Part shown: positions 1 to 64,000 of the stretch, in pieces
How positions within the stretch are numbered: the first letter of the stretch is position 1
Layout: each line of letters starts with the position of its first letter
IMG/VR virus record: IMGVR_UViG_3300032272_000003
Coordinates: 83,680-147,679 of that record
Length of the DNA: 64,000 nt
From: a virus
Direction: 5' to 3' (one strand)
The notes under the pieces: model-generated
What the model saw: the letters and a program-made list of their open reading frames with translations, nothing else
Told to the model about the DNA's origin: nothing
The model's database searches: none
Program-made: the position numbers and the translations under genes

Positions 1-1067
1 GATTCTTCGCTGAAAGCCGTATACGTAAGGCCCAAAAACAAGGCTTAATAGGTGAGTCTGGTCTTAGACAACAATTACAGGCTGGTGCCGGAGGTGGTGG
101 TAAGTTCGCTGGTGCCCAGGCAGAAGAATTAAGTGAGAGCACTATTAAATTCAACAATACTGCTGCTGAGTTATTAGAACAGATCGCAGGTCTATTAGAA
201 GATGGCCTGGGTATATCAAGACGTATTGCCGATGAGGTGGAAGAACAGGTCACTACTAAGGGGCCTGGTATATTCAGTAAGATTAAAGGATTCTTCTCTC
301 TTGGCCTGGGTGGTATGATGGCAACTATGTTCGCTGGTGGTAAAAAAACCATATTCGGATTCATTAAGAAGCTATTCAACCCCGCCGCTTTAGGTACAGC
401 CCTACGTGCAGTATCAATACCAGCAATGGCCGGTGCCGTGGCATTCTTTGTTGGTAACTTTGTCGGTAAGAATGTAGTCAAGCCAGTATTCGATATGGTT
501 GATAAGTTCTTCGGTAACACACTGAGCGATGCTATCGCTTCGGGCATCATTAAGATGGGTGTAGTGTTAGAGAAGATACCAGGATTCACTAGGCTGTTTG
601 GTACCAACTTCACTGAACAGGCTGCAATGGTCGAACGTAATAAGGAAGCTGCCAGAACAGCTCTTGCAGAGGAAGCACGTATTCGTGATATCCATGCTGC
701 TAAAATGTCTCGCTTGGCCGAAGAAGAACAAATGCGTGAGACAGAGATGTGGCAGAACAAAGTTGATAACGTTAAACATTTCGGTAAGGAGATCGCTGAT
801 AACACTAATAAACTATTCACTGACCCTGTTGGTTATGCTCAAGCGAATATACCTGGAGCAATTACTGCTGTGAAGAAAGCACCATCACAGGCAGAACAGG
901 CGGCAATTATAGCCAACAATTTACTTGCCACTAAGATAGACAAAATGACAGGTCAACAAGTAGCAGCACTTAGAAAGATCGCTGGTGAGCTTGCCGGTGC
1001 CGTGGGTAACATCACCACACCAGGAGTCAATGACGACCCTGGTACTAGAGGATTAATAGGAGGTTAG
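1..1067 (+). CDS. Tape measure / baseplate hub-associated protein, C-terminal part (5' truncated by window)
   Basis: Frame open from position 3 (FFAESRIRKAQ...); Gly/Ala-rich amphipathic helical sequence; lies directly upstream of baseplate genes. Confidence 0.55.
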   Translation, partial: FFAESRIRKAQKQGLIGESGLRQQLQAGAGGGGKFAGAQAEELSESTIKFNNTAAELLEQIAGLLEDGLGISRRIADEVEEQVTTKGPGIFSKIKGFFSLGLGGMMATMFAGGKKTIFGFIKKLFNPAALGTALRAVSIPAMAGAVAFFVGNFVGKNVVKPVFDMVDKFFGNTLSDAIASGIIKMGVVLEKIPGFTRLFGTNFTEQAAMVERNKEAARTALAEEARIRDIHAAKMSRLAEEEQMRETEMWQNKVDNVKHFGKEIADNTNKLFTDPVGYAQANIPGAITAVKKAPSQAEQAAIIANNLLATKIDKMTGQQVAALRKIAGELAGAVGNITTPGVNDDPGTRGLIGG

Positions 1068-1069
1068 TA

Positions 1070-1780
1070 ATGGCTTTACATTTAGACAAATTGGACGCTT
1101 CAAGACTCATTCGAATATACCAGACGGAAGGTGGTATGTATGCGGTTGCCCATTTACCCGAGACATTCGGTATAGCCTCCGGTGCAGAAGTCACAGAACC
1201 ATTTGCAAGCTTTACCAGTGACGGTAATGCAGCATCACTCATGAGACTACTGGGTGTGAGTAATAAGGTCGGACTGGCCACAACCAAAGTATTCGTAGGC
1301 CCGGATCATCCAGCCATCTCAGTCGATCTCAAGTTCGAAGCATACTATGATGCCTTTGCTGAGGTGATCATACCAGTATTCAATCTATTAGCCATGTCTG
1401 CTGCCACAGTAGGTAACGCTGAGGATTCAGGTATCAAGGCATTAGCCGAAACAGTCGGCCTGATTAAGAAGGGAGCTGCCGGTGCGGCCCAGGTTGCCGG
1501 TGCGGCCATTGGTCAGGCACAATTAGCAAATCAGATAGCAGAGTCAATCAGTAGCTTCAAGATTCAATACCTCAAGGCTCCAAGTCCTGTACATGTAAAG
1601 TTCGGTAAGGTTCTCAAAATACCAGAAGCATTCATCACCAGTGTTGATCCTCACTTCTCAAACATACTGGATGCCAATGGGTACCCTATAGAAGCGACAG
1701 TGAGTGTTACGTTTGAGATGATCAAGCCACCAACCCGTGCCGATTTCTATGACATGGTTTTTAATGCGAGTAGCGACTAA
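1070..1780 (+). CDS. Baseplate / tail tube initiator-like protein
   Basis: Between tape measure and gp53-like gene; C-terminal PVHVKFG...FITSVDPHFS...GYPIEATVSVTF resembles tube-initiator (gp48/CIS-tube-like) domains. Confidence 0.55.
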   Translation: MALHLDKLDASRLIRIYQTEGGMYAVAHLPETFGIASGAEVTEPFASFTSDGNAASLMRLLGVSNKVGLATTKVFVGPDHPAISVDLKFEAYYDAFAEVIIPVFNLLAMSAATVGNAEDSGIKALAETVGLIKKGAAGAAQVAGAAIGQAQLANQIAESISSFKIQYLKAPSPVHVKFGKVLKIPEAFITSVDPHFSNILDANGYPIEATVSVTFEMIKPPTRADFYDMVFNASSD

Positions 1781-2142
1781 TGGCGATAACCGATAGAAAG
1801 AGCCTATACAGGCATGTCCTGGTAGATGGTAATAAAGAGATTGATCCACTTGACAGTGTAATACCTGATATGGAATTCTCTGATGACCGCTCACGTTCAA
1901 TTGTAATCAGTGAAGACTTACTGGGTAGACTCGATTTAATATCCTTCTACCTATATGACACGTCTGACTTCTGGTGGTTGATTGCCCAACATAACGATCT
2001 CCTGAACCCTATGGAAGATATGTATATTGGTCAGGTACTCATGATACCGTCACAGATCGATTTCTATAACATCTACAATGCCAATGCTATTACCGACGAT
2101 GTAGAGAAGGTATTCAGTAAGCGTGAGCTGGAGCTTGAATAA
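1780..2142 (+). CDS. Baseplate wedge protein, T4 gp53-like (LysM-type)
   Basis: RLDLISFYLY...WWLIAQHNDLLNPMEDMYIGQVLMIP motif. Confidence 0.8.
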   Translation: MAITDRKSLYRHVLVDGNKEIDPLDSVIPDMEFSDDRSRSIVISEDLLGRLDLISFYLYDTSDFWWLIAQHNDLLNPMEDMYIGQVLMIPSQIDFYNIYNANAITDDVEKVFSKRELELE

Positions 2143-3362
2143 TGGCTGAGACTAGTATCTTCGAATACAATTTAGATAACAAACAGGTCATACGACTGTC
2201 TGCTGATGTAACCGATCCATTGTCAGTCCTAAGCATCTCCACGGTTGTCCTAGAAGAACAGCTTGGTTTAGGGTCTCCTATGCTATCAATCAACATGGTC
2301 GATGGCCTGGGTGATGTATTGGGTAAGTTCTTATTCGATCCCACAATGGTTTTTACACTATCATATGGCCTCACTGAAGACACTCTCCAGAATGCCACAT
2401 TCAAATTCGCCTCAAGCAAGTATGAGAATGCAAGTTCTGGGTCAAGCACAAATATATTAACGACCGTGAACTTCATAGGAAGCCACTGGGAAGGTTTTCT
2501 CAAGGATACCCATAGTAGGTCATGGACACAGAAGCGTTACTCCGCAGTGGCGAGCACGATAGCTGCTGAGATAGGATACACGGCTGATGTAGAAGAGACC
2601 AAAGACTTCCATAACGTTATACAACCTGACTGGACCAATTATCAATTGTTAAAGTGGATGGCAGAGAATGCTGTTAATACTAAAGACATCGGTGGGTACT
2701 TTGTGGGCCTTACCCTGGACAAGCGACTCATCTTCCGCCCTGTTGATCATTTAGCAGAGGTGGTACCAGCAGCGACCTACGTATTGAACGATTCCGATAA
2801 GAAACAATCCGATGATGAGTTGGATTACTTCAGAGCATTCCTTGTGAAGAACGATTATGTGTCGTCAGTAGCCAAGGCAGCATCCGGTGTTAAGTATATG
2901 TACTTCGATTTTGCCACTGGACAGTTTATTAATGGCGAGAGTAAGGTATCTACCTCCAAGCAGAGACAATTAAGTGATGTATTTTACATTGCCGATGAGC
3001 ATGAGAACGCTCCAAATAGATATTATGGTGGTCGTAATACTAATACTCCATCATTATCAGAGAATAATGTATTAAATTCGGCTAATTCAATTAATAGGGC
3101 AACCATTTCTATCGAGGGTAACACCTTTTTACATGCCGGTGACGTATTAAATATGATTATTCCATCTAATTTAGCACATATTGATAATGTAATTGAGGAA
3201 TATTACTCTGGCTACTGGTTAATTGAAAGAATTGCTCATGTATTTAATATGAATAATGGTAAAGTCGTGTCGAATATTACATTAATTCGCCCTGGTATCA
3301 ACTCACCTCTTATATCTGGCTATGTCAAGTCTACCAAAGGCAAGAAGATCACCGAATTATAA
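2142..3362 (+). CDS. Baseplate hub protein (gp27 / late-control-D / VgrG-N-like)
   Basis: 406 aa; RSW...S.VA..IA, IQP.WT..QLL.WMA, I.IEGN..L.AGD, YSGYWLIERIAH motifs; synteny. Confidence 0.75.
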   Translation: MAETSIFEYNLDNKQVIRLSADVTDPLSVLSISTVVLEEQLGLGSPMLSINMVDGLGDVLGKFLFDPTMVFTLSYGLTEDTLQNATFKFASSKYENASSGSSTNILTTVNFIGSHWEGFLKDTHSRSWTQKRYSAVASTIAAEIGYTADVEETKDFHNVIQPDWTNYQLLKWMAENAVNTKDIGGYFVGLTLDKRLIFRPVDHLAEVVPAATYVLNDSDKKQSDDELDYFRAFLVKNDYVSSVAKAASGVKYMYFDFATGQFINGESKVSTSKQRQLSDVFYIADEHENAPNRYYGGRNTNTPSLSENNVLNSANSINRATISIEGNTFLHAGDVLNMIIPSNLAHIDNVIEEYYSGYWLIERIAHVFNMNNGKVVSNITLIRPGINSPLISGYVKSTKGKKITEL

Positions 3363-3551
3363 TACCCACAGTGCTAGATGGAGTGCTGTGGCTTCCTCGG
3401 TCCTAAACCTTTTACGAATCCTCTCATATGCATTACTTGACTGACTGATAGCAGCCAACTGTACTTCTGGTTCAGGGTCATCCATATGACCAATGAAAGA
3501 CCAATGCTCTTCTATCAGCCCCAAACGATATTTGATATAGACCTGGCCCAT
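3357..3551 (-). CDS. Family A small paralog (truncated; DDPEPEVQLAAI repeat; ends LHLALWVL)
   Basis: Shared repeat and C-terminus; TGATG overlap with upstream gene. Confidence 0.7.
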   Translation of the reverse strand: MGQVYIKYRLGLIEEHWSFIGHMDDPEPEVQLAAISQSSNAYERIRKRFRTEEATALHLALWVL

Positions 3552-3787
3552 CACATCACCCACAATGCCATGTGTAAGTTTCTGGCTTCATCGGTTGGCT
3601 TCTTGATACATCTATACGCCCACCTGGACGTTTTAATAGCCGCCAACTGTATTGTCTCAGATGGATTTTCGATGTACATGATGTCAGTCCCTATAATGGA
3701 TATGTGATCCACTTTGTCATCTTCAGACAAACTCATTATCCACCGTGTTTTACTAGCACTATATGTAATATAATCCTCGGTAATCAT
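3551..3787 (-). CDS. Family A small paralog (ends LHMALWVM)
   Basis: IENPSETIQLAAI repeat; near-duplicate of 4059-4307. Confidence 0.8.
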   Translation of the reverse strand: MITEDYITYSASKTRWIMSLSEDDKVDHISIIGTDIMYIENPSETIQLAAIKTSRWAYRCIKKPTDEARNLHMALWVM

Positions 3788-4059
3788 AAGCACCACATCG
3801 CTTTATGTAGATTGGTCACTTCTTGTGAAGGATTCTTAATGTGGTCATAACAATCAGGATGATGAGCAACAGCATATAGCTGTACTTCCTCTAAGGGATT
3901 ATCAATAAGCCCGAAGAGGTGTATGTGATTCCTAACAATATATGACTGAGCATGTAGCGTCGGGTTGGGTATCATACCGATACTATAGGCCGACGTGGCA
4001 ATCAGAGTTAATTGCTGTGTTGTGCTTAGATTTGAATAATCATGTTCAGAATCGACCAT
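3784..4059 (-). CDS. Family A small paralog (ends LHKAMWCL)
   Basis: Three IxNP repeats. Confidence 0.8.
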   Translation of the reverse strand: MVDSEHDYSNLSTTQQLTLIATSAYSIGMIPNPTLHAQSYIVRNHIHLFGLIDNPLEEVQLYAVAHHPDCYDHIKNPSQEVTNLHKAMWCL

Positions 4060-4307
4060 CACATCACCCACAGTGCCATGTGTAAGACTTTGGCTTCATC
4101 AGTAGGATTATCAATACAGTCATAGGCCCACCTGGTCGTTTTAATAGCCGCCAACTGTACAGCCTCTGATGGATTATTAATATACATGATGTCAGACCCC
4201 TTACCGCTTATAGAATTTACAGCTAATAGTTGGTCTTCTTCACTCATAGCATTGTACATAGCAAATTGGTCACGCGCCCATTCTTCATAGTCAGTATCCA
4301 CTTCCAT
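4059..4307 (-). CDS. Family A small paralog (ends LHMALWVM)
   Basis: INNPSEAVQLAAI repeat. Confidence 0.8.
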   Translation of the reverse strand: MEVDTDYEEWARDQFAMYNAMSEEDQLLAVNSISGKGSDIMYINNPSEAVQLAAIKTTRWAYDCIDNPTDEAKVLHMALWVM

Positions 4308-4331
4308 ATTCTTATGCCTTTGTAATTTGTA

Positions 4332-4694
4332 TTATAAAGCCCACAAGGCTTTATCTAATATTACCACCTCACAACAAGGATTGTCAATACACTGGATGGC
4401 TAATGGACTGGCTATCACCGCCATGACCTGTAACTCATTGGGTGGGTTATCGATATAAAAGATAGAACATGGATGGGCCTTAACTGCAATCTCCATAGCC
4501 CAAATAGGTGGATTAGGGACATGCATGATAGCATATCCATTGTTCCTGAGAATCTGTACATTATCATCGCGTTTCATCCTCAAAATCATATGATTTTGTA
4601 TGGCATTGTGTATAGGAATAAAATCACATGTAAGATTACTCAGCCACTTGGCATCCTTACCGGCTAACAGATGCTTACGTACCTGACCTATCAT
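4332..4694 (-). CDS. Family A small paralog (ends LDKALWAL)
   Basis: Three xNP repeats; ATGA overlap. Confidence 0.8.
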   Translation of the reverse strand: MIGQVRKHLLAGKDAKWLSNLTCDFIPIHNAIQNHMILRMKRDDNVQILRNNGYAIMHVPNPPIWAMEIAVKAHPCSIFYIDNPPNELQVMAVIASPLAIQCIDNPCCEVVILDKALWAL

Positions 4695-5077
4695 AGCTTG
4701 TACAACGCTGTGTGTAGTGTGATTGCTTCTTCACATGGGTTCTTTATATAATGCAAGGCAATATCCATCTCAGTGACGGCTATCATCTGGGCAGCTTCAC
4801 ATGGGTTCTTTATAAGTGCAATACATAAGGGATTACCACGGACAGCCACAGTCTGCTCATGCTCTGTAGGATCGTCAAGATACATGATATAGTACCCATT
4901 AAACTTCAGAGCCACCGCAACCTCGTATGGATCGCCTACTGATACTTTAGGATTGTATTTGGCCTCCCAAGCTGCCCGATGCTCCCTAGACAACCGGCTG
5001 TCATTCGTAGAGCCTTTGGGCCTGCCCCTCTTTTGTTTAATATTATTAAACATCTTTATATCATTTTGATCGATCAT
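4691..5077 (-). CDS. Family A paralog with N-terminal AT-hook-like KRGRPKG (ends LHTALYKL)
   Basis: KRGRPK motif plus IKNPCE repeats. Confidence 0.8.
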   Translation of the reverse strand: MIDQNDIKMFNNIKQKRGRPKGSTNDSRLSREHRAAWEAKYNPKVSVGDPYEVAVALKFNGYYIMYLDDPTEHEQTVAVRGNPLCIALIKNPCEAAQMIAVTEMDIALHYIKNPCEEAITLHTALYKL

Positions 5078-5451
5078 AACTGATACAAAGCGTTGTATAA
5101 AAGGGTCGCTTCCTTGGTAGGCTTCTCAATATACCCATAGGCCGACTCACATTCTTCAATAGCCACCAGTTGGACTTTTTCACAAGGATCGGTCATGTAT
5201 TGGATGGCAGAGCCATTGGCATGGACAGCAACCAACATATCCCCTATGTGAGGTTTGACCAGGAACAGGTACATGAACCCGTTCTTATAGAGCCTTGTTC
5301 GTATTTCTTCATCGTGGTTCACGTCAGTATCCTCTAATGTAACAACACCATCGATCAGGTCAGCACTATACTTGACTCCTAACTTGGATGCGAACACAAT
5401 AGCCGCACTCTTTAATAGCATGATATCAAGCTCTTCATAAAAAGCTATCAT
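5074..5451 (-). CDS. Family A small paralog (ends LYNALYQL)
   Basis: TDPCEKVQLVAI repeat. Confidence 0.8.
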   Translation of the reverse strand: MIAFYEELDIMLLKSAAIVFASKLGVKYSADLIDGVVTLEDTDVNHDEEIRTRLYKNGFMYLFLVKPHIGDMLVAVHANGSAIQYMTDPCEKVQLVAIEECESAYGYIEKPTKEATLLYNALYQL

Positions 5452-5457
5452 TACTCA

Positions 5458-5541
5458 TTACCCACCCATCAGATCATCGTACATCATATATGCGATGAGA
5501 CCCATACTGATTGTTATACTAATCCATGATACTATAATCAT
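5458..5541 (-). CDS. 27-aa hydrophobic peptide MIIVSWISITISMGLIAYMMYDDLMGG
   Basis: Translated by hand; GGAGAAAGGA SD-like sequence upstream; fills the gap between families B and A. Confidence 0.55.
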   Translation of the reverse strand: MIIVSWISITISMGLIAYMMYDDLMGG

Positions 5542-5559
5542 TTTCCTTTCTCCAGTTAA

Positions 5560-5970
5560 TCATAGTATATTGGCTTTGTATTGTAATGTCAACTCTGGGT
5601 CAGAGTGAGTCCATACAACCTCTTCAATAAGATGACCGCCATCAGCATGGCAACATAATAACACACAGTAGATGACATCACCGCCTGCCTCTGTATACTC
5701 GTCAACATACCCCTCATCAATCCTTAAATGGAACAACATCTCCATGGCCAGTTGTTTATGATCCATGTCAGAGAAAAAGACCTCATCCAAATATACACTG
5801 AAAAGCTCTTCACCAGTGACAGTACGGTAATTCATATGAATATAATCGAGTGACTTCTCGTTCCATAAGCCAAAGAATGTATCAATCTTCTCAACCATAG
5901 GTATTAGATCATCGACAGTCATATCCGATACCCGCCTATGGACGGCGACTCTCTTCTGTTGATGCTTCAT
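5560..5970 (-). CDS. Family B paralog (ends VWTHSDPELTLQYKANIL)
   Basis: Conserved 18-aa C-terminus. Confidence 0.8.
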   Translation of the reverse strand: MKHQQKRVAVHRRVSDMTVDDLIPMVEKIDTFFGLWNEKSLDYIHMNYRTVTGEELFSVYLDEVFFSDMDHKQLAMEMLFHLRIDEGYVDEYTEAGGDVIYCVLLCCHADGGHLIEEVVWTHSDPELTLQYKANIL

Positions 5971-6344
5971 AGGATATTGGCCTTATATATTAACTCCATC
6001 TCAGGGTCAGGGTGAGTCCATACAACTTCGTCCTGTACCGCACACTCATAGATGCTGTTTGGGATTTTATTAGACATCCTTAAATATATTTTGTATATGG
6101 TACCGACATTCTTCTCGTCAACAATAAGCTCATCTAAAATTAATATTGATAAATGATGTATCGATTTTCTTATGTCTGGGTCATCCTTGGCGAAAAAGTG
6201 TGTACAGAACTTATCCTCATTATTAATTGATACTGTCTTTACCTGAACATTAAATAGGTTGGAACTGTGCTTGTTATAATAATCCCTTACTTTCTGAGCG
6301 ATAGGGTAAAAGTCTTCATATGAATATGATGATATATCACTCAT
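5967..6344 (-). CDS. Family B paralog (ends VWTHPDPEMELIYKANIL)
   Basis: Conserved C-terminus; coupled. Confidence 0.8.
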   Translation of the reverse strand: MSDISSYSYEDFYPIAQKVRDYYNKHSSNLFNVQVKTVSINNEDKFCTHFFAKDDPDIRKSIHHLSILILDELIVDEKNVGTIYKIYLRMSNKIPNSIYECAVQDEVVWTHPDPEMELIYKANIL

Positions 6345-6679
6345 AATATACTGGCCTTATAGTTAATCTCTACACCGGGGTCAGGATGAGTCCATATAGG
6401 TATATATGTACCTTCCGTTCCGCCTATTAACAATTGATAAATGTTATATGGTCTTATATCGATTTCGACCCTGGCGATCTCTTCTAATACACGTCTAATA
6501 TGGACAGTCATACTTTCCTCAAATCTATCAAAGAAGCAGATGTCGATAAAGTCACCATTCTCTAGGTAGGCATTAATAAAGACATATCCAATATCATCGG
6601 GCATCGCATCGGAGAGTTCATATATCCTTTCCATGATAGGTTTGAACTCAGCCGGGGTATACTCGGATATCCTTTTCAC
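6341..6679 (-). CDS. Family B paralog (ends IWTHPDPGVEINYKASIL)
   Basis: Conserved C-terminus; GTGA overlap. Confidence 0.8.
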   Translation of the reverse strand: MKRISEYTPAEFKPIMERIYELSDAMPDDIGYVFINAYLENGDFIDICFFDRFEESMTVHIRRVLEEIARVEIDIRPYNIYQLLIGGTEGTYIPIWTHPDPGVEINYKASIL

Positions 6680-6933
6680 CCCACATGCTCCCTGGTTGCC
6701 AGGACGGCTTTGATCTTATCCATGTATTCCTTCACCGGGCGACGTGGTACTTCAACATCGTTCTCCCAGTCAGAGCCAATATACTCATGGCACAGTTCAC
6801 AGCACCGTGGCCCACGGTAATGGCCTATAGCTGAGTGAACAGCCCTTGCACTCTTAAGCACATTCAGCAATCGTGGTGTGGATAGCTTATTCAATTGTTC
6901 TGCTGTTAGGTAGTTGAGATTACTTTTACTCAT
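6676..6933 (-). CDS. Hypothetical protein with CCxxC motif (not a member of the array families)
   Basis: Coupled ORF; KLSTPRLL...CCELC...LATREHV. Confidence 0.75.
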   Translation of the reverse strand: MSKSNLNYLTAEQLNKLSTPRLLNVLKSARAVHSAIGHYRGPRCCELCHEYIGSDWENDVEVPRRPVKEYMDKIKAVLATREHVG

Positions 6934-7328
6934 AATTTGTTTGCCTTATAGGTTAGCTTGACCTCTGGATCAGGATGGGTCCATACGTTACAATGTAGTA
7001 CTGTTTTCTCAGAAACAGCATCTACAGTATCTATAGTATCTGGATAATAGTAACATTCCATGGACAGTTTATAAATCATATCACCACTATATTCATCAAT
7101 CTCATTTAACATAATACTAGCCAAGTACTCAATTGTAGTATCATCAATATATTCATGATGGAAATAGTATAGTTGACACCTAACACCATCCACGGTATGA
7201 ACAATCACACGTCTACCATTTGTGTTACCTCTTTCCACCCACGCTTTGTGGCAATCAATCATTTGAGCCGCAATAGGTATAAACTCTTTGTGAGTCAGTT
7301 CTGATAATCGCTTGTATTCAGATGTCAT
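6930..7328 (-). CDS. Family B paralog (ends VWTHPDPEVKLTYKANKL)
   Basis: Conserved C-terminus; GGGAG SD upstream of ATG at 7328. Confidence 0.8.
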   Translation of the reverse strand: MTSEYKRLSELTHKEFIPIAAQMIDCHKAWVERGNTNGRRVIVHTVDGVRCQLYYFHHEYIDDTTIEYLASIMLNEIDEYSGDMIYKLSMECYYYPDTIDTVDAVSEKTVLHCNVWTHPDPEVKLTYKANKL

Positions 7329-7333
7329 AAATA
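7326..7333 (+). promoter_or_regulatory. T4-type late promoter CATAAATA
   Basis: 5 nt upstream of the gp5 ATG (7339). Confidence 0.7.
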
Positions 7334-7338
7334 CTCCC

Positions 7339-8154
7339 ATGGATGAAATGACATTTAACGGTAACTATAGAGCCATTGTAACAGATAACAACGATCCTTT
7401 GCAAGCAGGAAGGGTTAGGGTTCGGGTTATGCCCATGTTTAAGGATGTTGACGCTGACGCTCTGCCCTGGGCGGTACTGGCTGATGCCTTTATGGGATCG
7501 CCTAATGCCGGGTCAGTTAATATACCTGAGATAGGTGCCAACCTATTTGTATTCTTTGAGGCCGGTGACCACCGGTACCCAGTATACTTTGCCACTGCTC
7601 CATCCATACAGAACGGTACACCCGATCTGCCTACCCTCACCAGGGAAGCAGACGATTCAGTTACCGATATCAATACCAATGCTAAGAAAGGTGTAGGGAC
7701 AGCCTCGGGTAGCTCCTGGGATGAGCCTGGTAGCGCCTATGCAGCCGTGTACCCAGAGAATAAGATTTGGAAGACCACCGATGGCCTATTGATAGAATTG
7801 GACGATACAGACGGTCAGCTTCGCTTCCACATATACCATCCAGCCGGTACCCGTATGGAGATCGATAAGGATGGCAACGAGGTTAACCACACACAGGGTA
7901 ATCGATTTACTGTTGTCGTCGGTGATGATAAAGTTTATATCACAGGGAATGGCGACATTACAGTAGATGGGGACATGGGTATTAAGGTGGGTGGTGATAC
8001 CAAGATAGATGTTACCGGTAATGCTGATATTATTGCTGCTGGGGATGCCTCAGTAGAGAGTGTTAACTCAACTGTTAAGGGGTCAGCGAGTGTTACTATA
8101 GATGGTGGCCCTGCTGTCACTATCACTGGTGGATTAATTAGTCTTAATCCTTAA
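7339..8154 (+). CDS. Baseplate central spike, T4 gp5/VgrG-like (OB fold plus beta-helix, no lysozyme domain)
   Basis: YRAIVTDNNDPLQAGRVRVRV...LPWA, P.IG...VFFE.GD..YP; C-terminal VxGD repeats. Confidence 0.9.
   Translation: MDEMTFNGNYRAIVTDNNDPLQAGRVRVRVMPMFKDVDADALPWAVLADAFMGSPNAGSVNIPEIGANLFVFFEAGDHRYPVYFATAPSIQNGTPDLPTLTREADDSVTDINTNAKKGVGTASGSSWDEPGSAYAAVYPENKIWKTTDGLLIELDDTDGQLRFHIYHPAGTRMEIDKDGNEVNHTQGNRFTVVVGDDKVYITGNGDITVDGDMGIKVGGDTKIDVTGNADIIAAGDASVESVNSTVKGSASVTIDGGPAVTITGGLISLNP
7375..7404 (-). promoter_or_regulatory. Candidate sigma70 promoter TTGCAA-18-(TG)TACAAT driving array 1
   Basis: Read from the - strand inside the gp5 5' end; has an extended -10. Confidence 0.5.
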
Positions 8155-8492
8155 AGCAATACCATTGCTTTGTATTCAAGTATCTGTGGATGGCTCTCAT
8201 CGTACCATACTGTCTTATAATCATCTGTTTGGTGGTCATCAAACCCTATAGCAACTGCAACTGATATTGTCTTGTCAGACCATAATCTATCAAACCCAGA
8301 TTTTAACGATTCATTATTATGACAGTACCCATACCCATACCATACATGATCGATGGTATCGAACCGGACAGCAATATAAAGCTCCAATGGGTAAGTGTTT
8401 ATAACACTCTTGAGGTGCTTCCTGACACTCTCAATAGCAGCATTCTTCTTTCTGAGATTATGGATGACTTCCCAATATGCTTTATTATTCAT
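8151..8492 (-). CDS. Family C paralog (ends VWYDESHPQILEYKAMVLL)
   Basis: Conserved W..H..YKA..L tail. Confidence 0.8.
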   Translation of the reverse strand: MNNKAYWEVIHNLRKKNAAIESVRKHLKSVINTYPLELYIAVRFDTIDHVWYGYGYCHNNESLKSGFDRLWSDKTISVAVAIGFDDHQTDDYKTVWYDESHPQILEYKAMVLL

Positions 8493-8495
8493 ATC

Positions 8496-8816
8496 TTAGA
8501 ATACCTCGTTTGCAATAAACCCTAAAGTGTCTGGATGATCATCATTAAACCAGATATGCTTGATTACCCTATAATCATTAATGTCAATATATTCAATCGA
8601 CACCCCTAATGTGTTGCAACAAATCTTCTGTTCCAGTAATTTAGTATTACCCATGTCATTAAGAGGATTAATTGTGTAGGGTATATTGTATAAATGTACC
8701 CAACGCCCGAACGAAAATCCAAAAACACGTAAATGTCTATTCCTGTGTGGTGATATACCACGGACACTCTCGACCATCTTCTCATTAATTTCAATTGACA
8801 TTCGTTTATAATTCAT
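8496..8816 (-). CDS. Family C paralog (ends IWFNDDHPDTLGFIANEVF)
   Basis: Conserved tail. Confidence 0.8.
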   Translation of the reverse strand: MNYKRMSIEINEKMVESVRGISPHRNRHLRVFGFSFGRWVHLYNIPYTINPLNDMGNTKLLEQKICCNTLGVSIEYIDINDYRVIKHIWFNDDHPDTLGFIANEVF

Positions 8817-8866
8817 TTAGACCTTTTAATCCTTAAACAAATCTCCCAATACCGTTCCCTACTCAT
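8813..8866 (-). CDS. 17-aa bridging mini-ORF MSRERYWEICLRIKRSK
   Basis: ATGA overlaps on both sides; resembles the N-terminus of 8151-8492. Confidence 0.55.
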   Translation of the reverse strand: MSRERYWEICLRIKRSK

Positions 8867-9222
8867 AATTGATCTGCCTTATACTGTAAATACTCTGGAT
8901 CATCTAGGTTCTCCCATACAACCTTACGGTGCATAAACATCTTTTCATCTACATACTGAATGGCAATAGCAATCGAAAAACCCATCAAATATGTATATAG
9001 CTCAATTAAGTTAACGGTACCATATTCTGGTGACGGTACCAAGGTACTACGTAGCCACCCATATTGTGTGGTGTACGTATAAAGCCTAAATGAATTGACT
9101 GAATTGACTGAATTGACTGATTTAAATTGTGTACGGGGGTTATGGGTTAGTATACCCATACTCATACTCACCAGGTCATCAACATTACCAACCCGCTTAA
9201 CGATATCATTCATCATCGTCAT
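8863..9222 (-). CDS. Family C paralog (ends VWENLDDPEYLQYKADQL)
   Basis: Conserved tail; internal SVN repeat. Confidence 0.8.
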   Translation of the reverse strand: MTMMNDIVKRVGNVDDLVSMSMGILTHNPRTQFKSVNSVNSVNSFRLYTYTTQYGWLRSTLVPSPEYGTVNLIELYTYLMGFSIAIAIQYVDEKMFMHRKVVWENLDDPEYLQYKADQL

Positions 9223-9608
9223 AACACTGTATCCGCTATGAACTCAGGGTAGTACGAGCTATCCTTATTAATCCACACCTCATGAGCTACCCCATGCTTA
9301 CTACCATTGGTAGAGGTGACGATCATGATCGATACTATATCATGATGTATTAGATGACACCCAACATACCATTCAACCCTCGTCGCCCATTCCCTACGTT
9401 GCTCTAATGTACTCTTATAGCTCACATCAGAAGCATATCTGAACGATTCAATCCTATTCCATCGTGATAGATTATCAACATCCGATGGGGCATACCATCC
9501 AACAACCCATGCATCATACGCCTGATAAGCTCCCATGTTCTCAGAGAGTCCCCATAGCTTGGATGATACTGTATTGGCTATCTGGTTGGCTAACATACTA
9601 TTCATCAT
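9219..9608 (-). CDS. Family C paralog (ends VWINKDSSYYPEFIADTVL)
   Basis: Conserved tail. Confidence 0.8.
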   Translation of the reverse strand: MMNSMLANQIANTVSSKLWGLSENMGAYQAYDAWVVGWYAPSDVDNLSRWNRIESFRYASDVSYKSTLEQRREWATRVEWYVGCHLIHHDIVSIMIVTSTNGSKHGVAHEVWINKDSSYYPEFIADTVL

Positions 9609-9847
9609 AACACATACAACGCTTTATGTAACATTATCGCTTCTTCTGTTGGGTTCTTAATATACCGGATCATCATATTACTCACTGCTACCAATCTTAA
9701 TTGATAATCATTAGGGATACATGTGATCTTCCTGACAGTATGAACGGCATTCTCCATGCATTTGATCCTCCAGATTGGATACGAACTATACTTCTGTTCC
9801 AATTGAGATAGTATACCATCGAGATGATGTTTATCGAGAGGACTCAT
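9605..9847 (-). CDS. Family A' paralog (ends IKNPTEEAIMLHKALYVL)
   Basis: IPxxxQLRxV plus family A tail. Confidence 0.8.
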   Translation of the reverse strand: MSPLDKHHLDGILSQLEQKYSSYPIWRIKCMENAVHTVRKITCIPNDYQLRLVAVSNMMIRYIKNPTEEAIMLHKALYVL

Positions 9848-10086
9848 AGCTCATACAACGCTTTATGTAACAACGTTGCCTCCGGGCATGGGTTATTAAG
9901 GTATTGGTGTAGATTGTGACACGCCACCAATCTTAATTGATAATACATAGGAATATCAATTATTCTCTTAACAGTTCTAACGGCATTATGCCTGTAATAA
10001 ACCCCTACCAGTGGATGAGATGATTTATACATCGTTTCCAATTGGTATAGGACAGTATCAAGATGATGTTTATCGATGGGTGTCAT
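9844..10086 (-). CDS. Family A' paralog (ends LHKALYEL)
   Basis: Close paralog of 9605-9847. Confidence 0.8.
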   Translation of the reverse strand: MTPIDKHHLDTVLYQLETMYKSSHPLVGVYYRHNAVRTVKRIIDIPMYYQLRLVACHNLHQYLNNPCPEATLLHKALYEL

Positions 10087-10343
10087 AATCGCCACAACGC
10101 TTTATGAGTCAGTTTGGCTTCCTCGGTAGGATTATTAATGTAACTAATCATGTAGGAACCTATGGCCACCGTTCTTAATTGTAAATCTTCGGGGATATTA
10201 CATTTACCGGAAAGACACTTCACTAAATCTGATATCATCCGATACGGGTACCTCTCATTGGGGGTCATAGTATTAAGCTTGATATCTATGCTGTCGAGTA
10301 TCCTACGTAGGTTATGTTCTTCGATGGGTGTTATAGGTTTCAT
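10083..10343 (-). CDS. Family A' paralog (ends THKALWRL)
   Basis: Conserved tail. Confidence 0.8.
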   Translation of the reverse strand: MKPITPIEEHNLRRILDSIDIKLNTMTPNERYPYRMISDLVKCLSGKCNIPEDLQLRTVAIGSYMISYINNPTEEAKLTHKALWRL

Positions 10344-10591
10344 AGCTCATACAATGCATTTTGAATCAGCACTGCCTCTTCGCATGGTTCATCTATATAC
10401 CGGATCATATATACAGCACATTCTACAAGTCTAACCTGTATGTCATCGGGGATACCACCACCATAGATTAACAACACGATGCTCCGTATCGACATCCTAT
10501 GGGATATCTTGACAACCTCACGTTCAGCACTATCATGCTTATTCAATAGATACTCGATTTCCTTAAGCTTCTCGGTAAGCTCCTGACTCAT
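10340..10591 (-). CDS. Family A' paralog (ends IQNALYEL)
   Basis: Conserved tail. Confidence 0.8.
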   Translation of the reverse strand: MSQELTEKLKEIEYLLNKHDSAEREVVKISHRMSIRSIVLLIYGGGIPDDIQVRLVECAVYMIRYIDEPCEEAVLIQNALYEL

Positions 10592-10842
10592 AACCCGTGT
10601 ATGGCCTTATGGAGGAATGTGACATCTTTAGTAGGCTGTATCAGGTGTGCCCAGGATGTAGAGGCTAGTTCGACGGCCCTGATCTGTAAATCCACTGGTA
10701 GGGGTTTATTACAATCCTCAAGTTTATACCGCAGATTTACACGGGAAAAGAACGTTTTCATGCCTCTGTTGTTGTCGGTAAGGAGTGCCCTCTCAAGCCG
10801 ACGACATGCTCTCTTTACTTTGCTCGCTTCTCTATTAGCCAT
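10588..10842 (-). CDS. Family A' paralog (ends LHKAIHGL)
   Basis: Conserved tail. Confidence 0.8.
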   Translation of the reverse strand: MANREASKVKRACRRLERALLTDNNRGMKTFFSRVNLRYKLEDCNKPLPVDLQIRAVELASTSWAHLIQPTKDVTFLHKAIHGL

Positions 10843-10845
10843 TAT

Positions 10846-11106
10846 CTATGACTCCCATAGTGCTTTGTGCATCAAAGTAGCCGCTGGTGTTGGATCAGTA
10901 ATATGTCCATACAGGTACGGGCTACACCTTATCATTTGTAATTGAACCTCTTCAGGGATAACCTCTATCCCTCTAACGATTGTAATGATCTGAATCTGAA
11001 TCTGAATCTGAAAAGCTGTTTGAAACGATTCTACCTTATCTTCATCACATGTGTCAATCAACATTTGCATGCTGGTCATCAAATCCATGAAATCGTTTTT
11101 CTTCAC
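10846..11106 (-). CDS. Family A' paralog (ends MHKALWES)
   Basis: Conserved tail; QI repeat. Confidence 0.8.
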   Translation of the reverse strand: MKKNDFMDLMTSMQMLIDTCDEDKVESFQTAFQIQIQIQIITIVRGIEVIPEEVQLQMIRCSPYLYGHITDPTPAATLMHKALWES

Positions 11107-11510
11107 CCCTTAAGGTTCTCCATCTTATATTCTGTATAGTGGCTATGGCCAGTGTTCTCCCATAGGATAGCACTGTCTGTCTGGGCGACCGGATGATTCA
11201 CGTCCAGGCCGGTGGCGTCCAGGAGGGTGATCTTAACAGCAACAGCACATGACCCATTGAATATCCCCTGTAGCAATGCACAAGTAATATCATGGTAAAT
11301 ATAATCCTCATAAGAGTCGGCATCGATTTTCACCCACCCCAGGCCATGGTGGTATGCCTCTATCAGGAACCCTATCTGTTCTGGGCATTTATAATCCCGT
11401 CTAAGGAATATCGTAACGGCATCGGTGATGTCCTTGCACAACTGTACCTGGGAATCCAACACTTCCTGAATCTTCATCTGTTCGTCAATCTGTTTCTGTT
11501 CTTCTGTCAT
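11103..11510 (-). CDS. Family C paralog (ILWENTGHSHYTEYKMENLKG)
   Basis: GW, AVK and tail motifs. Confidence 0.8.
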   Translation of the reverse strand: MTEEQKQIDEQMKIQEVLDSQVQLCKDITDAVTIFLRRDYKCPEQIGFLIEAYHHGLGWVKIDADSYEDYIYHDITCALLQGIFNGSCAVAVKITLLDATGLDVNHPVAQTDSAILWENTGHSHYTEYKMENLKG

Positions 11511-11836
11511 AGGTTCTCTCCTGCTATGTATTGGTAATAATCTGGATGGGCTTCATCAACCCATATAACCTCACTAACCTCACTCACTTTACTGTTGGTC
11601 GGGTGTTGGTACCAGTACCACCCGATCTTAAAGCCCACAGGGCTTTTCGTATTACTTAGTTGTAAAATCCTATCTCTCAGGATAGGATGGTAAATATTAC
11701 ACTGTGACCTCTCTATGAGCATGGTACTCCGCCATTTACAATCAGAATAGTACATCACCTCAAAGATAGAGGAACGCTTTTCACCAATCGATTTAATGAT
11801 ATCACTGGCTATACCTACGGCAACATGATGTTTCAT
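11507..11836 (-). CDS. Family C paralog (VIWVDEAHPDYYQYIAGENL)
   Basis: Conserved tail. Confidence 0.8.
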   Translation of the reverse strand: MKHHVAVGIASDIIKSIGEKRSSIFEVMYYSDCKWRSTMLIERSQCNIYHPILRDRILQLSNTKSPVGFKIGWYWYQHPTNSKVSEVSEVIWVDEAHPDYYQYIAGENL

Positions 11837-12171
11837 AGCTTCTCTCCTGCTACATATTCAAGATATTGAGGATGGTCCACATCCTCCCATAATATTACCT
11901 CAGATAATAATGTACCAGTCATACGATTAATATTACCAAACCCCCCACCATGTATTTGTAACTTAAAGCATAATGGGTTCTTTAATGCGAATGCTGTCTT
12001 GATCCTAGTCTTTAATATATCTTCATAAATAACCGCTGTTGGACCCTTAAATTTAGAACAACTCTCCCATCCCCAGTATAGGTCATAATGCATAAGTACA
12101 CATGTCCCTTCAGAAGCCACAGCAATTGCTATTATCTTATCTCTTAATTTAACAATACCTGCATTATTCAT
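11833..12171 (-). CDS. Family C paralog (ILWEDVDHPQYLEYVAGEKL)
   Basis: Conserved tail. Confidence 0.8.
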   Translation of the reverse strand: MNNAGIVKLRDKIIAIAVASEGTCVLMHYDLYWGWESCSKFKGPTAVIYEDILKTRIKTAFALKNPLCFKLQIHGGGFGNINRMTGTLLSEVILWEDVDHPQYLEYVAGEKL

Positions 12172-12539
12172 AACCTCTCCCTCGCTACGTATTCGATAAA
12201 ATCTGGATTATATGTATCCTCCCATATAATAACCCCATCTAAATCTAATAAAGGATGTTTGTGTGCTGGTCTGTGTATTGATCTGGAGGGATAACGCATT
12301 TGTATTTGTAACTTGAATATTATAGGAGAGTGCGTGACAAATGATGTCTGTATCCTACCCCTTACCATATCATGATAGGTTCTCACTCTCTTCTCCCCGG
12401 TAGTAAAAAATATACAACAGTCCGCCCATTCAAGACGTTTAGAGTCATAAAACGTGATCACACATCTATGATCATCGTCAAAACTACCAGACATCAGTAT
12501 TATCTCATTCGTTAATTCATTAATACCTGCATTATTCAT
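12168..12539 (-). CDS. Family C paralog (IIWEDTYNPDFIEYVARERL)
   Basis: Conserved tail; MNNAGI start shared with neighbour. Confidence 0.8.
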   Translation of the reverse strand: MNNAGINELTNEIILMSGSFDDDHRCVITFYDSKRLEWADCCIFFTTGEKRVRTYHDMVRGRIQTSFVTHSPIIFKLQIQMRYPSRSIHRPAHKHPLLDLDGVIIWEDTYNPDFIEYVARERL

Positions 12540-12928
12540 AACATCATCCCAGCAATAAAGCCCAGGTAGTCTGTATGATCTGTATCAGCCCACACCATTA
12601 TCAATCCTTCTTTGGGCGGATGCTCATTATAATTACCCCGACCCCAATCCCAACTACCTGACCCCATCCAGACCATATGATCCCAATCAGATATTATCGC
12701 TATACCTATAAGGCTTGGGTAGGGTAGATACCACGTTAACGTATTCCTGATATTGTTTCTCTCTATTGTGCCAACCCCAGCATCAAACTCAATATTAGGA
12801 ATAAAATGATCCTTAAAACAATACACCAGTCGATAGAAACTATTATTAGTATCGAAGGCATCCCGTTGGGTGGTCTTGGTCTTCTTAATAATCATATCCG
12901 TGACCTCTCCCACGTCTCTACTGATCAT
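12536..12928 (-). CDS. Family C paralog (VWADTDHTDYLGFIAGMML)
   Basis: Conserved tail. Confidence 0.8.
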   Translation of the reverse strand: MISRDVGEVTDMIIKKTKTTQRDAFDTNNSFYRLVYCFKDHFIPNIEFDAGVGTIERNNIRNTLTWYLPYPSLIGIAIISDWDHMVWMGSGSWDWGRGNYNEHPPKEGLIMVWADTDHTDYLGFIAGMML

Positions 12929-13251
12929 AACATATCGTCCGATTTATATTCGAGGTAATATTCATGCTCTTTATTCTCCCATATTAACACATTAGGGTCA
13001 ACTAACACATCACCAGTGAACATTTTGTCATCAAATACGAGCTTAAGGGCAACAACGTTGTCATTAAAGGCGTCATTAATCTTACGACGAATCATTCGAT
13101 AGTCGCCCAACATGGGTATGCACTTGAAGTATCTGTTCCAGCCCCTCTCAGGGATGTATCCGAATAAAGCCATACTATAATACTGCTCACCCATGTTTCG
13201 TGCCACCTTGGTAATGTTACCAGAGAGGGTATTACTCGTATTATCAGTCAT
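12925..13251 (-). CDS. Family C paralog (IWENKEHEYYLEYKSDDML)
   Basis: Conserved tail. Confidence 0.8.
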   Translation of the reverse strand: MTDNTSNTLSGNITKVARNMGEQYYSMALFGYIPERGWNRYFKCIPMLGDYRMIRRKINDAFNDNVVALKLVFDDKMFTGDVLVDPNVLIWENKEHEYYLEYKSDDML

Positions 13252-13586
13252 AACATATCGTCCGCTTTGTATTCCAGGTATCTACTGTGCTCTTCATCCT
13301 CCCATAATAACATACTAGGGTCAGGGGCATCAATCATTCCAACAGCCCATTGTTGAGAGAATATTAGCTTAACAGCTACTATACTATGAATGTTTCCATA
13401 ATAACCAATGTATCTTTTAAATTGACCATATCTATCCTTAGCATGTCGGGATGCGAAGGTCATATAATATGACCACCCTTCACTATCATGATAGACCCAT
13501 AACCCGCACGAGATATACCATGTCGAGTATTCCAGGGAATTGTTTACGATCATACTTGCCAACTTCGATATGGTATCGGCATTCAT
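13248..13586 (-). CDS. Family C paralog (LWEDEEHSRYLEYKADDML)
   Basis: Conserved tail. Confidence 0.8.
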   Translation of the reverse strand: MNADTISKLASMIVNNSLEYSTWYISCGLWVYHDSEGWSYYMTFASRHAKDRYGQFKRYIGYYGNIHSIVAVKLIFSQQWAVGMIDAPDPSMLLWEDEEHSRYLEYKADDML

Positions 13587-13924
13587 AACATCACATCAGC
13601 AACAAATACATCATAATCCTTATGTTCTTTATTCTGCCATAGGATAATCTTTGATCTTGGTGCAGCAAATGGGGCAATGGCAATGGCAATTATATCCTCA
13701 TCCACACCCACCCCAAATACCTTCAGACTCTCACTGATCCTGAGTACCTGACAACGGGTTGCATCCATATCGAACCCTACTAACCATGACCCCATGGCGG
13801 AGTTAATACTGGCAGCATGATAGGCATACATACTGTAGTACCGGTAATAAGTAGTACCGTTACCCCTCTTATGGAGATGCTTAGCGGCTTCTGCTATCTT
13901 CTCAGCCAGGACATCTACATTCAC
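13583..13924 (-). CDS. Family C paralog (LWQNKEHKDYDVFVADVML)
   Basis: Conserved tail. Confidence 0.8.
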   Translation of the reverse strand: MNVDVLAEKIAEAAKHLHKRGNGTTYYRYYSMYAYHAASINSAMGSWLVGFDMDATRCQVLRISESLKVFGVGVDEDIIAIAIAPFAAPRSKIILWQNKEHKDYDVFVADVML

Positions 13925-14277
13925 AACATCACCTCAGCTATAAATACATCGTAATCGATATGCTCTTTATTCTCCCACATGATAATCTTATCATTGCCCT
14001 TGTCACTCATACTTACAAGGGCAATAGCAATTACCTTATCATCATCAATGTAATCAGCGATATTACGTTGTATATGGAATACCTGGCTCTGACTGGCTAC
14101 AATAAGAAGTCCTCCACCGAACCAACCACTATTGGCTAGGTTGAAGTATCCAGCTTTATATACCACTACCCGAAACTTCCAGTGCTGACCACCAGACTGC
14201 CGGTAAATTGCCTTCGCAGTATCGGAGATTTTCATGGCCAGGCCATGTACATTAACACCTTTTACGAAATAGTTCAT
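13921..14277 (-). CDS. Family C paralog (MWENKEHIDYDVFIAEVML)
   Basis: Conserved tail. Confidence 0.8.
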   Translation of the reverse strand: MNYFVKGVNVHGLAMKISDTAKAIYRQSGGQHWKFRVVVYKAGYFNLANSGWFGGGLLIVASQSQVFHIQRNIADYIDDDKVIAIALVSMSDKGNDKIIMWENKEHIDYDVFIAEVML

Positions 14278-14633
14278 AGGCTCTCGCTCGCAATATAATC
14301 AAGGTACTCAGGATGATCCTCGTTCTTCCATATGATTTGTTCATATATTTGGCCATTGTAATTGAAAGCAATCGCTTTAACAGCAACACACTTCCAATCT
14401 TCAATCCAAATACGTAAAGCACTTCTTAAGTCAAGCCTATCTGTGGTCATTGCAAAATCATTGCTAATGATGCTAATACCAAATCCAGAATACCATATTT
14501 CATTACTATATGGTGACACCCTGACACCAACTACACTATTTAATTCACATAGTTGTTCGTAACTATTTAATTCACATAGTTGTTCGTAAAGAGTATTCTC
14601 AATACTCTCGATTGTTCTATTATCACTACTCAT
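14274..14633 (-). CDS. Family C paralog (IWKNEDHPEYLDYIASESL)
   Basis: Conserved tail; 27-bp internal tandem duplication. Confidence 0.8.
   Translation of the reverse strand: MSSDNRTIESIENTLYEQLCELNSYEQLCELNSVVGVRVSPYSNEIWYSGFGISIISNDFAMTTDRLDLRSALRIWIEDWKCVAVKAIAFNYNGQIYEQIIWKNEDHPEYLDYIASESL
14535..14588. repeat. Perfect 27-bp tandem duplication (YEQLCELNS x2)
   Basis: actatttaattcacatagttgttcgta twice. Confidence 0.95.
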
Positions 14634-14671
14634 AACATCTTATCCACCTTTTCTTGTATATGAGAATCCAT
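14630..14671 (-). CDS. 13-aa leader mini-ORF MDSHIQEKVDKML
   Basis: ATG 6 nt after the -10 box; TGA overlaps the ATG of the first array gene. Confidence 0.5.
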   Translation of the reverse strand: MDSHIQEKVDKML

Positions 14672-14677
14672 GGCAAT

Positions 14678-14707
14678 ATATTAACCTAATAAATAAGGGT
14701 ATGTCAA
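14678..14707 (-). promoter_or_regulatory. Candidate sigma70 early promoter TTGACA-18-TAATAT driving array 2
   Basis: Perfect -35 inside the first codons of gp25. Confidence 0.6.
14688..14695 (+). promoter_or_regulatory. T4-type late promoter AATAAATA
   Basis: 5 nt upstream of the gp25 ATG. Confidence 0.7.
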
Positions 14708-15090
14708 GACAAACTAAATACAGTGATATCGAATTCCAAATGAAACGCGATGTCGGTGGTGAGATTATCATCGTCCATGGTGAAGATGCTATTGGACAAT
14801 CGATCAAGAACATCCTCTCTACCTACCCAGGCGAGAGAATCATGAATCCCGAGTTCGGTAGTAGGATGAGAGACTTCCTATTCGAGCCTATGAACATCAT
14901 CACAGTTGAACGTATGGAGCTGGAGATCAGACGTGCACTCACTCAGTGGGAAGATCGTGTCAATATCATCCAGATCAAGGTCAAAGATGACCTGGACAAC
15001 AACTACTACGACATCACAGTGATGTACAAGATCAAGACTACTGGCCATACCGCTTTCTTCTCAGGGAAAGTCAGACCAGCAAGCGACTAA
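14701..15090 (+). CDS. Baseplate wedge protein gp25-like (GPW_gp25)
   Basis: AIGQSIKNILSTYPGERIMNPEFGS...LFEP...WEDRV. Confidence 0.95.
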   Translation: MSRQTKYSDIEFQMKRDVGGEIIIVHGEDAIGQSIKNILSTYPGERIMNPEFGSRMRDFLFEPMNIITVERMELEIRRALTQWEDRVNIIQIKVKDDLDNNYYDITVMYKIKTTGHTAFFSGKVRPASD

Positions 15091-15110
15091 ATACGTTGAC
15101 GGAGTAAAAC

Positions 15111-17657
15111 ATGGCGAATTTCGATTACACAAATTATAATTACCAAGAATTAATTGCTGAAGTGCAGCGAGTATTAGCTGCTGCCTCTGACAATCCTGCT
15201 GTATGGCAGGATTCATATCATTCAAGCACAGCCCAGGTGATCATCCAGGTCATTGCTGCTATGACTGATAACCTTCATTATATGCTGGAGAGACGTAGCC
15301 AAGAGAACTTCCTACCTACCGCTCGTTTAGCATCATCAGTAGGAGCAATTGCTAACCTATTGGGATACCGCCCAAGACTCACAGTGTCATCTTCAGGTAC
15401 GGTACAGCTTATCCTGGACGTAGCTGCTATTGAGCAGATTGTTATCCCTAAGTACGCCTCGGTGACGCTCGGTGATAAGAACTTTGTTACATCTGACCAG
15501 TCATTGATATTGGTTGGAGAGACTGTTGTTGATCTTGAAGTGTTCGAGGGTACTGTTGAATTCGTTGAGGTCGATACCACTACCGGTATTATCACCACCA
15601 ATGATACTGACAAGGATGTGTTCTATGATTTGACTTCTAACTTCCTCCTTATTAAAGATTACAGTGATATCGAGAATGACAGCTTCCTTATTTCAAGTGA
15701 TGCTGCTCAAGACTTCTACGATGTTACCAAGGCTGACCCTAGTGCCGTAACAGTGGTACCACCTATCGGTGCCCTATCATTTGCTCAGGCCACTGACGAG
15801 GTGTTTGACATCCGTTTATCTAATGATGGGCTACGTGTCCACTTTGGTGATGATGAGTTCGGTGAACGCCCACAGGGTACCCTAACAGTTAAATGGGTCA
15901 AGTCTTCTGGCCAGAGTGTAACGGTGCCATCTACCGGTGAATCATTCACTATGCCTGATTATCCTACCCTGGAAGATACAGCTCTACCTACACCTAACTC
16001 TTACACATATACAATCCTTAACACGACTGCTATTGATGGTGCCCTGGCCCCTGAGACTGTGGATCAGATTAAGACCCATGCTCCTGACTTCGCCCGTACC
16101 GGTAACCGTGCTGTAACCAAGCATGACTTCTCATACTGGACTAAGCAATCTGCTGTTGGTGGTATCATCGACGCTGCTGCTTATGGTGAAGAAGAAACAG
16201 GCATCACAGTATTCAATGCCAATAACGTCAATGTGGTTTACCTACAGACTGACGGTACCGAACTGTCTATCGCCGAGAAGCAAGAACTGAAAGACTTCCT
16301 CGACATCTACAAGACTATCACTACCCTGGTTATCATTAACCCTGCTGTGAACGTTCCCCTGGATATCGATGTTACAGTCGTACAGAACCCTAACCTATCA
16401 TTGGCCAGCTCACAGGTAGAAGACCTGGTACGTTCTGCCCTTGATGAGTTCTTCGAGATTCAGGAAGGCTCTATAGCTAAATCAGCATATCACTCAGAGA
16501 TCGTTGAACATCTCCAGAACTATACTGCTGTTGACCAAACTGGTATATCTAAGAACATCGCTCGTAACGTGACTGTTACTGTTAAGGCTCTGAACATTCT
16601 TGACCTGGATGGCTACGGTGACCAGGCGGCGGACTTCGTTACAGTTGTCGTCCCTGCCAACCCAACCGGTATAGCAGTGGATGCTACAGTGTATGATTTT
16701 GATTGTCTTTTTGATGGCACCACTAATATTAACGTAAATGCCCTTGGTTCACAGCTCACTACCTTTGCTGATGTGTTGACACAAATCAATACCCAGATAT
16801 CAGGATATGGTGTTGCTCGTATTAAGAGCGACAAGATCATTATTCAAAGTAATACATTAGGCACCGCATCTGATGTGGACATAACCGATAACAATTGGTG
16901 GTCTGCTATGGGCGGAACACTAGATGCATCAAGTTCTGGTGGTACCAATGCGATTGACACCGTTATCCCTATCCCAGTTTTAGCACAGCCCACTGTACCG
17001 GTAGATTTCATCTACCCTACCTCAGTGTTGCTTGTTGATGAGAACGGAGCCGCTGTTGCTTCTCCGGGCCTCCAGCGTGTTATATATGGTGATGGTATCA
17101 CTGGTGCCGATAGCACCGGTATATCAGGCACTACACCTTACTCAGTAGACATCACTGTCGATGGCGGTGGTGTTCAAACTGTCACCGCACCAGCCAATGA
17201 CCTATTAACATATGCTGCTGTGGTAAATGAAATCAATTCCCAGACTACCGGCCTACACTGTGAGCTATTAAATGGTCAATTTATCATCTACAGTCTCGTT
17301 AATGGTGCCGGTACAAGCATATTAATTGATGATAGTGGCTACGGTGATAAATTATTCACTGATTTAGATGCATTTACGAGTATTGAAGCGGCTGTCCCTG
17401 GATTAAATACCGCTGCCGACACACCATTAACCGCTGATGTTGGTTATATAGGTGTTGGTACGATTAATTATAAGACTGGTGAGATGGATATGCTCAAGTA
17501 TTTGGATAATGGTCGCTATTATGTGAAGTATTCACAGGATGCTGATCAGAATTTCGCTGCCTCAGCACGCCAAGTACTGTTATTTGATAACCAGGTGCTC
17601 ACTAATGACCCACTTGCACCACAAATACTATCGACTGTGACCGTCGTAACGGCTTAA
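15111..17657 (+). CDS. Baseplate wedge protein gp6-like with extra C-terminal domains
   Basis: ENFLPTAR...A.LLGYRP, HFGD..FG..P, E....IK..AP......RAVT..DF. Confidence 0.9.
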   Translation: MANFDYTNYNYQELIAEVQRVLAAASDNPAVWQDSYHSSTAQVIIQVIAAMTDNLHYMLERRSQENFLPTARLASSVGAIANLLGYRPRLTVSSSGTVQLILDVAAIEQIVIPKYASVTLGDKNFVTSDQSLILVGETVVDLEVFEGTVEFVEVDTTTGIITTNDTDKDVFYDLTSNFLLIKDYSDIENDSFLISSDAAQDFYDVTKADPSAVTVVPPIGALSFAQATDEVFDIRLSNDGLRVHFGDDEFGERPQGTLTVKWVKSSGQSVTVPSTGESFTMPDYPTLEDTALPTPNSYTYTILNTTAIDGALAPETVDQIKTHAPDFARTGNRAVTKHDFSYWTKQSAVGGIIDAAAYGEEETGITVFNANNVNVVYLQTDGTELSIAEKQELKDFLDIYKTITTLVIINPAVNVPLDIDVTVVQNPNLSLASSQVEDLVRSALDEFFEIQEGSIAKSAYHSEIVEHLQNYTAVDQTGISKNIARNVTVTVKALNILDLDGYGDQAADFVTVVVPANPTGIAVDATVYDFDCLFDGTTNINVNALGSQLTTFADVLTQINTQISGYGVARIKSDKIIIQSNTLGTASDVDITDNNWWSAMGGTLDASSSGGTNAIDTVIPIPVLAQPTVPVDFIYPTSVLLVDENGAAVASPGLQRVIYGDGITGADSTGISGTTPYSVDITVDGGGVQTVTAPANDLLTYAAVVNEINSQTTGLHCELLNGQFIIYSLVNGAGTSILIDDSGYGDKLFTDLDAFTSIEAAVPGLNTAADTPLTADVGYIGVGTINYKTGEMDMLKYLDNGRYYVKYSQDADQNFAASARQVLLFDNQVLTNDPLAPQILSTVTVVTA

Positions 17658-17668
17658 TGGAGTATTAA

Positions 17669-19021
17669 ATGCCAGCATTAGATTTAGGAACAGCATTAAC
17701 CACATCATATTCCACAGTTAGTGGTAGTGTGTTTAATGTCGGCTTAATAAAAGAACGTGTTAATCGTTATTTCCCATCTAATATTCGTGAAAAGGAAAAT
17801 GTAGAAGAATTCCAAGAGGGTATTGGTAATATTCTGGCAGGCTTCAGAAACTCAATTGAGAATATGAAGTCATTTGTTGATCCTACCAAGATCACCACAG
17901 ACTTTCTTGATAAACTCGGGGCACAGTTCGACCTCGAATTCCCTAAAGGTGTTACTGAGGAAAAACGTAGGCTTCAAATAAGGGATGCAATCTTTGCATA
18001 TCGTACCGCTGGTACTGAACGTGCTCTTATTCGTTTATTCCGCTTAATAGGTTGGGATGTCAATATCGATTACTGCTGGACCCTTAGCCCATTGGGTGCC
18101 TCTGAGATACAAATTTACTATGACGGGTCAGTGATATACACCGAGCCATCAAACTTTACATATAACAACACCGGTATTACCCCGGTACTGCCCGGTGGAA
18201 TCATCTTTGGTAATGAGTTCATCAATCCTGGTGACGGTAAGGTATACCTGAATGCATATGATGACTTTGGTAACACCTACAACGATCTGTCTATCTATGG
18301 GGAGACTTATGGTAATGGTGACACCGGCATCATGGTTAAGCTACCTTACATCCGTCTGACTATCAATGAGACTGACTATGGTGACATCACCCAGGAATAC
18401 ATTGATCCAATAACAGGCATACCATATGCTTATACCGAGAGTGAAGAGTTCAGCATCATCGAAGAGACTATTCGATTCTTCTTAGATGAAGGTCGTCCTG
18501 CTAACGTGGCTGTCCTTGACTTGGTGACGTTCTCATTCAAGGAAGACCACATACTCTTCGGTGCTAAGGATACGTTAACTGAAATCACTCCTGAATACTC
18601 TGGGGCCTATGATGGTACCTGGGCATATGGTATGCCCATAGACCCATACGAATTTGATGAGAACTATGACCTATTCTTATATGGAGATGTGTCACTATTA
18701 GCATCACCACCTGCGGCTGTCACAGATGACTTTGAATACGTCTCGGGTGTCTCTGGTATCCAGCAATGGGTTCCTACAAGGGATACATGTGATATCTACT
18801 TAGAACTGCCTACCGAGGCTATCGTTGAGGTTCAATGGTCTGATTCACCGCGTACCGTAATTGCTGCCGGTGGTGGAGATTGGTACACACATACTATTGT
18901 TAATGGTATTGCTGCCGGTGGAGCATGGGTTGGTAGTCAATCGACTGTTAGAGCGTTAAGGCTAAATATCACTACACCATCAGCATCAACTAACATATTA
19001 CTGAGGATTACAAATCTATGA
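17669..19021 (+). CDS. Baseplate wedge gp7 / P2 gpI-like protein
   Basis: DP......FLDKLG...RR..IRDA..AYR..GT..AL..LFRL motif; synteny. Confidence 0.75.
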   Translation: MPALDLGTALTTSYSTVSGSVFNVGLIKERVNRYFPSNIREKENVEEFQEGIGNILAGFRNSIENMKSFVDPTKITTDFLDKLGAQFDLEFPKGVTEEKRRLQIRDAIFAYRTAGTERALIRLFRLIGWDVNIDYCWTLSPLGASEIQIYYDGSVIYTEPSNFTYNNTGITPVLPGGIIFGNEFINPGDGKVYLNAYDDFGNTYNDLSIYGETYGNGDTGIMVKLPYIRLTINETDYGDITQEYIDPITGIPYAYTESEEFSIIEETIRFFLDEGRPANVAVLDLVTFSFKEDHILFGAKDTLTEITPEYSGAYDGTWAYGMPIDPYEFDENYDLFLYGDVSLLASPPAAVTDDFEYVSGVSGIQQWVPTRDTCDIYLELPTEAIVEVQWSDSPRTVIAAGGGDWYTHTIVNGIAAGGAWVGSQSTVRALRLNITTPSASTNILLRITNL

Positions 19022-19815
19022 TTTTAAAAGACGGCATAAGCAAGCCAAAGGGTAAATTGGTGATGGAACGTGTATGTGCTATCACTGGTAAGCATATCGA
19101 TTTCACTCCTGTTTGCAACGTAGTCGTATTGGGTGCTAAGTTCACTCTCCTACGTGGTATTGGTGGTGACACCAGTACAGCATATCATATAAGAAGAATC
19201 AAGCTGGGTCGTGACTTTGTTAACGCTTGGTTACCTTCTAGTGGTGATCTGACTACTGATGTTGGTGACCCTACCAAACGTAAGATCGACGGCTTCGGTA
19301 CCGACCTTATTACTGAACTGTTACCTGATGCCGCTGCTATTGCCGCCCTAGCCGATGGTAAGATATGGATAAGGATCGTTTCATCTGATGAACGTCGTAA
19401 GGTTATTGCTATTGATGGTGGTACTCAGTCATTAACAATCGATTTCAAGTTCGATACTGACCTCGTTAATGAGCAATTTGAATTTGAGATAGGCTACAGC
19501 AATGGTGACCCAGAAGCTCCACTGGATACCTTTGATACCACAAATATGAATGTTGTTTTTGATGATGCTGCTGAGAGCTATGCACCGTTTACTAATAACT
19601 TCGATCTTGTTGATCCGAAGGTAGACTTCCAATTCACAGTAATCGGACAGGACGTTATCGATTACCAACTACCGACAGTGGTATCCAATATCAACTTCAG
19701 TAGTGCAGCACTACACACCGGCAATGGAGAAGTGTTCTCATACTTGAGATTCCCTAAGATAGGTATCTCACCACTGATTAACATCAACTTCATCTGGACG
19801 ATCTATTATGACTAA
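19018..19815 (+). CDS. Baseplate protein (gp8-like position / fibre attachment)
   Basis: NVVV.G...FS.AAL.TG.G.VFSY..FP.I......I.F.WTI C-terminus; synteny. Confidence 0.6.
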   Translation: MILKDGISKPKGKLVMERVCAITGKHIDFTPVCNVVVLGAKFTLLRGIGGDTSTAYHIRRIKLGRDFVNAWLPSSGDLTTDVGDPTKRKIDGFGTDLITELLPDAAAIAALADGKIWIRIVSSDERRKVIAIDGGTQSLTIDFKFDTDLVNEQFEFEIGYSNGDPEAPLDTFDTTNMNVVFDDAAESYAPFTNNFDLVDPKVDFQFTVIGQDVIDYQLPTVVSNINFSSAALHTGNGEVFSYLRFPKIGISPLININFIWTIYYD

Positions 19816-20152
19816 GTGCTGTTCTAAATGTAGACAGTATAAGAGTATAGACTGTTATGGTAATAATAAAACCCGAAAGGATAATTTAAACCCCCAATGT
19901 AAGATTGCTGCTAGAGAAGCCAAAAGACGATCTACTAAATTAATAGCAACACCATCATGGATTGAGTTGAAAATGATAGAGGATTTATATGAAGAATGTA
20001 GACTATTATCAATTGAAACAGGCACACAACATCATGTGGATCATATCATTCCTCTAAATAGTAATAAGGTGTGTGGGTTACACTGCCTAGACAATCTTCA
20101 GATTCTATCAGCAAAAGAGAATCACACAAAATCGAATAAAGTAGAAGGATAA
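19808..20152 (+). CDS. HNH homing endonuclease-like protein
   Basis: HHVDHIIPL....VCGLH...NLQIL...EN..KSNK; N-terminal Cys cluster. Confidence 0.9.
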   Translation: MTKCCSKCRQYKSIDCYGNNKTRKDNLNPQCKIAAREAKRRSTKLIATPSWIELKMIEDLYEECRLLSIETGTQHHVDHIIPLNSNKVCGLHCLDNLQILSAKENHTKSNKVEG

Positions 20153-20156
20153 TACA

Positions 20157-21548
20157 TTGACATTTCCAGCTAAAACTATAGTACAAAGTATACAGATCAA
20201 TGAGCCTGTATCACCATCAACTGCTAATCGTCCTAACGATGATTTAGAGACGAACATTGACAATCTGAGATCGTACCTCCAGGCAAGCCCGGGAACTCAC
20301 TTCGAGTTCGATCAGGACGCCTATGTTCCCGGTACCCGTAACTTCGATTACAGTGCTGGTAATGTAAAGGTTAAGGGTGGAGTGAATGTGGTTGCCGCTG
20401 GACAGCTTATTCTGACAGCCAATAACACCAACTATATTCAGTATGATATCGACACTGTTGGTATCATCTTCAATACAACAGGATTCTCTACCCGTGGTAT
20501 CCCTTTATGGGAGGTTGTACTCGATGGTGCTGGTAACATCACAGCGGTTAATGACTACCGTGCATTCACTGTATCTAGCGTCACTGATGCTATTCTTGTT
20601 GATTATGATAATAGTGTTAGTTTATTAACAGCCACCACAGTCCAGGCAGCAATTGATGAAGTGGTCGCTACTCTAACTTCTGGTACCGTGAATGATTCTA
20701 CAAATCTTAATGGCCAGGTCGCTTCGTATTACCTGGATTTGGCGAACCACAGTGGTGTTATCAGTGATGGTCAGCATGGTAGTAGAACAGGTGGAACAAC
20801 ACATGCTCTTGCTGTTGCCGCAACATCTCATGGTTTTATGAGTTCCGGTGACAAATCAAAACTGGACGGTATTGTGGCCGGTGCAGAACCAAACGAATTC
20901 TCATTCAAGACTATTATTGTTGCAACTCAAACAGATGTTGTTGCAGATACCACAACCGATACACTGACAATGGTTGCTGGGGTTGGTATAGAAATACTCA
21001 CATCTGGCGACACCATCACATACAACAGTAACGGTTTGGTCAGTATTACTTCCAATGACAGTACCCCGGATTATCTTCTTAATAAATTGGTTGCTGGTAT
21101 AGGTATCACCCTAACAGAGCAAAATGATGGTGGGGACGAATCTATATTGATAGACAGCCAGGATATTGTCATTCTTGATACTCCAGAAGAGATTACTGGA
21201 CTGACACACGATTCGACATGGCGTACTGTCAACAACACAACGCTTAACACCGCACAAGCAAAATCAGCTCTTATTAAAGTAATTGTGAGGGGTAGCAAAG
21301 TAGGAACACCCTCAGCTACTGTAGCCCTATATATGAGAGACCCAGATACTGCCCTAGCAATAGGTGACCAAACAGTTGTTGCAGAATGCACAGTAAATGG
21401 TGATGGTGTTAACACCTTTTACGATATAGATGTAAACACGCATTGGGTAAATTTGGATGCCGTTTATGATTTTGACTACAATGGCCAAGTGACTGGTACT
21501 CCAGACACATCAGATATAAAACTTTTTCTGATAGGCTATAAGAAATAA
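20157..21548 (+). CDS. Tail fibre protein 1
   Basis: TTG start; N-terminal ANRP adaptor shared with 21967; GFMS..DK.KLDGI fibre motif. Confidence 0.75.
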   Translation: MTFPAKTIVQSIQINEPVSPSTANRPNDDLETNIDNLRSYLQASPGTHFEFDQDAYVPGTRNFDYSAGNVKVKGGVNVVAAGQLILTANNTNYIQYDIDTVGIIFNTTGFSTRGIPLWEVVLDGAGNITAVNDYRAFTVSSVTDAILVDYDNSVSLLTATTVQAAIDEVVATLTSGTVNDSTNLNGQVASYYLDLANHSGVISDGQHGSRTGGTTHALAVAATSHGFMSSGDKSKLDGIVAGAEPNEFSFKTIIVATQTDVVADTTTDTLTMVAGVGIEILTSGDTITYNSNGLVSITSNDSTPDYLLNKLVAGIGITLTEQNDGGDESILIDSQDIVILDTPEEITGLTHDSTWRTVNNTTLNTAQAKSALIKVIVRGSKVGTPSATVALYMRDPDTALAIGDQTVVAECTVNGDGVNTFYDIDVNTHWVNLDAVYDFDYNGQVTGTPDTSDIKLFLIGYKK

Positions 21549-21570
21549 GAAATAGGCACAATTCTGAGTA

Positions 21571-21578
21571 GATAAATA
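21571..21578 (+). promoter_or_regulatory. Late promoter GATAAATA
   Basis: Intergenic; followed by AGAGGAG SD. Confidence 0.6.
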
Positions 21579-21606
21579 GAGATATCATTTAAAGAGGAGA
21601 TTAATA

Positions 21607-21960
21607 ATGAAATTAGGCGATTTGATTAATAGTTTAGAGAGCTTACGAGTTCTTTCAGTAAAAGCAGTACCAGCAGCAACAGCATTTACGCTTGGCCGTG
21701 TAATCAAAGCTGCGGGTGAACATGAAAAGACTTTCAACGAAGCACGTCAGAAGATGTTTGATCTGTATGGTGTTCCTGTTGAAGGCACAGAACAGGTACG
21801 TATCAGTGATGAACACATGGGTACTTTCAAGCAAGAGATGGAAGACCTACTTGCTGTAGAGATTGATCTGGGGGATGCTCATATAAACATCTCTGGTCTT
21901 GGTAGCGTCGAGATCGAAGCACGTCATCTGATGAACCTGGAATGGTTAATTAAGGGATAA
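21607..21960 (+). CDS. Tail-associated small protein (DUF1617-like)
   Basis: Helical 117 aa between fibre genes; strong SD. Confidence 0.55.
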   Translation: MKLGDLINSLESLRVLSVKAVPAATAFTLGRVIKAAGEHEKTFNEARQKMFDLYGVPVEGTEQVRISDEHMGTFKQEMEDLLAVEIDLGDAHINISGLGSVEIEARHLMNLEWLIKG

Positions 21961-21966
21961 TAATAA

Positions 21967-23349
21967 ATGACAACACCAACCGACTTAAAAGTACCTCTAA
22001 CCCCTATCACCATAGGGGAAGCTGGTATACCTATCGTCGCTAACAGACAACCTGCTGAATTGGAGGCTAATATTGATAACATTATTGCCTACCTTGATGG
22101 TAACTCTGTGAGTGCATTTGACTGGGATGAGGTAGCCACAACTGGCATCTCATTTGCTTATAAGTCTGGTAGGTTCCGTAAAGGACATTCATCTGTACTT
22201 ATTATTACAGGTACCACGGATTTGACTGGTGGAGATGTCCTTCATTATATTTTTGTAGACCAAACCACAGATGCAATTATTAACAATACTACTGGATTTC
22301 CTATCGGTAGTATTCCTCTATATGAGATCAGCGTATCCGGGGGTGTTATATCCGTAGTCACAGACGTTAGGGCATACTTTAATACATACCAGGCATCAAC
22401 CCTACCGGTTGATGATTCTGGCTTATCTTTTGTTGCTGATAATGTTCAAACAGCAATCGATGAAATAGATACAGTTATTGTCGCTAATACTGGAGACATT
22501 TCCAATCTTCAGACAAATAAATTGGATATAGCCGGACATACTATTAGCAGAGTAATGGTCACCGATGGTTCTGGTAACATAACAACATCAGCAATAACAA
22601 CAACAAAGCTCGATTATTTGGGTGATGTAACAAGTCTTATCCAGGCCCAATTGAATAGTAAAGAACCGACTATTACTGGTGCTGCCACGACTATTACTGG
22701 TGCCGACCTAACAGCAAATAGAGTAGTAATATCAAGTGGTGTTGGTAAAATATCAATAAGCACAGTAACCACAACAGAACTTGGATGGCTCACTGGTGTA
22801 TCAAGCAATATTCAAACACAATTGAATGGTAAATCTTCTGTTAGTCATAATCACGATAGTACATATCTCAGACTATCAGGAGGATCACAAAGCGTCTCAG
22901 CGACAACAATTTTTACATCTGATAATTTATACGTCGGTACTGATGGTGGTGGTGATTCTGATATGTATTTCTATGCTGATTTTAGCAACACTTGGCGAAC
23001 CCTTCGTTGGGATAATAGTTCTAATGAATTTCAAGTAGAAGACAGTGGCAGCAATATGAGAACATTAATACACTCTGGTAATATTGATACGTATGTTAGT
23101 ATTCCAGCTGTTGGGTCTGTTGGGTCTTACGCTCTATTAATGAACTTCGAAGTTGGTGACTATACTGTCTCTGCTGGTTCAACAATGGCCGGTTCACGAT
23201 TAAGATACTGGGGTGCTTCTGCTGATGATTTTGGTACTGTTGATAGTAATGGATATGGTACTACACCATCAGGAACATGGAGAGTCATGGGTAGGGTTAG
23301 AACATATGGTAACCGGTTTGGTTCTACTTTATTTTTGAGGATTAGTTAA
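21967..23349 (+). CDS. Tail fibre protein 2
   Basis: Paralogous N-terminus; L.GV.S.IQ.QLN.K repeats; GTWRVMG...LFLRIS tip. Confidence 0.85.
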   Translation: MTTPTDLKVPLTPITIGEAGIPIVANRQPAELEANIDNIIAYLDGNSVSAFDWDEVATTGISFAYKSGRFRKGHSSVLIITGTTDLTGGDVLHYIFVDQTTDAIINNTTGFPIGSIPLYEISVSGGVISVVTDVRAYFNTYQASTLPVDDSGLSFVADNVQTAIDEIDTVIVANTGDISNLQTNKLDIAGHTISRVMVTDGSGNITTSAITTTKLDYLGDVTSLIQAQLNSKEPTITGAATTITGADLTANRVVISSGVGKISISTVTTTELGWLTGVSSNIQTQLNGKSSVSHNHDSTYLRLSGGSQSVSATTIFTSDNLYVGTDGGGDSDMYFYADFSNTWRTLRWDNSSNEFQVEDSGSNMRTLIHSGNIDTYVSIPAVGSVGSYALLMNFEVGDYTVSAGSTMAGSRLRYWGASADDFGTVDSNGYGTTPSGTWRVMGRVRTYGNRFGSTLFLRIS

Positions 23350-23732
23350 TGAATACTAGAAATGCAGTACATAACGATGACGGCACAATAGATTGTGAAA
23401 TCGAACATCCAAATCACGGATGGATACCGTTCACAGCTTCGGCTGATGATGTGGAACAACTAGGTAAAGATATATATGCTGCTCTCAGTGTTTCTCAAGG
23501 TGTATCACCGTATGTACCACCTACCCCGGCAGTGAAAATGGCCCGAACCCTTTTAATGGTTCGTGATAGAAGAGATTCATTATTAGCAGCATGTGATTGG
23601 ACCCATGGTTCAGATTCACCATTATCAGTTGATCAAAAGGCACTATGGGCTACGTATAGACAAGAGCTTAGGGATTTCCCAGCCACTATAACAGACCCAG
23701 ATGTTGTTGTATGGCCAACACCACCAACATAA
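23349..23732 (+). CDS. Tail fibre assembly chaperone
   Basis: GWIPFTAS; R..RD.LL..CDW...W.TYRQ.LRD.P...WP.PP. Confidence 0.9.
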   Translation: MNTRNAVHNDDGTIDCEIEHPNHGWIPFTASADDVEQLGKDIYAALSVSQGVSPYVPPTPAVKMARTLLMVRDRRDSLLAACDWTHGSDSPLSVDQKALWATYRQELRDFPATITDPDVVVWPTPPT

Positions 23733-23760
23733 AGTTTAGACCCTGTTATGGTCGATATAT

Positions 23761-23768
23761 CATAAATA
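23761..23768 (+). promoter_or_regulatory. Late promoter CATAAATA
   Basis: Intergenic, upstream of 23816. Confidence 0.6.
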
Positions 23769-23815
23769 CAAGCATAACGAGTTTAGATCAAAACTATATC
23801 AAAGGAGATTAATAG

Positions 23816-24220
23816 ATGAGTTTTTCAGTATATTTAGAAGCAGCCCTTTTGAATCACACATTCAAGAATGCAGCTTTCACACAACCAACCAACCTTTACG
23901 TTGCATTGATGACAGCGGCTCCTGCCGATGACGCCACTGGTTCTACTATCACAGAACCTTCAGGTAACGGTTATGCTCGGGTAAATCATAATGTATGGGC
24001 AGTTGCTACCGTTGGCACCGATACTTCTGCTAAGAACACAGGTGCGATCACGTTCCCTACTGCCACCGGCCTATGGGGCACCATTTCACATTTTGCTATT
24101 TGTGATGCTGCTACCGTTGGTAATATGCTCGCATACGGTACTCTTACCACTGCTAAGCAAGTAACAACAGACGATACCCCTTCATTCGCAAGTGAAGCTA
24201 TCGTTATTACCTTGGAATAA
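23816..24220 (+). CDS. Virion structural / fibre subunit protein
   Basis: S.YLE..LLNH...LYVAL....P....E.SG.GYARV...ITFP.AT..WGT..HFAI.DA.T.GN.L family motif; strong SD; terminator follows. Confidence 0.8.
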   Translation: MSFSVYLEAALLNHTFKNAAFTQPTNLYVALMTAAPADDATGSTITEPSGNGYARVNHNVWAVATVGTDTSAKNTGAITFPTATGLWGTISHFAICDAATVGNMLAYGTLTTAKQVTTDDTPSFASEAIVITLE

Positions 24221-24247
24221 TACTAATACGATTCCACGGCGTTTTTG

Positions 24248-24276
24248 GAAAGGCCCGGTATGGGCCTTTCATTTAT
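24248..24276 (+). terminator. Intrinsic terminator-like hairpin
   Basis: GAAAGGCCC-ggtat-GGGCCTTTC then atttat. Confidence 0.7.
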
Positions 24277-24305
24277 ACGACGCTATAATTGACTGATTGG
24301 TTATT

Positions 24306-24313
24306 GATAAATA
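24306..24313 (+). promoter_or_regulatory. Late promoter GATAAATA
   Basis: Upstream of 24335 with GGAG SD. Confidence 0.6.
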
Positions 24314-24334
24314 CAAATAAGCATGGAGATATAA

Positions 24335-25822
24335 ATGGCTTTAATTTTTGCAGATCGTGTTAAAGAAACGACAACTACAACTGGCACCGGTTCATACACC
24401 CTTGATGGCTCTGTAATCGGACACCAAACATTTTTTGAAGGTATTGGCGACGCCAATACCTGTTACTACTCAATCACCAATGGTGTTGATTGGGAAGTTG
24501 GTATTGGTACCGTGAGTGCCGGTGCCCTGGCGAGAACTACAATTCACGCATCGAGTAATGGCGATGCTGCTGTAAACTGGAGCAGTGGTGTTAAAAATAT
24601 TTTCTGTACTGTATCAGCATTCGCAATTACTGCTGCTGGTCCTGCTTCTGCTGTTGGTACAATAGTAACAGGCCCATCAGCCCCTACAGGCGATGGAATA
24701 TGGCTTGAATGTGACGGCTCTGTCGTAGCACAGTCTTCTTATGCTGCGTTGTTTGCTGCAATAGGTCATGACTTTGTTATGTATGATAGCACATTCGTGT
24801 CTACAGTGACGGCATATAATGCATTTGGAAGATTCGCTTATGCTGGATCGAATTACCTTGCCACAGATTATGATGGTGGAGTAGGTTTATATTATTCTTC
24901 AGACTTAGTGACGTGGACTGCATCAACTGGTCATGTCGGTGCCCCAACTAACGACATCGTGGTTGATTCTGTATCTGGTAATGTTGTTATATCTGGTGCT
25001 GATGGTTTAGCATACTACTCTATCAACGATGGTGTGACATTTACTGCATCTGACTTACCAAATAGTGGGCCGCTAAATCTGGCCACGGGTGGAGGCACTA
25101 CCGTAGCGTACACTCAGGGTGGTAGTGGATTTTACTACTCAACAAATGGCGGTGTAAATTGGACAGTTAGTTCGGGTGGCCCTGTGAGTGGATTGACTGG
25201 TGTCGATTATGACGCTGTTAATGGCGTATTCATAGCTTATGCCGGTGCCGGTGCTGGTGGTGGTACTATCTATAAATCAGCAGACGGTATCACATGGTCT
25301 TCTGTAGTCGTAACTTCTGTCGGTGCTCCTGATATTTACAACCTGCTCGACCAAAACGTTGTATGTGATGATACCGGTATCTGTATAGTTAAGGCTGAAC
25401 AGGGTATGGCACTCTACGTCAGTGATGATGGTTTCACTACATGGAGTATAGTTACTACTCATGGTTTTGGTTATGAACATTCTGCTGGAATCGAGTATAG
25501 GCTAAATTTTGATTCAGTTAATAAGCTGTTTGTATATCACCAACCAGTTAATGATGTGGCTGTACAAGTTACCACAAATCGTAGGTTCTTGACTTCAACT
25601 GACGGTATTACTTGGGTAGATGTGGAGCTTTATTTACCTCGTGTAGAGCCAAAACTTATGGGTCCAAAAGCCATTAATGGTGACGTGTTATATACCGTAT
25701 TAACTGGTGCCGGTGCTAAAGAGATTCATAAACTAAACCCAGCCTACACTAGGGCAACCCAGTTCTTTCTACCAAGCAAAGCGAGAGTGGGCGGCAAGGC
25801 ATTTATCAAAGCTATAGCATAA
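24335..25822 (+). CDS. Tail fibre / receptor-binding protein with collar and Asp-box (BNR) beta-propeller
   Basis: ADRVKETTTTTGTG start; WLECDGS...Y.ALFAAIG collar; repeated S.DG.TW Asp-boxes. Confidence 0.85.
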   Translation: MALIFADRVKETTTTTGTGSYTLDGSVIGHQTFFEGIGDANTCYYSITNGVDWEVGIGTVSAGALARTTIHASSNGDAAVNWSSGVKNIFCTVSAFAITAAGPASAVGTIVTGPSAPTGDGIWLECDGSVVAQSSYAALFAAIGHDFVMYDSTFVSTVTAYNAFGRFAYAGSNYLATDYDGGVGLYYSSDLVTWTASTGHVGAPTNDIVVDSVSGNVVISGADGLAYYSINDGVTFTASDLPNSGPLNLATGGGTTVAYTQGGSGFYYSTNGGVNWTVSSGGPVSGLTGVDYDAVNGVFIAYAGAGAGGGTIYKSADGITWSSVVVTSVGAPDIYNLLDQNVVCDDTGICIVKAEQGMALYVSDDGFTTWSIVTTHGFGYEHSAGIEYRLNFDSVNKLFVYHQPVNDVAVQVTTNRRFLTSTDGITWVDVELYLPRVEPKLMGPKAINGDVLYTVLTGAGAKEIHKLNPAYTRATQFFLPSKARVGGKAFIKAIA

Positions 25823-25844
25823 TAGCTGATATAGTATAGTAAAT

Positions 25845-25879
25845 AAGGCAACATCATATCAATGGTGTTGCCTTTTTTG
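25845..25879 (+). terminator. Intrinsic terminator
   Basis: AAGGCAACATCAT / ATGGTGTTGCCTT stem followed by T run. Confidence 0.8.
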
Positions 25880-25906
25880 TGCCCCAAATTTATGATCCCA
25901 AAAATC

Positions 25907-25914
25907 CATAAATA
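25907..25914 (+). promoter_or_regulatory. Late promoter CATAAATA
   Basis: Upstream of 25981. Confidence 0.55.
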
Positions 25915-25980
25915 CTAATGTTATATGTATTTGGATTATATAATGTTTATGAATATTAAAATCACTAGGAATTTATCAGA

Positions 25981-28900
25981 ATGGCGGCATTAGACTTAGG
26001 AACAGCAACATCAACAGCAGTTGCTTCTACTACTGGAGCACTAACAACATCACTTGCTTTCGGTGGTACAACAACTGCTGCTGCTTCTACTACCGCTTCT
26101 TTTGGTATTGCATTCGCCTTTGACGGTACAATAACTGCAACCGCATCGGTCGCAACTGCTCCAATGGTCAATGTCATCTATTTCGATGGACAGATCGACG
26201 CAGTATCAGCAGCTGAGCGTACAGTTGAGAGTGGTGGTAGTGGCATAGATACCAATACCAGATTGATGATGCATATGGATTCTGGAACCCCAACAGATTC
26301 ATCGCAATATGGGGTTACTTGTGTTGGTGCTTATCCAAGCGCAACACAAACGAAATTTGGAGCAAACTCATACTTCTATGACGGTAACGGACAAAACACA
26401 ACATGTGGCAACTTAACAGAACTGAATATAGCTTCTGAACATACTATCGATTTCTGGGTATATAGAGACGTTGCTGATAACGGCCCTCTGATTTCAAATT
26501 GGGATACTACAACAACCAGCTACAAAGCATTTCGTGTCTTGACTGGTGTCGATGGATCAATGGTCTATGAGATTTATGATACTGATAATGTTAGTCGTCA
26601 GATTGTTACAGCAAGCGTTATACCACTCGCAACATGGGTGCACGTGGCTTGTGTATTCACTGCCGGAGCACTGACTCTTTATGTTGATGGCGTTTCAGTT
26701 GGCACAATTGCTGCACCAAATCCGATGCGAGTTCCAACATCATTCCAGACTAGAATAGCGAACTCTAGTACAAATGGGTTAAGTGCTACCGGTGGCAACA
26801 ATCGTTTTCGTGGATTCATTGATGAGATGCGTGTTAGTGATACGGCTCGCTGGACTACAAACTTCACCCCACCAACAGTAGCATATGAGGCCGGTACATC
26901 TGAACAAGTAGCTGGAGCCTTAATATCAGTAGATAAGCCTATCGCCGGTCAAATTGATGTTGAATCATCAAGTACATCAAATATTGGATTACCGATTGAT
27001 TTTGGTGGTCAGATAGATACTACTTCATCTATAAATGCTGATTTGTTGGCTGATAAAGAAATGGCCGGTCAGATCGATGCGGTATCATCCAGTGCATCAT
27101 CTGATGGATTATTAGTAGATAGGCTTCTTAGTGGTCAGATCGATGCTACAGTATCACTTGATGATGGTTTGGTACTTCTCTCATCAATTAGTGGTCAGAT
27201 CAATGCAAGTGCTGTTATTGTTGGGGCGGTTCTTGGGATAGAATCAACACAAAAATCAGCAATATCCACAATTCCTCTAAGCTCTTCCTCATTAGGCGGT
27301 GATGAGGTTTCTGGGTCTATCGAACTTGATCTATCTGGCACGTCTGCAATTTCAGTAGCCCCAACAAGCTCATCTCCATTGAGTGGGGTCGAAGATCAAC
27401 TATCAATTGAACTCGTTCTGGATGGAGTATCATCAATTTCGTCAGCACCAATGGGGGCATCCCCATTGAGTGGTGACGAAGACGATTTGGAGATTGTGTT
27501 TGATCTATATGGGGCAACACCCGCAGCAATATCATCAATTCCTCTAAGCTCTTCTCCATTAGGTGGTGAAGAAGACGAGGGTATCGCCCTTGGGGTTCCT
27601 GTACAATTAAGCGGTCAATCTGATTCTACCTCTACTATATCATCAAATCTAGGTGTATTGATCAATATCGATACTGATATTATAGAAGCGTATTCTTATG
27701 AAGAAAATGTAAGTCTTGATATTGGTAAAGAATTCCAACCAACCACTGTGGTTGTAACATCAACAGTAGATGTAACCCCACTATTAGCTGATAAAGAAAT
27801 AGGTGGACAAATCGATGTATTATCAACAGTAGATGCCGGTTTTGGTATTGATATTGGTGTTGATGGTCAGATTGATGCTGTATCTTCTGTTGATGTTTCA
27901 CTTGATGTAATTAAAGACCTGTCGCTACTCACACCTATCAATGCAGTTACCACTGTTAGCGTTACTGGTGAACTGCTTGTTGATAAACTATTGGGTGGTG
28001 ATATTGATGTTGCATCAACAATGTCATCACCATTAGATGGTATTAAAGTCATCTATGGTAATGTTGATGCGGTTTCAACCACAACCGGTGATGTAACTAA
28101 TTTTAAATTTTTAGAAGGTACCATTAACGCCACAAGTACCGTTGAAGATACCGATTTCTCTTACAGTATCCCATTAGGTGGGGTATGTAATGCTAACTGT
28201 ACACCAACAGCAGAACTTGGCATAGCCCAACACCTTGAAGCATACTCAAGCCCATTTGCACCAGATTGCGAAGCCACCGTAACAGCAACCATAACGAATA
28301 TTAAGTATGTTGGGGCTACCTCAACTTCATCATCAAACATCGTCGGTGCTTTGGCAAATATCAAAGAACTTACCGGTGATTGTAACGCCGTGTCGTCTGG
28401 TGCTATCGATTCTGATTTGTTCTTCAATAAAGATTTGGTCGGCGATACTACAGCAACATCATCCAGCACCGGTAATACCGAGGTAAGTAAACTGTTGTCT
28501 GGTACATGCCTGACAACATCCTCATCGTCTGGAGTATCTGTTGATGTTGGTAATGATATTGAACTGATAGGCCACTCATCAACTGTATCCGTCTTAACTA
28601 CTACCAATGGTACTATCACAAACGATAGACCTATCCTGGGTAATGTGGTTGGTGCAGTAACAGCTCAAGGTACCATGAGTTCTGACGACCAACTGACCGG
28701 TGTCATTAATGTAGTATCTTCCGGTAGTGCTGAAATGATTAATAAGAGCCTCGAAGGTTCACTATCTGCTACAAGTACGGTGATTGTCGCCGCAGAGATG
28801 GCCATTGATAAACTGTTTACCTCTGATGTCGATGTAGTATCTTCCGGTAGTGCTGAAATGAACGATAACTTAGGCGTCTCATTGTATGCGGAAGAGATCA

Positions 28901-29349
28901 CTGCGGTCTCTACTGTTGACCTGGCTTCTATGTCAAGAGGCTATGCCCTGGATGGTACCATCACTGGTGAGGGTACCATCACTGATGCTGTCCTCGGCAC
29001 CCTGGTCGAATTCGGCTCTACAGTAACAGTCACATCATCTGTGAACACCCCAGATGTCAATGTATATACAACAGTCGCATTTGATTCTACTGTTACAGTG
29101 ACTTCAGCCGTAGTTGGTGCTGATCTTGATGTCCAGAAGACACTTGAGGCTACAGTGGAAGCTACCAGCACAACAACTGGTACCGTACTTAACACTGTGG
29201 AACTCTCAGGAGAGATCACCACTACATCGACCTCTCATGGCTTCTTCTTCAGTGATGTTGACCTGACCAACTGGCAAACTGCTGGTCCTGTGTGGAGACT
29301 CAAGGAAGATCATCGTACATTGATTATTAAGCCTGACAGACAGTTCTAA
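25981..29349 (+). CDS. Large repetitive virion fibre protein with LamG/concanavalin-like domain
   Basis: TIDFWVY...WVHVACV...LYVDG...F.G.IDEMRVS.TARWT.NFTPPT; long Ser/Thr-rich GQIDAVS repeats. Confidence 0.85.
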   Translation: MAALDLGTATSTAVASTTGALTTSLAFGGTTTAAASTTASFGIAFAFDGTITATASVATAPMVNVIYFDGQIDAVSAAERTVESGGSGIDTNTRLMMHMDSGTPTDSSQYGVTCVGAYPSATQTKFGANSYFYDGNGQNTTCGNLTELNIASEHTIDFWVYRDVADNGPLISNWDTTTTSYKAFRVLTGVDGSMVYEIYDTDNVSRQIVTASVIPLATWVHVACVFTAGALTLYVDGVSVGTIAAPNPMRVPTSFQTRIANSSTNGLSATGGNNRFRGFIDEMRVSDTARWTTNFTPPTVAYEAGTSEQVAGALISVDKPIAGQIDVESSSTSNIGLPIDFGGQIDTTSSINADLLADKEMAGQIDAVSSSASSDGLLVDRLLSGQIDATVSLDDGLVLLSSISGQINASAVIVGAVLGIESTQKSAISTIPLSSSSLGGDEVSGSIELDLSGTSAISVAPTSSSPLSGVEDQLSIELVLDGVSSISSAPMGASPLSGDEDDLEIVFDLYGATPAAISSIPLSSSPLGGEEDEGIALGVPVQLSGQSDSTSTISSNLGVLINIDTDIIEAYSYEENVSLDIGKEFQPTTVVVTSTVDVTPLLADKEIGGQIDVLSTVDAGFGIDIGVDGQIDAVSSVDVSLDVIKDLSLLTPINAVTTVSVTGELLVDKLLGGDIDVASTMSSPLDGIKVIYGNVDAVSTTTGDVTNFKFLEGTINATSTVEDTDFSYSIPLGGVCNANCTPTAELGIAQHLEAYSSPFAPDCEATVTATITNIKYVGATSTSSSNIVGALANIKELTGDCNAVSSGAIDSDLFFNKDLVGDTTATSSSTGNTEVSKLLSGTCLTTSSSSGVSVDVGNDIELIGHSSTVSVLTTTNGTITNDRPILGNVVGAVTAQGTMSSDDQLTGVINVVSSGSAEMINKSLEGSLSATSTVIVAAEMAIDKLFTSDVDVVSSGSAEMNDNLGVSLYAEEITAVSTVDLASMSRGYALDGTITGEGTITDAVLGTLVEFGSTVTVTSSVNTPDVNVYTTVAFDSTVTVTSAVVGADLDVQKTLEATVEATSTTTGTVLNTVELSGEITTTSTSHGFFFSDVDLTNWQTAGPVWRLKEDHRTLIIKPDRQF

Positions 29350-29373
29350 TAAATACAGTAATAAGGAATATAA

Positions 29374-29661
29374 ATGGCCCGTAAACGTAAAAAGATTTTT
29401 GCTAAAAACCCAGATTCTCAATTGGATTACAACATCCAGTGGGAAGAGTGGCTTGAAGGCGATACTATTTTAAGTAGTTCATGGGACGTACCTGCTGGCT
29501 TGAATCAACTTGCCAGTAATTATACGGTCGAAGGATTAGCCACGGTATGGCTTTCTGATGGAATCGTCGGAATAGAATACGAAGTAGTGAATACAATCGT
29601 AACATTAGCAGGAAGAATGGACCAACGTTCAATCTTTATAAAAGTGGTGAACCTTAAATGA
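29374..29661 (+). CDS. Small virion / fibre-associated protein
   Basis: K.PD..LDY...W..WL.GDTI.SS.W...TVWLS.G..G..Y.V.N.I.T..GR motif; AATAAATA at 29348-29355. Confidence 0.75.
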   Translation: MARKRKKIFAKNPDSQLDYNIQWEEWLEGDTILSSSWDVPAGLNQLASNYTVEGLATVWLSDGIVGIEYEVVNTIVTLAGRMDQRSIFIKVVNLK

Positions 29662-29930
29662 TTATAGATATAGCGGTATTACAATTTGCACTGACAGCTT
29701 TCTTAGGGCTGCTATCAATCGTTGGAGGATTGGTAGTTAATAGGATGTGGAAGAAGATGGATGATTTAGATAAAGCAGATCAAGACACCAATGATAAGAT
29801 ATTCAAATTAGGGGTATCAATCCCTACCAAGTATGTCAGCAAAGAAGAGCTGTACAAACTTGTGGATCGTTTATTCGATGAGTTGAAGTCTATCAATGGG
29901 AAACTTGATTCTAAAAAAGACAAAGACTAA
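29658..29930 (+). CDS. Single-TM membrane protein, holin/antiholin-like
   Basis: N-terminal TM plus coiled coil; directly before endolysin. Confidence 0.55.
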   Translation: MIIDIAVLQFALTAFLGLLSIVGGLVVNRMWKKMDDLDKADQDTNDKIFKLGVSIPTKYVSKEELYKLVDRLFDELKSINGKLDSKKDKD

Positions 29931-29942
29931 AAGGAGAATAAC

Positions 29943-30479
29943 ATGGCGGTATTTTTATCTACCGGTCATAACCCTAAAGCAGTAGGAGCCTGTAATGGCG
30001 ATTTTTGTGAGTACCCCGAAGCTGTTGTGTGGGTGGATCGTATATCGGAGATGCTTAAAGACTATGGCATCGAAGTAGTCAAGGTACCAACCGGTACACT
30101 TGGATCAAAGGTGAGATTTATTAATGCTCACTGTCAGAGGGGTGACATCGCCCTCGAAGTACACTTTAACAGTAACGTAAAGGCCCGTGGGTCTGAAACA
30201 CTTTATTATCCGAAGTCAGTCAGGGGTATGGAATTCGCATCCCTATTACAGGCGTTCCTGGCCGGAACCTTTCAACCTGACCGTGGTATTAAAGAAGGAT
30301 ACCATCACGGCGCTGGTTCAACTGGTCGTAAGTTACTATATTTTCTTGCTAAAACCAACCCAGTATCTCTTATCATAGAGCCTGAGTTCGTTTATAATAA
30401 GGACAAAATCATTGCAAAGCGTGAGCAAGGATGCCGTGCTATTGCCGCTGCTTGTAAGACTTACTTAATGGATAACTAA
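29943..30479 (+). CDS. Endolysin, N-acetylmuramoyl-L-alanine amidase (Amidase_3)
   Basis: GH...E, EVHFNS, G.ETLY, IIEPEF zinc-amidase motifs. Confidence 0.9.
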   Translation: MAVFLSTGHNPKAVGACNGDFCEYPEAVVWVDRISEMLKDYGIEVVKVPTGTLGSKVRFINAHCQRGDIALEVHFNSNVKARGSETLYYPKSVRGMEFASLLQAFLAGTFQPDRGIKEGYHHGAGSTGRKLLYFLAKTNPVSLIIEPEFVYNKDKIIAKREQGCRAIAAACKTYLMDN

Positions 30480-30482
30480 GAG

Positions 30483-30851
30483 ATGGAAGAGACTACAGTA
30501 GAGGCAACGGTAGGAATAGGTGAGATGATCGCTCCCTATGTGACCGATCCGTTCGTCATGATTATACTCGGTGCAATAGCTGCTTTACTACAGCGTGTCG
30601 TCGATAAGAATACTGACGGAGAGAAGGTATCACTATGGGGCTATATTAAGAAGAACCCCTATCGCCTTGCCATCTCTGTAGTCGGCCTCCTGGTTGGGTA
30701 CTCTGTACTCCTTCAATTGGGTGAGCTTACAATCATCAACGCCCTGGGTGTTGGTTATTTCTCCCATAATGTAGTAGAGTCATTCGCTGGTAAAGTGAAC
30801 TCAGGCAAGCTACAGGAGAAGGCGAAAGAAAAAGAGGAAGCCGATGACTGA
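30483..30851 (+). CDS. Holin-like protein (2-3 TM segments, charged C-terminus)
   Basis: Hydrophobic segments; position in lysis cassette. Confidence 0.65.
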   Translation: MEETTVEATVGIGEMIAPYVTDPFVMIILGAIAALLQRVVDKNTDGEKVSLWGYIKKNPYRLAISVVGLLVGYSVLLQLGELTIINALGVGYFSHNVVESFAGKVNSGKLQEKAKEKEEADD

Positions 30852-31167
30852 TTTTTATGACCTATGCGATGCACTTCTTGAGACCGTGCAGCCTAATATC
30901 CTTATTGAGAAAGCTCAAAGTGAATTTGAGACTCTCAAAAAGAATAAGAAACCTCTCACGGACGATGAACGTAAAGAGTGTATGGATTGCAAAGCTGTTT
31001 GGCACCATGGACCGAATGGTGAACCAAGTCCTGCTGTCTGGAAGTCTGTTAACCCTGATAGTGGGAAGACGACGTTCGTAACAAATACTCATCGAGCTTA
31101 CAACACGGCATCCACAATGAAGGGTGCTATTAACAAATACCATAACTTTATAAAGGGGACAGCGTAA
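30844..31167 (+). CDS. Hypothetical protein within lysis cassette
   Basis: Coupled ORF with phage-like codon usage. Confidence 0.7.
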   Translation: MTDFYDLCDALLETVQPNILIEKAQSEFETLKKNKKPLTDDERKECMDCKAVWHHGPNGEPSPAVWKSVNPDSGKTTFVTNTHRAYNTASTMKGAINKYHNFIKGTA

Positions 31168-31577
31168 TGATTGGTGCAGGATTGGCCCTTAATCTATTAG
31201 GGAACAAGAAAGCCCTTATGGGTATAGCATTAGCTATTGCTATTTCCGTCGTAGGCGGGTATATTTGGTACCTGAAGAGCGACATTACATCTCTCGAAGA
31301 AGACAAGGTTGAGTTGATTCAAGAGATTGGTGGGTTGATGGTCACTATCGAGAACTTCGAATATGCCATTGCCAACCAGAACAAGAATGTCCTCGAACTG
31401 AAGAGAAAGGCTATTGATGCTGATGTGAGACTCAAGAAGGCGGTTAAGGCTGCGTCAGTACTCCGTCAGAACCATAAGAAAGAGATCAGTAGCCTGAGCA
31501 CACAAAAGGTTCCACAGCAATGTGAAAGGGCTGTAGATTGGTTGCAAGAGAAAGCTGAGGATGAATTGAAATGGTAA
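31167..31577 (+). CDS. Inner-membrane spanin (Rz-like)
   Basis: N-terminal TM, periplasmic coiled coil, C-terminal Cys. Confidence 0.8.
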   Translation: MIGAGLALNLLGNKKALMGIALAIAISVVGGYIWYLKSDITSLEEDKVELIQEIGGLMVTIENFEYAIANQNKNVLELKRKAIDADVRLKKAVKAASVLRQNHKKEISSLSTQKVPQQCERAVDWLQEKAEDELKW

Positions 31578-31816
31578 ATAAGCTCCCTACTATTAACAGT
31601 ATTGTGAAAGTCCCGGTTACCGGTGGGTTCCACCATGCCAGGATACAGTCAGTGAGATTCTGCCCATCTGGTGATATCTATGCGACTGCTAAGATCGAAC
31701 GGTCATTCATCAAAGGTGTCATCGTTACACCTGATGATAATAAAGTGATCATTGTCCCTATACATAAGGTTGACATATCACTTGAAGGGTATAGGAATCA
31801 TTATGATTACTCTTAA
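31571..31816 (+). CDS. Hypothetical beta-rich protein between the spanin genes
   Basis: Fills the Rz-Rz1 gap with overlaps. Confidence 0.55.
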   Translation: MVNKLPTINSIVKVPVTGGFHHARIQSVRFCPSGDIYATAKIERSFIKGVIVTPDDNKVIIVPIHKVDISLEGYRNHYDYS

Positions 31817-32117
31817 GATTAAGAACATTGCCCTGGCTGCTGTCCTGGTATTCGTATTGGGTGCCTGTGGTACCGCCCCACCTAAGATTGAGGTACGTGA
31901 AGTCCTTATCCCTGTGGCTGCTCAGTGTCCTGCACCACCTGCTGAGGCTTTTGAACGTCCTTGGTTACCTATCCATGATCTGACTGATGTTTCTACCAAT
32001 GATGAAGTCGTTAAGGCTTATGCATTGTCTGTAAAAGAACTTCAGACTTGGGGATTGACTCTCGAAGAGTATTTGAGGGGTTATATTCCTGATGAAACAG
32101 TTACAAATCCTGAATAA
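31803..32117 (+). CDS. Outer-membrane spanin lipoprotein (Rz1-like)
   Basis: Signal peptide with LGAC lipobox; Pro-rich CPAPP. Confidence 0.85.
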   Translation: MITLKIKNIALAAVLVFVLGACGTAPPKIEVREVLIPVAAQCPAPPAEAFERPWLPIHDLTDVSTNDEVVKAYALSVKELQTWGLTLEEYLRGYIPDETVTNPE

Positions 32118-32123
32118 CGATTA

Positions 32124-32160
32124 AGAATGAGCCGATTATATCCTGTATTCGGCTCATTCT
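32124..32160. terminator. 12-bp inverted repeat, probable terminator after the lysis cassette
   Basis: AGAATGAGCCGA...TCGGCTCATTCT. Confidence 0.7.
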
Positions 32161-32310
32161 CACAAATAACGATTGTAATCTCCCTAATAATAATAATAAT
32201 ATATGAATATTACGAATTTGTCAATATTCCCCCTAGGGGTCATGTATTTTGACCACTTTTAGAACTACTTAGTTCCCTCTAATTTACACTCATTTTTAGT
32301 TTATTATGTA

Positions 32311-32339
32311 TTGTCTATTTTAGTGTATTGTGTTACGCT
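32311..32339 (+). promoter_or_regulatory. Candidate sigma70 promoter TTGTCT-17-(TG)TACGCT
   Basis: AT-rich upstream region; ATG 32346 lies 6 nt downstream of the -10. Confidence 0.5.
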
Positions 32340-32345
32340 ATTATC

Positions 32346-32723
32346 ATGACAAATAAATTTGACTATAGAGAACTTATGATATTCAAGAACAATGTGCTAC
32401 AGAGTAGCAACGAGGGTATGTTCAATATAATTGATGACATTATAGCGGCTGTCGATAACGATGCCTTTGACGCATATGCGATGCTACACACCCCGGAACT
32501 AACAGAAATACAGTGGTATGTGGTATTCTTTTGTCTAAGACACCACTACGCTATAAACGTCAACAAATGCAAGACCCAGTTTAATGGGCATAAACCCATG
32601 AAAGTAGTGATAGAGTACAAACCCTGGCAACCACACCTACAGGCTGCTGGGAGAATGTCTTTATACTTAGAGGCGATGGCAGAATCCAAGAAAATGGTAG
32701 ATGATGTGTATGCTGCCCTATAG
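32346..32723 (+). CDS. Hypothetical protein
   Basis: ORF; ATG start chosen at 32346. Confidence 0.7.
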   Translation: MTNKFDYRELMIFKNNVLQSSNEGMFNIIDDIIAAVDNDAFDAYAMLHTPELTEIQWYVVFFCLRHHYAINVNKCKTQFNGHKPMKVVIEYKPWQPHLQAAGRMSLYLEAMAESKKMVDDVYAAL

Positions 32724-33042
32724 ACTCACACCTGAGAACACGCCACGATTACAATTGTCCCTGTGTGTCTGGGATGGTAACGGGTGCTTCTATAAATCAA
32801 TCGTCAGGCCACATAACGTTCAGGGGTACCACTTTCTGAAAACGTTGGAGGATGGTGTATACATGGGAAGGTCATTAAACGAAGCCGCACCGATACTTTA
32901 TCAAATTATCAAATACCAGAACCAGATGGTGAGAGTTCCTAATATGACCATGGATCAAGACGCTATGATTCACTATATGTTTGAATCGGGTATGGATGTT
33001 CCTGATCTTGATGAGTACATAACGGTACTGTGGGCATTATGA
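32701..33042 (+). CDS. Family D paralog (LEDGVY)
   Basis: Shared L.xEDGxY motif. Confidence 0.75.
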   Translation: MMCMLPYRLTPENTPRLQLSLCVWDGNGCFYKSIVRPHNVQGYHFLKTLEDGVYMGRSLNEAAPILYQIIKYQNQMVRVPNMTMDQDAMIHYMFESGMDVPDLDEYITVLWAL

Positions 33043-33413
33043 AGGTTTATAAACTCACTGAAGAGAAATTCGTTTCATTGAAACTGGAACGGCTTTATGA
33101 TACAGAGTGGTGTGGTATAAAAAGTTATTACGACATTGGTAACACGGTATTTAATGATAATAAACCCATCACCTATTTCCCATACTTAATGGCTATCGAG
33201 GATGGGTGTTACTTCTTCACCCACCGAAGGAATCAAATGGCCATCTACCTGTTGAAGCATAGAGGTGAGCTGATAGTTATAGATGATACCGATGAGGGGG
33301 AGATGGAGATATCAATGACGTATGACATGGACGAAGCAATAATCCATGATGCGCTGTTAGATAGTTCGATAGAGGACATGGTTGGTTATCTGAGGCTGAT
33401 ACTTTCATTATGA
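33039..33413 (+). CDS. Family D paralog (IEDGCY)
   Basis: Shared motif; ATGA overlap. Confidence 0.75.
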   Translation: MKVYKLTEEKFVSLKLERLYDTEWCGIKSYYDIGNTVFNDNKPITYFPYLMAIEDGCYFFTHRRNQMAIYLLKHRGELIVIDDTDEGEMEISMTYDMDEAIIHDALLDSSIEDMVGYLRLILSL

Positions 33414-33736
33414 GTAACCTCGAACACATCACGAAGAAGAACTTCAAGGCCACTATGGTCCATATGACCTGGTTCAAAGTTGCTCCTTCCCAAAACCATT
33501 ACATACGTAGATGGGGTGTGAATTCCACTATAAGACTTCAAACATACCAGTCACTAACACAATTGGATGATGGAGTGTACATGGCTCTTGATAGGATGTT
33601 GATACTTTACAATGGTGAGATGTTCTGGATGAACCGTGTTAATAATATGCACCAGGTAATTCATGATACCTTTATGGGTAAGTTTGATGATAACCTTACT
33701 CTTTACAATCGACTTAAAATTTTAATAGGAATGTAA
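33410..33736 (+). CDS. Family D paralog (LDDGVY)
   Basis: Shared motif; ATGA overlap. Confidence 0.75.
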   Translation: MSNLEHITKKNFKATMVHMTWFKVAPSQNHYIRRWGVNSTIRLQTYQSLTQLDDGVYMALDRMLILYNGEMFWMNRVNNMHQVIHDTFMGKFDDNLTLYNRLKILIGM

Positions 33737-33737
33737 A

Positions 33738-34193
33738 ATGACAACACCATACATATACAAGGTGATGCAAGTAAATGTACTTCGTGGTGATACGATGGAA
33801 TTGACTATCGATCTGGGGTTTGAACAGTATTTGGGTGTTACCATGAGTATCAACGGCGTTATGGTGCCCAACAGCATCGATGAGACAGAGATTACTGCTG
33901 GCGAACCTGTCAGAAAGGCTGTGCAATTGTTTATGAGACGCCACCATGAGAACAATGGTCATTGGTGGATACGTTCAGAAGAAGCAGCCAAACTAGGGGA
34001 GACTATAGTAGTTGGTGGTGACATATACCCAACATTCGAGGATGCATGTAATTGTTATTACGGTAATAGTGTCAAAGGCTTCATACATAATACAGGGCTA
34101 CACTTAACCTACCATGGTAATGGCGATAAGGTAACAAATCTGAAAGAGATCAAACAAAATGCGGAGGTGTATCTTGTCCACGAAAATCTATAA
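33738..34193 (+). CDS. Thermonuclease (SNase)-like protein, degenerate
   Basis: YIYK...V.VLRGDT....IDLGF resembles phage SNase Y.Y...V..VVDGDT...IDLGF. Confidence 0.55.
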   Translation: MTTPYIYKVMQVNVLRGDTMELTIDLGFEQYLGVTMSINGVMVPNSIDETEITAGEPVRKAVQLFMRRHHENNGHWWIRSEEAAKLGETIVVGGDIYPTFEDACNCYYGNSVKGFIHNTGLHLTYHGNGDKVTNLKEIKQNAEVYLVHENL

Positions 34194-34298
34194 TGGTTTA
34201 AATTCAAATCCAATGACATTATCCAGGCCATGAAGGACTTAAGACTCATCCAGACTATAAGGCTATTAAGGCATACATGGGCATGACCACAACGTAGA

Positions 34299-35909
34299 TT
34301 AGAATACAAACGGCAGGGCGTCCAAGTCTTCACTGTCATCTTCGGTGGCCAGGGCCACGGCACCCATGTTGTTCATCTTCTCATCACAGTCATCATCGTA
34401 CCGAGCCATCTCACTTAAACAGAGCGTGGTCAGTACGGCACCCATGGCCAGATCGTCCTTCTTACCAGACTCGGCGGCGAACGATGCACCTTTCTTAACG
34501 AAGAACTTCAGTTCACTCAGTAATGCACGGCTATGAATAGTCATAGCATGAGACTCAACCAAATCTTTCAACCTAGAACAGCCCTTCAGCTTGGTAGGGT
34601 TGGTCATCAATATACCCTTTTTCTTTCTCTGGGATACGAACTCAGCATCATCAAGGATCGGGTGATCAGAATTCTGCAATAGATGGATGACACCCATACC
34701 GATTGGGTTGGATTCGATTGTGTAGTAAATCTGTCGGCACTTCATCTTGTCAAGCAGTATCAGGACTTTGATGATCTTCTTGGCGAAGTCGGTAAGGTTC
34801 ATGTTATTGTCACGGAACTCACCCACCTGCTCGAATGTCTTCTTGTCGAATATCTGGATAACCGAGTAGTCACCACCGGCACCGATACCCTCTGCCACGT
34901 CAATACCCAGCACAAGCTCTCTACGAGCCACCACACCATAGAAGTCGATGTCGTCAATGACCTTGACCGGTTCGATCCATGGAAGCCTCTCAAGGCATGA
35001 GGATTGTATCAAGGTACCTTTATCAGATACGAAGGCACACTCAAACTCCTGGGCATACTTGGTAGCGGTCATCTTCTGGAGCATCTTCTTTTTGAATGCC
35101 TCAGTTCTGCCTGGTACCTCACCACTGAACACCTGGATAGGAGCAAAACCATTATCACCTCGCTCGGCACCGAACCATAGCTCAGCGAACAATCCTTCGG
35201 ATGTATTAGGGGTGGATGTGATGATTACTTTCTTACCATCTAGTTCACCACCAGATAATGATGGCAGGATAGAGGTCCAGAACTCTTCAGCGATACGTGG
35301 TTCAACGAACGCAAACTCATCCAGGTACAGACCTCCTGTGAGCGTGAACCCACGGAAGGTATCGTCTGTGGTCGTTGCAGATATTACTGTTGAGTGGTTA
35401 TCGAACTCAACCTGATGCTTATTGTACTCGATTACCGCTGGCTTGATCCATGATGGTAGGAATTCATAAGCATATTTGAATCGTTTAATAAGATCGATGG
35501 CATTCTTACCCTTATGTGCTGCCATACCGATTACCTTGTCTTGGAAGAAACACGTCATCCATAGATAGAAGGCAACGATTAGAGTTGACTTGCCAGACTG
35601 CCTGGGCTGAAGAAGGATTGAATAGTCATTGGCCACCAGGCTCTTGATGATTTTCTTCTGGTATTTACGGAGTTTGAATAGGGCAGAGCCTTTGTCAGTT
35701 TGGATGTAAACGAAGTTCTCTATGAAGTAAATAGGATTCTTAAAGCACTTGACGTACTCAACCTCCTGCCAATCTTCAAGGACATCACTCTCATGGGGCT
35801 TCTTAATAGATGCTCTCTTGGTTATGTTGCCTTTTGAGTCAGTACCCCTCGCCTCAATAAGGCGCGGTTTGTTCTTAGTTCTCACACGTTTGGTTGGTTC
35901 ATCTGCCAT
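34299..35909 (-). CDS. terL: Terminase large subunit (T4 gp17-like)
   Basis: PRQSGKS Walker A, LYLDEFAFV Walker B, QEFEC, GIDVAEG, DDLAM; probable start MADEP at 35909 (frame open to TTG 36044). Confidence 0.97.
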   Translation of the reverse strand: MADEPTKRVRTKNKPRLIEARGTDSKGNITKRASIKKPHESDVLEDWQEVEYVKCFKNPIYFIENFVYIQTDKGSALFKLRKYQKKIIKSLVANDYSILLQPRQSGKSTLIVAFYLWMTCFFQDKVIGMAAHKGKNAIDLIKRFKYAYEFLPSWIKPAVIEYNKHQVEFDNHSTVISATTTDDTFRGFTLTGGLYLDEFAFVEPRIAEEFWTSILPSLSGGELDGKKVIITSTPNTSEGLFAELWFGAERGDNGFAPIQVFSGEVPGRTEAFKKKMLQKMTATKYAQEFECAFVSDKGTLIQSSCLERLPWIEPVKVIDDIDFYGVVARRELVLGIDVAEGIGAGGDYSVIQIFDKKTFEQVGEFRDNNMNLTDFAKKIIKVLILLDKMKCRQIYYTIESNPIGMGVIHLLQNSDHPILDDAEFVSQRKKKGILMTNPTKLKGCSRLKDLVESHAMTIHSRALLSELKFFVKKGASFAAESGKKDDLAMGAVLTTLCLSEMARYDDDCDEKMNNMGAVALATEDDSEDLDALPFVF

Positions 35910-35942
35910 GGATTTTTTACCTATCATTTCATAAATACTATT

Positions 35943-36020
35943 GAAGCGGGTGTATATAATGTCGCCTACGTTAGAAGTGTTTTTCATCCTCCTTTTTGAT
36001 ACTTCACACCCGCTCCTTTT
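35943..36020 (+). ncRNA. Candidate late small RNA (three-way junction, anti-SD loop), antisense to terminase leader
   Basis: CATAAATA at 35930-35937; P1 AGCGGGTGT/ACACCCGCT, P2 TAATGT/ACGTTA, P3 GAAGTGT/ATACTTC; G-U pairs favour + strand. Confidence 0.4.
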
Positions 36021-36049
36021 ACTACTTCCTTTTACATACCTCAAACTTG

Positions 36050-36057
36050 TATTTATA
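36050..36057 (-). promoter_or_regulatory. Late promoter TATAAATA for terminase
   Basis: Perfect T4 late consensus just downstream of a terminator. Confidence 0.75.
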
Positions 36058-36063
36058 CATAAT

Positions 36064-36089
36064 AAAAAGCCCCGTATTACCGAGGCTTA
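36064..36089 (-). terminator. Intrinsic terminator
   Basis: AAGCCTCG-gtaata-CGGGGCTT then T run on - strand. Confidence 0.75.
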
Positions 36090-36113
36090 AAGTTCTTCTT
36101 ATTGTCGTTTTTG

Positions 36114-36752
36114 TTATTCGGATTTCAGAACCTTAATATAGTCTGAAAAAAGAGCCTCATGGACAGTTTTACATACTTTATCAAGCTCTGGCATAACATC
36201 TATGATACTAATGGGGATGAAATGCTCACGAAGTAGTACCTTCTGTGAATAAATGAAGAGAAGGTTGTTTACGTTCTTGGCACCTGCTAACTCATCTAAA
36301 TTTTCTTCGATAAGATCAGCTATCGAACGACGTTTACGAACACCACTGACTGTGATACCTTCCTTATCATCGCCTGACTCGTTCACTGCTTTCTTACGTT
36401 TGGTTGGGGATTTCTTAGCACCCTTACCCTTTGCAGTTGGTCTGGTGGCTGTTACATCGATTGGTTGGATAATCTCAATCTCAAGATCGTTAACAGGAGT
36501 GAACAGACGTTCATTCTCTACTATAATCTCCAGACGAGAGTTATATTCACCAGGGCCGATCATCTCTTTGAGTACAGGAAGGTTGAAAACTGCTTCTGCA
36601 TTGACGACAAGTGTTTCGAATGTCAACTGGACACCCTCTTTCTCGATTACATACCGAGCCTTGATGTTTTTGGTTTCAATACCCTTAACATCAACACCAA
36701 ATTCAATTGTGTTGACTTCTCTGTTGTCTAAAATTAGTCTTTCCGCTGCCAT
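36114..36752 (-). CDS. Hypothetical late protein (beta-sandwich N-terminus, basic linker)
   Basis: ORF in late - strand operon. Confidence 0.75.
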   Translation of the reverse strand: MAAERLILDNREVNTIEFGVDVKGIETKNIKARYVIEKEGVQLTFETLVVNAEAVFNLPVLKEMIGPGEYNSRLEIIVENERLFTPVNDLEIEIIQPIDVTATRPTAKGKGAKKSPTKRKKAVNESGDDKEGITVSGVRKRRSIADLIEENLDELAGAKNVNNLLFIYSQKVLLREHFIPISIIDVMPELDKVCKTVHEALFSDYIKVLKSE

Positions 36753-37108
36753 ACTCTCACCGTTATTGATTTCAATATCTGCCTGATATGATGATACTTG
36801 ACAGATATGCCGCTTGTTACTGTATTTATACCCTTCGTAACTTTAATGATTAGGCGTCCAATCTTGTCCTTAGCATCGTAGCTTCTCTTCCAGGTTCTAC
36901 CCCTATAAGTGACGATGATGTCGAATGTCTTCTGATCCTTTGCAGGGGCAGGACCAGCACCACCACCGGTACCAAATGATATCTTGATTGGGCCTAGAGA
37001 GAAGTAACCAATAATCATACCAGAACTAACAAACGAGTTGGCGTATCCCTTACCTATTACTCTACCTCGGGTGACTATACCCTTTGCTATTCGTGGTAGT
37101 GCAGCCAT
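36734..37108 (-). CDS. Hypothetical basic late protein
   Basis: Coupled ORF. Confidence 0.7.
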   Translation of the reverse strand: MAALPRIAKGIVTRGRVIGKGYANSFVSSGMIIGYFSLGPIKISFGTGGGAGPAPAKDQKTFDIIVTYRGRTWKRSYDAKDKIGRLIIKVTKGINTVTSGISVKYHHIRQILKSITVRVWQRKD

Positions 37109-37638
37109 TACTGAGGCACACGCTCGAAGATGTCAATGATTGACCTAACACCAGAATCATCATATAGATCGAATATCTTGAATGGAGTGGTACCATCATC
37201 TTCATATATGGTCAGGGTCTTATTAATGGGGTTGACAAAGGTACGGTTACGGTCGTACTTTAGAATCTCGGTAACGATAGCCAGGGTTTCGCTGTTTAAT
37301 GCCTGTTCAAACCCAGTGGTACCGGCAGTCAAATGGTCCAGTTGATCTTCTTCCCACGTCTCAAAGGCAATATCCTCGACATACGATTCATTGAAGGCAA
37401 CATGGTATTGTTGGTTCTGTGGAATACCGGCTCCAGCAGTAACAATGAACCCATAGTTAGTTCTGTTGTCATAAGTAGTGAATATATACTTGTAAATACC
37501 ATCACCAACCTCTATCATATCATCAGTGACAATGACGGAATCTGTGGTGGCACTGATTTCCCAAATCTTGATGGTAGGGGATAATCCGGGTGTGGGTACT
37601 CCTGTCCTCGTTATATATGCTGTTATGATTTTGGGCAT
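37108..37638 (-). CDS. Putative virion structural protein
   Basis: GLSPTI...M.EVG.G.YKY.F, LTIY.DDG.TP...F.L.D; AAGGAG SD and late promoter. Confidence 0.7.
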   Translation of the reverse strand: MPKIITAYITRTGVPTPGLSPTIKIWEISATTDSVIVTDDMIEVGDGIYKYIFTTYDNRTNYGFIVTAGAGIPQNQQYHVAFNESYVEDIAFETWEEDQLDHLTAGTTGFEQALNSETLAIVTEILKYDRNRTFVNPINKTLTIYEDDGTTPFKIFDLYDDSGVRSIIDIFERVPQ

Positions 37639-37659
37639 GGGTGGTTCTCCTTGTGATAG

Positions 37660-37678
37660 TATTTATGAGTGATAAATA
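37660..37678. promoter_or_regulatory. Back-to-back late promoters (CATAAATA on -, GATAAATA on +)
   Basis: tatttatg at 37660-37667 and gataaata at 37671-37678 between divergent genes. Confidence 0.7.
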
Positions 37679-37716
37679 TACAGACAAAGTTCAATTAAAA
37701 AGGTAAACGTTATAAT

Positions 37717-40257
37717 ATGTCAATTGTAAATACGAAGAAGTCCTATGATGGTGACATGTCGGACGTAACTAAGGAACCAACCGGGTTCCCAAATCGCACG
37801 GATTCAGTAATATCATTCGATGAACTAACAAGAATTTTTACAATTGAACCTGTTGATGTATCATTCGACATATACACGAAGGGTAATCAATATACCATAA
37901 CAGGTACTTCCCAAGTCACTATCGATGATATAGAAGGTGATTATTTTATATATTTTGATGAGTTAGGAGAATTACAATTTGTAGCTGGATTTGATCCAAG
38001 AGTAATATCAGATTGGGTTTATACATCAGTTATACACTGGGATGCAACCAATAAAAAAGCTATAATATTTGGAGAAGAGCGCCATGGTTTGACTATGGAT
38101 GGAGCAACCCATAGCTATCTACACACCGTTAAAGGATCACAATATATTTCCGGGTTTGCACTCGATAATATTCTACCAGGCGAAGCCGGGGATTTAGATA
38201 TTCATGCCCAAATTAGTGTCAATAACGGGCAGTTTAGGGATGAAGATATCCTCCATAATATCATCGATGATGCTCCCCAAAATTTGAGCCTACCAGCAAC
38301 TATTCCAGTTATTTACCGAGACGGCGTTGATGGATATTGGAGAATGAAAACTGCTGATTCATTCCCCATGATTTATTCAGGAACTGCTGGATATGTTGGT
38401 GCCAGTGGGAGATTACCATTCAATGAATTTACCGGCACCACATGGCAATTGACCGAAATTGGTAATGGGAAATTTGTTGTAATGCATATTTTAGCAACCA
38501 ATGATACCAGATGGCCAATAATGGCTATACAGGGGCAAAGTGAATATATAACATCATCTGAGGCTAAGGATGGAGTTGCTTCCGAATTACTAAATTTAGC
38601 CGGACTACCATTTCAAGAATTTGTTGCCCTTGGTTCTATTATTTTTACGTCCTCAAACAACATGACAAATACACCACAAGCCGCAGTCATTGCTACAGAT
38701 GACGGTCAGCCATATTTCGACTGGAGAGAAATTACTTCGTTCGCTGGTGGAGGTGTTGTACAGGATCATGGTTCTTTATCTGGTTTATTAGACGATGATC
38801 ATCCACATTACCACACTGATGCTAGAGGTGATGCCAAGTATTCACAATTAGGTCACAATCATGTTGTCTCAGAAGTGTTGATAGGGGATTACGTTGGTGG
38901 TGGTACTCCATCTATCGATGTTGGCACATTAGGGAACGGTTATATAGATTCTGTTGGACTTATTGGTAATAATGGTTTTGGATTGGTAACACAGAATGGC
39001 GCGTTAACTATTGATATAGCCGCAGGTGCAATCAATATTAGAGCCACCGATGATGTCACATTACCGTTAGAGTATCTTGGATTTGCCGCAGTCACGAATT
39101 TGGACGTGTCTGTCTTTATCAATGGGCCAGCTTTAGTATATCTTGACTACACCAATGGTGCATCTATTCAAGTATCAGCTACCCATCCAGACCCATCCGA
39201 AGTGAGACAAGATATCATTTTGTTGGCTGAAGTTCATTTGGGTGCCACTTCCATCAATGACATACATGACATAAGACAATTTGTAGGCAATCATGTGCAA
39301 GAGAATACCATATTACATAAGAACATTTTTGGCACATTAGTTGATGGACAGATCAGCAGTGAAACTGGTGTTAGAAATTTGGTAGTGGAATTTGGAGGAT
39401 TCTATCGTTGGGGCAATAATATTCAACAACAACAAACATTCGATTCATCGGGTACTGATACTTTCGTATATTGGTATAGAGATGGAGTGGGTGGGTGGAC
39501 TACTCTCACTTCTGAAACACAGCTCAACAATACCCAATATGATGATGGTACTGGAACATTAAGCAATTTGAATAATAACAGATATAGGAAGGACTGGATT
39601 TTTAGGAGTCTGTCTGGACAGGTTAATGTGTTACTGGGACAAGTCCAGCATACATTATTATCTTCGGCAATCGATGAGCCAGTCCCAACATTACCAGATG
39701 GGTTAGGTGAGTCTGTACATATATACCTACTATCCACTTATATTATTCAAGAAGGGACAAGTATAGGAATATTCACTGATCTTGCGAATAGGTTCAAAGG
39801 GGGTGGTGCTGGGTCAACAACAGATCATGGAACCTTATCTGGATTGTCTGATGATGACCACCTACAATATCACGACGATACGAGAGGGGATGCAAGGTAT
39901 TTCACCAAAGCAACCTATCAACACGCAGCGTCAGAAGGACAATCATCAACAACAAATACAGTATTCCAACAAAAACTAAGAATGACTACTGGTACATTAC
40001 CTTCGGGTGATTATAAGATAAGTTGGAATACAGTTGTAACTAGTACGGTTGGGGATACCGCAGAAATGCAAGTCCAAATAGATGATACTATTACAATAAA
40101 CTTAAGTTCTACATCTGAGACCGATGCTTCATCGATGTCTGGTTTTTATATTGCTACTGGGGTATCAGGTGTTCTCGATATCGACATAGATTACAGGGCA
40201 GTATCCGGCACAGCATACATAGAATATGCGAGATTGGAAATTACACGGGTGAACTGA
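37717..40257 (+). CDS. Large virion fibre-like protein with two DHG.LSGL.DDDH repeats
   Basis: 846 aa; His/Asp repeats typical of phage fibres; late promoter. Confidence 0.7.
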   Translation: MSIVNTKKSYDGDMSDVTKEPTGFPNRTDSVISFDELTRIFTIEPVDVSFDIYTKGNQYTITGTSQVTIDDIEGDYFIYFDELGELQFVAGFDPRVISDWVYTSVIHWDATNKKAIIFGEERHGLTMDGATHSYLHTVKGSQYISGFALDNILPGEAGDLDIHAQISVNNGQFRDEDILHNIIDDAPQNLSLPATIPVIYRDGVDGYWRMKTADSFPMIYSGTAGYVGASGRLPFNEFTGTTWQLTEIGNGKFVVMHILATNDTRWPIMAIQGQSEYITSSEAKDGVASELLNLAGLPFQEFVALGSIIFTSSNNMTNTPQAAVIATDDGQPYFDWREITSFAGGGVVQDHGSLSGLLDDDHPHYHTDARGDAKYSQLGHNHVVSEVLIGDYVGGGTPSIDVGTLGNGYIDSVGLIGNNGFGLVTQNGALTIDIAAGAINIRATDDVTLPLEYLGFAAVTNLDVSVFINGPALVYLDYTNGASIQVSATHPDPSEVRQDIILLAEVHLGATSINDIHDIRQFVGNHVQENTILHKNIFGTLVDGQISSETGVRNLVVEFGGFYRWGNNIQQQQTFDSSGTDTFVYWYRDGVGGWTTLTSETQLNNTQYDDGTGTLSNLNNNRYRKDWIFRSLSGQVNVLLGQVQHTLLSSAIDEPVPTLPDGLGESVHIYLLSTYIIQEGTSIGIFTDLANRFKGGGAGSTTDHGTLSGLSDDDHLQYHDDTRGDARYFTKATYQHAASEGQSSTTNTVFQQKLRMTTGTLPSGDYKISWNTVVTSTVGDTAEMQVQIDDTITINLSSTSETDASSMSGFYIATGVSGVLDIDIDYRAVSGTAYIEYARLEITRVN

Positions 40258-40329
40258 TAAGTTATCAGTATGGATACCAGAATTCATCTTTATGTGGTTG
40301 TTCGGGACTTCGACTGTCTAATAAATATT

Positions 40330-40701
40330 TTATAACATAATATCAATTAGTATGGTTTCTAAATCGAAGTCTTCATCACCGATCTCCCACTTATATAATA
40401 CAGATTCTCCTTTAAAATTACCACGACTGATGAAAAAGTCAGTACAGTGTATAGTGAAGATAATACCATCATGATCAACAATCACCCATTCGAATTCATC
40501 ATACTCACCCTCAATGTTCATATCAGTCTCTTTGATCATATTCCACAGTACAACACGACGTAGGACTCTTAAGTATTTAAGCTCAACAGGTACCATTGGT
40601 GATGATGACACGTATTGCCCCGGTACACATCTCCATTTGGTCTTAATGAGGTTATCATACCGTGCAGGTAAGTCTTTTAGATTGTATTTTTGATATCTCA
40701 T
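40330..40701 (-). CDS. Family E paralog (EGEY)
   Basis: Shares EGEY...F.I and D.E..L...L end with neighbour. Confidence 0.75.
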   Translation of the reverse strand: MRYQKYNLKDLPARYDNLIKTKWRCVPGQYVSSSPMVPVELKYLRVLRRVVLWNMIKETDMNIEGEYDEFEWVIVDHDGIIFTIHCTDFFISRGNFKGESVLYKWEIGDEDFDLETILIDIML

Positions 40702-41042
40702 AGGCTGACACTCATCAGGAAGGCTTCAATATCTACATTATTAGGTATTCCAGCCCGATCATGCTTATCATACCATCGCCATAGGTATTCTTTATCATTA
40801 TAATGGAGTGCCAGGGCTGGTATTGAAAAACACATATCACCCTGCTTGATTAAAATATATGTCTCATCGTGGTATTCACCCTCAACCATATGATATGCTA
40901 CCACATTATGACGATTCATCGGGAATGATTTTATAGATTTGAAACGACCATAGTGGTGTAATCCAAAGAAGCCATAACCAGCCATTTTGAATTCTTGAAC
41001 ATGAAATAACAGCTCAGATGCTGGGAATTTGAGAAACTTCAT
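40698..41042 (-). CDS. Family E paralog (EGEY)
   Basis: As above; probable start MKFLKF. Confidence 0.75.
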   Translation of the reverse strand: MKFLKFPASELLFHVQEFKMAGYGFFGLHHYGRFKSIKSFPMNRHNVVAYHMVEGEYHDETYILIKQGDMCFSIPALALHYNDKEYLWRWYDKHDRAGIPNNVDIEAFLMSVSL

Positions 41043-41169
41043 CCAGCGACACCAAGAAACAGGGCTATCACGAACCATCCCTTTACCAACCCCACAACAC
41101 ATATGGCTAATGTGGCTACAAGTGCCACGATAAAAGGGCGTCCACTTTAATCTTCAAGACCTTCTTCAT
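41039..41169 (-). pseudogene. Small membrane-protein gene broken by a 1-nt frameshift
   Basis: SD AGGAG plus MKKVLKIKVDAL; -1 frame FIVALVATLAICVVGLVKGWFVIALFLGVAG ends in ATGA overlap. Confidence 0.45.
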
Positions 41170-41182
41170 GATATCACTCCTG

Positions 41183-41190
41183 TATAAATA
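41183..41190 (+). promoter_or_regulatory. Late promoter TATAAATA
   Basis: Perfect consensus 5 nt before ATG 41196. Confidence 0.8.
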
Positions 41191-41195
41191 GATGT

Positions 41196-41224
41196 ATGGT
41201 ACACTACTATAATGCTCAAGTCAA
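41196..41224 (-). promoter_or_regulatory. Candidate sigma70 promoter TTGACT-17-TACCAT
   Basis: The -10 overlaps the gp15 start codon. Confidence 0.5.
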
Positions 41225-41951
41225 ACGGTACATCTCTCAGTTCCTTAGAATCTTCTCAGGTCTACAAGTTCAAACGGGTGTAGATAGAGATTCATCAGGT
41301 GACAACGACTATATCGATGTCCCGGTACATTATGGCTCAATGGACAGGGTGATTGCCAACGTGCTTCATAAGGAGGGTACCTTCGTACCTAATAAAGTCC
41401 CTGTCATCTCTGGGTATCTAACAAGCATTGAACTGAACCCAGAGGCAAAGAAGGCAAAAACACACCAAGAACACATCGCCAGGCTGGAGACCGGTAATAC
41501 CAAGCCATCAATCACTACTAGATTGATGGGTGTGCCATATAAAGCACAGATACAACTCAGTATCTTTGCATCGAACACTGATCAGATGCTTCAGATGCTC
41601 GAACAGATTTTACTGATGTTCAATCCTTATCTGAACATTCAGAAGTCAGACAATATCGATGACTGGTCATACCTAACATCTGTCGAACTGATTTCAATGA
41701 ACAATGAAGAGAACTACCCTGCCGATGTGAACGAACGTTTGCTCGTATGGTCGTTGGACTTCACATTTGACTGCTGGCTCAACTTCCCAGCCAAAGAACA
41801 AGAATCTATCATCGAGAATGTGTCGCTTCGAGTGCATGACGATACAATCCAAATCATTGGACTCGAAACTGCTGAAATCTCATCGCTGCCTAGCATGGCG
41901 AGTGGTGTGGCAATCAGTACAAGCGGCAGTGCCGATATGGATGTGACATAA
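41196..41951 (+). CDS. Tail sheath stabiliser / tail terminator, T4 gp15-like
   Basis: YY..Q..RYI.QF..IFS...VPV.YG, P.I, VPY....QL.I.....DQ..Q..EQIL..FNP. Confidence 0.9.
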   Translation: MVHYYNAQVKRYISQFLRIFSGLQVQTGVDRDSSGDNDYIDVPVHYGSMDRVIANVLHKEGTFVPNKVPVISGYLTSIELNPEAKKAKTHQEHIARLETGNTKPSITTRLMGVPYKAQIQLSIFASNTDQMLQMLEQILLMFNPYLNIQKSDNIDDWSYLTSVELISMNNEENYPADVNERLLVWSLDFTFDCWLNFPAKEQESIIENVSLRVHDDTIQIIGLETAEISSLPSMASGVAISTSGSADMDVT

Positions 41952-41952
41952 C

Positions 41953-42465
41953 ATGCCCCAAGTATCAGATATCAATAGAGCGTTATTACCCAAGAAGGTT
42001 GACTCCTTCTATGTGTCATTCTTTGGCTTACCAGAGAACACCGCCAACATCCTGGGCAGACAGGTCAAATCACTTGAGCGTCCTACCCTGACGTTCCCAC
42101 CTGCTGCGATGTACAACAAGGGTAAGAGACAACAAGTAGTCGGTAACCTTGAGTTCGCCGACTTATCAATCGTCTTTGAAGACGATAACAATTCTTTAGT
42201 GATACAAGCACTATATTATCAACTGTATCGTCAAGCGGGTCGTTTGCCAGGCCAACCAACCGGCAACGATGCCAAGTTTGAGATCGGATTGAAAGCCTAC
42301 GGTGCCGGTGACAATGCAATCATAGAAGAGTTCACCATGAAAGCGTGTTGGATCGCCAATATCACACACTCAGAGAACATCTATGCAGACAGCACAGCAA
42401 ACCTTATCACTGTCACCATAGCATTCGATGATGTTGAGTACAAATTTATAGAGGAATGTCCGTGA
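41953..42465 (+). CDS. Tail tube gp19-like protein (tube or tube-related paralog)
   Basis: F.V.F...QVKS..RP.LTF...G..EF..L.I.F.DD...EEF.M..CWI....S.......I.VTI.FD. Confidence 0.75.
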   Translation: MPQVSDINRALLPKKVDSFYVSFFGLPENTANILGRQVKSLERPTLTFPPAAMYNKGKRQQVVGNLEFADLSIVFEDDNNSLVIQALYYQLYRQAGRLPGQPTGNDAKFEIGLKAYGAGDNAIIEEFTMKACWIANITHSENIYADSTANLITVTIAFDDVEYKFIEECP

Positions 42466-42929
42466 GAATAGATGAGTTATTTTTGGTTGAAGCATCAATC
42501 GGTCGAGTGATGAAGCATGTACAGGATTCAGAATCCTTTGCTATCATGACATCGTGGAGAGTTGAGAACGACATACAAAAGAACATCTCGGATTTCAAAC
42601 GTCTTCAGTCAATGATTCGTGCCGAAGGGTTGGGATACATTCACTTGGATGGCCATGGCCAGGAAGAAGATGAGACCGGTCGTGTGGTTGATGTGAAGGA
42701 ACCATCACTACTGATACCTAACATCTCATTGGCATCTGCGGAACGTCTCATGAAGACATTCAACCAGTTTGGTATCGTATATCGTGGTTCAGAGACTAAT
42801 GAAAAGGTTAGCCTGATTGAACAGGGCGGCAAGCAAACCAAGCTCGGTAGCTTCCATCCTAATAAGGTTGCTCAATTCTTCAGTAAGATCAAAGGCCGTC
42901 CGTTCGTATTCGAATCTCAGGACTGGTAA
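42456..42929 (+). CDS. Hypothetical late protein with N-terminal RIDELFLVEA motif
   Basis: FAIMTSWR...GLGYI.L.G...E.SLLIP. Confidence 0.75.
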   Translation: MSVRIDELFLVEASIGRVMKHVQDSESFAIMTSWRVENDIQKNISDFKRLQSMIRAEGLGYIHLDGHGQEEDETGRVVDVKEPSLLIPNISLASAERLMKTFNQFGIVYRGSETNEKVSLIEQGGKQTKLGSFHPNKVAQFFSKIKGRPFVFESQDW

Positions 42930-42930
42930 C

Positions 42931-43281
42931 CTAAATGTAGCCGGGAGTCTCATTAACAATAATAGCAGCTATCTTCTCATACTGTTCGAGCGTGATCTTC
43001 GCACTATTCACTCGAAGATCACGATCTATTCTTCCCTTTAGGTACTGACGCCTTATATGCTTTCTGGCGGCTTCTAAATCATCGGTATTACCAAGACGAA
43101 TCGTGTCAATATTCCAACTGCCCATACCTACACGATAGCCGTCCTTCTTTCTGAACTTCATCCCGGTATCAGTGATAACCTGGGTCTTTGTAACCCGTTC
43201 AACCTTTAGTATACGTACACCACCCCCATTGAACTCGAAAATAACCTCATCACCTACTTTAACACCAACCAAACTACTCAT
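42931..43281 (-). CDS. Hypothetical protein (small beta-barrel N-terminus)
   Basis: KVGDEV...KVERVTKTQV...KFR..DG. Confidence 0.75.
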   Translation of the reverse strand: MSSLVGVKVGDEVIFEFNGGGVRILKVERVTKTQVITDTGMKFRKKDGYRVGMGSWNIDTIRLGNTDDLEAARKHIRRQYLKGRIDRDLRVNSAKITLEQYEKIAAIIVNETPGYI

Positions 43282-43290
43282 ATCAATCTC

Positions 43291-43662
43291 CTACATCGTT
43301 ACCGCAAGGAATGCGGATTTCCAACTACCCAGCTCTTTGAATGACTTTAGTAGCTCTGACTGGAATGCTACGATGTCATCAGCCTCGGCACCATACTTGT
43401 CATTCTTGAATGAGATTGTGTAAAGTCCTGTGTTATCCTTGAAGAAGTAGTTCACGACGCTGAACTCAAACTCACTATACACGTCATTGTCTGATATCAG
43501 TATGTCGCCTGGCCGGAGTTCATCACAATAATGTACTTCAGGACTATTCATAATATCTAACACAATACTATTACCTACCATATTTCTTATGAGATATCCA
43601 TATATCGTTACCACTGATTCAGTATCAACACGATGGAGGTTGATGTCCTTAGTATCCATCAT
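43291..43662 (-). CDS. Hypothetical protein
   Basis: ORF in - strand run. Confidence 0.7.
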   Translation of the reverse strand: MMDTKDINLHRVDTESVVTIYGYLIRNMVGNSIVLDIMNSPEVHYCDELRPGDILISDNDVYSEFEFSVVNYFFKDNTGLYTISFKNDKYGAEADDIVAFQSELLKSFKELGSWKSAFLAVTM

Positions 43663-44104
43663 GTTCCCACTGTTTTGTAGTCATATACTTGTTTGCCTTT
43701 TGAATGAAGATGTAGATTTGATCTGATGTCTCTGGCTGGTCAATCAGTCGCTCAATATAGTCCCAGAGTGGTATATGATTCCAATTGGTCATGTAGTCTT
43801 CGAAGAACGTGTTTCGTTCATTATCATCCTTGAAAGTCATTTTGAATGCAGTCTTGCCCTTTTTGAAATAGAAGCTGTTACCAGCAGTATCAACAACACA
43901 TTCCATAGTAAAGAATAGCAATTTGTTTTCGGTTGGATCGAAGTCCTCCACCTTGTCATACTTACCATAGAAGTCTTTTAACTTCACCGGATCACCAGTC
44001 CACGTTTGCGGCTCACCATATTGATTCACATAGTGATACTCTGGGGCACTAATCTGCCATATCAAAGCATCCTTTTCAATTCTAGTTAGATTCCGTAAAT
44101 TCAT
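43649..44104 (-). CDS. Hypothetical protein
   Basis: AGGAG SD. Confidence 0.75.
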   Translation of the reverse strand: MNLRNLTRIEKDALIWQISAPEYHYVNQYGEPQTWTGDPVKLKDFYGKYDKVEDFDPTENKLLFFTMECVVDTAGNSFYFKKGKTAFKMTFKDDNERNTFFEDYMTNWNHIPLWDYIERLIDQPETSDQIYIFIQKANKYMTTKQWEHDGY

Positions 44105-44112
44105 AAATTCTC

Positions 44113-44505
44113 CTAAAGCATCATGGTTAATACAAATTCTTCAAAGGTAAGATCGATCTTACCACATTCCCAATCACGTAGTATTGCCATGCCATCATCA
44201 CCACATTGTGGTATTGTCAGACCAACATTATCACATTGTGGTATTGTCAGACCAACATTATCACATCTCTCAAATTCTATATAGAATAGTTGACCCACAT
44301 CATCAACAACAATACCTTTATTAAACAACAGTGATAGATATACTTTCCTTCTGGCTGCTCTCAGTTCCGTCAGAGTGACTAGTTCACCACCGAATATAAC
44401 AGAATACTCTCCTAAGCGTTGGTCTCCTAAGCATCGGTCATACCACAGAGTTTTTAAAACCTCCACCGGCAACTCATCATTTTTATTGATACGTCGGGAA
44501 ATCAT
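44113..44505 (-). CDS. Hypothetical protein with 30-bp tandem duplication
   Basis: ATGA overlap; CDNVGLTIPQ x2. Confidence 0.7.
   Translation of the reverse strand: MISRRINKNDELPVEVLKTLWYDRCLGDQRLGEYSVIFGGELVTLTELRAARRKVYLSLLFNKGIVVDDVGQLFYIEFERCDNVGLTIPQCDNVGLTIPQCGDDGMAILRDWECGKIDLTFEEFVLTMML
44202..44266. repeat. Perfect 30-bp tandem duplication
   Basis: cacattgtggtattgtcagaccaacattat twice. Confidence 0.95.
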
Positions 44506-44837
44506 AACTCTTTCGCTAGGTACCACGCCGCAAACGATATATCGTCATACATTTGCCACATGTAGATTTCTTCTTCATCAACACTAACCATCACCATTAC
44601 ATCGAGCACCACTATAGAGAGATCATCATCAACTACATACATTTCACTATAATCCATTGCGAAATACACTTCTCGTGCTTTACGATTCTTCATGGCCCGT
44701 ATGTCTACCGCATTTCCATCACTTTTATAATGTGGTGCAAGTGCAAGGTAGCTCTTACCTATAAGTAATGATTCACTCACTATCTTGAACCGTGGGTTCC
44801 TGATATAACCGGTATGGTATGAAAGCATTTTAATCAT
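44502..44837 (-). CDS. Hypothetical protein
   Basis: ATGA-coupled. Confidence 0.7.
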   Translation of the reverse strand: MIKMLSYHTGYIRNPRFKIVSESLLIGKSYLALAPHYKSDGNAVDIRAMKNRKAREVYFAMDYSEMYVVDDDLSIVVLDVMVMVSVDEEEIYMWQMYDDISFAAWYLAKEL

Positions 44838-45169
44838 ATGTTTAACGCCTTACTGATATCCTTTGGATTCATTTCACCCCAATCACCATCAAGCCAATCT
44901 CTGACCAACCGGTGAACCTGTTTATACTCTGGGTCTTTATAGTACATAACGAATAGAAACTCACCCTTCTCATCTAGTAGATAGAACTTCATCGACCCAT
45001 GGTAAACTCGTTTGATGTAACCCGTCATACAAAATCGTATGATCTCTCGCGTGAGTGGTACCTGGTGACTGAGGACAGGAAGCCATTCTTCCTCATCCCC
45101 GAGCCATATCACACGATACCCAGGAATAACACCTGTGAACTCATTTACTGGTAGAGCATCAACGTACAC
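44834..45169 (-). CDS. Hypothetical protein
   Basis: Coupled ORF. Confidence 0.7.
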   Translation of the reverse strand: MYVDALPVNEFTGVIPGYRVIWLGDEEEWLPVLSHQVPLTREIIRFCMTGYIKRVYHGSMKFYLLDEKGEFLFVMYYKDPEYKQVHRLVRDWLDGDWGEMNPKDISKALNI

Positions 45170-46083
45170 TACACACCAGCGAACATACGGATCAGGGTTG
45201 ACCGCATCAGGATAGGTTGATACCCAACCATAGGAGCATCCACTAAAGCATCCCTGATGGCGTCGTATGCAACGTCACGTATATCTCCGGGCAACTTACT
45301 CACGTTTTCATACGCGATAACGTACAGTTGCTCGTAATTGTCGGTGTCAACTAGATGCACAAGGGCTTCGAGAGCGGCACGATTAGGTTTGTTCTTCCAG
45401 ATAACGTTCCACTGCTCAGTAACCTCATCACTGGCTAGGTTGTCCATGACAGGTTTCAAGGCACCACTGCGAGATGCTTGGTCGATACTGTTAATGATCT
45501 TCCGCAAATCAGGATAGAAGGTTTCAACGTGGCCTTCAAGGATAGCCAGATCAGTGATCTCGATTTCCTCGGCTTCTATGATGGCAACTACCTTCTCGAA
45601 TACAGCATCCATGTCCAGGGCGTCGATCTTGGTATGTTGTAACCGGCTCTGGAGTGCTGGGATGATTTTGTGAGGGTGATTGGTGCTGAACATGAAGCGA
45701 CATGTGCTTGCTGTCTCTTCAATCAACGAGAGAAGGGCAGTTTGGGCATGTGAAGACAGTTTATCGGCTTCTTCGAACACAACCACACGCATATCACCGG
45801 ATGGATAGGTTCGAGCGAACATATCAATGACATCACGGATGAAGTCAACGTTGGTTTCTTTGCTGCTGGAACAGAACTTCACGTCGAACTTGTTCAACTT
45901 CAGTTCATGTATCAATACCTGGATGAGCGATGTCTTGCCGGTACCCTGGATACCTGATAATAAAAGGTTTGGTAGATTACCAGACGATACTATCTGTTCG
46001 ACGTACTCTCTGATATCGTTGTTTGGGAACACATACTGATCGACCGATATAGGCCGGTACTTCTCGACTAACAACTTATTCAT
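45169..46083 (-). CDS. Sliding clamp loader AAA+ subunit (T4 gp44 / RFC-small-like)
   Basis: EKYRP, LPNLLLSG..GTGKTS, EEAD, AQ.AL, I.ALQSR, DLRKIIN. Confidence 0.95.
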   Translation of the reverse strand: MNKLLVEKYRPISVDQYVFPNNDIREYVEQIVSSGNLPNLLLSGIQGTGKTSLIQVLIHELKLNKFDVKFCSSSKETNVDFIRDVIDMFARTYPSGDMRVVVFEEADKLSSHAQTALLSLIEETASTCRFMFSTNHPHKIIPALQSRLQHTKIDALDMDAVFEKVVAIIEAEEIEITDLAILEGHVETFYPDLRKIINSIDQASRSGALKPVMDNLASDEVTEQWNVIWKNKPNRAALEALVHLVDTDNYEQLYVIAYENVSKLPGDIRDVAYDAIRDALVDAPMVGYQPILMRSTLIRMFAGV

Positions 46084-46372
46084 TGTTCTCTCCTTCAATT
46101 CCTAGTGCCTTTCTGGCAGTTGCACCATTCATGGCGAGTTGACAATCATCCTTAATAATACACAACCGCATAAGGGGAGGCATATCAATGTCCTTGATGC
46201 TCTCAGCGATGCTGGTTTTGGCTTCGAACTCAGCAATGTCAACTAGATCACCATTCTTGTCCATCTGATATACAGTGAGACAAATCATTAATAGTGCTAT
46301 CACTCCAGTCGCCAAAATCTGCCACAAGGCAACACCACTATCTTTACCAATTATGTCGCTTATTATGCTCAT
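46076..46372 (-). CDS. Membrane-anchored hypothetical protein
   Basis: One TM segment; SD. Confidence 0.7.
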   Translation of the reverse strand: MSIISDIIGKDSGVALWQILATGVIALLMICLTVYQMDKNGDLVDIAEFEAKTSIAESIKDIDMPPLMRLCIIKDDCQLAMNGATARKALGIEGENNE

Positions 46373-46373
46373 A

Positions 46374-46694
46374 TCATTCTCCTGTTGTTTGTAACCACTT
46401 TTTACCTTTATCGGTAAGAGTTACCATGACGGTTACCATAGTAGCTCCCTCATACTTTTCAAATATAGGTGCGAAGACCCCTGGTCGGCAATCATAGGGG
46501 GATTCTGATGTGAAATTTATTTCAGTGAATGTCAGATGACCATCTTGCTCTGCAAAATGTAAATAATTCAGATAACATTCTGGTAGGTATGGAACTTGTA
46601 CTTCTTCTATTTCAACGATGAACATCACGATGGTTGTGCTCTCTTGAAGCAACACCATCTCCTGTAATACATCTTTTAAAGTCATGTTCATCAC
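46374..46694 (-). CDS. Hypothetical protein (winged-helix-like LTDKGK..L end)
   Basis: ORF. Confidence 0.65.
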   Translation of the reverse strand: MMNMTLKDVLQEMVLLQESTTIVMFIVEIEEVQVPYLPECYLNYLHFAEQDGHLTFTEINFTSESPYDCRPGVFAPIFEKYEGATMVTVMVTLTDKGKKWLQTTGE

Positions 46695-46849
46695 TATCTC
46701 CTAGTCCGCTTACGATACCACGCAATTATACCTTTTGTCAACTTGTTAAACCAATAAATCCCGACTGCAATCAAACCTAAGATCACAATCGGGATTCCAC
46801 ATAGCCCAATGATAATATAACTTTTTTGTGTTTCGCGGTTAGTCATCAC
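46694..46849 (-). CDS. Small membrane protein
   Basis: Hydrophobic stretch; GGAG SD; start approximate. Confidence 0.55.
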   Translation of the reverse strand: MMTNRETQKSYIIIGLCGIPIVILGLIAVGIYWFNKLTKGIIAWYRKRTRR

Positions 46850-46869
46850 ATTCTCCAATTCTAAGTGTG

Positions 46870-46898
46870 ATGATACCATTTTAATACATCAAATGCAA
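46870..46898 (-). promoter_or_regulatory. Sigma70 promoter TTGCAT-17-(TG)TATCAT
   Basis: Near-consensus with extended -10, upstream of the clamp-loader run. Confidence 0.6.
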
Positions 46899-46899
46899 C

Positions 46900-47175
46900 T
46901 CATAGATTCAGCATACCCATGGCCAGGGTCTCATAACTCACATACCACTCATCGAACTTGGTACTCAGTTCCTCTGGTGATAATCCACCCAACTGATCTT
47001 CATTGTGCTGTAGGAATAACAACCACAACACTTGACGCTGTACTATCATCTCAGCATCGAACGCTTCGGCAAGCACATCAGAAAACTTATTAGCGATTTG
47101 CCGTCTTACCTCTAGTTCGAGGTCAACAACCGGCATCTGAATCACACGAGCACTCATCACAGTTGCCACAGCCAT
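46900..47175 (-). CDS. Hypothetical protein
   Basis: ORF. Confidence 0.6.
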   Translation of the reverse strand: MAVATVMSARVIQMPVVDLELEVRRQIANKFSDVLAEAFDAEMIVQRQVLWLLFLQHNEDQLGGLSPEELSTKFDEWYVSYETLAMGMLNL

Positions 47176-47425
47176 CTGGTTCTGGTAGCTCGCCAGTAGC
47201 AGGATCAGAACCCTGTTCTACCATCGAACCCACAACCGTCATTACAATCGTTCGATAGACACAATGGTCTAATTGAACACCGTCTTTCCGGGCTTGGATG
47301 AAATACTTCTCTACAATTTCGGGGTTACTACATGTTCCACCAAGGAACATACCCATAAGCTTCTCGACGCCTTCTTCTGACATCTCAACTGGCAAGTCTG
47401 CCAGGTAATCTGGTTTATTAGTCAC
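47123..47425 (-). CDS. Hypothetical protein with Cys-rich C-terminus
   Basis: AAGGAG SD; GCGNCDECSC. Confidence 0.65.
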   Translation of the reverse strand: MTNKPDYLADLPVEMSEEGVEKLMGMFLGGTCSNPEIVEKYFIQARKDGVQLDHCVYRTIVMTVVGSMVEQGSDPATGELPEPDGCGNCDECSCDSDAGC

Positions 47426-47439
47426 ATTGATCTCCTTTG

Positions 47440-48180
47440 TTACTTAGCCGGTGTAGCCTTCTTACGGCGACGAGTGGTAGGTTTGTCGGCTGCTTTCGTC
47501 ATCGAAGCCTCATTTATGGCTTCTTGAATTTCATTGTATGGAACACGACGTACCGACGATGACGCTTCATCATATTCACCAATCGTCGGAAGACGAGCAA
47601 TCATTTGACCATCATTCAAATACAGGTCGTTACCATCGATGATACGTTCCTGTTCTTCTTCGGTCAGGAAGAATCGTGTTAGATCACTAAACATGTTGGT
47701 CATGTGAGTTTTCCACGCTACGGCACTTGAGAGATGTTCATGTCCCTTACCAAATGTGCCCCAGGATGCATTATGGAACATGGTCATACTGTTTCGGCGA
47801 ATAGCGATAACATCACCGGCCATTAGTATCATAGCACCCATAGAACTTGCGTCACCTTCATTGATGGTGACTACCGTTGCACGACATTCACGCATTGCCG
47901 TGATGATCTGAATACCTGTATCTACACGTCCGCCTGGGCAGTTGATATGCATCTTAACAACATCATACTCAGTAACGTTGCGAAGTGTAGTCAGTAGAAC
48001 GTTGTACCCCTTCGGCTCACCAATACCATCATTGAGATAAACGTCATACTGAGTTGATAGTGCCTTTGCATACATCTCATAAGGCTTAATAGGCTCGTCC
48101 CAGAAATAATCTTCGTCATACTGCTTCTTAGGACGTTGGGTGCGTTCTGGCCTGTTTGCTAAATCTTGACTCTCATTCAT
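47440..48180 (-). CDS. ClpP-like serine protease
   Basis: HINCPGG, ASSMGAMILMAG (catalytic Ser), SMTMFH (catalytic His), DLYL. Confidence 0.9.
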   Translation of the reverse strand: MNESQDLANRPERTQRPKKQYDEDYFWDEPIKPYEMYAKALSTQYDVYLNDGIGEPKGYNVLLTTLRNVTEYDVVKMHINCPGGRVDTGIQIITAMRECRATVVTINEGDASSMGAMILMAGDVIAIRRNSMTMFHNASWGTFGKGHEHLSSAVAWKTHMTNMFSDLTRFFLTEEEQERIIDGNDLYLNDGQMIARLPTIGEYDEASSSVRRVPYNEIQEAINEASMTKAADKPTTRRRKKATPAK

Positions 48181-48204
48181 ACACTATTTCCTTTTAGTTG
48201 TTGG

Positions 48205-48402
48205 TTAAAACAATTGGGAACATCCCGTATCATCATGACCGCCTCTTCTGTCACGTATGATATTAAAAATCAGTTCGTCTAGCGATTGACATACAAATTC
48301 CAATGCGCTCGATTCTGTTTTAAATCCTTTTACCATCTCACCTCCTATGGTGATTGACCACGATCCGTCGTCCTCTTTAATAGACCAGTAATTTGTTGAC
48401 AT
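48205..48402 (-). CDS. Hypothetical protein
   Basis: GAGGG SD. Confidence 0.65.
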   Translation of the reverse strand: MSTNYWSIKEDDGSWSITIGGEMVKGFKTESSALEFVCQSLDELIFNIIRDRRGGHDDTGCSQLF

Positions 48403-48411
48403 AGTTCCCTC

Positions 48412-49071
48412 TTAAATGTATGAGGGTAATGACAACGGCGGTGTGTTCAATTCGAGGAACACCCCCTTGTATCCTTTTGTTAGAAAGATATACTCACCCA
48501 GGTCTTGTTTCGACATCACTGGATTACCTGTCTGTGGTAAATCTTCGAACAGCCCTGCTCTCGATGCCGGTGTAAACGATGCACGGGCATTGACAGTGTG
48601 AGACGCTAGATCATTCGTCTCTTGGGTAATGTTACCTGCCGCTGATACCGTAGAGGCATCGGCTTCGAGCCGTGGTGATTCTGCTGGTGCTGGTGTAGGT
48701 AAAATCACTTCTTCAATACCATCATCCCAGTAATCAACAGGCTGTGATTGTATATTAGCTCGCCATCCGCCCATCAAGAAGATCAGATTCTCATGAGGGG
48801 CATATTCAGTCACTGGTGTGAAAGTATTTGCCATGGCAATACTACCATATATACCTTCTATCAGGTCTTGCATCGCTGCTTGACGATGAGTATCATCATC
48901 CATCCAGGCCACGATTGCATCATTCAATATACTGACGAACGGCTGATAGAACACCTCACCTAGTACAGAGACATCATACAGATACTCTTCCTTGTCGGTG
49001 ATGCTGGTGTACAATGCAGGGTCAAACACATTGATCCTGGTACTGAAAACGGAATTCACATGAACTCCCAT
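48412..49071 (-). CDS. Hypothetical protein downstream of PAAR
   Basis: GGAGG SD. Confidence 0.75.
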   Translation of the reverse strand: MGVHVNSVFSTRINVFDPALYTSITDKEEYLYDVSVLGEVFYQPFVSILNDAIVAWMDDDTHRQAAMQDLIEGIYGSIAMANTFTPVTEYAPHENLIFLMGGWRANIQSQPVDYWDDGIEEVILPTPAPAESPRLEADASTVSAAGNITQETNDLASHTVNARASFTPASRAGLFEDLPQTGNPVMSKQDLGEYIFLTKGYKGVFLELNTPPLSLPSYI

Positions 49072-49073
49072 GA

Positions 49074-49382
49074 TTAACCTCCTGCTACTGCGTTACCGGC
49101 TGATCCGACTGTTACCGCCGCACCGCCACAATTCACTCCATATCCACCCATACGATGGGTGGCCAGGCTATTAACAACGACACTACCACTACCAGTGATA
49201 AGTGTAATGATGTGTCCACACGTTGACACCGCAACATCACCGAACCTGGCTGTTGGTAGGCTGTTCGTAACCACATCACCCGAACCGACTATGATCGTGC
49301 CCATAAAATTAACTGGACCCACATGACACCCACACGGGGATGTACTGATCATAACGTCTCCTAATCTTGCTATTCCTGGCAT
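49074..49382 (-). CDS. PAAR-domain spike tip protein (gp5.4-like)
   Basis: ARLGD...G.I..GS..V..N..P.AR.GD....CGH. Confidence 0.9.
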   Translation of the reverse strand: MPGIARLGDVMISTSPCGCHVGPVNFMGTIIVGSGDVVTNSLPTARFGDVAVSTCGHIITLITGSGSVVVNSLATHRMGGYGVNCGGAAVTVGSAGNAVAGG

Positions 49383-49385
49383 TGC

Positions 49386-49673
49386 TTAATCCTTATCTAA
49401 AATCAATTTCACCATCTTCTCGCTGGTGGTAGTAATATTCATACCCTCAACCTCAACAGGCAACATATGATCACCAAGGCCAATCGCCACGATGTCACCA
49501 ACCTTACAGTATTCAACATCACTACCAACTGCCAACACTTCGAAGAAGTTGATAGCGTTCTGGTGGTTGTCCTTGACATAGATCAGACTGGACTCTTGTA
49601 CCTTGTTCAGGTCTGTCCGCTTGACAATGATATCGTCGTGTAGGGGTCGTAGATTCTTAATTTCGAGTAGCAT
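49386..49673 (-). CDS. Co-chaperonin GroES-like (gp31 analogue)
   Basis: LRPLHD.IIVKR...VLAVG..V...KVGD.V. Confidence 0.9.
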   Translation of the reverse strand: MLLEIKNLRPLHDDIIVKRTDLNKVQESSLIYVKDNHQNAINFFEVLAVGSDVEYCKVGDIVAIGLGDHMLPVEVEGMNITTTSEKMVKLILDKD

Positions 49674-49812
49674 ATTCTTTATCCTCCGGGTATAATTCTT
49701 TAATTACAGCCTTGGTATGACAACCGGCTGAACAGTACATCTCATCTTCGACATGAGGGTTCTGTGTGTACATCTTACCACAATACTCACATATCTTCAA
49801 CGGTTCATTCAT
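49657..49812 (-). CDS. 51-aa zinc-binding peptide (CxxC...YCSxGC)
   Basis: Translated by hand: MNEPLKICEYCGKMY...YCSAGC; fills the gap. Confidence 0.65.
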   Translation of the reverse strand: MNEPLKICEYCGKMYTQNPHVEDEMYCSAGCHTKAVIKELYPEDKEYATRN

Positions 49813-49813
49813 A

Positions 49814-50416
49814 TTAATCCTTTGGGTATGGTAGTCCAGTAACCTTTTGTTTTTTCTTCAAATTATAAGAGTATATATATTTACCAGGAGTTGTAACCTC
49901 TGTCAGCTCACCAGCATCATGTAATGCTCTTAACCGTTTAACAAATGGCTTATATTCGCCTTTATATTTTGTTCTCAATGCTCTTGAGTGATAGCTCCTT
50001 CCATCTGGTGTAATGAGAAGGGTATCTTTATTAGTTCTACCCAGGAAGCTCCAGTTGGATGCCTGATAAATGAATCCAACGTGACCATAATATGGATCAG
50101 CATAACTGATACACACACTATAGTCAAATCTATTCTTAAGATGCTTCAACATCTTTGATATAAACCAAGACTCAGTATTCTTAGGACAACTATCAAGGGT
50201 AACCAATCTACGAAGTTCAATAACATCCTTCTCATGCTCACCATATCGTTTCCATGCTGTGGTTGATAGCTCACCGAACAAAGCAGCACCAACCAAAACA
50301 TTATCATCGTATAATGCATAACACTGTGTTATTTTACATCCATTAATACTCCTACTATAGTGATTATCTTCTATAAACATTCGAACATCACTAACTGGTA
50401 CAGGGTCAACTCTCAT
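49814..50416 (-). CDS. Mom-like adenine-modifying GNAT protein
   Basis: FI..NHYS, ELRRL, NTESWFIS..LK.LK, ISYADP..GH.G.IYQASNW. Confidence 0.8.
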   Translation of the reverse strand: MRVDPVPVSDVRMFIEDNHYSRSINGCKITQCYALYDDNVLVGAALFGELSTTAWKRYGEHEKDVIELRRLVTLDSCPKNTESWFISKMLKHLKNRFDYSVCISYADPYYGHVGFIYQASNWSFLGRTNKDTLLITPDGRSYHSRALRTKYKGEYKPFVKRLRALHDAGELTEVTTPGKYIYSYNLKKKQKVTGLPYPKD

Positions 50417-50940
50417 TCTTTACTGAACTCCCTAAACGGTATATTGAACTTAATAGAATTCACATCATGCACTCTCATGAGGTACAGAATATATGATGCA
50501 CATGATGATCCTCGGCCTACACCCCATACTACACCAGTCTCATTGAACTTATCAATGACTCTTAGTAATGAGCATAGGAAGTCGATCTTGTCATTCTCAT
50601 TGTAGAACTCCATTTCCATATCAACACGCTTAACGTGTAAGTCCACCGGGGTATTATCTCGGGGAGTATCCAGTATCGTGAGAAGTCTTTCAATTTCTTC
50701 ACCCGATGCTTCTTGGACAGTTGGTATGATGGTAGGTTCAGTCAGGTCTGACGTGATGTTAACATCGTATAATGACTCAAACACATCAGCATCTCTACAG
50801 GACGGTACCCTGTAATGATCTGGGAGAGAACCATGTTCTAAAATGATTCTAGCAGCATCACCGACCGATATGACAGAGATGCCGTTGTTAAGTAATATTC
50901 TTGATTTGGTTGGTAACATAACTTTCATCCAAGATATCAA
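50413..50940 (-). CDS. Stand-alone DNA polymerase III alpha (DnaE)-like fragment
   Basis: R...E..F......FL......ID......VVWGVGRGSSCAS.ILYL..VH.V..IKF.I.F.EF. Confidence 0.85.
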   Translation of the reverse strand: MISWMKVMLPTKSRILLNNGISVISVGDAARIILEHGSLPDHYRVPSCRDADVFESLYDVNITSDLTEPTIIPTVQEASGEEIERLLTILDTPRDNTPVDLHVKRVDMEMEFYNENDKIDFLCSLLRVIDKFNETGVVWGVGRGSSCASYILYLMRVHDVNSIKFNIPFREFSKE

Positions 50941-51544
50941 ACTTGTGGGATTCGGTCAAGATCAATGATGATACTCTTCGTTTACCTGTGTCATAAACAC
51001 CCTTCTTGAAGTATTGAAGTTTAACACCAGGCTTGATGAATGTGAGTGTACAGAACCATAGGACACTGAGTATCAATTTGGAAACTATACTTACACCCTT
51101 GGTGTACATATATGTCAGGTGAGGGGCAAACTGAGAACCATATTTCAATAATTCATCGGGGGTAGTAGTACCATATTTCTTGGCTTTATAATCAGTCATC
51201 TTCTCAATGGCACGTTGGTCGTTAGCTACCATAACCTTATATACGTCGTTGGGGATGTATTTCTGTATATCACTATGAATGATATCGGTAGGGATTGTGA
51301 CAGTTTCAATGTGCTCACCGACGAACTCATATATAGTTCCACGACGAAGCAACCGAGCATTCTGGAAGATCAGTTCGGGATCGTCATCGAGCATGACATA
51401 ATCAGCTTCGATCATCACTTCGGCATCGACCTCTTCCATGGCCTCCTGTATGATGGTTCTGTAATTGTCCGTAAGCTTGCTGAAAGTGTGCTGCACTGCT
51501 AGTATCTTCTCTTGAATTTCATCGAACTGTTTGTCATTACTCAT
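50888..51544 (-). CDS. Hypothetical protein
   Basis: GAGG SD. Confidence 0.7.
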   Translation of the reverse strand: MSNDKQFDEIQEKILAVQHTFSKLTDNYRTIIQEAMEEVDAEVMIEADYVMLDDDPELIFQNARLLRRGTIYEFVGEHIETVTIPTDIIHSDIQKYIPNDVYKVMVANDQRAIEKMTDYKAKKYGTTTPDELLKYGSQFAPHLTYMYTKGVSIVSKLILSVLWFCTLTFIKPGVKLQYFKKGVYDTGKRRVSSLILTESHKFDILDESYVTNQIKNIT

Positions 51545-51554
51545 TATAAATCCT

Positions 51555-52025
51555 CTATATAATGTCTGAGAAGGTTAGATTCTTGATCTTACCGTAAATC
51601 TCAACACTGGAGATGAGTATAGCACGTTCATCAGAATAAGCAACTGGATAGGCATTCTTTGTGAATGGTAGTTGGAACAAGGATTCATCCTCATGACCAA
51701 CAACGGTTACCTTCTTCAACAGCCATGAATCTGGTTCCATATCTAAATTGAATGTCAGTACCTCGAACTCTCTACCACAAATATCGTCTGGGGTAATGGT
51801 GTCGAGACCGGCATCATAATCACCAATGACCATGAAGAAGTTTGCTGGTACACGAATATCGTGCCCGTCAATCCTCAGAATATAGGTCTCGGTGTGTAGG
51901 TTGTACCACGTATCGTACCGACGAAGGAAGAAATCTACCCGGTCGGGAAGATAGAGCCAAAATAAGTGGCTGTATGAGTTGGTAAGATCGTCTATCGGTT
52001 TGTAAACCTCATTGATCAATCGCAT
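51555..52025 (-). CDS. Hypothetical protein downstream of UvsW
   Basis: ORF; duplicated RBS. Confidence 0.75.
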   Translation of the reverse strand: MRLINEVYKPIDDLTNSYSHLFWLYLPDRVDFFLRRYDTWYNLHTETYILRIDGHDIRVPANFFMVIGDYDAGLDTITPDDICGREFEVLTFNLDMEPDSWLLKKVTVVGHEDESLFQLPFTKNAYPVAYSDERAILISSVEIYGKIKNLTFSDII

Positions 52026-52052
52026 ATAAGTTCCTCCGCATATAAGTTCCTC
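52021..52052. repeat. 16-bp tandem duplication of RBS plus start codon
   Basis: cgcatataagttcctc twice (- strand GAGGAACTTATATGCG). Confidence 0.95.
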
Positions 52053-52067
52053 TTTAATAGTTTGACC

Positions 52068-53483
52068 CTATTCTACCTCTAAAGTTCCGATGTAGTGATA
52101 TGGGTATTTCAATTCTTTGTATATCTTGATTCTCTCTTTGTGGTGTTTGCCACCAGAGTAACCAAACGACACTGTGTCGCCCTTGGAGTTAATCTTATAC
52201 AGGTCAGAGTAAATGTCAATCACTTCAACATAATTCCCTAAACCATCCAGGCGAAGACCACGACCAATAGATTGCACGATCCTCGTATAATTCTTACCAA
52301 CATCGATCAGTACCAGACTTGTGATCTCATCAATTGAAATCCCTGTACCGGCAGTCCCGAAGGATGCAATCAACATCATATTCGGGTTTGTCTTGAATTC
52401 GCTGTACAGCTCTTCTCGTCGCTTCTCTGGCGTTTCGTCAGATATGAAGGGTAGGCCAAGCTCTTCGGCCAACATCACCCCAAACTGCGGGTGACACAGC
52501 ACCAGACGTGGTTCTGGAGGCAGTGCACTGATAAATCCAGCAATGACCTCTAATCTCTTCAGATTCTTGCTCATGTAGTCAACTTCTACCTCCCATTCCT
52601 CGGCTGGTAGGTTGACAACGTGCTTGACAGGGATGAGGTTCACATCCAGGTGAGATACATGGCCTTTGTCCATCATCTGTTTAGGCTTCACCTTGATCAG
52701 GATTTCACCGCCCAGGTGACAGAGAATCTTCTCACGCTTCTGTTTGACCTTCGGTACGGTACCGGTGAACCCCAACCGGACGTAGGCATGGTTCAGGTTC
52801 TCACTCAGAGTCTCGAACATAGTATCACCCATGATGTGACATTCGTCATAAAGAACGACGCGGACATCTGGGGTGATGTGTTTACGATTACGAATGAGTG
52901 TCTGCCAGGTACACACGATGTGCTGCTTATCCCATTCCTTCTTCTTACCAGCAACCTTACCGGCATTCAGACCCATGGCGATGTAGGTGTCATATGTCTG
53001 GTTGACAAGCTTGTTACTCGGGACGATTGTGTAACTCTTATCATCGAAGGCAGTCAGTATGGCAGCACAAACAACAGTCTTACCACCACTGGTGCCGATC
53101 TCAATGATCCCGACCTTGTTATCGATACCGAGATTAACGGCCTCGACCTGGTAGTCACGTAGAATGATACCATGGACTGATAGGATATTCTCATCGATTG
53201 GTAATGTGACTGGCACGTCAGGGCGATGGTCGATCAACTCAACATCATATCCTAGCTCGACAAGCATAGGAATGGCATACTCCAACATGTGAATGAAGGT
53301 GGTACCGTCACCACGAATCTGACTCTCTTTACCATCCCAGGCACCAATCTTGAAAGCTGCGGTGTGTCTGGCACCATCCACGGCTCTCTTGGTCTTCTCG
53401 ATGATGAGGTCCATGTGTTCCGCCTCAACAGTATCCTCAATGAAACAGTTCACTTCATCTAAAACATGTATGGTTACATCCAT
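52068..53483 (-). CDS. uvsW: UvsW-like SF2 helicase
   Basis: WDG, LRDYQ.EA, TSGGKT, DECH, GFTGT, TGISI, QSIGRGLR. Confidence 0.92.
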   Translation of the reverse strand: MDVTIHVLDEVNCFIEDTVEAEHMDLIIEKTKRAVDGARHTAAFKIGAWDGKESQIRGDGTTFIHMLEYAIPMLVELGYDVELIDHRPDVPVTLPIDENILSVHGIILRDYQVEAVNLGIDNKVGIIEIGTSGGKTVVCAAILTAFDDKSYTIVPSNKLVNQTYDTYIAMGLNAGKVAGKKKEWDKQHIVCTWQTLIRNRKHITPDVRVVLYDECHIMGDTMFETLSENLNHAYVRLGFTGTVPKVKQKREKILCHLGGEILIKVKPKQMMDKGHVSHLDVNLIPVKHVVNLPAEEWEVEVDYMSKNLKRLEVIAGFISALPPEPRLVLCHPQFGVMLAEELGLPFISDETPEKRREELYSEFKTNPNMMLIASFGTAGTGISIDEITSLVLIDVGKNYTRIVQSIGRGLRLDGLGNYVEVIDIYSDLYKINSKGDTVSFGYSGGKHHKERIKIYKELKYPYHYIGTLEVE

Positions 53484-53914
53484 TATAAAATTGTTTCCTC
53501 TGCTCCACGGACTATGAGATCAGTGTAAGCCTTCAGATGCCATTTCATGTCATCTAAGGTGTTTAATGCTCCCCTGGTAAGTTCTATGACTACCTTCATG
53601 GTGTTAAGTTCCTTTCTCAGAGCGAGATAGGTAGGATCAGACAGGGCATAGTTGTGAGCCTCTGTATAGGTCATGTCCATGCTTTGGTTGTTTCTAAGTC
53701 GTTTGGTGGCGTTCTCCCGAGCCTCTTCAAGCTCATATTCGAACTCGTCTTCTGCCGCTTTGGCGAATGCCCTGTATTTCTCCCACTTAATCCTTAACTC
53801 AGAATACCGCTTGATAACATCCTTGATAAGTTTGTCATCGAGGCATAGCTCATCTTCAAGCTCGTTATAGTCATTGATGATATCTTCTTGTAACTCTTCA
53901 ATTGCTCTACTCAT
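53483..53914 (-). CDS. uvsY: UvsY-like recombination mediator
   Basis: Coiled coil with Y..SDP.Y...LD...W.LK; lies between UvsX and UvsW. Confidence 0.75.
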   Translation of the reverse strand: MSRAIEELQEDIINDYNELEDELCLDDKLIKDVIKRYSELRIKWEKYRAFAKAAEDEFEYELEEARENATKRLRNNQSMDMTYTEAHNYALSDPTYLALRKELNTMKVVIELTRGALNTLDDMKWHLKAYTDLIVRGAEETIL

Positions 53915-53945
53915 ATAAATACCTTTAAATTAAGGTGAGACTAAA

Positions 53946-54200
53946 ATGAAAATAACCGATCTATTTGAATCCGAGTATGATGTTGACTCTATATCCAGCA
54001 TTGAACTCGATGAGTTACATGAACTGGACTTTCCAGATGATCTACCTGTCTTAGTCATTCAAGACGGCCAGACCCTTTTTAAAGGTGCCTGGGTCGATGT
54101 TCTTGATGAACTGGAAGACGAATGGCTGGAAATCTCAGGTCGAATTGACATTGTGGACTCGTCTGGCTCCGTACTTCATTCAGTCACTATTTCCCGATAA
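53946..54200 (+). CDS. Acidic late protein, N-terminal MKITDLFE
   Basis: TATAAATA at 53914-53921; antisense insertion between uvsX and uvsY. Confidence 0.75.
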   Translation: MKITDLFESEYDVDSISSIELDELHELDFPDDLPVLVIQDGQTLFKGAWVDVLDELEDEWLEISGRIDIVDSSGSVLHSVTISR

Positions 54201-54203
54201 TTA

Positions 54204-55205
54204 CTATTCAGCCTCATAGTCAACGACTTCGATACCACCGAAGTCGAACAACTGTGTGGCTACTTCTGGGGTGAACCCCTTCGAACCCTGGAACTTGACT
54301 TCCTTGCCATCAGAATCGGTGAAAGAATACCATGCCCCTGCACGTTTTATCAGGCCATCATTGACGGCCACTTCTAACAAACCATCATAAGGATCGATCC
54401 CGCTATCATGTGGGACAATCATCTCATGCTTCAATCCTTTACCAGGCGAGAATCGAGACTTGGTTATCTCGGCTCTAATCTTGATACCATTGATAACACC
54501 ACCCTCACGATTCTTCAGGTGAGTCATAAGCAATGAAATAGATGGTAGGAACTGGATGCCCTTACCGCCATTACAAATCCATGCACCTTCACCGTTACGA
54601 ATGTCTTGGTTCTGATATGCATGGCATGTCATGATCAAGAAGTTATCCCGTTCACCAATCTTGTAGTTCATGTTGGTAACGAAGTTCTTCAACATCTTGG
54701 ACTTCAGACCCATATCGTTAGCAACCTCACCATCATCAAATGCGTTGGCTTCACGCTCTGTCTGTAGATTCGAAAGAGAATCGATGACATAGCAAATCTT
54801 ATCTTCCGGGTCGAATGTGGCGAATAGCTCAGACATGGTTTTTCTGATACCATCCTTACCGTCAATTACCCCGATATTGATCAAGGCGAACTTCTCAGGA
54901 TCGAGATCGACACCGATGCTCTTCAGATAATCCTCATGGATAGCATGTTCTGTATCAATATAGATCACCACGTATCCAGCATCCTGGGCTTCCTTAGCAG
55001 CGGCACATGCCAGATATGACTTCCCACTACCACTTGGACCCCAATATAAAACAGTCTTCTTGTTGGGTACACCTTTAACAAAGTCTCCAGTGATCATTTT
55101 GTTCAGGGCATAGTTGCCGCTCGATACCCACAGTGTGGGGTTTGATACCTCCATGGAGACGTTTCGTTTTCCTAATATCTTTCTTACATCATCTAATGTT
55201 GCCAT
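54204..55205 (-). CDS. uvsX: UvsX / RecA-like recombinase
   Basis: SG..ALN....G, GPSGSGKS, IDTE.A, VIDSL, GG.G, KSRF, GAWY. Confidence 0.93.
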   Translation of the reverse strand: MATLDDVRKILGKRNVSMEVSNPTLWVSSGNYALNKMITGDFVKGVPNKKTVLYWGPSGSGKSYLACAAAKEAQDAGYVVIYIDTEHAIHEDYLKSIGVDLDPEKFALINIGVIDGKDGIRKTMSELFATFDPEDKICYVIDSLSNLQTEREANAFDDGEVANDMGLKSKMLKNFVTNMNYKIGERDNFLIMTCHAYQNQDIRNGEGAWICNGGKGIQFLPSISLLMTHLKNREGGVINGIKIRAEITKSRFSPGKGLKHEMIVPHDSGIDPYDGLLEVAVNDGLIKRAGAWYSFTDSDGKEVKFQGSKGFTPEVATQLFDFGGIEVVDYEAE

Positions 55206-55512
55206 CTATTTTACCTCTTCAATATACGTGCGTTCGATTGGTGTCTGCACGTAGAGCTTGTCGCCATCCTCATCGGTGGCCCAAAAGTAGTAGTAACCTT
55301 TGTCACCTTCGCTAGTAACCTTACCATCTATGACTTTCCAGCTCTTCAGATGGGCATCTTCAGAGTACGTGACCAGGTAATCTTGTCCCGTGTACGTCTC
55401 TATGGTACGGCTCATACGATTTAGATTCTCTTCCGGTACCAACCAGTAGATACTTATCACCGCTGCAAGCAAAGCAACAGCCGCTAATTTCAATTTTGTT
55501 TTGAGTAACATG
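55206..55512 (-). CDS. Secreted / membrane-anchored hypothetical protein
   Basis: GGAGG SD before MLLKTK; signal-like N-terminus; start approximate. Confidence 0.65.
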
Positions 55513-55759
55513 TAACCTCCTAGAATATTAATCCGATCAGCACAAAGGCCGATACTATTACGACAACACAAGGCCAACAAAGTTTACATTGGCCGTCCAT
55601 ATATCCTAACACTTGACATAGTGACTTCGGTAACATATCAATTATCTCCCTGTTGTATTTGGTCAATGATGAACATTCCCAACAATACAAATGGTGCTGC
55701 AATCAAAAGTTCTGTCATTTCGTGCTCCTATAAATAAAGGAAAGTAAGGAGGATTTACA

Positions 55760-56245
55760 ATGTTAAACATAAACCATTTACGTTCGGTGATAAAACGAGT
55801 CCTAAAGGCGATGGGCGAATATACACCAGAAGGCGAATTACTCATTCTTGGCACCTTTGCCATGGAATCTAAACTGTCAGACCTCCATAGTGGAGGAAAG
55901 TTCGGTGACTTGAACTACAAATATGGTCTAATGGCCATGGATGCCAAGAAACTGGACTGGATTTTGACGGAGTGGCTACCATATAGCCGACAATATATTG
56001 ATAAGCTTGAGCTTGCTGTTGGGCTTTACCTGACCGATCTTGAGCCAAACGACATCAGACACCTGGCAGATGAACATATCGGCTTCATGGTTGCTCTGAC
56101 TCACTCCTGGTACCGTACTCATTATGAAGACGTGCCAGAAATGGACTACCTTGAAATAGCCAAGTGTTATAAGTCAGAATGGGACACCGAGTTTGGCACC
56201 CGTACTGTGGATGAGTTCGTATCTGTACTAAAGAGTGTCGTCTGA
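55760..56245 (+). CDS. Lysozyme / transglycosylase-like late protein
   Basis: LILGT.A.ES...GL..M...A..YK..W.T..G; TATAAATA at 55729-55736 and AGGAGG SD. Confidence 0.55.
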   Translation: MLNINHLRSVIKRVLKAMGEYTPEGELLILGTFAMESKLSDLHSGGKFGDLNYKYGLMAMDAKKLDWILTEWLPYSRQYIDKLELAVGLYLTDLEPNDIRHLADEHIGFMVALTHSWYRTHYEDVPEMDYLEIAKCYKSEWDTEFGTRTVDEFVSVLKSVV

Positions 56246-56279
56246 GTATAAATACAAGCATTAACTACGGAGATACAGA

Positions 56280-56579
56280 ATGCCTAGTCAACTAGCTAGA
56301 AACACAAAGTTTTACGATACTGCTGACGATAGCACAACAATACAGTTACCAGACACACATACTCTAATGGTGGAGGCCATTAGTGGTCCTGTTACCGTTG
56401 AGATCAGTATGAATACTCATATTGAACTCAGAGATACACCTGGTACATGTGATTGGTATGCTTGGCAAATTGTGCCTGCCGGTGCCGCCAATATATTGTT
56501 TTTAATCAGTGAATATGGTCCAAATGCAATCAGGATCGTTGGTGGTGGTAACACATTTAAAACATGGGTGAAAGGATAA
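56280..56579 (+). CDS. Small beta-rich late protein (paralog 1)
   Basis: TATAAATA at 56247-56254; LPDT.T..VEA, EYG.NA, K.WVKG. Confidence 0.8.
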   Translation: MPSQLARNTKFYDTADDSTTIQLPDTHTLMVEAISGPVTVEISMNTHIELRDTPGTCDWYAWQIVPAGAANILFLISEYGPNAIRIVGGGNTFKTWVKG

Positions 56580-56869
56580 TGAGTAATTTAGCAAACGGTA
56601 CCCGGTACTACGATGATGGTACATACACAAGTGAAGACCCCATTCATCTACCAGATACGACTACGATCTTGGTAGAAGCAGGAACAGCCGCCGTGGAGAT
56701 ATACCTTAGCATGAACACACCAGAAGAGATTGATGGTGTATTTGTGGAGAGTTGGTATCTTTACAAGACTGTCGCACTGGGCACATTCAATTTCGAAGCA
56801 ATCGAATATGGTGCTAATGCCATGAAGTTGAAGTTCACCGGTACCATGAAAGCATGGGTTAAAGGTTAA
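56579..56869 (+). CDS. Small beta-rich late protein (paralog 2)
   Basis: Clear paralog of previous gene. Confidence 0.8.
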   Translation: MSNLANGTRYYDDGTYTSEDPIHLPDTTTILVEAGTAAVEIYLSMNTPEEIDGVFVESWYLYKTVALGTFNFEAIEYGANAMKLKFTGTMKAWVKG

Positions 56870-57258
56870 TGGGTAATCCATTGGATGATGTCTTCAATAT
56901 GGATTCAGAAGACGATCCATTCAAGGACGACCATAAAGAGGTAGTGATTCCAGAAAACCCAGAGCTGGACGACATTGTTCGTCTGGCCCTTGATACTTAT
57001 AAGGAACAGATGGATGATGTACAACATCTTGAACCAAAGTTCAGAGCACGTAACCTGGAAGTATCACAACAGTTTTTGAAGCTTGCCCTGGATTCGCTTG
57101 TCAAGAAGAAAGAGATGGCCCAGGCCGACCGTAAAATCGATATCGATGAGAAGGTCAAGTTGGACAAAATCGCCACAAAGGGTGACGATACACCCGGCGA
57201 CGGAACTACACAGAAGACCAGGAAACAGCTAATGGAAGACTTAAACAGTGAAGGTTAG
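56869..57258 (+). CDS. Possible terminase small subunit (gp16-like)
   Basis: Helical AL..Y..Q...LEP..RAR..EV...FL..ALD pattern; late operon; weak resemblance only. Confidence 0.4.
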   Translation: MGNPLDDVFNMDSEDDPFKDDHKEVVIPENPELDDIVRLALDTYKEQMDDVQHLEPKFRARNLEVSQQFLKLALDSLVKKKEMAQADRKIDIDEKVKLDKIATKGDDTPGDGTTQKTRKQLMEDLNSEG

Positions 57259-57577
57259 TGATCTGATCAACTACGATAAGCAACTAATGGAAGCGTTCAT
57301 TGGTAGCCAGGCTGCTCAGAACTTTGTAAATCGTATGAAGTCACGAAGCTCTATTGTAGGGCGTAGAGGCCAAGTAATGATGGTTGCCAAGGAAAGAGAA
57401 TTGTTATCGATGGTTGCTAAGATCGAAGCAAAGGTACATGAACTCATTGACGAGTGGCAATCATCCGGTGAGGCAAATGTTAGTTCAGATACAGCGGAAC
57501 TGTTACACTCTCGGTCACGACTGATAGCGTTCATGCTACTAAATGACATGGTAGAGAAAATAGGTGGAAGAATATGA
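57248..57577 (+). CDS. Late protein, N-terminal MKVSDLI
   Basis: Coupled ORF. Confidence 0.7.
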   Translation: MKVSDLINYDKQLMEAFIGSQAAQNFVNRMKSRSSIVGRRGQVMMVAKERELLSMVAKIEAKVHELIDEWQSSGEANVSSDTAELLHSRSRLIAFMLLNDMVEKIGGRI

Positions 57578-57909
57578 TAATTGATGATTTATTTGAAGTG
57601 GCTGCTGTCGGTATGACATCGGTACAGTCCATTGGTAAGATTGAATACACCGCTGCACCTAACCAGATCAAACTGTTTAGACGCGACGAAGCTGACAAGC
57701 CATGTTGTGTCGCTTCTATAAAGAGAATCACCGGTAAAGGATGGCATGTTGTCCCAACCATGGCATGGGCACAATTCAAGATGCCACATTTCGGCCAAGT
57801 CTTTGGTGCTAATACATCCATCAAAGGGATGAAGACTCATAGTAACAAGATTGAAGACATCATGAAGTCATTCGGTATTCGTTACGACTCAATTCAACAA
57901 ATGGGGTAA
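57574..57909 (+). CDS. Late protein, N-terminal MIIDDLFE
   Basis: ATGA-coupled. Confidence 0.75.
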   Translation: MIIDDLFEVAAVGMTSVQSIGKIEYTAAPNQIKLFRRDEADKPCCVASIKRITGKGWHVVPTMAWAQFKMPHFGQVFGANTSIKGMKTHSNKIEDIMKSFGIRYDSIQQMG

Positions 57910-57918
57910 CCCTCCAGG

Positions 57919-57948
57919 CCACCCCACCCCACCCCATAGCCCCACCCT
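57919..57948 (-). other. G-quadruplex-forming tract
   Basis: GGGTGGGGCTATGGGGTGGGGTGGGGTGG between convergent stop codons. Confidence 0.7.
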
Positions 57949-58216
57949 ATAACCTTTCAGCCGCCTGATTGATATTTAAAGTCTCCAAATGCTTCTTGGC
58001 ATTCTCTTTATGCATAAACGTGTGAACGATCACCCATTCGTTCGGGCGTTCAAAATGTTTCTCTTTATATTTTTTAATATACCACACACGACCACATATC
58101 ATTGTGACTTGCCCCTCATCTATAGTTTCCACATTTCTACAATAATACATAAACTTACCAGGAAAGACTCTATGCTCGCCGTTACGACCACCAGTTCTTA
58201 TATAAAATCCGCTCAT
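57947..58216 (-). CDS. Hypothetical protein (paralog of frameshifted 59166-59446)
   Basis: G.V(W/Y)...W....F..K..A....(L/I)NI. Confidence 0.75.
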   Translation of the reverse strand: MSGFYIRTGGRNGEHRVFPGKFMYYCRNVETIDEGQVTMICGRVWYIKKYKEKHFERPNEWVIVHTFMHKENAKKHLETLNINQAAERL

Positions 58217-59169
58217 TACACAGGCTCACCCATATCAATAGGATCACGCATACCCAGGAATACGGGGTGACGTGGTTTCTCCTTGACACCATAGTCGAAG
58301 TACTTGTACTTGACAAGCTGACCGGTCAATGAATCACGGTTCTCCCACATATGAATCCTGGTGGCCTCATCAAAGCCGGTACCAATCTTGAAGTCGATAC
58401 CCGTCTCAACATCACGGCAGAGAAGGGCACCCAGAAGCTCATCAGCGACCTTGTTGTCCTTGTGGCTGCTCCGCACCGTATGACCAAGTGCATCCGTAGT
58501 AGCCTCGTTTAGATTCCGCATGAGTGGTTCAAAACCCTCGATCACAGCCTCAGAGTCAGAGAAGTTCTTCATCTTCAACAGAATACCCTCATTGGTGGTG
58601 CTACGACCGTTCTTATAAGGGCCGGTAGGATCACGCAACATGATACCTTCATAACCCTGCTCGATAAACTCGTTGGCCTTGGTGCGTAGCTCTTCAGCGT
58701 TGTGCACCATAACATGGGGTACGAAGTGTATATCCATGACGAAACCTGCCGCCTTTTCAACATTTTCAATATCAACATTCATCATAGCGGCTATCTGATC
58801 TTTAGCGAACTGTAGACGCTCATCGAAGGGACGGTCATCGCCATCCTTGAATACGTGATCAAATACATAGAATGATACTTGGTTCTGGGTGTCGTGTGAC
58901 ATCACAGCACTGTTAGTCTTCCGGTAGCAGTCTGGTGCACATGGGCTTCCCATAATCAACTCACCATCAAGACCTTCCAGAATATCACCGTACATCGCTT
59001 GTACCAGCTTATTAGGAATAGGTTTCAGGGTACGACTGACCAATTGACTTTCTCGTGCAATACATCGTATGCCGTCCAACTTTGGCGACACCAACTTCGG
59101 ATAATCTAGTTTGTCTAAATCTGCCGGTACCTTCCCACTCAACATGGGCTTCCACTTTTTATCGCTCAT
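58216..59169 (-). CDS. ATP-dependent DNA ligase
   Basis: PKLDGIR motif I, DGEL, FYVFD, EGIMLR, LLKMK, GTGF, PRHPVF. Confidence 0.97.
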   Translation of the reverse strand: MSDKKWKPMLSGKVPADLDKLDYPKLVSPKLDGIRCIARESQLVSRTLKPIPNKLVQAMYGDILEGLDGELIMGSPCAPDCYRKTNSAVMSHDTQNQVSFYVFDHVFKDGDDRPFDERLQFAKDQIAAMMNVDIENVEKAAGFVMDIHFVPHVMVHNAEELRTKANEFIEQGYEGIMLRDPTGPYKNGRSTTNEGILLKMKNFSDSEAVIEGFEPLMRNLNEATTDALGHTVRSSHKDNKVADELLGALLCRDVETGIDFKIGTGFDEATRIHMWENRDSLTGQLVKYKYFDYGVKEKPRHPVFLGMRDPIDMGEPV

Positions 59170-59446
59170 ATATTAATCACCTTCTTATAATCTTCGGCTT
59201 CCTTCTTGTTAGAGAAGTGCCCTAATGTCGTCCAAGCCAACACCCAGACTTGAACCTCAGCTATACTATTCCTATTGACAATCCTTTGGATCATTTGTTC
59301 AACTTCATAAACCTTACCAATTACTTTTTTAGCTTCTTTTCTCCATACGGGGGAGTATATCTCGTCCAGAAACCAAAGGTGCCAGTTATACGTACTCTAC
59401 CGAGCTGGTCGATTGATGGCGGTGGTGGCGGTGGTGTTAAACCCAC
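59166..59446 (-). CDS. Gene split by a -1 frameshift (41-aa 0-frame product, about 93-aa transframe product)
   Basis: AAGGAG SD plus GTG; CTA AAA AAG TAA; -1 frame continues to ATGA overlap with ligase. Confidence 0.6.
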
Positions 59447-59552
59447 TTTAATACTCCTTAATGGTAAATGTTGTTGTGAAAGAATTAGTGTCATAATTTT
59501 AATGCCTTCATATACACATCAGCATCCTTACGGCTATGAAACTCACCGAGAG

Positions 59553-59795
59553 TTACCCAGTCATAAAAGGGAGATTTAATCCTAATAGTTTTACCAACTG
59601 ATTCCTCCCAGTCACATCGTACCTCGTCAACATAATATGTCCACCCGAATAACTTGATCCTTTTCTTACCATCAATGTCAGTATATCGGCGGTATATATA
59701 TAAAGATCACTACGCTCGATACGAAGGTTCCCAACCTCACTAGCCATTGGGAATCGAATTTGTGGTGGAAATGCTGGGTCAAAGTACTCATCCAT
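59553..59795 (-). CDS. Hypothetical protein (probable start MDEYF)
   Basis: Downstream of a sigma70-type promoter. Confidence 0.55.
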   Translation of the reverse strand: MDEYFDPAFPPQIRFPMASEVGNLRIERSDLYIYTADILTLMVRKGSSYSGGHIMLTRYDVTGRNQLVKLLGLNLPFMTG

Positions 59796-59802
59796 ATCAC
59801 AC

Positions 59803-59831
59803 ATGCTATCATTTAAGATATCCGAAGTCAA
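59803..59831 (-). promoter_or_regulatory. Sigma70 promoter TTGACT-17-(TG)TAGCAT
   Basis: The -35 overlaps late promoter AATAAATA 59830-59837 on the + strand. Confidence 0.6.
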
Positions 59832-59842
59832 TAAATAGATGT

Positions 59843-60559
59843 ATGGCAACTTTCAAACAGAATCGTATTGGTCAATATGGCCCAAAGGACAGGGACTTAC
59901 AGAAGCGTATGTCCTTCGAGCGGCTATCGCTGACCGCCAAGAGTGCTTACTATTACCTCTATAAGGGTGTGAAGACCAACCCATCTCCAGATGTCACCGA
60001 CATTCAAGACCCTATCTTCCTTGAGAATCGTGACAGAGAATACGATTTAGAAGCTATCGAAGTTAACATCTGGTATGAAACACTCCCAGTATCAGCCTTC
60101 GACCTTAGCCGGATCGGGATCATCAATCCTGTCGGCAACACCCAAGAATTCAGAATGCATACCCTGACCATGGAGAGTGACGGACTGGGCCGTTATCCAC
60201 TCGCCGGGGATATCATCGAAGTACCATTCTTAGAACAAGATGATCGTAGGGCATTCTTTGAAGTGACCGACGTTGACCGTAAACAGGAGTTCGAGAACTT
60301 CATTATAATCCTCACCACGGTACCTGTGGAACATTCTCAGGAGACTTCTGATCTTCATGGTGAAGATGGATGGGATAGCAACGAAAGCGTTCTGGAAGAC
60401 CTTATGGACGATATTGATCAATACCAGAAGGATGAGTTTGAAGAGACCGGCCTGGACGATACCGGACTTGACGGCGTGGAACAAACACGTAATACTTATG
60501 ATCCAAGACCAGACATCGCTGAGGACTTCCTCGACGATCCTAATAAGAAGATATTCTAA
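59843..60559 (+). CDS. Neck protein T4 gp14-like
   Basis: LSRIG...F..H...GR.P..GDIIEVP....FFEVTDV; start MATFKQ lies 5 nt after AATAAATA. Confidence 0.8.
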   Translation: MATFKQNRIGQYGPKDRDLQKRMSFERLSLTAKSAYYYLYKGVKTNPSPDVTDIQDPIFLENRDREYDLEAIEVNIWYETLPVSAFDLSRIGIINPVGNTQEFRMHTLTMESDGLGRYPLAGDIIEVPFLEQDDRRAFFEVTDVDRKQEFENFIIILTTVPVEHSQETSDLHGEDGWDSNESVLEDLMDDIDQYQKDEFEETGLDDTGLDGVEQTRNTYDPRPDIAEDFLDDPNKKIF

Positions 60560-61008
60560 TGAAAGTTATTGATTTATTTGAAGGTTCAGGACTGACACTC
60601 ATGGGTGTTCGGTTCTCAAAGACTCCTGGCAGAACAGTAGCTAAGGCATCTGGCCATGGCGGTGGTATCTCTGGTGCCGAACGTAAGCGTAAGCGTGATT
60701 ATCCTGAAACCTATATCGATGATAGGGTTTACTTCTATGACCAGGTCACATTCAAACAAAAAGAACCTGGACTCGGTATTCACCAACAGGAAGCAACACT
60801 CACCAAAATCTACGATATGACTCGTGACCCGGATGGTCTTAAGAAGATAGCCAAGGCTCGGGCACTTGAAATGGAAGGTGTAGCGGCTCCCGCTCTCATG
60901 ATGAATATATTCGAACAGCTAGTGGTAGAGAAGCGGTATAATGGCTATACCAGTGGTGGTATCATAATCGTATTCCACGATGTCCGTGTCACCCCTATAG
61001 GTTCTTAG
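60559..61008 (+). CDS. Late protein, N-terminal MKVIDLFE
   Basis: Coupled to gp14-like gene. Confidence 0.75.
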   Translation: MKVIDLFEGSGLTLMGVRFSKTPGRTVAKASGHGGGISGAERKRKRDYPETYIDDRVYFYDQVTFKQKEPGLGIHQQEATLTKIYDMTRDPDGLKKIAKARALEMEGVAAPALMMNIFEQLVVEKRYNGYTSGGIIIVFHDVRVTPIGS

Positions 61009-61300
61009 AAGCAATCATCACATCTAACCACTGCTGAAACCCCTGCATACTATCGCCAGGGTTCTCTTCCTTATACCGGTCACGTAGAATCTCAATTAGA
61101 ATACCCTTCTCTTTGAGTCGCCGGGCGGTACTCTCAACATGTCGAATATGTGTTTCATGCTTGATCTCTATCTCTATACCAGCCAACACCAATTCTCGTT
61201 CGAGTCTCTTAATCGTTAACTTCTCAACACAAATCCATACTGACAGTGCACAACATGATAACAAGGTACCAATAATTATACTTACCCCTCCATCAAACAT
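60995..61300 (-). CDS. Membrane-anchored coiled-coil protein
   Basis: AGGAG SD; N-terminal TM. Confidence 0.7.
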   Translation of the reverse strand: MFDGGVSIIIGTLLSCCALSVWICVEKLTIKRLERELVLAGIEIEIKHETHIRHVESTARRLKEKGILIEILRDRYKEENPGDSMQGFQQWLDVMIASKNL

Positions 61301-61324
61301 ATTCGCTCCTGTATAAATACTAGC

Positions 61325-62056
61325 ATGACTGAAACAGACTTTTTTGATGAACTCCAGGCCAGACTAGGTGGAAACCTGATCGACGTAGAACTCACTTACC
61401 CTGATTTCAGGGTAGCGTTCAATCTTGCTACTCTCACCTACCGTACAAAGGGCAATGATAATCTGAAGAATACCTTCTATGCCATTTCGGTGGATAGTTC
61501 ATCTCAAACCTATACATTACCAACCGAGATCGACGAGATCATTGAAGTCGTCGATGCTGCTGAAGGTAACCTATTATCATCAGGTACCTCTGCTGATCCG
61601 TTCGCCCTGGCATTCATCCAGAGCACATTCAGTGGGCTAGGTATTGGTGGTGTATCACTCGTCAACCTAGAACTGTATCATCAACAGCTTGAAACTGTTG
61701 GTAACTACACTGTTAGTGACCAACCATTCATATTTGACCGTGTTAATCATCAGGTCACGTTCCTGAAACACATCGGCTCTGCTCAAAACTGGTTACTCGA
61801 AGTCTACAGCCGCATGACCGACGAAGAGTACCGTGATGTTCTGTGGATCAAAGAGTTTGCCCTGGCCGAAGCCAAGATCATGCTCGGACGTGCTTATCAG
61901 AAGTATGCTACTCTCACCACACCATCTGGTGAAACCAACCTCAATGGTGAACAGCTTATTGCTGACGGTAAAGAAGATAAAGATCGTCTCCTAGAAGACA
62001 TCAAGAACTTCACCGACACCGAAGACGCTATTGGTGGAATCATCTTCCTGGGCTAA
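61325..62056 (+). CDS. Neck protein T4 gp13-like
   Basis: RLG...IDVELT, WIKEFALAEAK.MLG....KY....P.G...LNG..L...G; TATAAATA at 61312-61319. Confidence 0.9.
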   Translation: MTETDFFDELQARLGGNLIDVELTYPDFRVAFNLATLTYRTKGNDNLKNTFYAISVDSSSQTYTLPTEIDEIIEVVDAAEGNLLSSGTSADPFALAFIQSTFSGLGIGGVSLVNLELYHQQLETVGNYTVSDQPFIFDRVNHQVTFLKHIGSAQNWLLEVYSRMTDEEYRDVLWIKEFALAEAKIMLGRAYQKYATLTTPSGETNLNGEQLIADGKEDKDRLLEDIKNFTDTEDAIGGIIFLG

Positions 62057-62511
62057 AGCCCCATAAGACACATGTTCAACGACATAGATGCCAGCTCTAA
62101 TAGCGGGGAATCTTCGTGGTTGTCCTCTAACAAGTGAAATAGATTCATTTCAAAGTCCCAGTCACACCCCCTAATGTCTGGATGATCGTCATCATCATTG
62201 GTGGCGTGCCAGAAGAACTTCTCGTAATTTAAAAAGTAATAATATCCATCATATTTTATAAAGTACCCACCATCCTGGCTCATATCGGTATCGATATTGA
62301 GCCAATACATAACATTCTCAACCAGATCGGCATCGGTAATCCTATCATGCATCTCATCACTGGTGTATCTTTCAAACTCACCGGCCTTGCTACGATACTC
62401 ACTCATCATAAAAACGACCCCATATGCTGGGACATCGATATACTTCTCGAACAGAGAACTGATCTCGAAGCTAGACATACTCGTCCACGCCAGTGAAGTC
62501 AACCTCACCAC
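62053..62511 (-). CDS. Hypothetical protein (DGGYFI, family D-like)
   Basis: ORF; real start probably MSSFEI. Confidence 0.65.
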   Translation of the reverse strand: MVRLTSLAWTSMSSFEISSLFEKYIDVPAYGVVFMMSEYRSKAGEFERYTSDEMHDRITDADLVENVMYWLNIDTDMSQDGGYFIKYDGYYYFLNYEKFFWHATNDDDDHPDIRGCDWDFEMNLFHLLEDNHEDSPLLELASMSLNMCLMGL

Positions 62512-62743
62512 TGGCTAATGACTCTGCAATGACAAGTGCTCTTGTCATCACCGGCCAGGCTGCTGTAGGTATATCACCAGTCGCATAAACGTTGATGGTG
62601 GCATGTTGATCATCACCAATACCCTTCTTCCTGGCCACATCTATGTTGAAGGATCGTGGACTACCGTTCACACCAATGAATGATACTATAATCCGGTACT
62701 CAACATAATCCTTATAGTCTTCTTTCTTTACTGCAATAGCCAT
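62471..62743 (-). CDS. Hypothetical protein
   Basis: AGGAGG SD. Confidence 0.75.
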   Translation of the reverse strand: MAIAVKKEDYKDYVEYRIIVSFIGVNGSPRSFNIDVARKKGIGDDQHATINVYATGDIPTAAWPVMTRALVIAESLASGEVDFTGVDEYV

Positions 62744-62751
62744 ACTGCCTC

Positions 62752-63105
62752 CTAAAAGTCAATCATTATTTTGGCTAACTTGGATTTGCCATGCCAGTCT
62801 TCTGCAACTTCCTTAGCCTCTTTGAGACCCATACCATATTCACCACGAATTGCTTTGATCAGTGGTACCTTCCAAGATTCACCACCAGGCACCTCGTACT
62901 GCTTAAAAACAGAATCGATCAAGCCAACTGTCATACCATGTACTAGTTTCTTACTGGCATCCATTTCAGTCATATTCTTAAGACACTCGATAATAGCGGA
63001 AAGACGATTAAGATCGAGGGATGTCACATCCTTAATAACAACTTCCTCATTAACGATGATATCGAACACATCATCGTCCTTCTCTACAAATCCAAATTTC
63101 TTCAC
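62752..63105 (-). CDS. Protein with ribosomal L7/L12 C-terminal-like domain
   Basis: KVPLIKAIRGEYGMGLKEAKEVAE. Confidence 0.8.
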   Translation of the reverse strand: MKKFGFVEKDDDVFDIIVNEEVVIKDVTSLDLNRLSAIIECLKNMTEMDASKKLVHGMTVGLIDSVFKQYEVPGGESWKVPLIKAIRGEYGMGLKEAKEVAEDWHGKSKLAKIMIDF

Positions 63106-63142
63106 ATTAATCTCCTAGTAATATGGTATTCTATAGACAATT

Positions 63143-63328
63143 CTATTCGATGTCAAGTTTCTGTTTGGCACACTCAAGTTCTTGTGGTGTCATCTGTATT
63201 TCAAGTGCTGCCAACTGCTCACGGATTTTAATCCCACGGTGTATGTGGCGTTGCAGCTGCTCGGCAACCACCAGACATTTATACGTCTGCACATACCGCA
63301 TAACCTTTTCTTGATCTACTTTATCCAT
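63143..63328 (-). CDS. Hypothetical protein
   Basis: Coupled ORF. Confidence 0.65.
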   Translation of the reverse strand: MDKVDQEKVMRYVQTYKCLVVAEQLQRHIHRGIKIREQLAALEIQMTPQELECAKQKLDIE

Positions 63329-63669
63329 TACAATTCCCTCGGTGGTTTGTTGCAGGGCTTACAAGGCGGCATCGGTGGTGCCTTTGGTCTTGGTGGAATT
63401 GCAAGGTGTTTCGCCCGTAGATATTTCAACAATCCACTCAACAAGCCTGGGTCATCGCTAGTAAGACACTGCCCACAAATATGTGTATACAATGCAATAA
63501 TATTAGTGCCACTTGAACCGGGATATCGGTTGACCTTATCATCAACATGGAATTGATACATCATTTCACGTCGGACTTCCATCTCACAACATTGACATTT
63601 GTGCCAAAATAACAAAGGCCAAATCTTCCTAACACCTGTTGCGGGTTTCATTGTTGGATCACGCTTCAT
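63328..63669 (-). CDS. Hypothetical Cys/Pro-rich protein
   Basis: CQCC...ICGQC; ATGA overlap. Confidence 0.65.
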   Translation of the reverse strand: MKRDPTMKPATGVRKIWPLLFWHKCQCCEMEVRREMMYQFHVDDKVNRYPGSSGTNIIALYTHICGQCLTSDDPGLLSGLLKYLRAKHLAIPPRPKAPPMPPCKPCNKPPREL

Positions 63670-64000
63670 ACGATTGCTCCTGATATAATGATGATGCTGC
63701 TTAATGACCAAGCGACTATCGCTGAGTATACACCAACTGATAGAATCATACCATACATTAACCACTTCTCGGCTCTGGAACCACCATCGCTGTGATGTTT
63801 ATGAACAAGTCCCACTGACGCCGCTACCATAGCAAATCCTGGTACCTTCGCTATTAACAATCCAATAATAGTACCACATGCCTCGACGATTGGTATCAGT
63901 AATGGGTTAATCTCCATGCCGCCTGTCGAGATGATATAGTTGGTCAGAAACACATCACCGATGCTAAGAAGCAACACAATGATGATCATCTTGTATATGA
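63666..64000 (-). CDS. Membrane protein, DUF5658-like (5' end may lie outside window)
   Basis: D..LT.Y....GG.E.NPL plus TM helices. Confidence 0.7.
   Translation of the reverse strand, partial: IYKMIIIVLLLSIGDVFLTNYIISTGGMEINPLLIPIVEACGTIIGLLIAKVPGFAMVAASVGLVHKHHSDGGSRAEKWLMYGMILSVGVYSAIVAWSLSSIIIISGAIV

Follow-up and report, generated by a model that had tools for sequence, protein, structure and literature searches.

Two lineage-specific antisense arrays of small paralogs within the baseplate genes of an uncultured T4-like phage

What are the small genes that split the baseplate module of this phage, and what might they do? We analysed a 64,000-nt window (positions 83,680 to 147,679) of IMG/VR record IMGVR_UViG_3300032272_000003, from the genome of an uncultured T4-like phage (a myovirus). 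Two ORF chains run unbroken on the minus strand (3357-7340 and 8151-14633; ORF listing), where the original prediction had placed two antisense arrays: array 1 (12 genes, 3357-7328) between the gp27-like gene and gp5, and array 2 (20 genes, 8151-14633) between gp5 and gp25. Together they take up 10,455 nt, matching the 10 kb or so first estimated (Table 1). The earlier end at 14671 was due to a 57-aa ORF (14640-14813) that extends over the start of gp25 and is unlikely to be a gene; the chain itself holds to 14633. The gp27-like gene is putatively named from its phrog_350 match and its conserved position, an orthologue lying directly upstream of gp5 in all of 20 related contigs; its stop overlaps that of g01, the last gene of array 1. 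The gp5-type spike, the sole late gene separating the arrays, has an OB domain and beta-helix repeats without a lysozyme domain, and its true start, read from the sequence, is ATG 7339. The late operon picks up again at gp25.

Gene content and relatives

The 32 array genes comprise 31 paralogs and one unrelated singleton, g11. The predicted family sizes (A 13, B 4, C 14) were borne out: all-against-all BLASTP clustered 13, 4 and 13 genes, plus g16, and leave-one-out HMMs assigned 31/31 paralogs to their own family (E <= 2.6e-3). The order in array 2 (ten C, six A', four C) was also as predicted, g13-g16 being the weakest-scoring C members. A repeat finder independently recovered junction-anchored repeats (D1, nine copies, A; D2, nine, C; D5, four, B), and genes called independently on a second assembly of this phage matched in 28/32 cases. 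The most similar pairs lie side by side or nearly so (g17/g18, g25/g26, g28/g29, g30/g31 and g02/g04; BLASTP); as in a tandem multigene family, at least three adjacent paralogs fall under one HMM and neighbours are most alike.

Table 1. Features of the array locus, in window coordinates
Feature	Coordinates	Strand	Basis or remark
gp27-like baseplate hub gene, 406 aa	2142..3362	+	phrog_350 'tail protein' E 5e-19
Family A run of array 1, 7 genes	3357..5451	-	BLASTP; leave-one-out E 1e-9 to 4e-22; repeat D1
g01	3357-3551	-	array 1, family A
g02	3551-3787	-	array 1, family A
g03	3784-4059	-	array 1, family A
g04	4059-4307	-	array 1, family A
Sigma70-like promoter TTGACA-18-TAATAT with TG, before 24-nt gap preceding g04	4358..4387	-	consensus scan
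g05	4332-4694	-	array 1, family A
g06	4691-5077	-	array 1, family A
g07	5074-5451	-	array 1, family A
Sigma70-like promoter TTGACA-17-TATACT, before 108-nt gap preceding g07	5564..5592	-	consensus scan, 11/12
Family B run of array 1, 4 genes plus g11	5560..7328	-	BLASTP; leave-one-out E 4e-8 to 7e-18
g08	5560-5970	-	array 1, family B; alternative start 5922
g09	5967-6344	-	array 1, family B
g10	6341-6679	-	array 1, family B
g11, singleton within B run	6676-6933	-	weak phrog_9405 match, E 4e-4
g12	6930-7328	-	array 1, family B; start 7328
Late-promoter-like box CATAAATA, 5 nt before gp5 ATG	7326..7333	+	sequence
gp5-type spike, 271 aa	7339..8154	+	PF04717 E 8e-11; phrog_430 E 2e-52
Two overlapping sigma70-like matches (TTGTTA-16-TATAGT, TTGCAA-18-TACAAT)	7364..7404	-	9/12 each, consensus level only
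Distal family C run of array 2, 4 genes	8151..9608	-	leave-one-out HMM E 1e-10 to 2.6e-3
g13	8151-8492	-	array 2, family C
g14	8496-8816	-	array 2, family C
g15	8863-9222	-	array 2, family C
g16	9219-9608	-	array 2, family C
Family A' run of array 2, 6 genes	9605..11106	-	BLASTP link to array-1 A; leave-one-out E 1.5e-5 to 4e-20
g17	9605-9847	-	array 2, family A'
g18	9844-10095	-	array 2, family A'
g19	10083-10343	-	array 2, family A'
g20	10340-10591	-	array 2, family A'
g21	10588-10842	-	array 2, family A'
g22	10846-11106	-	array 2, family A'
Proximal family C run of array 2, 10 genes	11103..14633	-	BLASTP; leave-one-out HMMs; repeat D2
g23	11103-11510	-	array 2, family C
g24	11507-11836	-	array 2, family C
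g25	11833-12171	-	array 2, family C
g26	12168-12539	-	array 2, family C
g27	12536-12928	-	array 2, family C
g28	12925-13251	-	array 2, family C
g29	13248-13586	-	array 2, family C
g30	13583-13924	-	array 2, family C
g31	13921-14277	-	array 2, family C
g32	14274-14633	-	array 2, family C
Sigma70-like promoter TTGACA-18-TAATAT, head of array 2	14678..14707	-	sequence scan
Late-promoter-like box AATAAATA, 5 nt before gp25 ATG	14688..14695	+	sequence, motif scan
gp25 baseplate wedge / sheath initiator	14701..15090	+	PF04965 E 8e-21

The locus was compared with 23 related contigs (19 from IMG/VR and four closer ones, with gp5 50-57% identical). The gp27-like gene, gp5, gp25 and gp6 are all on one strand in 23/23; none has an antisense array at these junctions, and none gave a significant match to the A, B or C HMM, the best score (C HMM, E 0.002, not significant) falling within the frame of a tail-tube gene. 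The module is otherwise contiguous, as had been supposed. Since some of them also carry extra DNA at the gp27-like/gp5 and gp5/gp25 junctions, both sites tolerate insertions. Searches for family B among 5.8e9 protein clusters returned self matches only, as did the C HMM against 1.84e9 representatives (14 matches, all self); family A had two outside matches, both classic NPxE-VQLAAV repeat proteins. We conclude that the arrays are a lineage-specific multigene expansion within a hyperplastic region.

Expression signals

The layout indicates that the array genes are translationally coupled, as originally predicted: 22/30 junctions are 4-nt start/stop overlaps (ATGA or GTGA). Each copy begins with a start codon of its own behind a purine-rich stretch, and part of the last 4-5 codons doubles as ribosome-binding site and start overlap for the gene that follows. 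There are just three internal gaps, and a promoter-like site precedes two of them. The arrays had also been credited with their own promoters, and sigma70-like matches do occur at the head of array 2 and at these two gaps; at the head of array 1, upstream of g12, the only matches are weaker and lie within the opening codons of gp5. The sigma70-like promoter heading array 2 shares part of its -35 box with the start codon of gp25, and a AAGGTGGA ribosome-binding site lies between it and g32.

The late-promoter-like arrangement NATAAATA-N5-ATG is present at gp5, gp25 and the minus-strand terminase; the gp5 box includes the g12 start codon on the opposite strand. A motif scan for TAAATA-N5-ATG gave five matches in the window, all on the plus strand, and the late-promoter motif was not found on the arrays' strand in 10.5 kb. 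Strand itself is no proxy for timing, because gp23, gp20 and terminase are also on the minus strand; non-late timing is therefore suggested by the promoter consensus matches only.

These signals bear on whether the products could be virion-associated accessory or ejected proteins, that is, cargo or decorations of the baseplate that are delivered together with the tail tip. Location is what speaks for this, the arrays flanking the spike gene. We consider it highly improbable: besides lacking the late motif, the arrays lie opposite to all neighbouring tail genes and are missing from every relative with the same baseplate genes, and we recognised no signal or cleavage motif in their proteins. A match to T4 internal proteins, which carry a capsid-targeting sequence, was also rejected; the N-termini here are the least conserved parts and the strand lacks the late motif.

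Predicted folds, selection and conserved tails

By its repeat sequence, family A consists of short helical-repeat proteins of the DUF4116-like/phrog_5925 type. Its members (64-128 aa) have one to three units (0-2 internal 22-aa repeats), with a conserved, distinct terminal unit and a variable N-terminus. Seven of the 13 match phrog_5925 (best E 1e-10) and six match phrog_17056; g06 holds an exact 20-nt repeat with copies 66 nt apart, the 22-aa period. The Pfam HMM PF13475 (DUF4116) matched one member of 13 at all, and its gathering score of 24.9 bits was not reached (best A member 14.6 bits, E 0.025; six-frame scan of the contig, 7.9 bits). The family A profile detects P0012 at E 1e-7, and P0012 detects DUF4116 at 23.1 bits, just below that cut-off. 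DUF4116, phrog_5925 and phrog_17056 proteins have the same NP-x-E-x-x-Q-L-x-A-V repeat and 22-aa period. The known members, from large phages (SCTP-2 gp45, Atu_ph07 AUZ95001) and from giant viruses, occur singly as long proteins (~216-444 aa), whereas those of family A are short and arrayed.

The family C model (m800d6dbfa50d), built from the paralog alignment alone, is confidently predicted (pLDDT 91.4) as helix, two strands, helix, two strands, helix, and the family B model (m9c624eeed50b) has the same order. B and C align collinearly in a joint alignment; their profile-profile comparison was not significant (E 0.09). Because the models agree in topology and in weak PDB neighbours (3jct_K, 8esq_K, 8fkp_SL, 6msp, L1 and RbcS), B and C are probably one superfamily (18 genes, domain of ~110-135 aa). 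The three families first proposed are better described as two superfamilies. No sequence relatives of known function were found for the array proteins, nor structural ones (best VIA Z 7.4, the noise level; no Foldseek match at E <= 0.001). The B and C superfamily is an orphan, absent elsewhere among 15 billion proteins.

Conservation climbs toward the C-terminus and in every family peaks over the last 18-22 residues. In B and C the sheet and last helix are conserved, and the first two helices and the strand 3-4 loop are highly variable (in C, helices 1 and 2 have a column entropy of 2.8 bits, the final helix one of 1.75 bits). When the closest pairs were pooled, dN/dS fell from 0.54 for the body to 0.20 for the last 22 codons, with dS the same in both. 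Entropy and dN/dS agree with the predicted N-terminal and central divergence and conserved last ~20 aa. Synonymous sites are saturated even in the tails (pS 0.72-0.80; tail identity 49-72% for nucleotides, 31-69% for amino acids), so tail conservation reflects selection on the protein. Gene-body dN/dS ranges from 0.36 to 0.83; as it is below 1 everywhere, diversifying selection is not demonstrated. The hyper-divergence first described is at least partly a matter of age, given the saturation and dN/dS below 1. GC3 of the array genes equals that of the structural genes, and in a 99.3% identical strain variant the repeat parts show synonymous differences only, the non-synonymous ones being located at the N-termini of g07 and g04. 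These differences, together with an exact 27-nt duplication within the frame of g32, suggest that the arrays are still changing. All 32 successive frames are intact despite the saturation. We conclude that these are real genes under selection.

An unlikely alternative is near-neutral filler, in which slippage and unequal crossing-over at a site prone to recombination piled up ORFans whose individual copies have no specific function. The extra DNA at the same junctions in some relatives, the in-frame slippage repeats in g32 (an exact 27-nt duplication), g15 and g22, and the high body dN/dS would fit; the run of intact frames, the constraint in the tails, the conserved hydrophobic core pattern behind the pLDDT 91 model, and the tight packing with overlaps kept do not. 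Tandem divergent copies with conserved ends also recall a silent cassette library, whose donors recombine into an expression site via those ends, as in antigenic variation. The tail identity and saturation given above leave no tracts that recombination could use, each copy comes with start signals of its own, and no recombinase or reverse transcriptase lies nearby, which leaves this idea a negligible probability.

The original prediction had further proposed a common C-terminal handle. Tail HMMs of A, B and C did not detect one another in either direction (best E 1.4, C tail against A or B); the motifs being family-specific, a handle common to all families is unsupported. A shared tag on unrelated folds was likewise rejected, with no cross-family tail match and only a loose post hoc pattern. 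The corresponding adaptor or tag system, in which the C-terminus would dock every paralog, whatever its fold, on one partner (such as a protease, a phage enzyme or a device for secretion or packaging) as the variable part captures targets, is in our judgement rather unlikely. In its favour, the tail is the most conserved part, conserved polar residues (E96, N97, H100, E105) accompany hydrophobic ones in C, and 22/31 members, against 10 of ~1020 other ORFs, end in aromatic/His-K-A-x(2-4)-end, usually with a final Leu. That regular expression was picked after the fact, however; Pro to K-A spacing differs in all three families, and, B and C being probably homologous, only two independent families share the pattern. 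The C tail is strand 4 and helix 3 within a confident predicted fold (pLDDT 86-96) and hence probably no detachable appendage, the A tail is the terminal repeat unit, and the final codons partly serve the next gene.

We give a similarly small chance to a two-scaffold binder library, in which variable helix surfaces would capture different host defence or housekeeping proteins and a conserved module (in the models, strand 4 plus the last helix in B/C, the terminal repeat unit in A) would couple them all to one phage or host machine. If true, this would be a modular substrate-adaptor system undescribed in phages, on an orphan fold restricted to the lineage.

A candidate binder panel and its known parallels

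For the locus as a whole, the chances seem about even that the arrays are two lineage-specific hyperplastic insertions, grown by tandem duplication and drawn from two superfamilies, that supply a candidate panel of host-directed binders, the most likely role for these proteins. Insertion at the two junctions followed by tandem gene duplication would have produced a phage multigene family, transcribed early or in the middle period from the sigma70-like promoters as four or five units with coupled translation. Each paralog would be a small soluble binding protein with a constant scaffold and a diversified surface; the panel may be directed against host (or competitor) targets that vary, serving host takeover or counter-defence, and would grow and shrink as unequal recombination acts on the conserved junctions between genes. 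The effector or anti-defence role originally predicted would be plausible.

T4-type hyperplastic regions (HPRs), with their promoter/stem-loop (PeSL) cassettes (Arbiol et al. 2010, PMC2839356; Comeau et al. 2014, PMC4122927), are alike in setting. There, as here (23 contigs compared), small variable genes lie between conserved core blocks, are absent or different in relatives and are associated with early-type promoters. HPR genes are typically mutually unrelated and PeSL-separated, whereas 31/32 genes here are paralogs of two superfamilies, inserted inside the baseplate hub/wedge gene run itself. No PeSL cassettes were found flanking individual genes, which are joined by 4-nt overlaps rather than intergenic cassettes; the sole weak stem-loop-plus-promoter pair is at 5654-5564. 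Bacillus phage G has ~35 zinc-ribbon copies as a lineage-specific expansion (Iyer et al. 2021, PMC7824862). Both cases present dozens of copies of one small domain in a single phage lineage; the arrays differ in their domains (an orphan alpha/beta fold and a helical repeat) and in being strictly tandem, translationally coupled and inside a structural module.

Polyimmunity loci of polymorphic toxin systems, reportedly described by Zhang et al. in 2012, are said to hold tandem divergent immunity paralogs such as SUKH. They too are small divergent paralogs that share a scaffold, each presumably neutralising a partner of its own, but they occur in bacterial genomes beside toxin genes, and their proteins have no sequence or significant structural similarity to those of the arrays (DUF600 chains, Foldseek probability only 0.06-0.09). 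The closest working analogy is with the multigene families and 'genomic accordions' of large eukaryotic DNA viruses, such as poxvirus K3L amplification and the MGF families of ASFV, where tandem divergent paralogs evolve by unequal recombination and act in host range or immune evasion. Those belong to eukaryotic viruses, involve unrelated proteins and have demonstrated functions, whereas the arrays are known here from sequence and models.

Antisense gene arrays in the baseplate cluster

We found chains of minus-strand ORFs running without interruption over 3357-7340 and 8151-14633 (ORF table), with a single plus-strand gene as their only separator. Array 1 (g01-g12) lies between the gp27-like gene and gp5 and array 2 (g13-g32) between gp5 and gp25; array DNA amounts to ~10.5 kb, or 7% of the contig. 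Gene calls made on another assembly of this phage were concordant for 28 of the 32 array genes, and a gene-blind repeat finder recovered three junction-anchored DNA repeat families, each starting with the reverse complement of the stop/start overlap. Translations and all-against-all BLASTP grouped the genes into families A, B and C and one singleton; a 57-aa ORF at 14640-14813 was excluded from the counts, as it overlaps the gp25 start. This grouping reproduced the order originally noted for array 2 (ten C genes, six A, four C). The family assignments were borne out as well, all 31 members being recognised by leave-one-out HMMs of their own family (E 4e-22 to 2.6e-3 against 1564 contig ORFs). 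The singleton, g11, encodes a basic 85-aa protein that contains a C-C-x-x-C-H motif and weakly matches phrog_9405; it sits inside the family B run with a 4-nt overlap at either side.

Features of the arrays, the contig and its relatives. Positions without a prefix are those of the window, G000:C1 positions those of the whole contig; L-numbers denote contigs compared.
Feature	Position	Strand	Members, match or remark
gp27-like hub gene	2142-3362		phrog_350
gp5-type spike	7339-8154		PF04717, phrog_430
gp25	14701-15090		PF04965
gp6-like gene			next after gp25
Family A			13 genes: g01-g07 (array 1), g17-g22 (array 2)
Family B			4 genes: g08, g09, g10, g12
Family C			14 genes: g13-g16, g23-g32
Singleton g11	6676-6933	-	1 gene
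NATAAATA box and start, gp5	7326-7341		
NATAAATA box and start, gp25	14688-14703		
NATAAATA box and start, terminase	36044-36057		
Dispersed tail-bearing genes	G000:C1:67977-70251	-	window -15703 to -13428
Dispersed tail-bearing genes	G000:C1:22125-22529	-	
Dispersed tail-bearing genes	G000:C1:34105-34443	-	
232-316-aa protein of relatives	L025:9258-10001		
232-316-aa protein of relatives	L027:9303-10001		
232-316-aa protein of relatives	L028:4602-5474		
232-316-aa protein of relatives	L004:2685-3635		
232-316-aa protein of relatives	L005:9090-9956		

The window is the final 64 kb of a 147,679-bp IMG/VR contig whose remaining genes include gp23, gp20, terminase, sheath, tube, a B-family polymerase, a DnaB-like helicase and an intein-containing ribonucleotide reductase, which identify the phage as a T4-like myovirus. 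Its nearest cultured phages are two Alishewanella phages, with a gp6 identity of only 29%. CheckV estimates the completeness of the contig at 43%. The two ends of the contig (G000:C1:1-1139; window 62847-64000, 1154 nt) share 92% identity right up to the termini. At ~147 kb this may be a nearly complete genome that is circularly permuted or has terminal repeats that have diverged; the CheckV estimate would then be wrong. Because of these similar ends and the presence of all hallmark modules, we did not label it a jumbo phage. A 138/145-aa paralog pair lies within the similar ends. The ribonucleotide reductase large subunit (G000:C1:29031-33065, minus strand, 1344 aa) is split by a LAGLIDADG-domain intein. 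The ORF for the B-family DNA polymerase (G000:C1:43817-45520, minus strand) has only 567 aa and matches only the first 189 of 453 positions of the polymerase-domain profile; the polymerase may be split, which is the case in some T4-like phages.

The cluster was compared with 19 IMG/VR contigs retrieved via gp5 (29-51% identity) and four closer metagenomic contigs (50-57%). All relatives share the order p1070, p1780, gp27-like, gp5, gp25, gp6 on one strand. Extra DNA at the two junctions, where present, consists of plus-strand genes: in five relatives a conserved gene for a 232-316-aa protein separates gp27-like from gp5, and some carry PAAR-like (judged by eye) and fibre-like proteins ahead of gp25. 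At these junctions the 19 + 4 relatives are free of minus-strand genes, and the A, B and C HMMs gave no significant match in them (best, C HMM, E 0.002, in a tail-tube gene frame). We conclude that the baseplate module normally occupies one strand and in most relatives is contiguous, and that the arrays are peculiar to this lineage. The original description of arrays splitting a usually contiguous module was supported, and an antisense array occurs in none of the sampled contigs. Array 1 occupies the exact expected site of the relatives' 232-316-aa gene (junction 3362/7339), a gene for which tblastn found no match anywhere on this phage's contig.

An orphan fold and a helical-repeat family

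Families B and C had no detectable relatives. The B profile recovered only its own four members from 5.8 billion clusters and gave zero matches in IMG/VR, while the C HMM, run against 1.84 billion representatives (~15 billion proteins), gave 14 matches, all from this phage. No C member matched Pfam or PHROGs; g08, the sole B member scanned, had no Pfam match and a weak one to phrog_14507 (E 0.007). Near-identical DNA and protein searches of 50,697 phage records returned no DNA match and no match to a C member. From the 14 paralogs alone, AlphaFold2 predicted a confident C model (pLDDT 91.4, pTM 0.83) with the elements helix, strand, strand, helix, strand, strand, helix. The B model, from four sequences, is less confident (pLDDT 64.6) and has the same element order, and the lists of weak PDB neighbours of the two models are nearly identical. 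A joint alignment of B and C is collinear. In both families strand 4 ends in a Trp, which is followed by [H/D]-P and a Y-K-A helix. Profile-profile comparison of B with C covered the last 18 columns only and was not significant (E 0.09); A gave nothing against either. We consider homology of B and C quite probable, so that the three families originally proposed would reduce to A and a B/C superfamily.

The C model did not lead to a known fold. Foldseek found no match at E <= 0.001 in PDB or BFVD, the best being a Mimivirus protein of unknown function (E 3.9e-3); g29 and g09 yielded no usable match in ESM Atlas feature searches, and an Atlas shape search reached TM <= 0.56 with RbcS-like and other small sandwiches. 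A wide VIA-align search returned Brix-type, L1, RbcS, Y-polymerase little finger and a designed protein as top neighbours; its best Z scores (7.4 for C, 7.1 for B) fall within the stated noise range of the tool, and we therefore assign no fold family. With no structural match above noise, the B/C fold offers no functional lead: the structure prediction suggested as a check produced a confident model of C with neighbours at noise level. B/C has no relatives in ~15 billion proteins, yet its confident model makes it accessible for structural and functional work.

In family A, seven of the 13 members match phrog_5925 and six phrog_17056, and the only outside relatives of the family are metagenomic proteins built of NP-S-E-x-VQLAA-type repeats; the Pfam DUF4116 threshold was not reached. 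Weak repeat matches in the 50,697 phage records were to SCTP-2, Atu_ph07, AgentSmith and one metagenomic phage. SCTP-2 and Atu_ph07 carry similar repeats in single long proteins, whereas here they are dispersed over arrays.

Outside the window, a B/C-like tail (W-x-x-[ED]...Y-K-A-x-x-L) is present on several other small minus-strand genes, and an A-like one on a single gene. None of them passes the threshold (best E 0.004 against a joint B+C HMM); judging from these motifs, both superfamilies may have dispersed, older members elsewhere on the contig.

Divergence of the copies and conservation of their tails

Synonymous sites are saturated in all families (pS 0.72-0.80), including the conserved last 18 codons, in which amino-acid identity is 47% for A, 69% for B and 31% for C. 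Pooling the six closest pairs, dS was 1.17 in the body and 1.14 in the tail, and dN/dS 0.54 and 0.20, respectively. Recent gene conversion would also yield conserved tails; the equal, saturated dS and low tail dN/dS indicate instead that they are kept by protein-level selection. The duplicates are old. The strong N-terminal and central divergence ahead of a conserved end agrees with the dN/dS pattern, and with saturated dS and dN/dS below 1 it reflects age at least in part; positive selection was not demonstrated.

In C, helices 1 and 2 have a column entropy of 2.8 bits, strands 3 and 4 one of ~2.0 and helix 3 one of 1.75, with hydrophobic periodicity maintained along the whole alignment; mapped on the predicted model, C has a constant core and diversified helix surfaces. 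An exact 27-nt tandem duplication in g32 (window 14535-14588) adds nine in-frame residues, and short in-frame repeats occur in g15 near 9100 (S-V-N x3) and g22 near 10980 (Q-I x4), signs of continuing slippage. A strain variant from another sample (ENA ERZ27251186, contig L003, 1434 nt), a very small sample, is 99.3% identical to window 4210-5643; its six non-synonymous changes are confined to codons 1-18 of g07 and g04, and of its four synonymous changes, which lie elsewhere, three are in the g05 and g06 bodies.

A C-terminal handle common to all families was not supported. HMMs of the last 22 residues detected all members of their own family (E 1e-17 to 5e-4) and none of another (best cross-family E 1.4); moreover, the C tail is part of the confident predicted fold and the A tail is a terminal repeat unit. 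A loose pattern spotted after the fact, aromatic/His-K-A-x(2-4)-end, mostly Leu-final, fits 22 of 31 members. The conserved polar residues of C (E96, N97, H100, E105) make a family-specific functional patch possible.

Expression signals and proposed role

Coupled translation, as predicted, is indicated by 4-nt ATGA/GTGA start/stop overlaps at 22 of 30 array junctions; two more are TGATG, only three gaps exceed 20 nt, and the ribosome-binding site of the next gene often lies within the purine-rich last codons. Putative promoters of the arrays' own are sigma70-like consensus matches: of the six best on the minus strand, three lie where a promoter would be needed, one ahead of g32, at the head of array 2, and the others just before a 108-nt and a 24-nt gap (chance probability of this placement ~5e-4, a rough estimate). 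ATAAATA, the late-promoter core, is present 18 times on the plus strand of the window and three times on the minus strand, and never on the arrays' strand across the arrays. The late-promoter-like NATAAATA-N5-ATG stands directly before gp5, gp25 and the minus-strand terminase; these genes start exactly 5 nt past the box, which suggests leaderless late mRNAs. Given the boxes before gp5 and gp25, each late gene past an array would have its own late promoter and the arrays none, and each array head has a divergent sigma70-like promoter that overlaps the start of the late gene. These motifs point to non-late expression of the arrays. Strand itself says nothing on timing, because gp23, gp20 and terminase also lie on the minus strand, and we rejected the reading that minus strand means early.

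We conclude that the arrays are genuine and stand out by their degree. Two small scaffolds, one of which is an orphan fold, have expanded into tandem, translationally coupled multigene families that are specific to this lineage and are inserted at two baseplate-cluster junctions. The array proteins would most likely act as a panel of host-directed binders. Many paralogs are seldom retained in phage genomes, which are compact. Some 10.5 kb spent on 31 old, intact copies, in a run that is one-stranded and free of antisense genes in all sampled relatives, argues that copy diversity itself is under selection; the arrays would then correspond, in a phage, to the multigene families seen in large eukaryotic viruses. 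If the copies are counter-defence or takeover factors, they would provide up to 31 new inhibitors at once and a model of how phages diversify such factors. No described equivalent was found in the literature; the arrays combine two known phenomena, the hyperplastic regions of T4-type phages (PMC4122927, PMC2839356) and the lineage-specific expansions of large phages (PMC7824862).

Follow-up and report, generated by a model that had tools for sequence, protein, structure and literature searches.

The strand switches of this phage raise the question of whether oppositely directed early and late promoters that share the same DNA form dedicated switches or are ordinary promoters crowded together. 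The window analysed is a stretch of 64,000 nucleotides from a 147.7-kb metagenomic contig of a T4-like phage, which encodes gp5, gp25, gp6, gp15, and TerL. In a first-pass annotation, a sigma70-like promoter on the minus strand was paired with an xATAAATA late promoter on the plus strand at four divergent junctions (sites i to iv); the positions and sequences of all eight motifs proved exact. The DNA had also been called AT-rich, which at a GC content of 42–43% it is not to any marked degree. Sites i to iv account for 4 of the 8 divergent junctions in the window; 7 of the 8 are early/late, with gaps of 10–94 bp, and 1 (junction c) is late/late.

A homologue of the late sigma factor gp55 was found at contig positions 76219–76509, 7 kb upstream of the window (T4 gp55 as query, E = 9.3e-13, 36% identity). 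Queries with T4 gp45 and gp33 gave no match in the contig, which was 43% complete by CheckV; gp33 diverges quickly. On the plus strand of the window, 14 of 18 ATAAATA copies lie directly upstream of plus-strand genes (e.g., gp5, gp25, and gp15), and a late box, with T, A, or C as its first base, is present at all 8 divergent junctions. In T4, the late box runs from −13 to −6, which fits adenines at −12, −9, and −8 (PMC7892883). Judged by sequence and placement, the xATAAATA boxes are what would be expected of gp55-type late promoters.

Many of these boxes stand exactly 5 nt from the ATG, including plus-strand CATAAATA (7326–7333) ahead of gp5 (ATG 7339; OB domain PF04717, PHROG 430), AATAAATA (14688–14695) ahead of gp25 (ATG 14701; Pfam PF04965, E = 8e-21), and TATAAATA (41183–41190) ahead of gp15 (ATG 41196; PF16724, E = 2e-39). 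The same spacing separates a second AATAAATA (59830–59837) from the ATG at 59843 of a gene labelled gp14; this label was not confirmed, since the gene product matched nothing in Pfam and its sole match was to a virion structural protein in PHROGs. Such spacing at the junctions implies that the late mRNAs would be leaderless. A literature search on leaderless T4-type late promoters and "anti-late RNA" returned nothing relevant.

The minus-strand motifs were scored with two position weight matrices (PWMs). In the generic PWM, the hexamer frequencies were approximate Hawley-McClure values; the phage-specific PWM was trained on 21 other promoters of the same phage, with sites i, iii, and iv left out, the training set being chosen with the generic PWM and the generic values not being used in its scoring. 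The predicted early promoters share an extended −10 and a common leader, with the class consensus TTGACA-N17/18-(T)GG-TAnnAT, into which sites i, iii, and iv fit. With the generic PWM, these three sites scored 12.2–12.9. Across the contig, 41 matches of at least 12.2 were found on the minus strand and 4 on the plus strand, against 13.4 ± 2.6 per strand in dinucleotide shuffles, so that strong sigma70-like matches favour the early strand 10-fold and exceed the shuffles 3-fold. The phage-specific PWM gave the three sites 16.1–17.5, corresponding to minus-strand ranks 23–33 with 0–1 equal matches on the plus strand.

These figures bear on the possibility that none of the four sigma70-like sites is more than a chance match, the arrays being transcribed solely from promoters elsewhere. 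By plain counting, site i agrees with the consensus at 10 of 12 positions and sites ii, iii, and iv at 9, and the 9/12 class was not above shuffles in either of two scans (76 vs 64.2 ± 7.5; 51 vs 53.0 ± 6.8). At the site i score, shuffled DNA also yields some 13 matches on each strand, and site ii is clearly background. In a PWM comparison with shuffled DNA, the check proposed in the first-pass annotation, the class of sites i, iii, and iv is enriched. Against chance, only about 0.06 matches would be expected in seven junction zones of about 100 nt each, where 2–3 were observed; equals of the three sites are nearly absent from the plus strand with the phage-specific PWM; and the SD and ATG layout downstream of sites i, iii, and iv resembles that of other early promoters. 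Chance is thus a very improbable account of all four sites.

Placement and codon usage add to this picture. Sites i, iii, and iv each stand at the head of a minus-strand gene block. Minus-strand matches of at least 12.2 within plus-strand blocks are confined to block heads (3) or intergenic gaps (2 places), with none deep in coding sequence. When the 5′ ends of the late genes were resampled with synonymous codons, the observed minus-strand score was reached in 4–10% of trials per site, and pooling over sites (Fisher combination) gave about 0.01. This hints at codon choice that preserves the minus-strand hexamers, which favours real promoters and is also compatible with selection for overlap. 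The −10 boxes at the junctions (TAATAT, TACCAT, and TAGCAT) are weaker than those at internal early promoters, as expected if overlap constrains the early promoters, rather than by design. Taken at the level of sequence, two promoter classes are supported as real in this phage, sigma70-type early promoters on the minus strand and gp55-type late promoters on the plus strand; we infer their activity, start sites, and timing.

At site i (TTGACA-18-TAATAT, minus strand, 14678–14707), the −35 (14707–14702) sits on codons 1–3 of gp25, and the gp25 late box falls inside the spacer, as had been claimed. The −10 (14683–14678) predicts a start near 14671; downstream of it come AAGGTGG and the ATG (14633) of the minus-strand array 8151–14633, which this site heads. 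It scored 12.2 with the generic and 16.6 with the phage-specific PWM (minus-strand rank 30, 1 plus-strand equal). Site iii (TTGACT-17-TACCAT, minus strand, 41196–41224; −35 at 41224–41219; scores 12.9 and 16.1) places its −10 (41201–41196) on the gp15 ATG, as reported, covering codons 1–2, and its predicted start (about 41189) within the gp15 late box. Downstream lie ACAGGAG, a 17-aa mini-ORF (41169–41116), and the ORF 40698–41102, and the leader fits the early-leader consensus.

Site iv (TTGACT-17-(TGA)TAGCAT, minus strand, 59803–59831) does overlap the late box of the gene labelled gp14, sharing 2 bp with it through its −35 (59831–59826). The promoter scan flagged TG ahead of the −10 (59808–59803), and the predicted start, near 59796, is at the ATG 59795. 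Scores were 12.9 and 17.5 (rank 23, no plus-strand equal). The minus-strand gene downstream is poorly defined. The 670-nt stretch 59170–59842 was considered as the N-terminal part of a DNA ligase and ruled out, because the 317-aa ligase has its own SD at its start and a KxDG motif near residue 30.

The junction promoters might mainly yield short products, either 13-aa and 17-aa mini-ORFs or short RNAs, instead of transcribing the arrays. At sites i and iv, the −10 is followed 6–7 nt later by an ATG, the 17-aa ORF after site iii has a strong SD, and a 12-bp hairpin lies downstream of a similar promoter at 32201. Against this, the genes form tightly coupled chains, and a terminator search between the junction promoters and the downstream genes found none, which leaves short products with little probability.

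Site ii (TTGCAA-18-TACAAT, minus strand, 7375–7404; −35 at 7404–7399, −10 at 7380–7375) lies inside gp5. It scored 10.5 with the generic and 9.4 with the phage-specific PWM, and is at background level because 108 minus-strand and 74 plus-strand matches score equally well; to go by these counts, it is probably a chance match and not a promoter. The other half of the claim for this site held: the CAT within CATAAATA is the minus-strand ATG of the first gene of the array, a 132-aa ORF (6930–7328) with GGAG ahead of the ATG. Antisense silencing of structural genes, also proposed, is not supported, since overlap with late mRNA occurs solely at site ii, the one at chance level.

The remaining junctions (c, e, f, and h) had no sigma70-like match above 9.9. 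At junction c, two late boxes stand back to back, 5 bp apart and on opposite strands (TATTTAT-GAGTG-ATAAATA, 37660–37678), one for the minus-strand late block 34299–37638, which includes TerL by PHROGs, and one for the plus-strand gene 37717–40257. At junction e, plus-strand TATAAATA (53914–53921) touches the ATG of a minus-strand UvsY-like gene, with no sigma70-like match within 220 nt. The plus-strand late box of junction f (55729–55736) is beside the SD of a 26-aa ORF on the minus strand, and that of junction h, TATAAATA at 61312–61319 on the plus strand, is 5 nt upstream of the ATG 61325 and abuts the SD of the minus-strand gene 60995–61300; no early promoter was found at either. A credible early promoter thus accompanies the late box at 3 of the 8 divergent junctions, or 3 of the 7 early/late ones, and the recurrence reported for four junctions holds at sites i, iii, and iv, with site ii at background and 4 of the 8 lacking a good early promoter.

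The explanation that we consider probable is that two independent, ordinary T4-like promoter classes overlap through tight genome packing. Host sigma70 holoenzyme would transcribe the arrays of small early genes on the minus strand from promoters of the class consensus, and RNA polymerase carrying the phage gp55-like sigma would transcribe the structural genes on the plus strand from xATAAATA boxes. Because the gaps are so short and many late boxes are separated from the ATG by 5 nt, any early promoter at such a junction would be forced across the late box into the first codons of the late gene, which is what sites i, iii, and iv show; overlap forced in this way carries no extra information. 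If T4 is a guide, timing would be controlled in trans, through the synthesis of gp55, through co-activators, and through the shut-off of early promoters, and the cis overlap would add at most some local competition. Blocks a (at site ii), e, f, and h, which have no junction promoter, would probably depend on early promoters further upstream, with transcription reading through short late blocks in antisense, and site ii would be a chance match. The overlaps at strand switches would then follow from T4-like compaction, and functional data would be needed before they are called dedicated switches; the result is a usable promoter map of an uncultured phage.

The first-pass annotation had instead proposed selected cis-switches, in which, early in infection, sigma70 holoenzyme at the junction keeps gp55 transcription from leaking or produces antisense RNA, and the gp55 complex later covers the early promoter and silences the accessory arrays. 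The core elements do overlap physically at sites i, iii, and iv, which bars simultaneous polymerase occupancy, so that mutual exclusion stands in this limited sense; the synonymous-codon tests are marginally significant. The mechanism of T4 early-promoter shut-off is incompletely understood (PMC3014915), which leaves room for a cis contribution. A hard-wired device is harder to sustain. Start-to-start distances at sites i to iv are about −30, +29, −7, and −47 bp, with no fixed recurring geometry, and more than half of the early/late junctions are without a credible pair. For some 38 other strong early-type matches, no late box lies within 10 bp on the opposite strand, yet these too must be shut off. 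Packing is just as tight at the late/late junction c, where, with two late boxes, no temporal logic applies. Since the transcripts diverge at sites i, iii, and iv, no antisense RNA would arise, and the late promoters would be off early regardless, because they need gp55. Such switches are unlikely; a hard-wired switch is unproven and not needed. Equally doubtful is a milder form, in which interleaved sigma70 and gp55 polymerases compete for the same 30–50 bp at gp25, gp15, and the gene labelled gp14, which, given leaderless late genes, would place a local layer of cis control over the early-to-late transition on top of the trans control of T4. If true, it would be a modest addition to T4-type transcription timing.

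Comparison with relatives also speaks against selected switches. No close relative was found by megablast and tblastn against phages, by a single-protein scan, or by an exact 23-mer scan of viral_contigs, and a search of 5.8 billion proteins gave a gp15 homologue of 61% identity at best. Eight gp15 loci were examined, three of which were gene maps without DNA; the five with DNA were too distant for hexamer conservation, and architecture was compared instead. These five (45–58% identity) had no minus-strand match of at least 12 at the junction and had different partner genes, at a distance at which hosts may also differ.

In phi29 (A2c/A3 with p4), lambda (PR/PRM with CI/Cro), and 186 (pR/pL interference), switches have been shown experimentally, with dedicated regulator sites and conserved geometry. 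The junctions described here resemble them in having close opposed promoters with mutually exclusive occupancy, and differ in that no regulator site and no fixed geometry were seen.

T4 offers a nearer comparison. The timing of its late transcription is set in trans by gp55/gp33/gp45, and, like this phage, it carries two promoter classes on opposite strands, sigma70 early and gp55 late (TATAAATA). The generic E. coli PWM was poorly calibrated on T4 (13 plus-strand vs 9 minus-strand matches) and was replaced by a self-trained T4 early-promoter PWM (45 minus-strand vs 1 plus-strand match), whose consensus likewise has TGG ahead of the −10. The self-trained scan predicted two early/late pairs, located at the rnh/34 and 23/24 junctions. 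In one, the minus-strand early promoter (150734–150762) is 5 bp from plus-strand TATAAATA (150767–150774); in the other (107253–107281), the distance to TATAAATA (107288–107295) is 7 bp. Comparable early/late junctions therefore appear, on prediction, to exist in T4. There, however, the elements abut without interleaving and the late genes have 22–29 nt leaders, whereas in the present phage the late ATG is only 5 nt past its box, so that the box falls within the spacer of the early promoter, at its start, or on its −35. In all three credible early/late pairs, the late box has this exact N5-ATG spacing; compaction by itself would not call for such an association, which counts against that explanation. 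The exact leaderless spacing of the late promoters is a more unusual feature of this phage than the promoter overlap.

The 147,679-bp IMG/VR contig, of which the window forms bases 83680-147679, has a CheckV completeness of 43% and a GC content of 42–43%. No near relative was found among sequenced phages, and TerL showed at most 40% identity to phage proteins, with the best matches in Alishewanella phages. By its predicted gene content, including gp5 (OB domain), gp25, gp6, gp15 and TerL, the phage is clearly T4-like. A homologue of the late sigma factor gp55 (E = 9e-13) was located at contig 76219-76509, 7.2–7.5 kb before the window start; it is preceded by a strong putative early-type promoter, TTGACA-18-TACAAT, whose -10 begins at contig 76550. 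In the window, blocks of virion genes on the plus strand alternate with long minus-strand arrays made up of small ORFs and genes of DNA metabolism (ligase, UvsY-like), resulting in eight divergent junctions, a to h. The minus- and plus-strand genes start at 7328 and 7339 (a), 14633 and 14701 (b), 37638 and 37717 (c), 41102 or 41169 and 41196 (d), 53914 and 53946 (e), 55718 and 55760 (f), about 59795 and 59843 (g), and 61300 and 61325 (h).

The box of gp55-type late promoters, ATAAATA, was not over-represented (44 copies, with about 44 expected from composition), but its placement was far from random. Of the 18 plus-strand copies in the window, 14 were just upstream of plus-strand genes, and a plus-strand copy was present at all eight divergent junctions. 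Three minus-strand copies precede genes of the TerL-containing minus-strand block 34299-37638, indicating that this block is late. The box lies exactly 5 nt before the ATG at five of the junctions (a, b, d, g and h). In the T4 gp55 open complex, adenines at -12, -9 and -8 are flipped, which fits a T4 box at -13 to -6 (PMC7892883). Given this geometry, the 5-nt distance would start transcription at the A of the ATG, and such late mRNAs would be leaderless. The arrangement ATAAATA-N5-ATG was observed in 8 of the 44 copies (window 7327, 14689, 41184, 59831 and 61313; contig 78978 on the plus strand, 67578 and 8922 on the minus strand), compared with 2 of 65 in T4, where TATAAATA-N5-ATG was found once. 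All five copies in the window were at divergent junctions (5/8 divergent versus 0/6 co-directional late promoters).

Four sigma70-like minus-strand promoters, each beside a plus-strand late box, had been proposed in the first-pass annotation, and the coordinates of all hexamers and late boxes proved exact. Site i (TTGACA-18-TAATAT, 14707-14678; junction b, gp25) encloses the late box in its spacer. Site ii (TTGCAA-18-TACAAT, 7404-7375) lies inside gp5 at junction a, where the gp5 late box contains a CAT that reads as ATG on the minus strand, with GGAG ahead of it. The -10 of site iii (TTGACT-17-TACCAT, 41224-41196; junction d) is the reverse complement of gp15 codons 1-2, and the -35 of site iv (TTGACT-17-TAGCAT, 59831-59803; junction g, virion structural gene 'gp14') has 2 bp in common with the late box.

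Whether such sites exceeded chance depended on the scoring. Sites ii–iv matched the consensus at 9/12 positions and site i at 10/12, and matches at 9/12 were not enriched over shuffles (76 versus 64.2 ± 7.5; in a second count, 51 versus 53.0 ± 6.8). A generic weighted sigma70 matrix, with approximate Hawley-McClure hexamer frequencies, was compared with 30 dinucleotide shuffles counted per strand. At scores of at least 12.2, the contig had 41 minus-strand and 4 plus-strand matches (shuffles, 13.4 ± 2.6 per strand); at 10.4 or above, the counts were 104 and 64 (shuffles, 68). The best minus-strand matches carried TGG or GG directly 5′ of the -10 (extended -10) and a leader similar to cacttACAGGAGaa, followed by the start codon. 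Sites i, iii and iv scored 12.2–12.9 and site ii 10.5. With a matrix trained on 21 such promoters of this phage, the four test sites being left out, sites i, iii and iv scored 16.1–17.5, ranking 23–33 on the minus strand with 0–1 equally good plus-strand matches; site ii scored 9.4, equalled at 108 minus-strand and 74 plus-strand positions. Within plus-strand blocks, minus-strand matches of at least 12.2 occurred only at block heads (sites i, iii and iv) or in intergenic gaps (25838 and 32201), and none was deep in coding sequence. For the seven early/late junction zones, about 0.06 matches were expected from the shuffle rate and two to three were observed. Thus, sites i, iii and iv, at three of the eight junctions, are very probably real early promoters as judged from these scores, whereas site ii, at chance level, is read as a chance match. 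The plus-strand depletion of strong matches over the whole contig suggests selection against spurious host-type promoters reading against early genes.

The overlapped pairs had been interpreted as hard-wired, mutually exclusive early/late switches. Both the promoter classes and their physical overlap are upheld; a dedicated cis switch is neither shown nor needed, and several lines point to the overlap as a by-product and not a device. No two sites have the same start-to-start distance (about -30, +29, -7 and -47 bp at sites i to iv), and there is no module. True switches such as phi29 A2c/A3 and lambda PR/PRM depend on regulator sites and fixed geometry, neither of which was seen here. The junction gaps measure 10–94 bp, and an early promoter takes up a core of about 30 bp and a leader of 25–40 nt. 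A promoter of this class placed at a junction must therefore extend over the late box; overlap is then almost inevitable and adds no information. Junction c has two late boxes on opposite strands, 5 bp apart, a pair that is equally exclusive yet without temporal meaning. Junction early promoters had poorer -10 boxes than internal ones, as expected if overlap constrains promoters, not if it was designed. No sigma70-like match above 7.8 was found within 220 nt of junctions e, f and h, and none above 9.9 at junction c. Minus-strand genes at junctions lacking an early promoter would be served by read-through from upstream early promoters, crossing short late blocks; a search for terminator-like sites on the minus strand gave none, either across gp5 or at these junctions. 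A cis mechanism at three junctions could not explain shut-off of the roughly 38 other strong early-type matches in the contig. Room for local polymerase competition comes from a marginal signal in synonymous-codon resampling over the first 50 codons of each late gene (observed score reached in 9.8, 4.2 and 5.3% of trials for sites i, ii and iii) and from the N5-ATG late box in all three credible pairs (i, iii and iv); even as a secondary effect, such competition appears unlikely from these data. In T4, it is the absence of gp55, gp33 and the loaded clamp that keeps late genes off early (PMC2988020). Early shut-off extends to every early promoter, and its basis is reported as incompletely understood (PMC3014915).

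The early and the late promoters both belong to classes found in T4-type phages. A self-trained early-promoter matrix for T4 (NC_000866) gave the consensus TGTTTACA...GTGG-TATTAT, with 45 minus-strand and 1 plus-strand matches at 14 or above. Two predicted minus-strand early promoters had a plus-strand TATAAATA box close by, at 5 bp in the rnh/gene 34 junction (150734-150774) and at 7 bp between genes 23 and 24 (107253-107295, adjoining the gene 24 box); the second of these promoters would read antisense into gene 23. The pair frequency is similar (2 of about 45, predicted, in T4; 3 of about 41 here). What differs is the degree of interleaving, stronger here because of the leaderless late-gene spacing.

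Eight gp15 relatives (45–61% identity) were examined, with DNA for five loci. A strand switch at the gp15 start was present in six (L005, L006, L008, L021 and gene maps P0002 and P0006), and N5-ATG spacing was identical in L007 and L008. No minus-strand match of at least 12 was found at the gp15 junction in the five loci with DNA (best, 11.9). Genes opposite gp15 varied (tail-tube-like, TnsA-like, dCMP deaminase array, small ORFs). The gp15 5′ end is thus a recurrent strand-switch point in the clade with unrelated partners across it, and looks like a hotspot for accessory gene insertion.

Other features were observed along the window. On the minus strand at 32120-32230, in a gap within a late plus-strand cluster, a strong early-type promoter (TTGACA-17-TATTAT, score 14.7) is followed about 40 nt downstream by a perfect 12-bp hairpin. 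The leader of this promoter has paralogues at window 63133 and contig 293; the element may be a decayed promoter cassette or the source of a small early RNA that is antisense to late genes. The 670 nt between DNA ligase and 'gp14' (59170-59842) lack a clean ORF; two minus-strand frames, ending ..DADVYMKALKL and ..EAEDYKKVINI, have tails similar to the small-protein arrays, and the frame change coincides with an (AT)n run (about 59697-59705). Such frames may represent array genes that are frameshifted or decaying. Minus-strand mini-ORFs of 17 aa (41116-41169) and 26 aa (55638-55718, hydrophobic) each have a strong AGGAG SD directly abutting a plus-strand late box, and the string CTCCTGTATAAATA is common to junctions d and h.

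Follow-up and report, generated by a model that had tools for sequence, protein, structure and literature searches.

Analysis of the window, by which we mean the whole 64,000-nucleotide stretch of viral DNA, revealed that positions 8151–14671 of the minus strand carry a chain of 20 tandem paralogous genes of two families, most of which share the nucleotides of their stop codon with the start codon of the next gene. Judging from the codons at the joins, the stop/start overlap is clearly maintained by selection. The account that we favour, with a probability of roughly two in three, is that the stretch represents a single polycistronic unit, expressed early, in a large uncultured phage of myovirus-like type, in which the selected NTGA overlaps would allow a terminating ribosome to restart on the next gene, with two mini-ORFs in the chain as by-products.

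The initial annotation had described about 22 ORFs joined almost throughout by ATGA or GTGA overlaps, with 3-nt gaps only at 10846/10842 and 8496/8492. Each junction was re-derived, and the observation of an overlap-joined chain was confirmed: 20 genes and two mini-ORFs form 21 junctions, consisting of 19 ATGA/GTGA overlaps and two 3-nt gaps. With the mini-ORFs left uncounted, 16 of the 19 gene–gene junctions join co-directional neighbours through shared stop/start nucleotides (ATGA, GTGA or TGATG). The first overlap is formed by mini-ORF 1 (14671–14630, 13 codons), which ends in an ATGA shared with the gene start at 14633, and is followed by 10 consecutive 4-nt overlaps at starts 14277, 13924 (GTGA), 13586, 13251, 12928, 12539, 12171, 11836, 11510, and 11106 (GTGA). 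The first 3-nt gap (stop TAG at 10846, ATG at 10842) precedes six further overlaps at starts 10591, 10343, 10086, 9847, 9608, and 9222. A 46-nt spacer (8862–8817) is spanned exactly by a 17-codon ORF (8866–8813) with ATGA at each end, as had been noted, and the second and final 3-nt gap lies between the stop at 8496 and the ATG at 8492. The ATG at 10086 was preferred, from paralog alignment, over the GTG at 10095 that opens the longest ORF there, and the start at 9608 reads ATGATG, leaving an ambiguous overlap of 4 nt or 1 nt. The genes follow the block order family A ×10, family B ×6, family A ×4, and are listed below with their Shine–Dalgarno (SD) duplex energies in kcal/mol.

14678–14707, minus strand: sigma70-like early promoter predicted from the sequence; TTGACA (14707–14702), 18-nt spacer, TAATAT (14683–14678)
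14630–14671, minus strand: mini-ORF 1, 13 codons, doubling as the 38-nt leader of the first gene; ATGA overlap with ATG 14633
14643–14650, minus strand: SD-like AAGGTGGA, 10 nt upstream of ATG 14633 (−7.2 kcal/mol)
14274–14633, minus strand: family A gene 1 (119 aa); perfect 27-nt ×2 in-frame repeat
13921–14277, minus strand: family A gene 2 (118 aa); ATGA overlap
13583–13924, minus strand: family A gene 3 (113 aa); GTGA overlap, strong SD in the upstream tail (−9.9)
13248–13586, minus strand: family A gene 4 (112 aa); ATGA overlap, no SD (−3.3), AlphaFold pLDDT 91
12925–13251, minus strand: family A gene 5 (108 aa); ATGA overlap, no SD
12536–12928, minus strand: family A gene 6 (130 aa); ATGA overlap, no SD
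12168–12539, minus strand: family A gene 7 (123 aa); ATGA overlap, no SD
11833–12171, minus strand: family A gene 8 (112 aa); ATGA overlap, SD in the upstream tail (−8.5)
11507–11836, minus strand: family A gene 9 (109 aa); ATGA overlap, SD in the upstream tail (−7.4)
11103–11510, minus strand: family A gene 10 (135 aa); ATGA overlap, ends in Gly-TGA
10846–11106, minus strand: family B gene 1 (86 aa); GTGA overlap, stop TAG, 6-nt ×4 in-frame repeat
11057–11028, minus strand: promoter-like site inside family B gene 1, from the promoter scan
10588–10842, minus strand: family B gene 2 (84 aa); after a 3-nt gap, own SD (−6.8)
10340–10591, minus strand: family B gene 3 (83 aa); ATGA overlap
10083–10343, minus strand: family B gene 4 (86 aa); ATGA overlap, no SD (−1.5)
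9844–10086, minus strand: family B gene 5 (80 aa from ATG 10086); ATGA overlap, start set by paralog alignment
9605–9847, minus strand: family B gene 6 (80 aa); ATGA overlap, no SD (−1.5)
9219–9608, minus strand: family A gene 11 (129 aa); ATGATG overlap, no SD
8863–9222, minus strand: family A gene 12 (119 aa); ATGA overlap, no SD, 9-nt ×3.3 in-frame repeat
8813–8866, minus strand: mini-ORF 2, 17 codons, bridging the 46-nt spacer with ATGA at each end, from junction re-derivation
8822–8826, minus strand: SD-like AAAGG, 5 nt upstream of ATG 8816 (−6.3)
8496–8816, minus strand: family A gene 13 (106 aa); stop TAA
8151–8492, minus strand: family A gene 14 (113 aa); after a 3-nt gap, own SD (−7.3)

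A sister array at 3357–7340 mixes the two families and includes an unrelated 85-aa gene (6676–6933) that carries the same joins, with an overlap on each side. The overlaps in the arrays exceed chance: 4-nt overlaps make up 22 of the 30 junctions in the two arrays versus 35 of 183 in the remainder of the 147.7-kb record (Fisher p = 9e-9), a baseline that is approximate, as its genes were called by a crude codon-usage caller. The longest overlap run is 10 in the array and 5 elsewhere in the genome, and TGA stops terminate 27 of the 32 array genes versus 69 of 221 others (p = 1e-8). The 4-nt overlap is also the commonest overlap class genome-wide. Codon-level selection was found at the gene ends, where the terminal Leu codons ahead of TGA end in A in 22 of 23 cases (the other is TTG), compared with 45% among internal Leu codons (p = 3e-7), and gene ends that read Gly-TGA or Met-TGA retain the overlap as GTGA. 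The family A paralogs share a mean amino-acid identity of only 19%, and their third codon positions are 33% identical versus 27% expected, indicating that the junctions are not simply recent copies; tails are nearly identical in neighbouring paralogs, and the junctions are thus not fully independent observations.

Comparison of the SD signals revealed a trade-off with the overlaps. The anti-SD duplex energy is weaker than −6 kcal/mol in 11 of the 16 overlap-joined genes of the array, while the spaced genes of the genome have a median of −7.3; against this value, overlap-joined genes of the arrays have a median of −3.9 (p = 0.003), and overlap-joined genes in the remaining genome likewise have weaker SD signals (median −4.1, p = 0.003). 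All four array genes that do not overlap a full-length gene have energies of −6.3 or stronger, and an SD-like site precedes 4/4 genes located after mini-ORFs or 3-nt gaps versus 5/16 overlap-joined genes (Fisher p = 0.026, calculated by hand from the duplex energies). Weak SD signals at overlaps together with strong ones at spaced genes fit the known termination–reinitiation coupling; in experiments, 13 of 14 gene pairs proved to be tightly coupled at ATGA overlaps, and the part played by the SD varied (Huber et al. 2019, PMC6728339). In the proposed mechanism, an SD within the tail of the upstream gene would aid restart at five junctions, about a third of the overlaps, and restart at the remaining overlaps would proceed without such help. 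At the points that lack an overlap, namely the start of the first gene, both 3-nt gaps, and the 46-nt spacer, an ordinary SD would take over. The initial annotation had proposed that any cassette ending in L-TGA could be inserted without its own ribosome-binding site. Many downstream genes do lack such a site, but the rule is too narrow, because an SD lies in the upstream tail at five junctions and gene ends other than Leu fit the pattern as well. The array genes would be expected to be co-transcribed, expressed early, and translationally coupled along the chain, with a possible benefit such as even expression or shielding of the long transcript against Rho.

In sequence, the joins resemble the ATGA/TGATG termination–reinitiation pairs described previously (PMC6728339; review PMC12548453): the genes are co-directional, stop and start share nucleotides, and an SD lies in the upstream gene at some joins, is absent at others, and is weaker than at spaced genes. 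Unlike those pairs, which encode subunits of one complex, the array consists of 10 and then six consecutive overlaps among divergent paralogs.

The two mini-ORFs bear on a more far-reaching reading, in which a leaderless transcript would load 70S ribosomes on the 13-codon ORF and hand them from ORF to ORF over 6.5 kb, the 17-codon ORF having been selected as a bridge. We consider this reading unlikely. A sigma70-like promoter is predicted in the 67-nt divergent intergenic region ahead of the array, and its TAATAT box is followed after 6 nt by the ATG at 14671, as first annotated. The −35, the −10, and this spacing place the predicted transcript start on A14671, 7 nt past the −10, with C at position −1; translation of mini-ORF 1 is possible because this predicted start falls on its ATG. 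In eight to nine late genes, ATAAATA is followed by 5 nt and a start codon, and leaderless initiation seems to be common for the late genes of this phage. Given the predicted start and these late genes, mini-ORF 1 could well be translated and play a part. For mycobacteria, short leaderless ORFs upstream of a coupled gene have been proposed to deliver ribosomes to it (Shell et al. 2015, PMC4633059, via PMC12548453); the array is similar in that the predicted transcript start is on an ATG and a short ORF overlaps the main start. Unlike in that proposal, the main gene of the array has its own SD, AAGGTGGA. Perfect-TTGACA promoter-like sites lie on the minus strand in 23 of 24 cases across the genome, with short SD leaders.

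Several observations argue against the mini-ORFs as needed links. Unlike most overlap-joined genes, both genes behind them have an SD (−7.2 and −6.3). Upstream ORFs comparable to mini-ORF 1 occur at 7 of 48 similar gene starts, and an exact ATGA-to-ATGA bridge is expected by chance with a probability of about 0.06–0.14; the mini-ORFs are not beyond chance, as such frames arise at roughly 6–15%. Only 2 of the 47 same-strand gaps genome-wide are bridged exactly, and the 108-nt and 24-nt gaps of the sister array hold no ATGA-to-ATGA frame. No relatives that could show conservation of the mini-ORFs were found in the collections searched. The relay claimed by the initial annotation survives in part: the overlaps are under selection and many genes lack their own ribosome-binding site, while the mini-ORFs find no support as necessary links and are probably incidental. 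Mini-ORF 1 would be an SD-bearing 5′ leader, possibly a relic of a family A 3′ end, for which the ungapped similarity is marginal (18/36 nt outside the last 6, P about 0.03–0.04), and mini-ORF 2 an ordinary SD-bearing spacer. The leader and spacers show no significant RNA fold (Z-scores −0.1 to −0.8). The 46-nt spacer as an inserted repeat element was rejected, having no second copy in the genome, and the only promoter candidate within it is a weak TTTACA-17-TATGAG with the final T missing. The strictest form, in which the 6.5-kb early transcript would be an obligate single translation track, 70S ribosomes would load on the leaderless 13-codon ORF, and every later start, the 17-codon bridge included, would be reached by relay only, is more doubtful still; if it were true, the C-terminal tails common to unrelated families would be dual-coded, part protein and part restart signal.

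It is very unlikely that the overlaps are neutral for translation, that is, leftovers of tandem duplication of an ATGA-joined unit and of spacer deletion in a capsid-limited genome. The near-identical tails and joins of neighbouring paralogs and the genome-wide prevalence of the 4-nt class would agree with such an origin, but 22 of the 23 terminal Leu codons retain their final A despite near-saturated synonymous sites, and the SD drops specifically at overlaps and returns at gaps, a trade-off that pure compaction does not predict. Compactness pressure alone could nevertheless favour overlaps, which counts against the coupling account. Equally improbable is that the 3′ tail and join are kept mainly as a homology patch for unequal crossing-over or cassette shuffling, like the PeSLs of T4-type phages, for which shuffling is documented (PMC2839356): the block structure of both arrays and the unrelated gene with the same joins would suit it, but only about 6–9 nt are common between subgroups, too short for efficient homologous exchange, the array contains no PeSL-like stem-loops or intergenic spacers, and the loss of SD at overlaps is left unexplained. 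Such a role is compatible with coupling.

In the favoured account, the array is predicted to be an early unit lying antisense among the late baseplate genes of a phage whose regulatory signals resemble those of T4: the minus strand has sigma70 promoters of the host type, and the plus strand has late promoters of the TATAAATA type. The array is flanked by a gp5-like gene (7339–8154, assigned by Pfam match), which is convergent and whose stop overlaps that of family A gene 14, and by a gp25-like gene (14701–15090). Candidate promoters lie at 14707 and possibly 11057 in the array and at 5592 and 4387 in the sister array; no terminator-like sites or stems were found on the minus strand at 8151–14633. 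This arrangement resembles the hyperplastic regions of T4-type phages (Arbiol et al. 2010, PMC2839356; Comeau et al. 2014, PMC4122927), in which small function-unassigned early genes with sigma70-like promoters are wedged between conserved core genes, here those of the baseplate, the genes of the array being non-core and early by prediction. Unlike the PeSL regions, the array has no cassettes of promoter and stem-loop terminator; it is built of tandem paralogs fused stop to start, with few promoters.

Outside this contig, the collections searched contain no relatives of family A or family B. Megablast and tblastn against GenBank phages and IMG/VR scans with two array proteins as queries returned no relatives, the family A profile matched only 14 sequences, all self, among 1.84 billion representatives, and the family B profile retrieved self matches only from 5.8 billion clusters. 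The gp25-like neighbours in IMG/VR and JGI metagenomes are at most 39% identical, and genes of families A and B are absent from their flanks. For one protein of family B, two contigs are on record. Neither Pfam nor PHROGs yielded a significant match for the proteins of the 8151–14671 array, and a sister-array member has only a below-threshold match to DUF4116. The predicted structure of family A is confident (pLDDT 91), forming an alpha/beta two-layer fold, for which no Foldseek match reached E ≤ 0.001 and the highest VIA Z-score (7.3) is within noise; family B is predicted to be helical, but poorly (pLDDT 69). The ESM Atlas gave no lead on the function of the array proteins.

The mechanism proposed here is well known, and the array is a long example of it that refines existing understanding without changing it. 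About half of the array members lack a ribosome-binding site, while other genes of the phage have textbook ones. A phage gene that lacks a usable ribosome-binding site and is translated only via its upstream gene is already known, but that case involves a single junction, compared with about 11 SD-poor junctions in one operon here. The conserved end of these fast-evolving proteins is partly constrained by the start signal of the next gene, and any reading of the shared tail as a protein tag must allow for this constraint. If the coupling is real, the array would be among the longer natural chains of restart-dependent genes, and would provide a clean natural substrate for measuring the distance and efficiency of bacterial ribosome relay.

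The main array comprises 20 minus-strand genes, with a 13-codon ORF (mini-ORF 1) ahead of the first and a 17-codon ORF (mini-ORF 2) in an internal spacer. It lies in an IMG/VR record of 147,679 bp that is 43% complete according to CheckV and of which the window forms the final 64 kb, next to the following features.

Features of the array region (window coordinates)
3357-7340, minus strand, sister array, beyond the gp5-like gene
7339-8154, gp5-like baseplate gene
8151-14633, minus strand, main array of 20 genes
8866-8813, minus strand, mini-ORF 2
14671-14630, minus strand, mini-ORF 1
14701-15090, gp25-like baseplate gene
15111-17657, gp6/J-like gene

The gp6-like protein is only about 29% identical to those of the closest GenBank phages. 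Across the whole record, 23 of 24 promoter-like sites with a perfect TTGACA and a TANNNT -10 box are on the minus strand (a rough composition estimate predicts about 4 perfect TTGACA matches per strand), and most of these sites are followed by short AGGAG-bearing leaders. (T)ATAAATA motifs lie upstream of plus-strand structural genes. The strand bias of the sigma70-like matches points to a strict early-minus/late-plus split, and the motifs would fit a T4-like scheme in which early genes occupy the minus strand and late genes the plus strand. In 8-9 genes, the gp5-like and gp25-like baseplate genes among them, a late-promoter-like ATAAATA is followed after exactly 5 nt by the start codon, a geometry suggesting that late mRNAs are leaderless; other ATAAATA sites have 20-30-nt leaders with AGGAG next.

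Sites with ATAAATA, 5 nt and a start codon
7327-7341, plus strand
14689-14703, plus strand
36056-36042, minus strand
41184-41198, plus strand
59831-59845, plus strand
61313-61327, plus strand
Three further sites in the same record, upstream of the window

The genomic setting of the main array is similar to that of the plastic regions of T4-type phages, although these carry promoter-stem-loop cassettes (PMC2839356), which the main array lacks.

The array genes are real: their codon-usage scores are positive, and the paralogs are conserved at both their N- and C-terminal ends. They form two paralog families, family A (14 members, 106-135 aa) and family B (6 members, 80-86 aa). An AlphaFold model of family A built from the alignment of the 14 paralogs reached a pLDDT of 91, and no convincing structural match was found for the array proteins. 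Searches of GenBank phages, IMG/VR, JGI metagenomes and collections of 5.8 billion clusters and 1.84 billion representatives detected no relatives of either family; one family B protein has a second contig on record. From timing and rapid divergence, we would guess at an early host-takeover or counter-defence role. Perfect in-frame tandem repeats inside array genes are signs of continuing slippage in these fast-diverging paralogs.

In-frame tandem repeats
9091-9120, 9 nt x3.3
10988-11012, 6 nt x4.2
11566-11584, 9 nt x2.1
13673-13690, 6 nt x3
14535-14589, 27 nt x2

Counting both mini-ORFs, the array has 21 junctions, 19 of them ATGA or GTGA overlaps and two gaps of 3 nt; re-derivation confirmed every junction listed for 8151-14671 in the initial annotation. 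Without the mini-ORFs, the 19 gene-gene junctions comprise 16 overlaps (in runs of 10 and 6), two 3-nt gaps and one 46-nt gap. In the two arrays, 4-nt overlaps occur at 22 of 30 junctions, compared with 35 of 183 in the rest of the genome (Fisher p = 9e-9), with baselines from a home-made gene caller and counts that are not fully independent, as neighbouring paralogs have tails in common. The longest run of such overlaps outside the arrays is five. TGA stops end 27 of 32 array genes and 69 of 221 genes elsewhere (p = 1e-8). Mean amino acid identity within family A is 19%, with third codon positions 33% identical against 27% from composition alone, and given this divergence the joins are more than recent copies. 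The final sense codon before TGA is an A-ending leucine codon (TTA or CTA) 22 times and TTG once, whereas A-ending codons make up only 45% of internal leucine codons (binomial p = 3e-7). Genes ending in Gly or Met retain the overlap as GTGA, and in the sister array a Cys-containing 85-aa gene unrelated to families A and B (6676-6933, minus strand) starts in an ATGA overlap and ends in a GTGA one. Together, these features point to selection on the start-in-stop arrangement itself, beyond a preference for C-terminal leucine.

Ribosomes terminating at an ATGA or GTGA overlap would reinitiate on the next array gene. Such termination-reinitiation has been shown experimentally at ATGA overlaps, with a Shine-Dalgarno (SD) contribution ranging from none to essential (PMC6728339), and the trade-off between SD and overlap in the array matches this known mechanism (PMC6728339; reviewed in PMC12548453). 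Canonical SD sites are in use across the phage genome. Calculated with the generic bacterial anti-SD, which may differ from that of the host, the median duplex energy is -7.3 kcal/mol for genes with a spacer of at least 10 nt, -3.9 for array genes whose start shares nucleotides with the upstream stop (p = 0.003) and -4.1 for genes so joined elsewhere (p = 0.003). Eleven of the 16 overlap-joined genes in the main array are weaker than -6; the SD is essentially absent in the family B block and in the subgroup with Met-Leu tails (starts 13586, 13251, 12928 and 12539), while five other overlap-joined genes have a good SD within the upstream gene's tail. Main-array genes lacking an upstream full-length join (starts 14633, 10842, 8816 and 8492) have an SD of -6.3 or stronger in 4/4 cases, compared with 5/16 overlap-joined genes (one-sided Fisher p = 0.026, computed by hand). 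The genes behind the mini-ORFs thus look self-initiating, and this pattern is the most telling point against a special role of the mini-ORFs.

Since no minus-strand terminator-like site was found inside the main array, the promoter at 14707-14678 is the likely source of a single long early transcript. A further promoter-like site (11057-11028) lies about 180 nt upstream of gene 10842, which follows a gap and has its own SD. At the far end, the final array gene converges on the gp5-like gene, and their stop codons overlap by 2 nt on the palindrome TTAA (8151-8154). No terminator separates the two genes, and minus-strand transcripts from the array would continue as far as the sister array (7340-3357), crossing the gp5-like gene in antisense orientation.

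Mini-ORF 1 is preceded by TTGACA, 18 nt, TAATAT and 6 nt, with C at -1, A at +1 and a predicted start at ATG 14671, which confirms the -10 box placed there by the initial annotation. Judging from the ATAAATA geometry of the late genes, leaderless starts seem to be usual in this phage, and together with the promoter geometry this makes translation of mini-ORF 1 plausible. Leaderless short ORFs in mycobacteria have been proposed to deliver ribosomes (PMC4633059, cited in PMC12548453), matching the role first envisaged for mini-ORF 1. Its 38 nt also double as an ordinary leader, with AAGGTGGA 10 nt before ATG 14633 (energy -7.2), and of 48 comparable gene starts in the same genome, 7 are preceded by an ATG-initiated upstream ORF ending in ATGA. 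The last 9 nt of mini-ORF 1 equal those of five family A tails, and outside the last six nt the match to family A 3' ends is marginal (18/36 nt, P ~0.04). The resemblance is as compatible with a leftover of the duplication unit as with the proposed mimicry of a family tail.

Mini-ORF 2 takes both of its ATGA motifs from the flanking genes. The required frame relation is a one-in-three event and the frame is open in 17% of shuffles or 41% of array-derived 46-mers, so the overall chance of such a bridge is 0.06-0.14; of the genome's 47 same-strand gaps between 15 and 130 nt long, only 2 are bridged from ATGA to ATGA. At 5 nt ahead of ATG 8816, the 46-nt spacer has an SD-like AAAGG (energy -6.3); its predicted RNA fold is not significant. 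A repeated element was ruled out, as no repeat of the spacer was found in the genome.

The sister array has the same organisation as the main array. In its 108-nt gap, the ATGA-initiated frame ends after 14 codons, far from the next gene, and a promoter-like site (5592-5564) and an SD precede a separate 27-codon ORF (5541-5458, minus strand), which is strongly hydrophobic, stops 6 nt short of the next gene and may encode a genuine small membrane peptide. Its 24-nt gap is preceded by a TAA stop and contains no bridging frame. Seven family-B-like genes (3357-5451, minus strand) contain a helical repeat of about 22 aa, present one to three times per gene, and one has a sub-threshold Pfam match to DUF4116 (E = 0.025). 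The gp5-like gene starts at ATG 7339 and diverges from the first sister-array gene, whose ATG is at 7328 or 7340; the two starts overlap or lie almost side by side (7328-7348), so the promoter of each must sit within the other's coding sequence.

Of the initial proposal, selection for coupling is supported by the overlap enrichment and the final-codon bias in the sequence, whereas the mini-ORFs as obligatory relay links are unsupported and an unlikely, though conceivable, reading, given the SDs at 14633 and 8816, the chance of a bridge and the unbridged sister-array gaps. The phage is novel, but the arrangement is a known one, of which the main array is a long, clean case.
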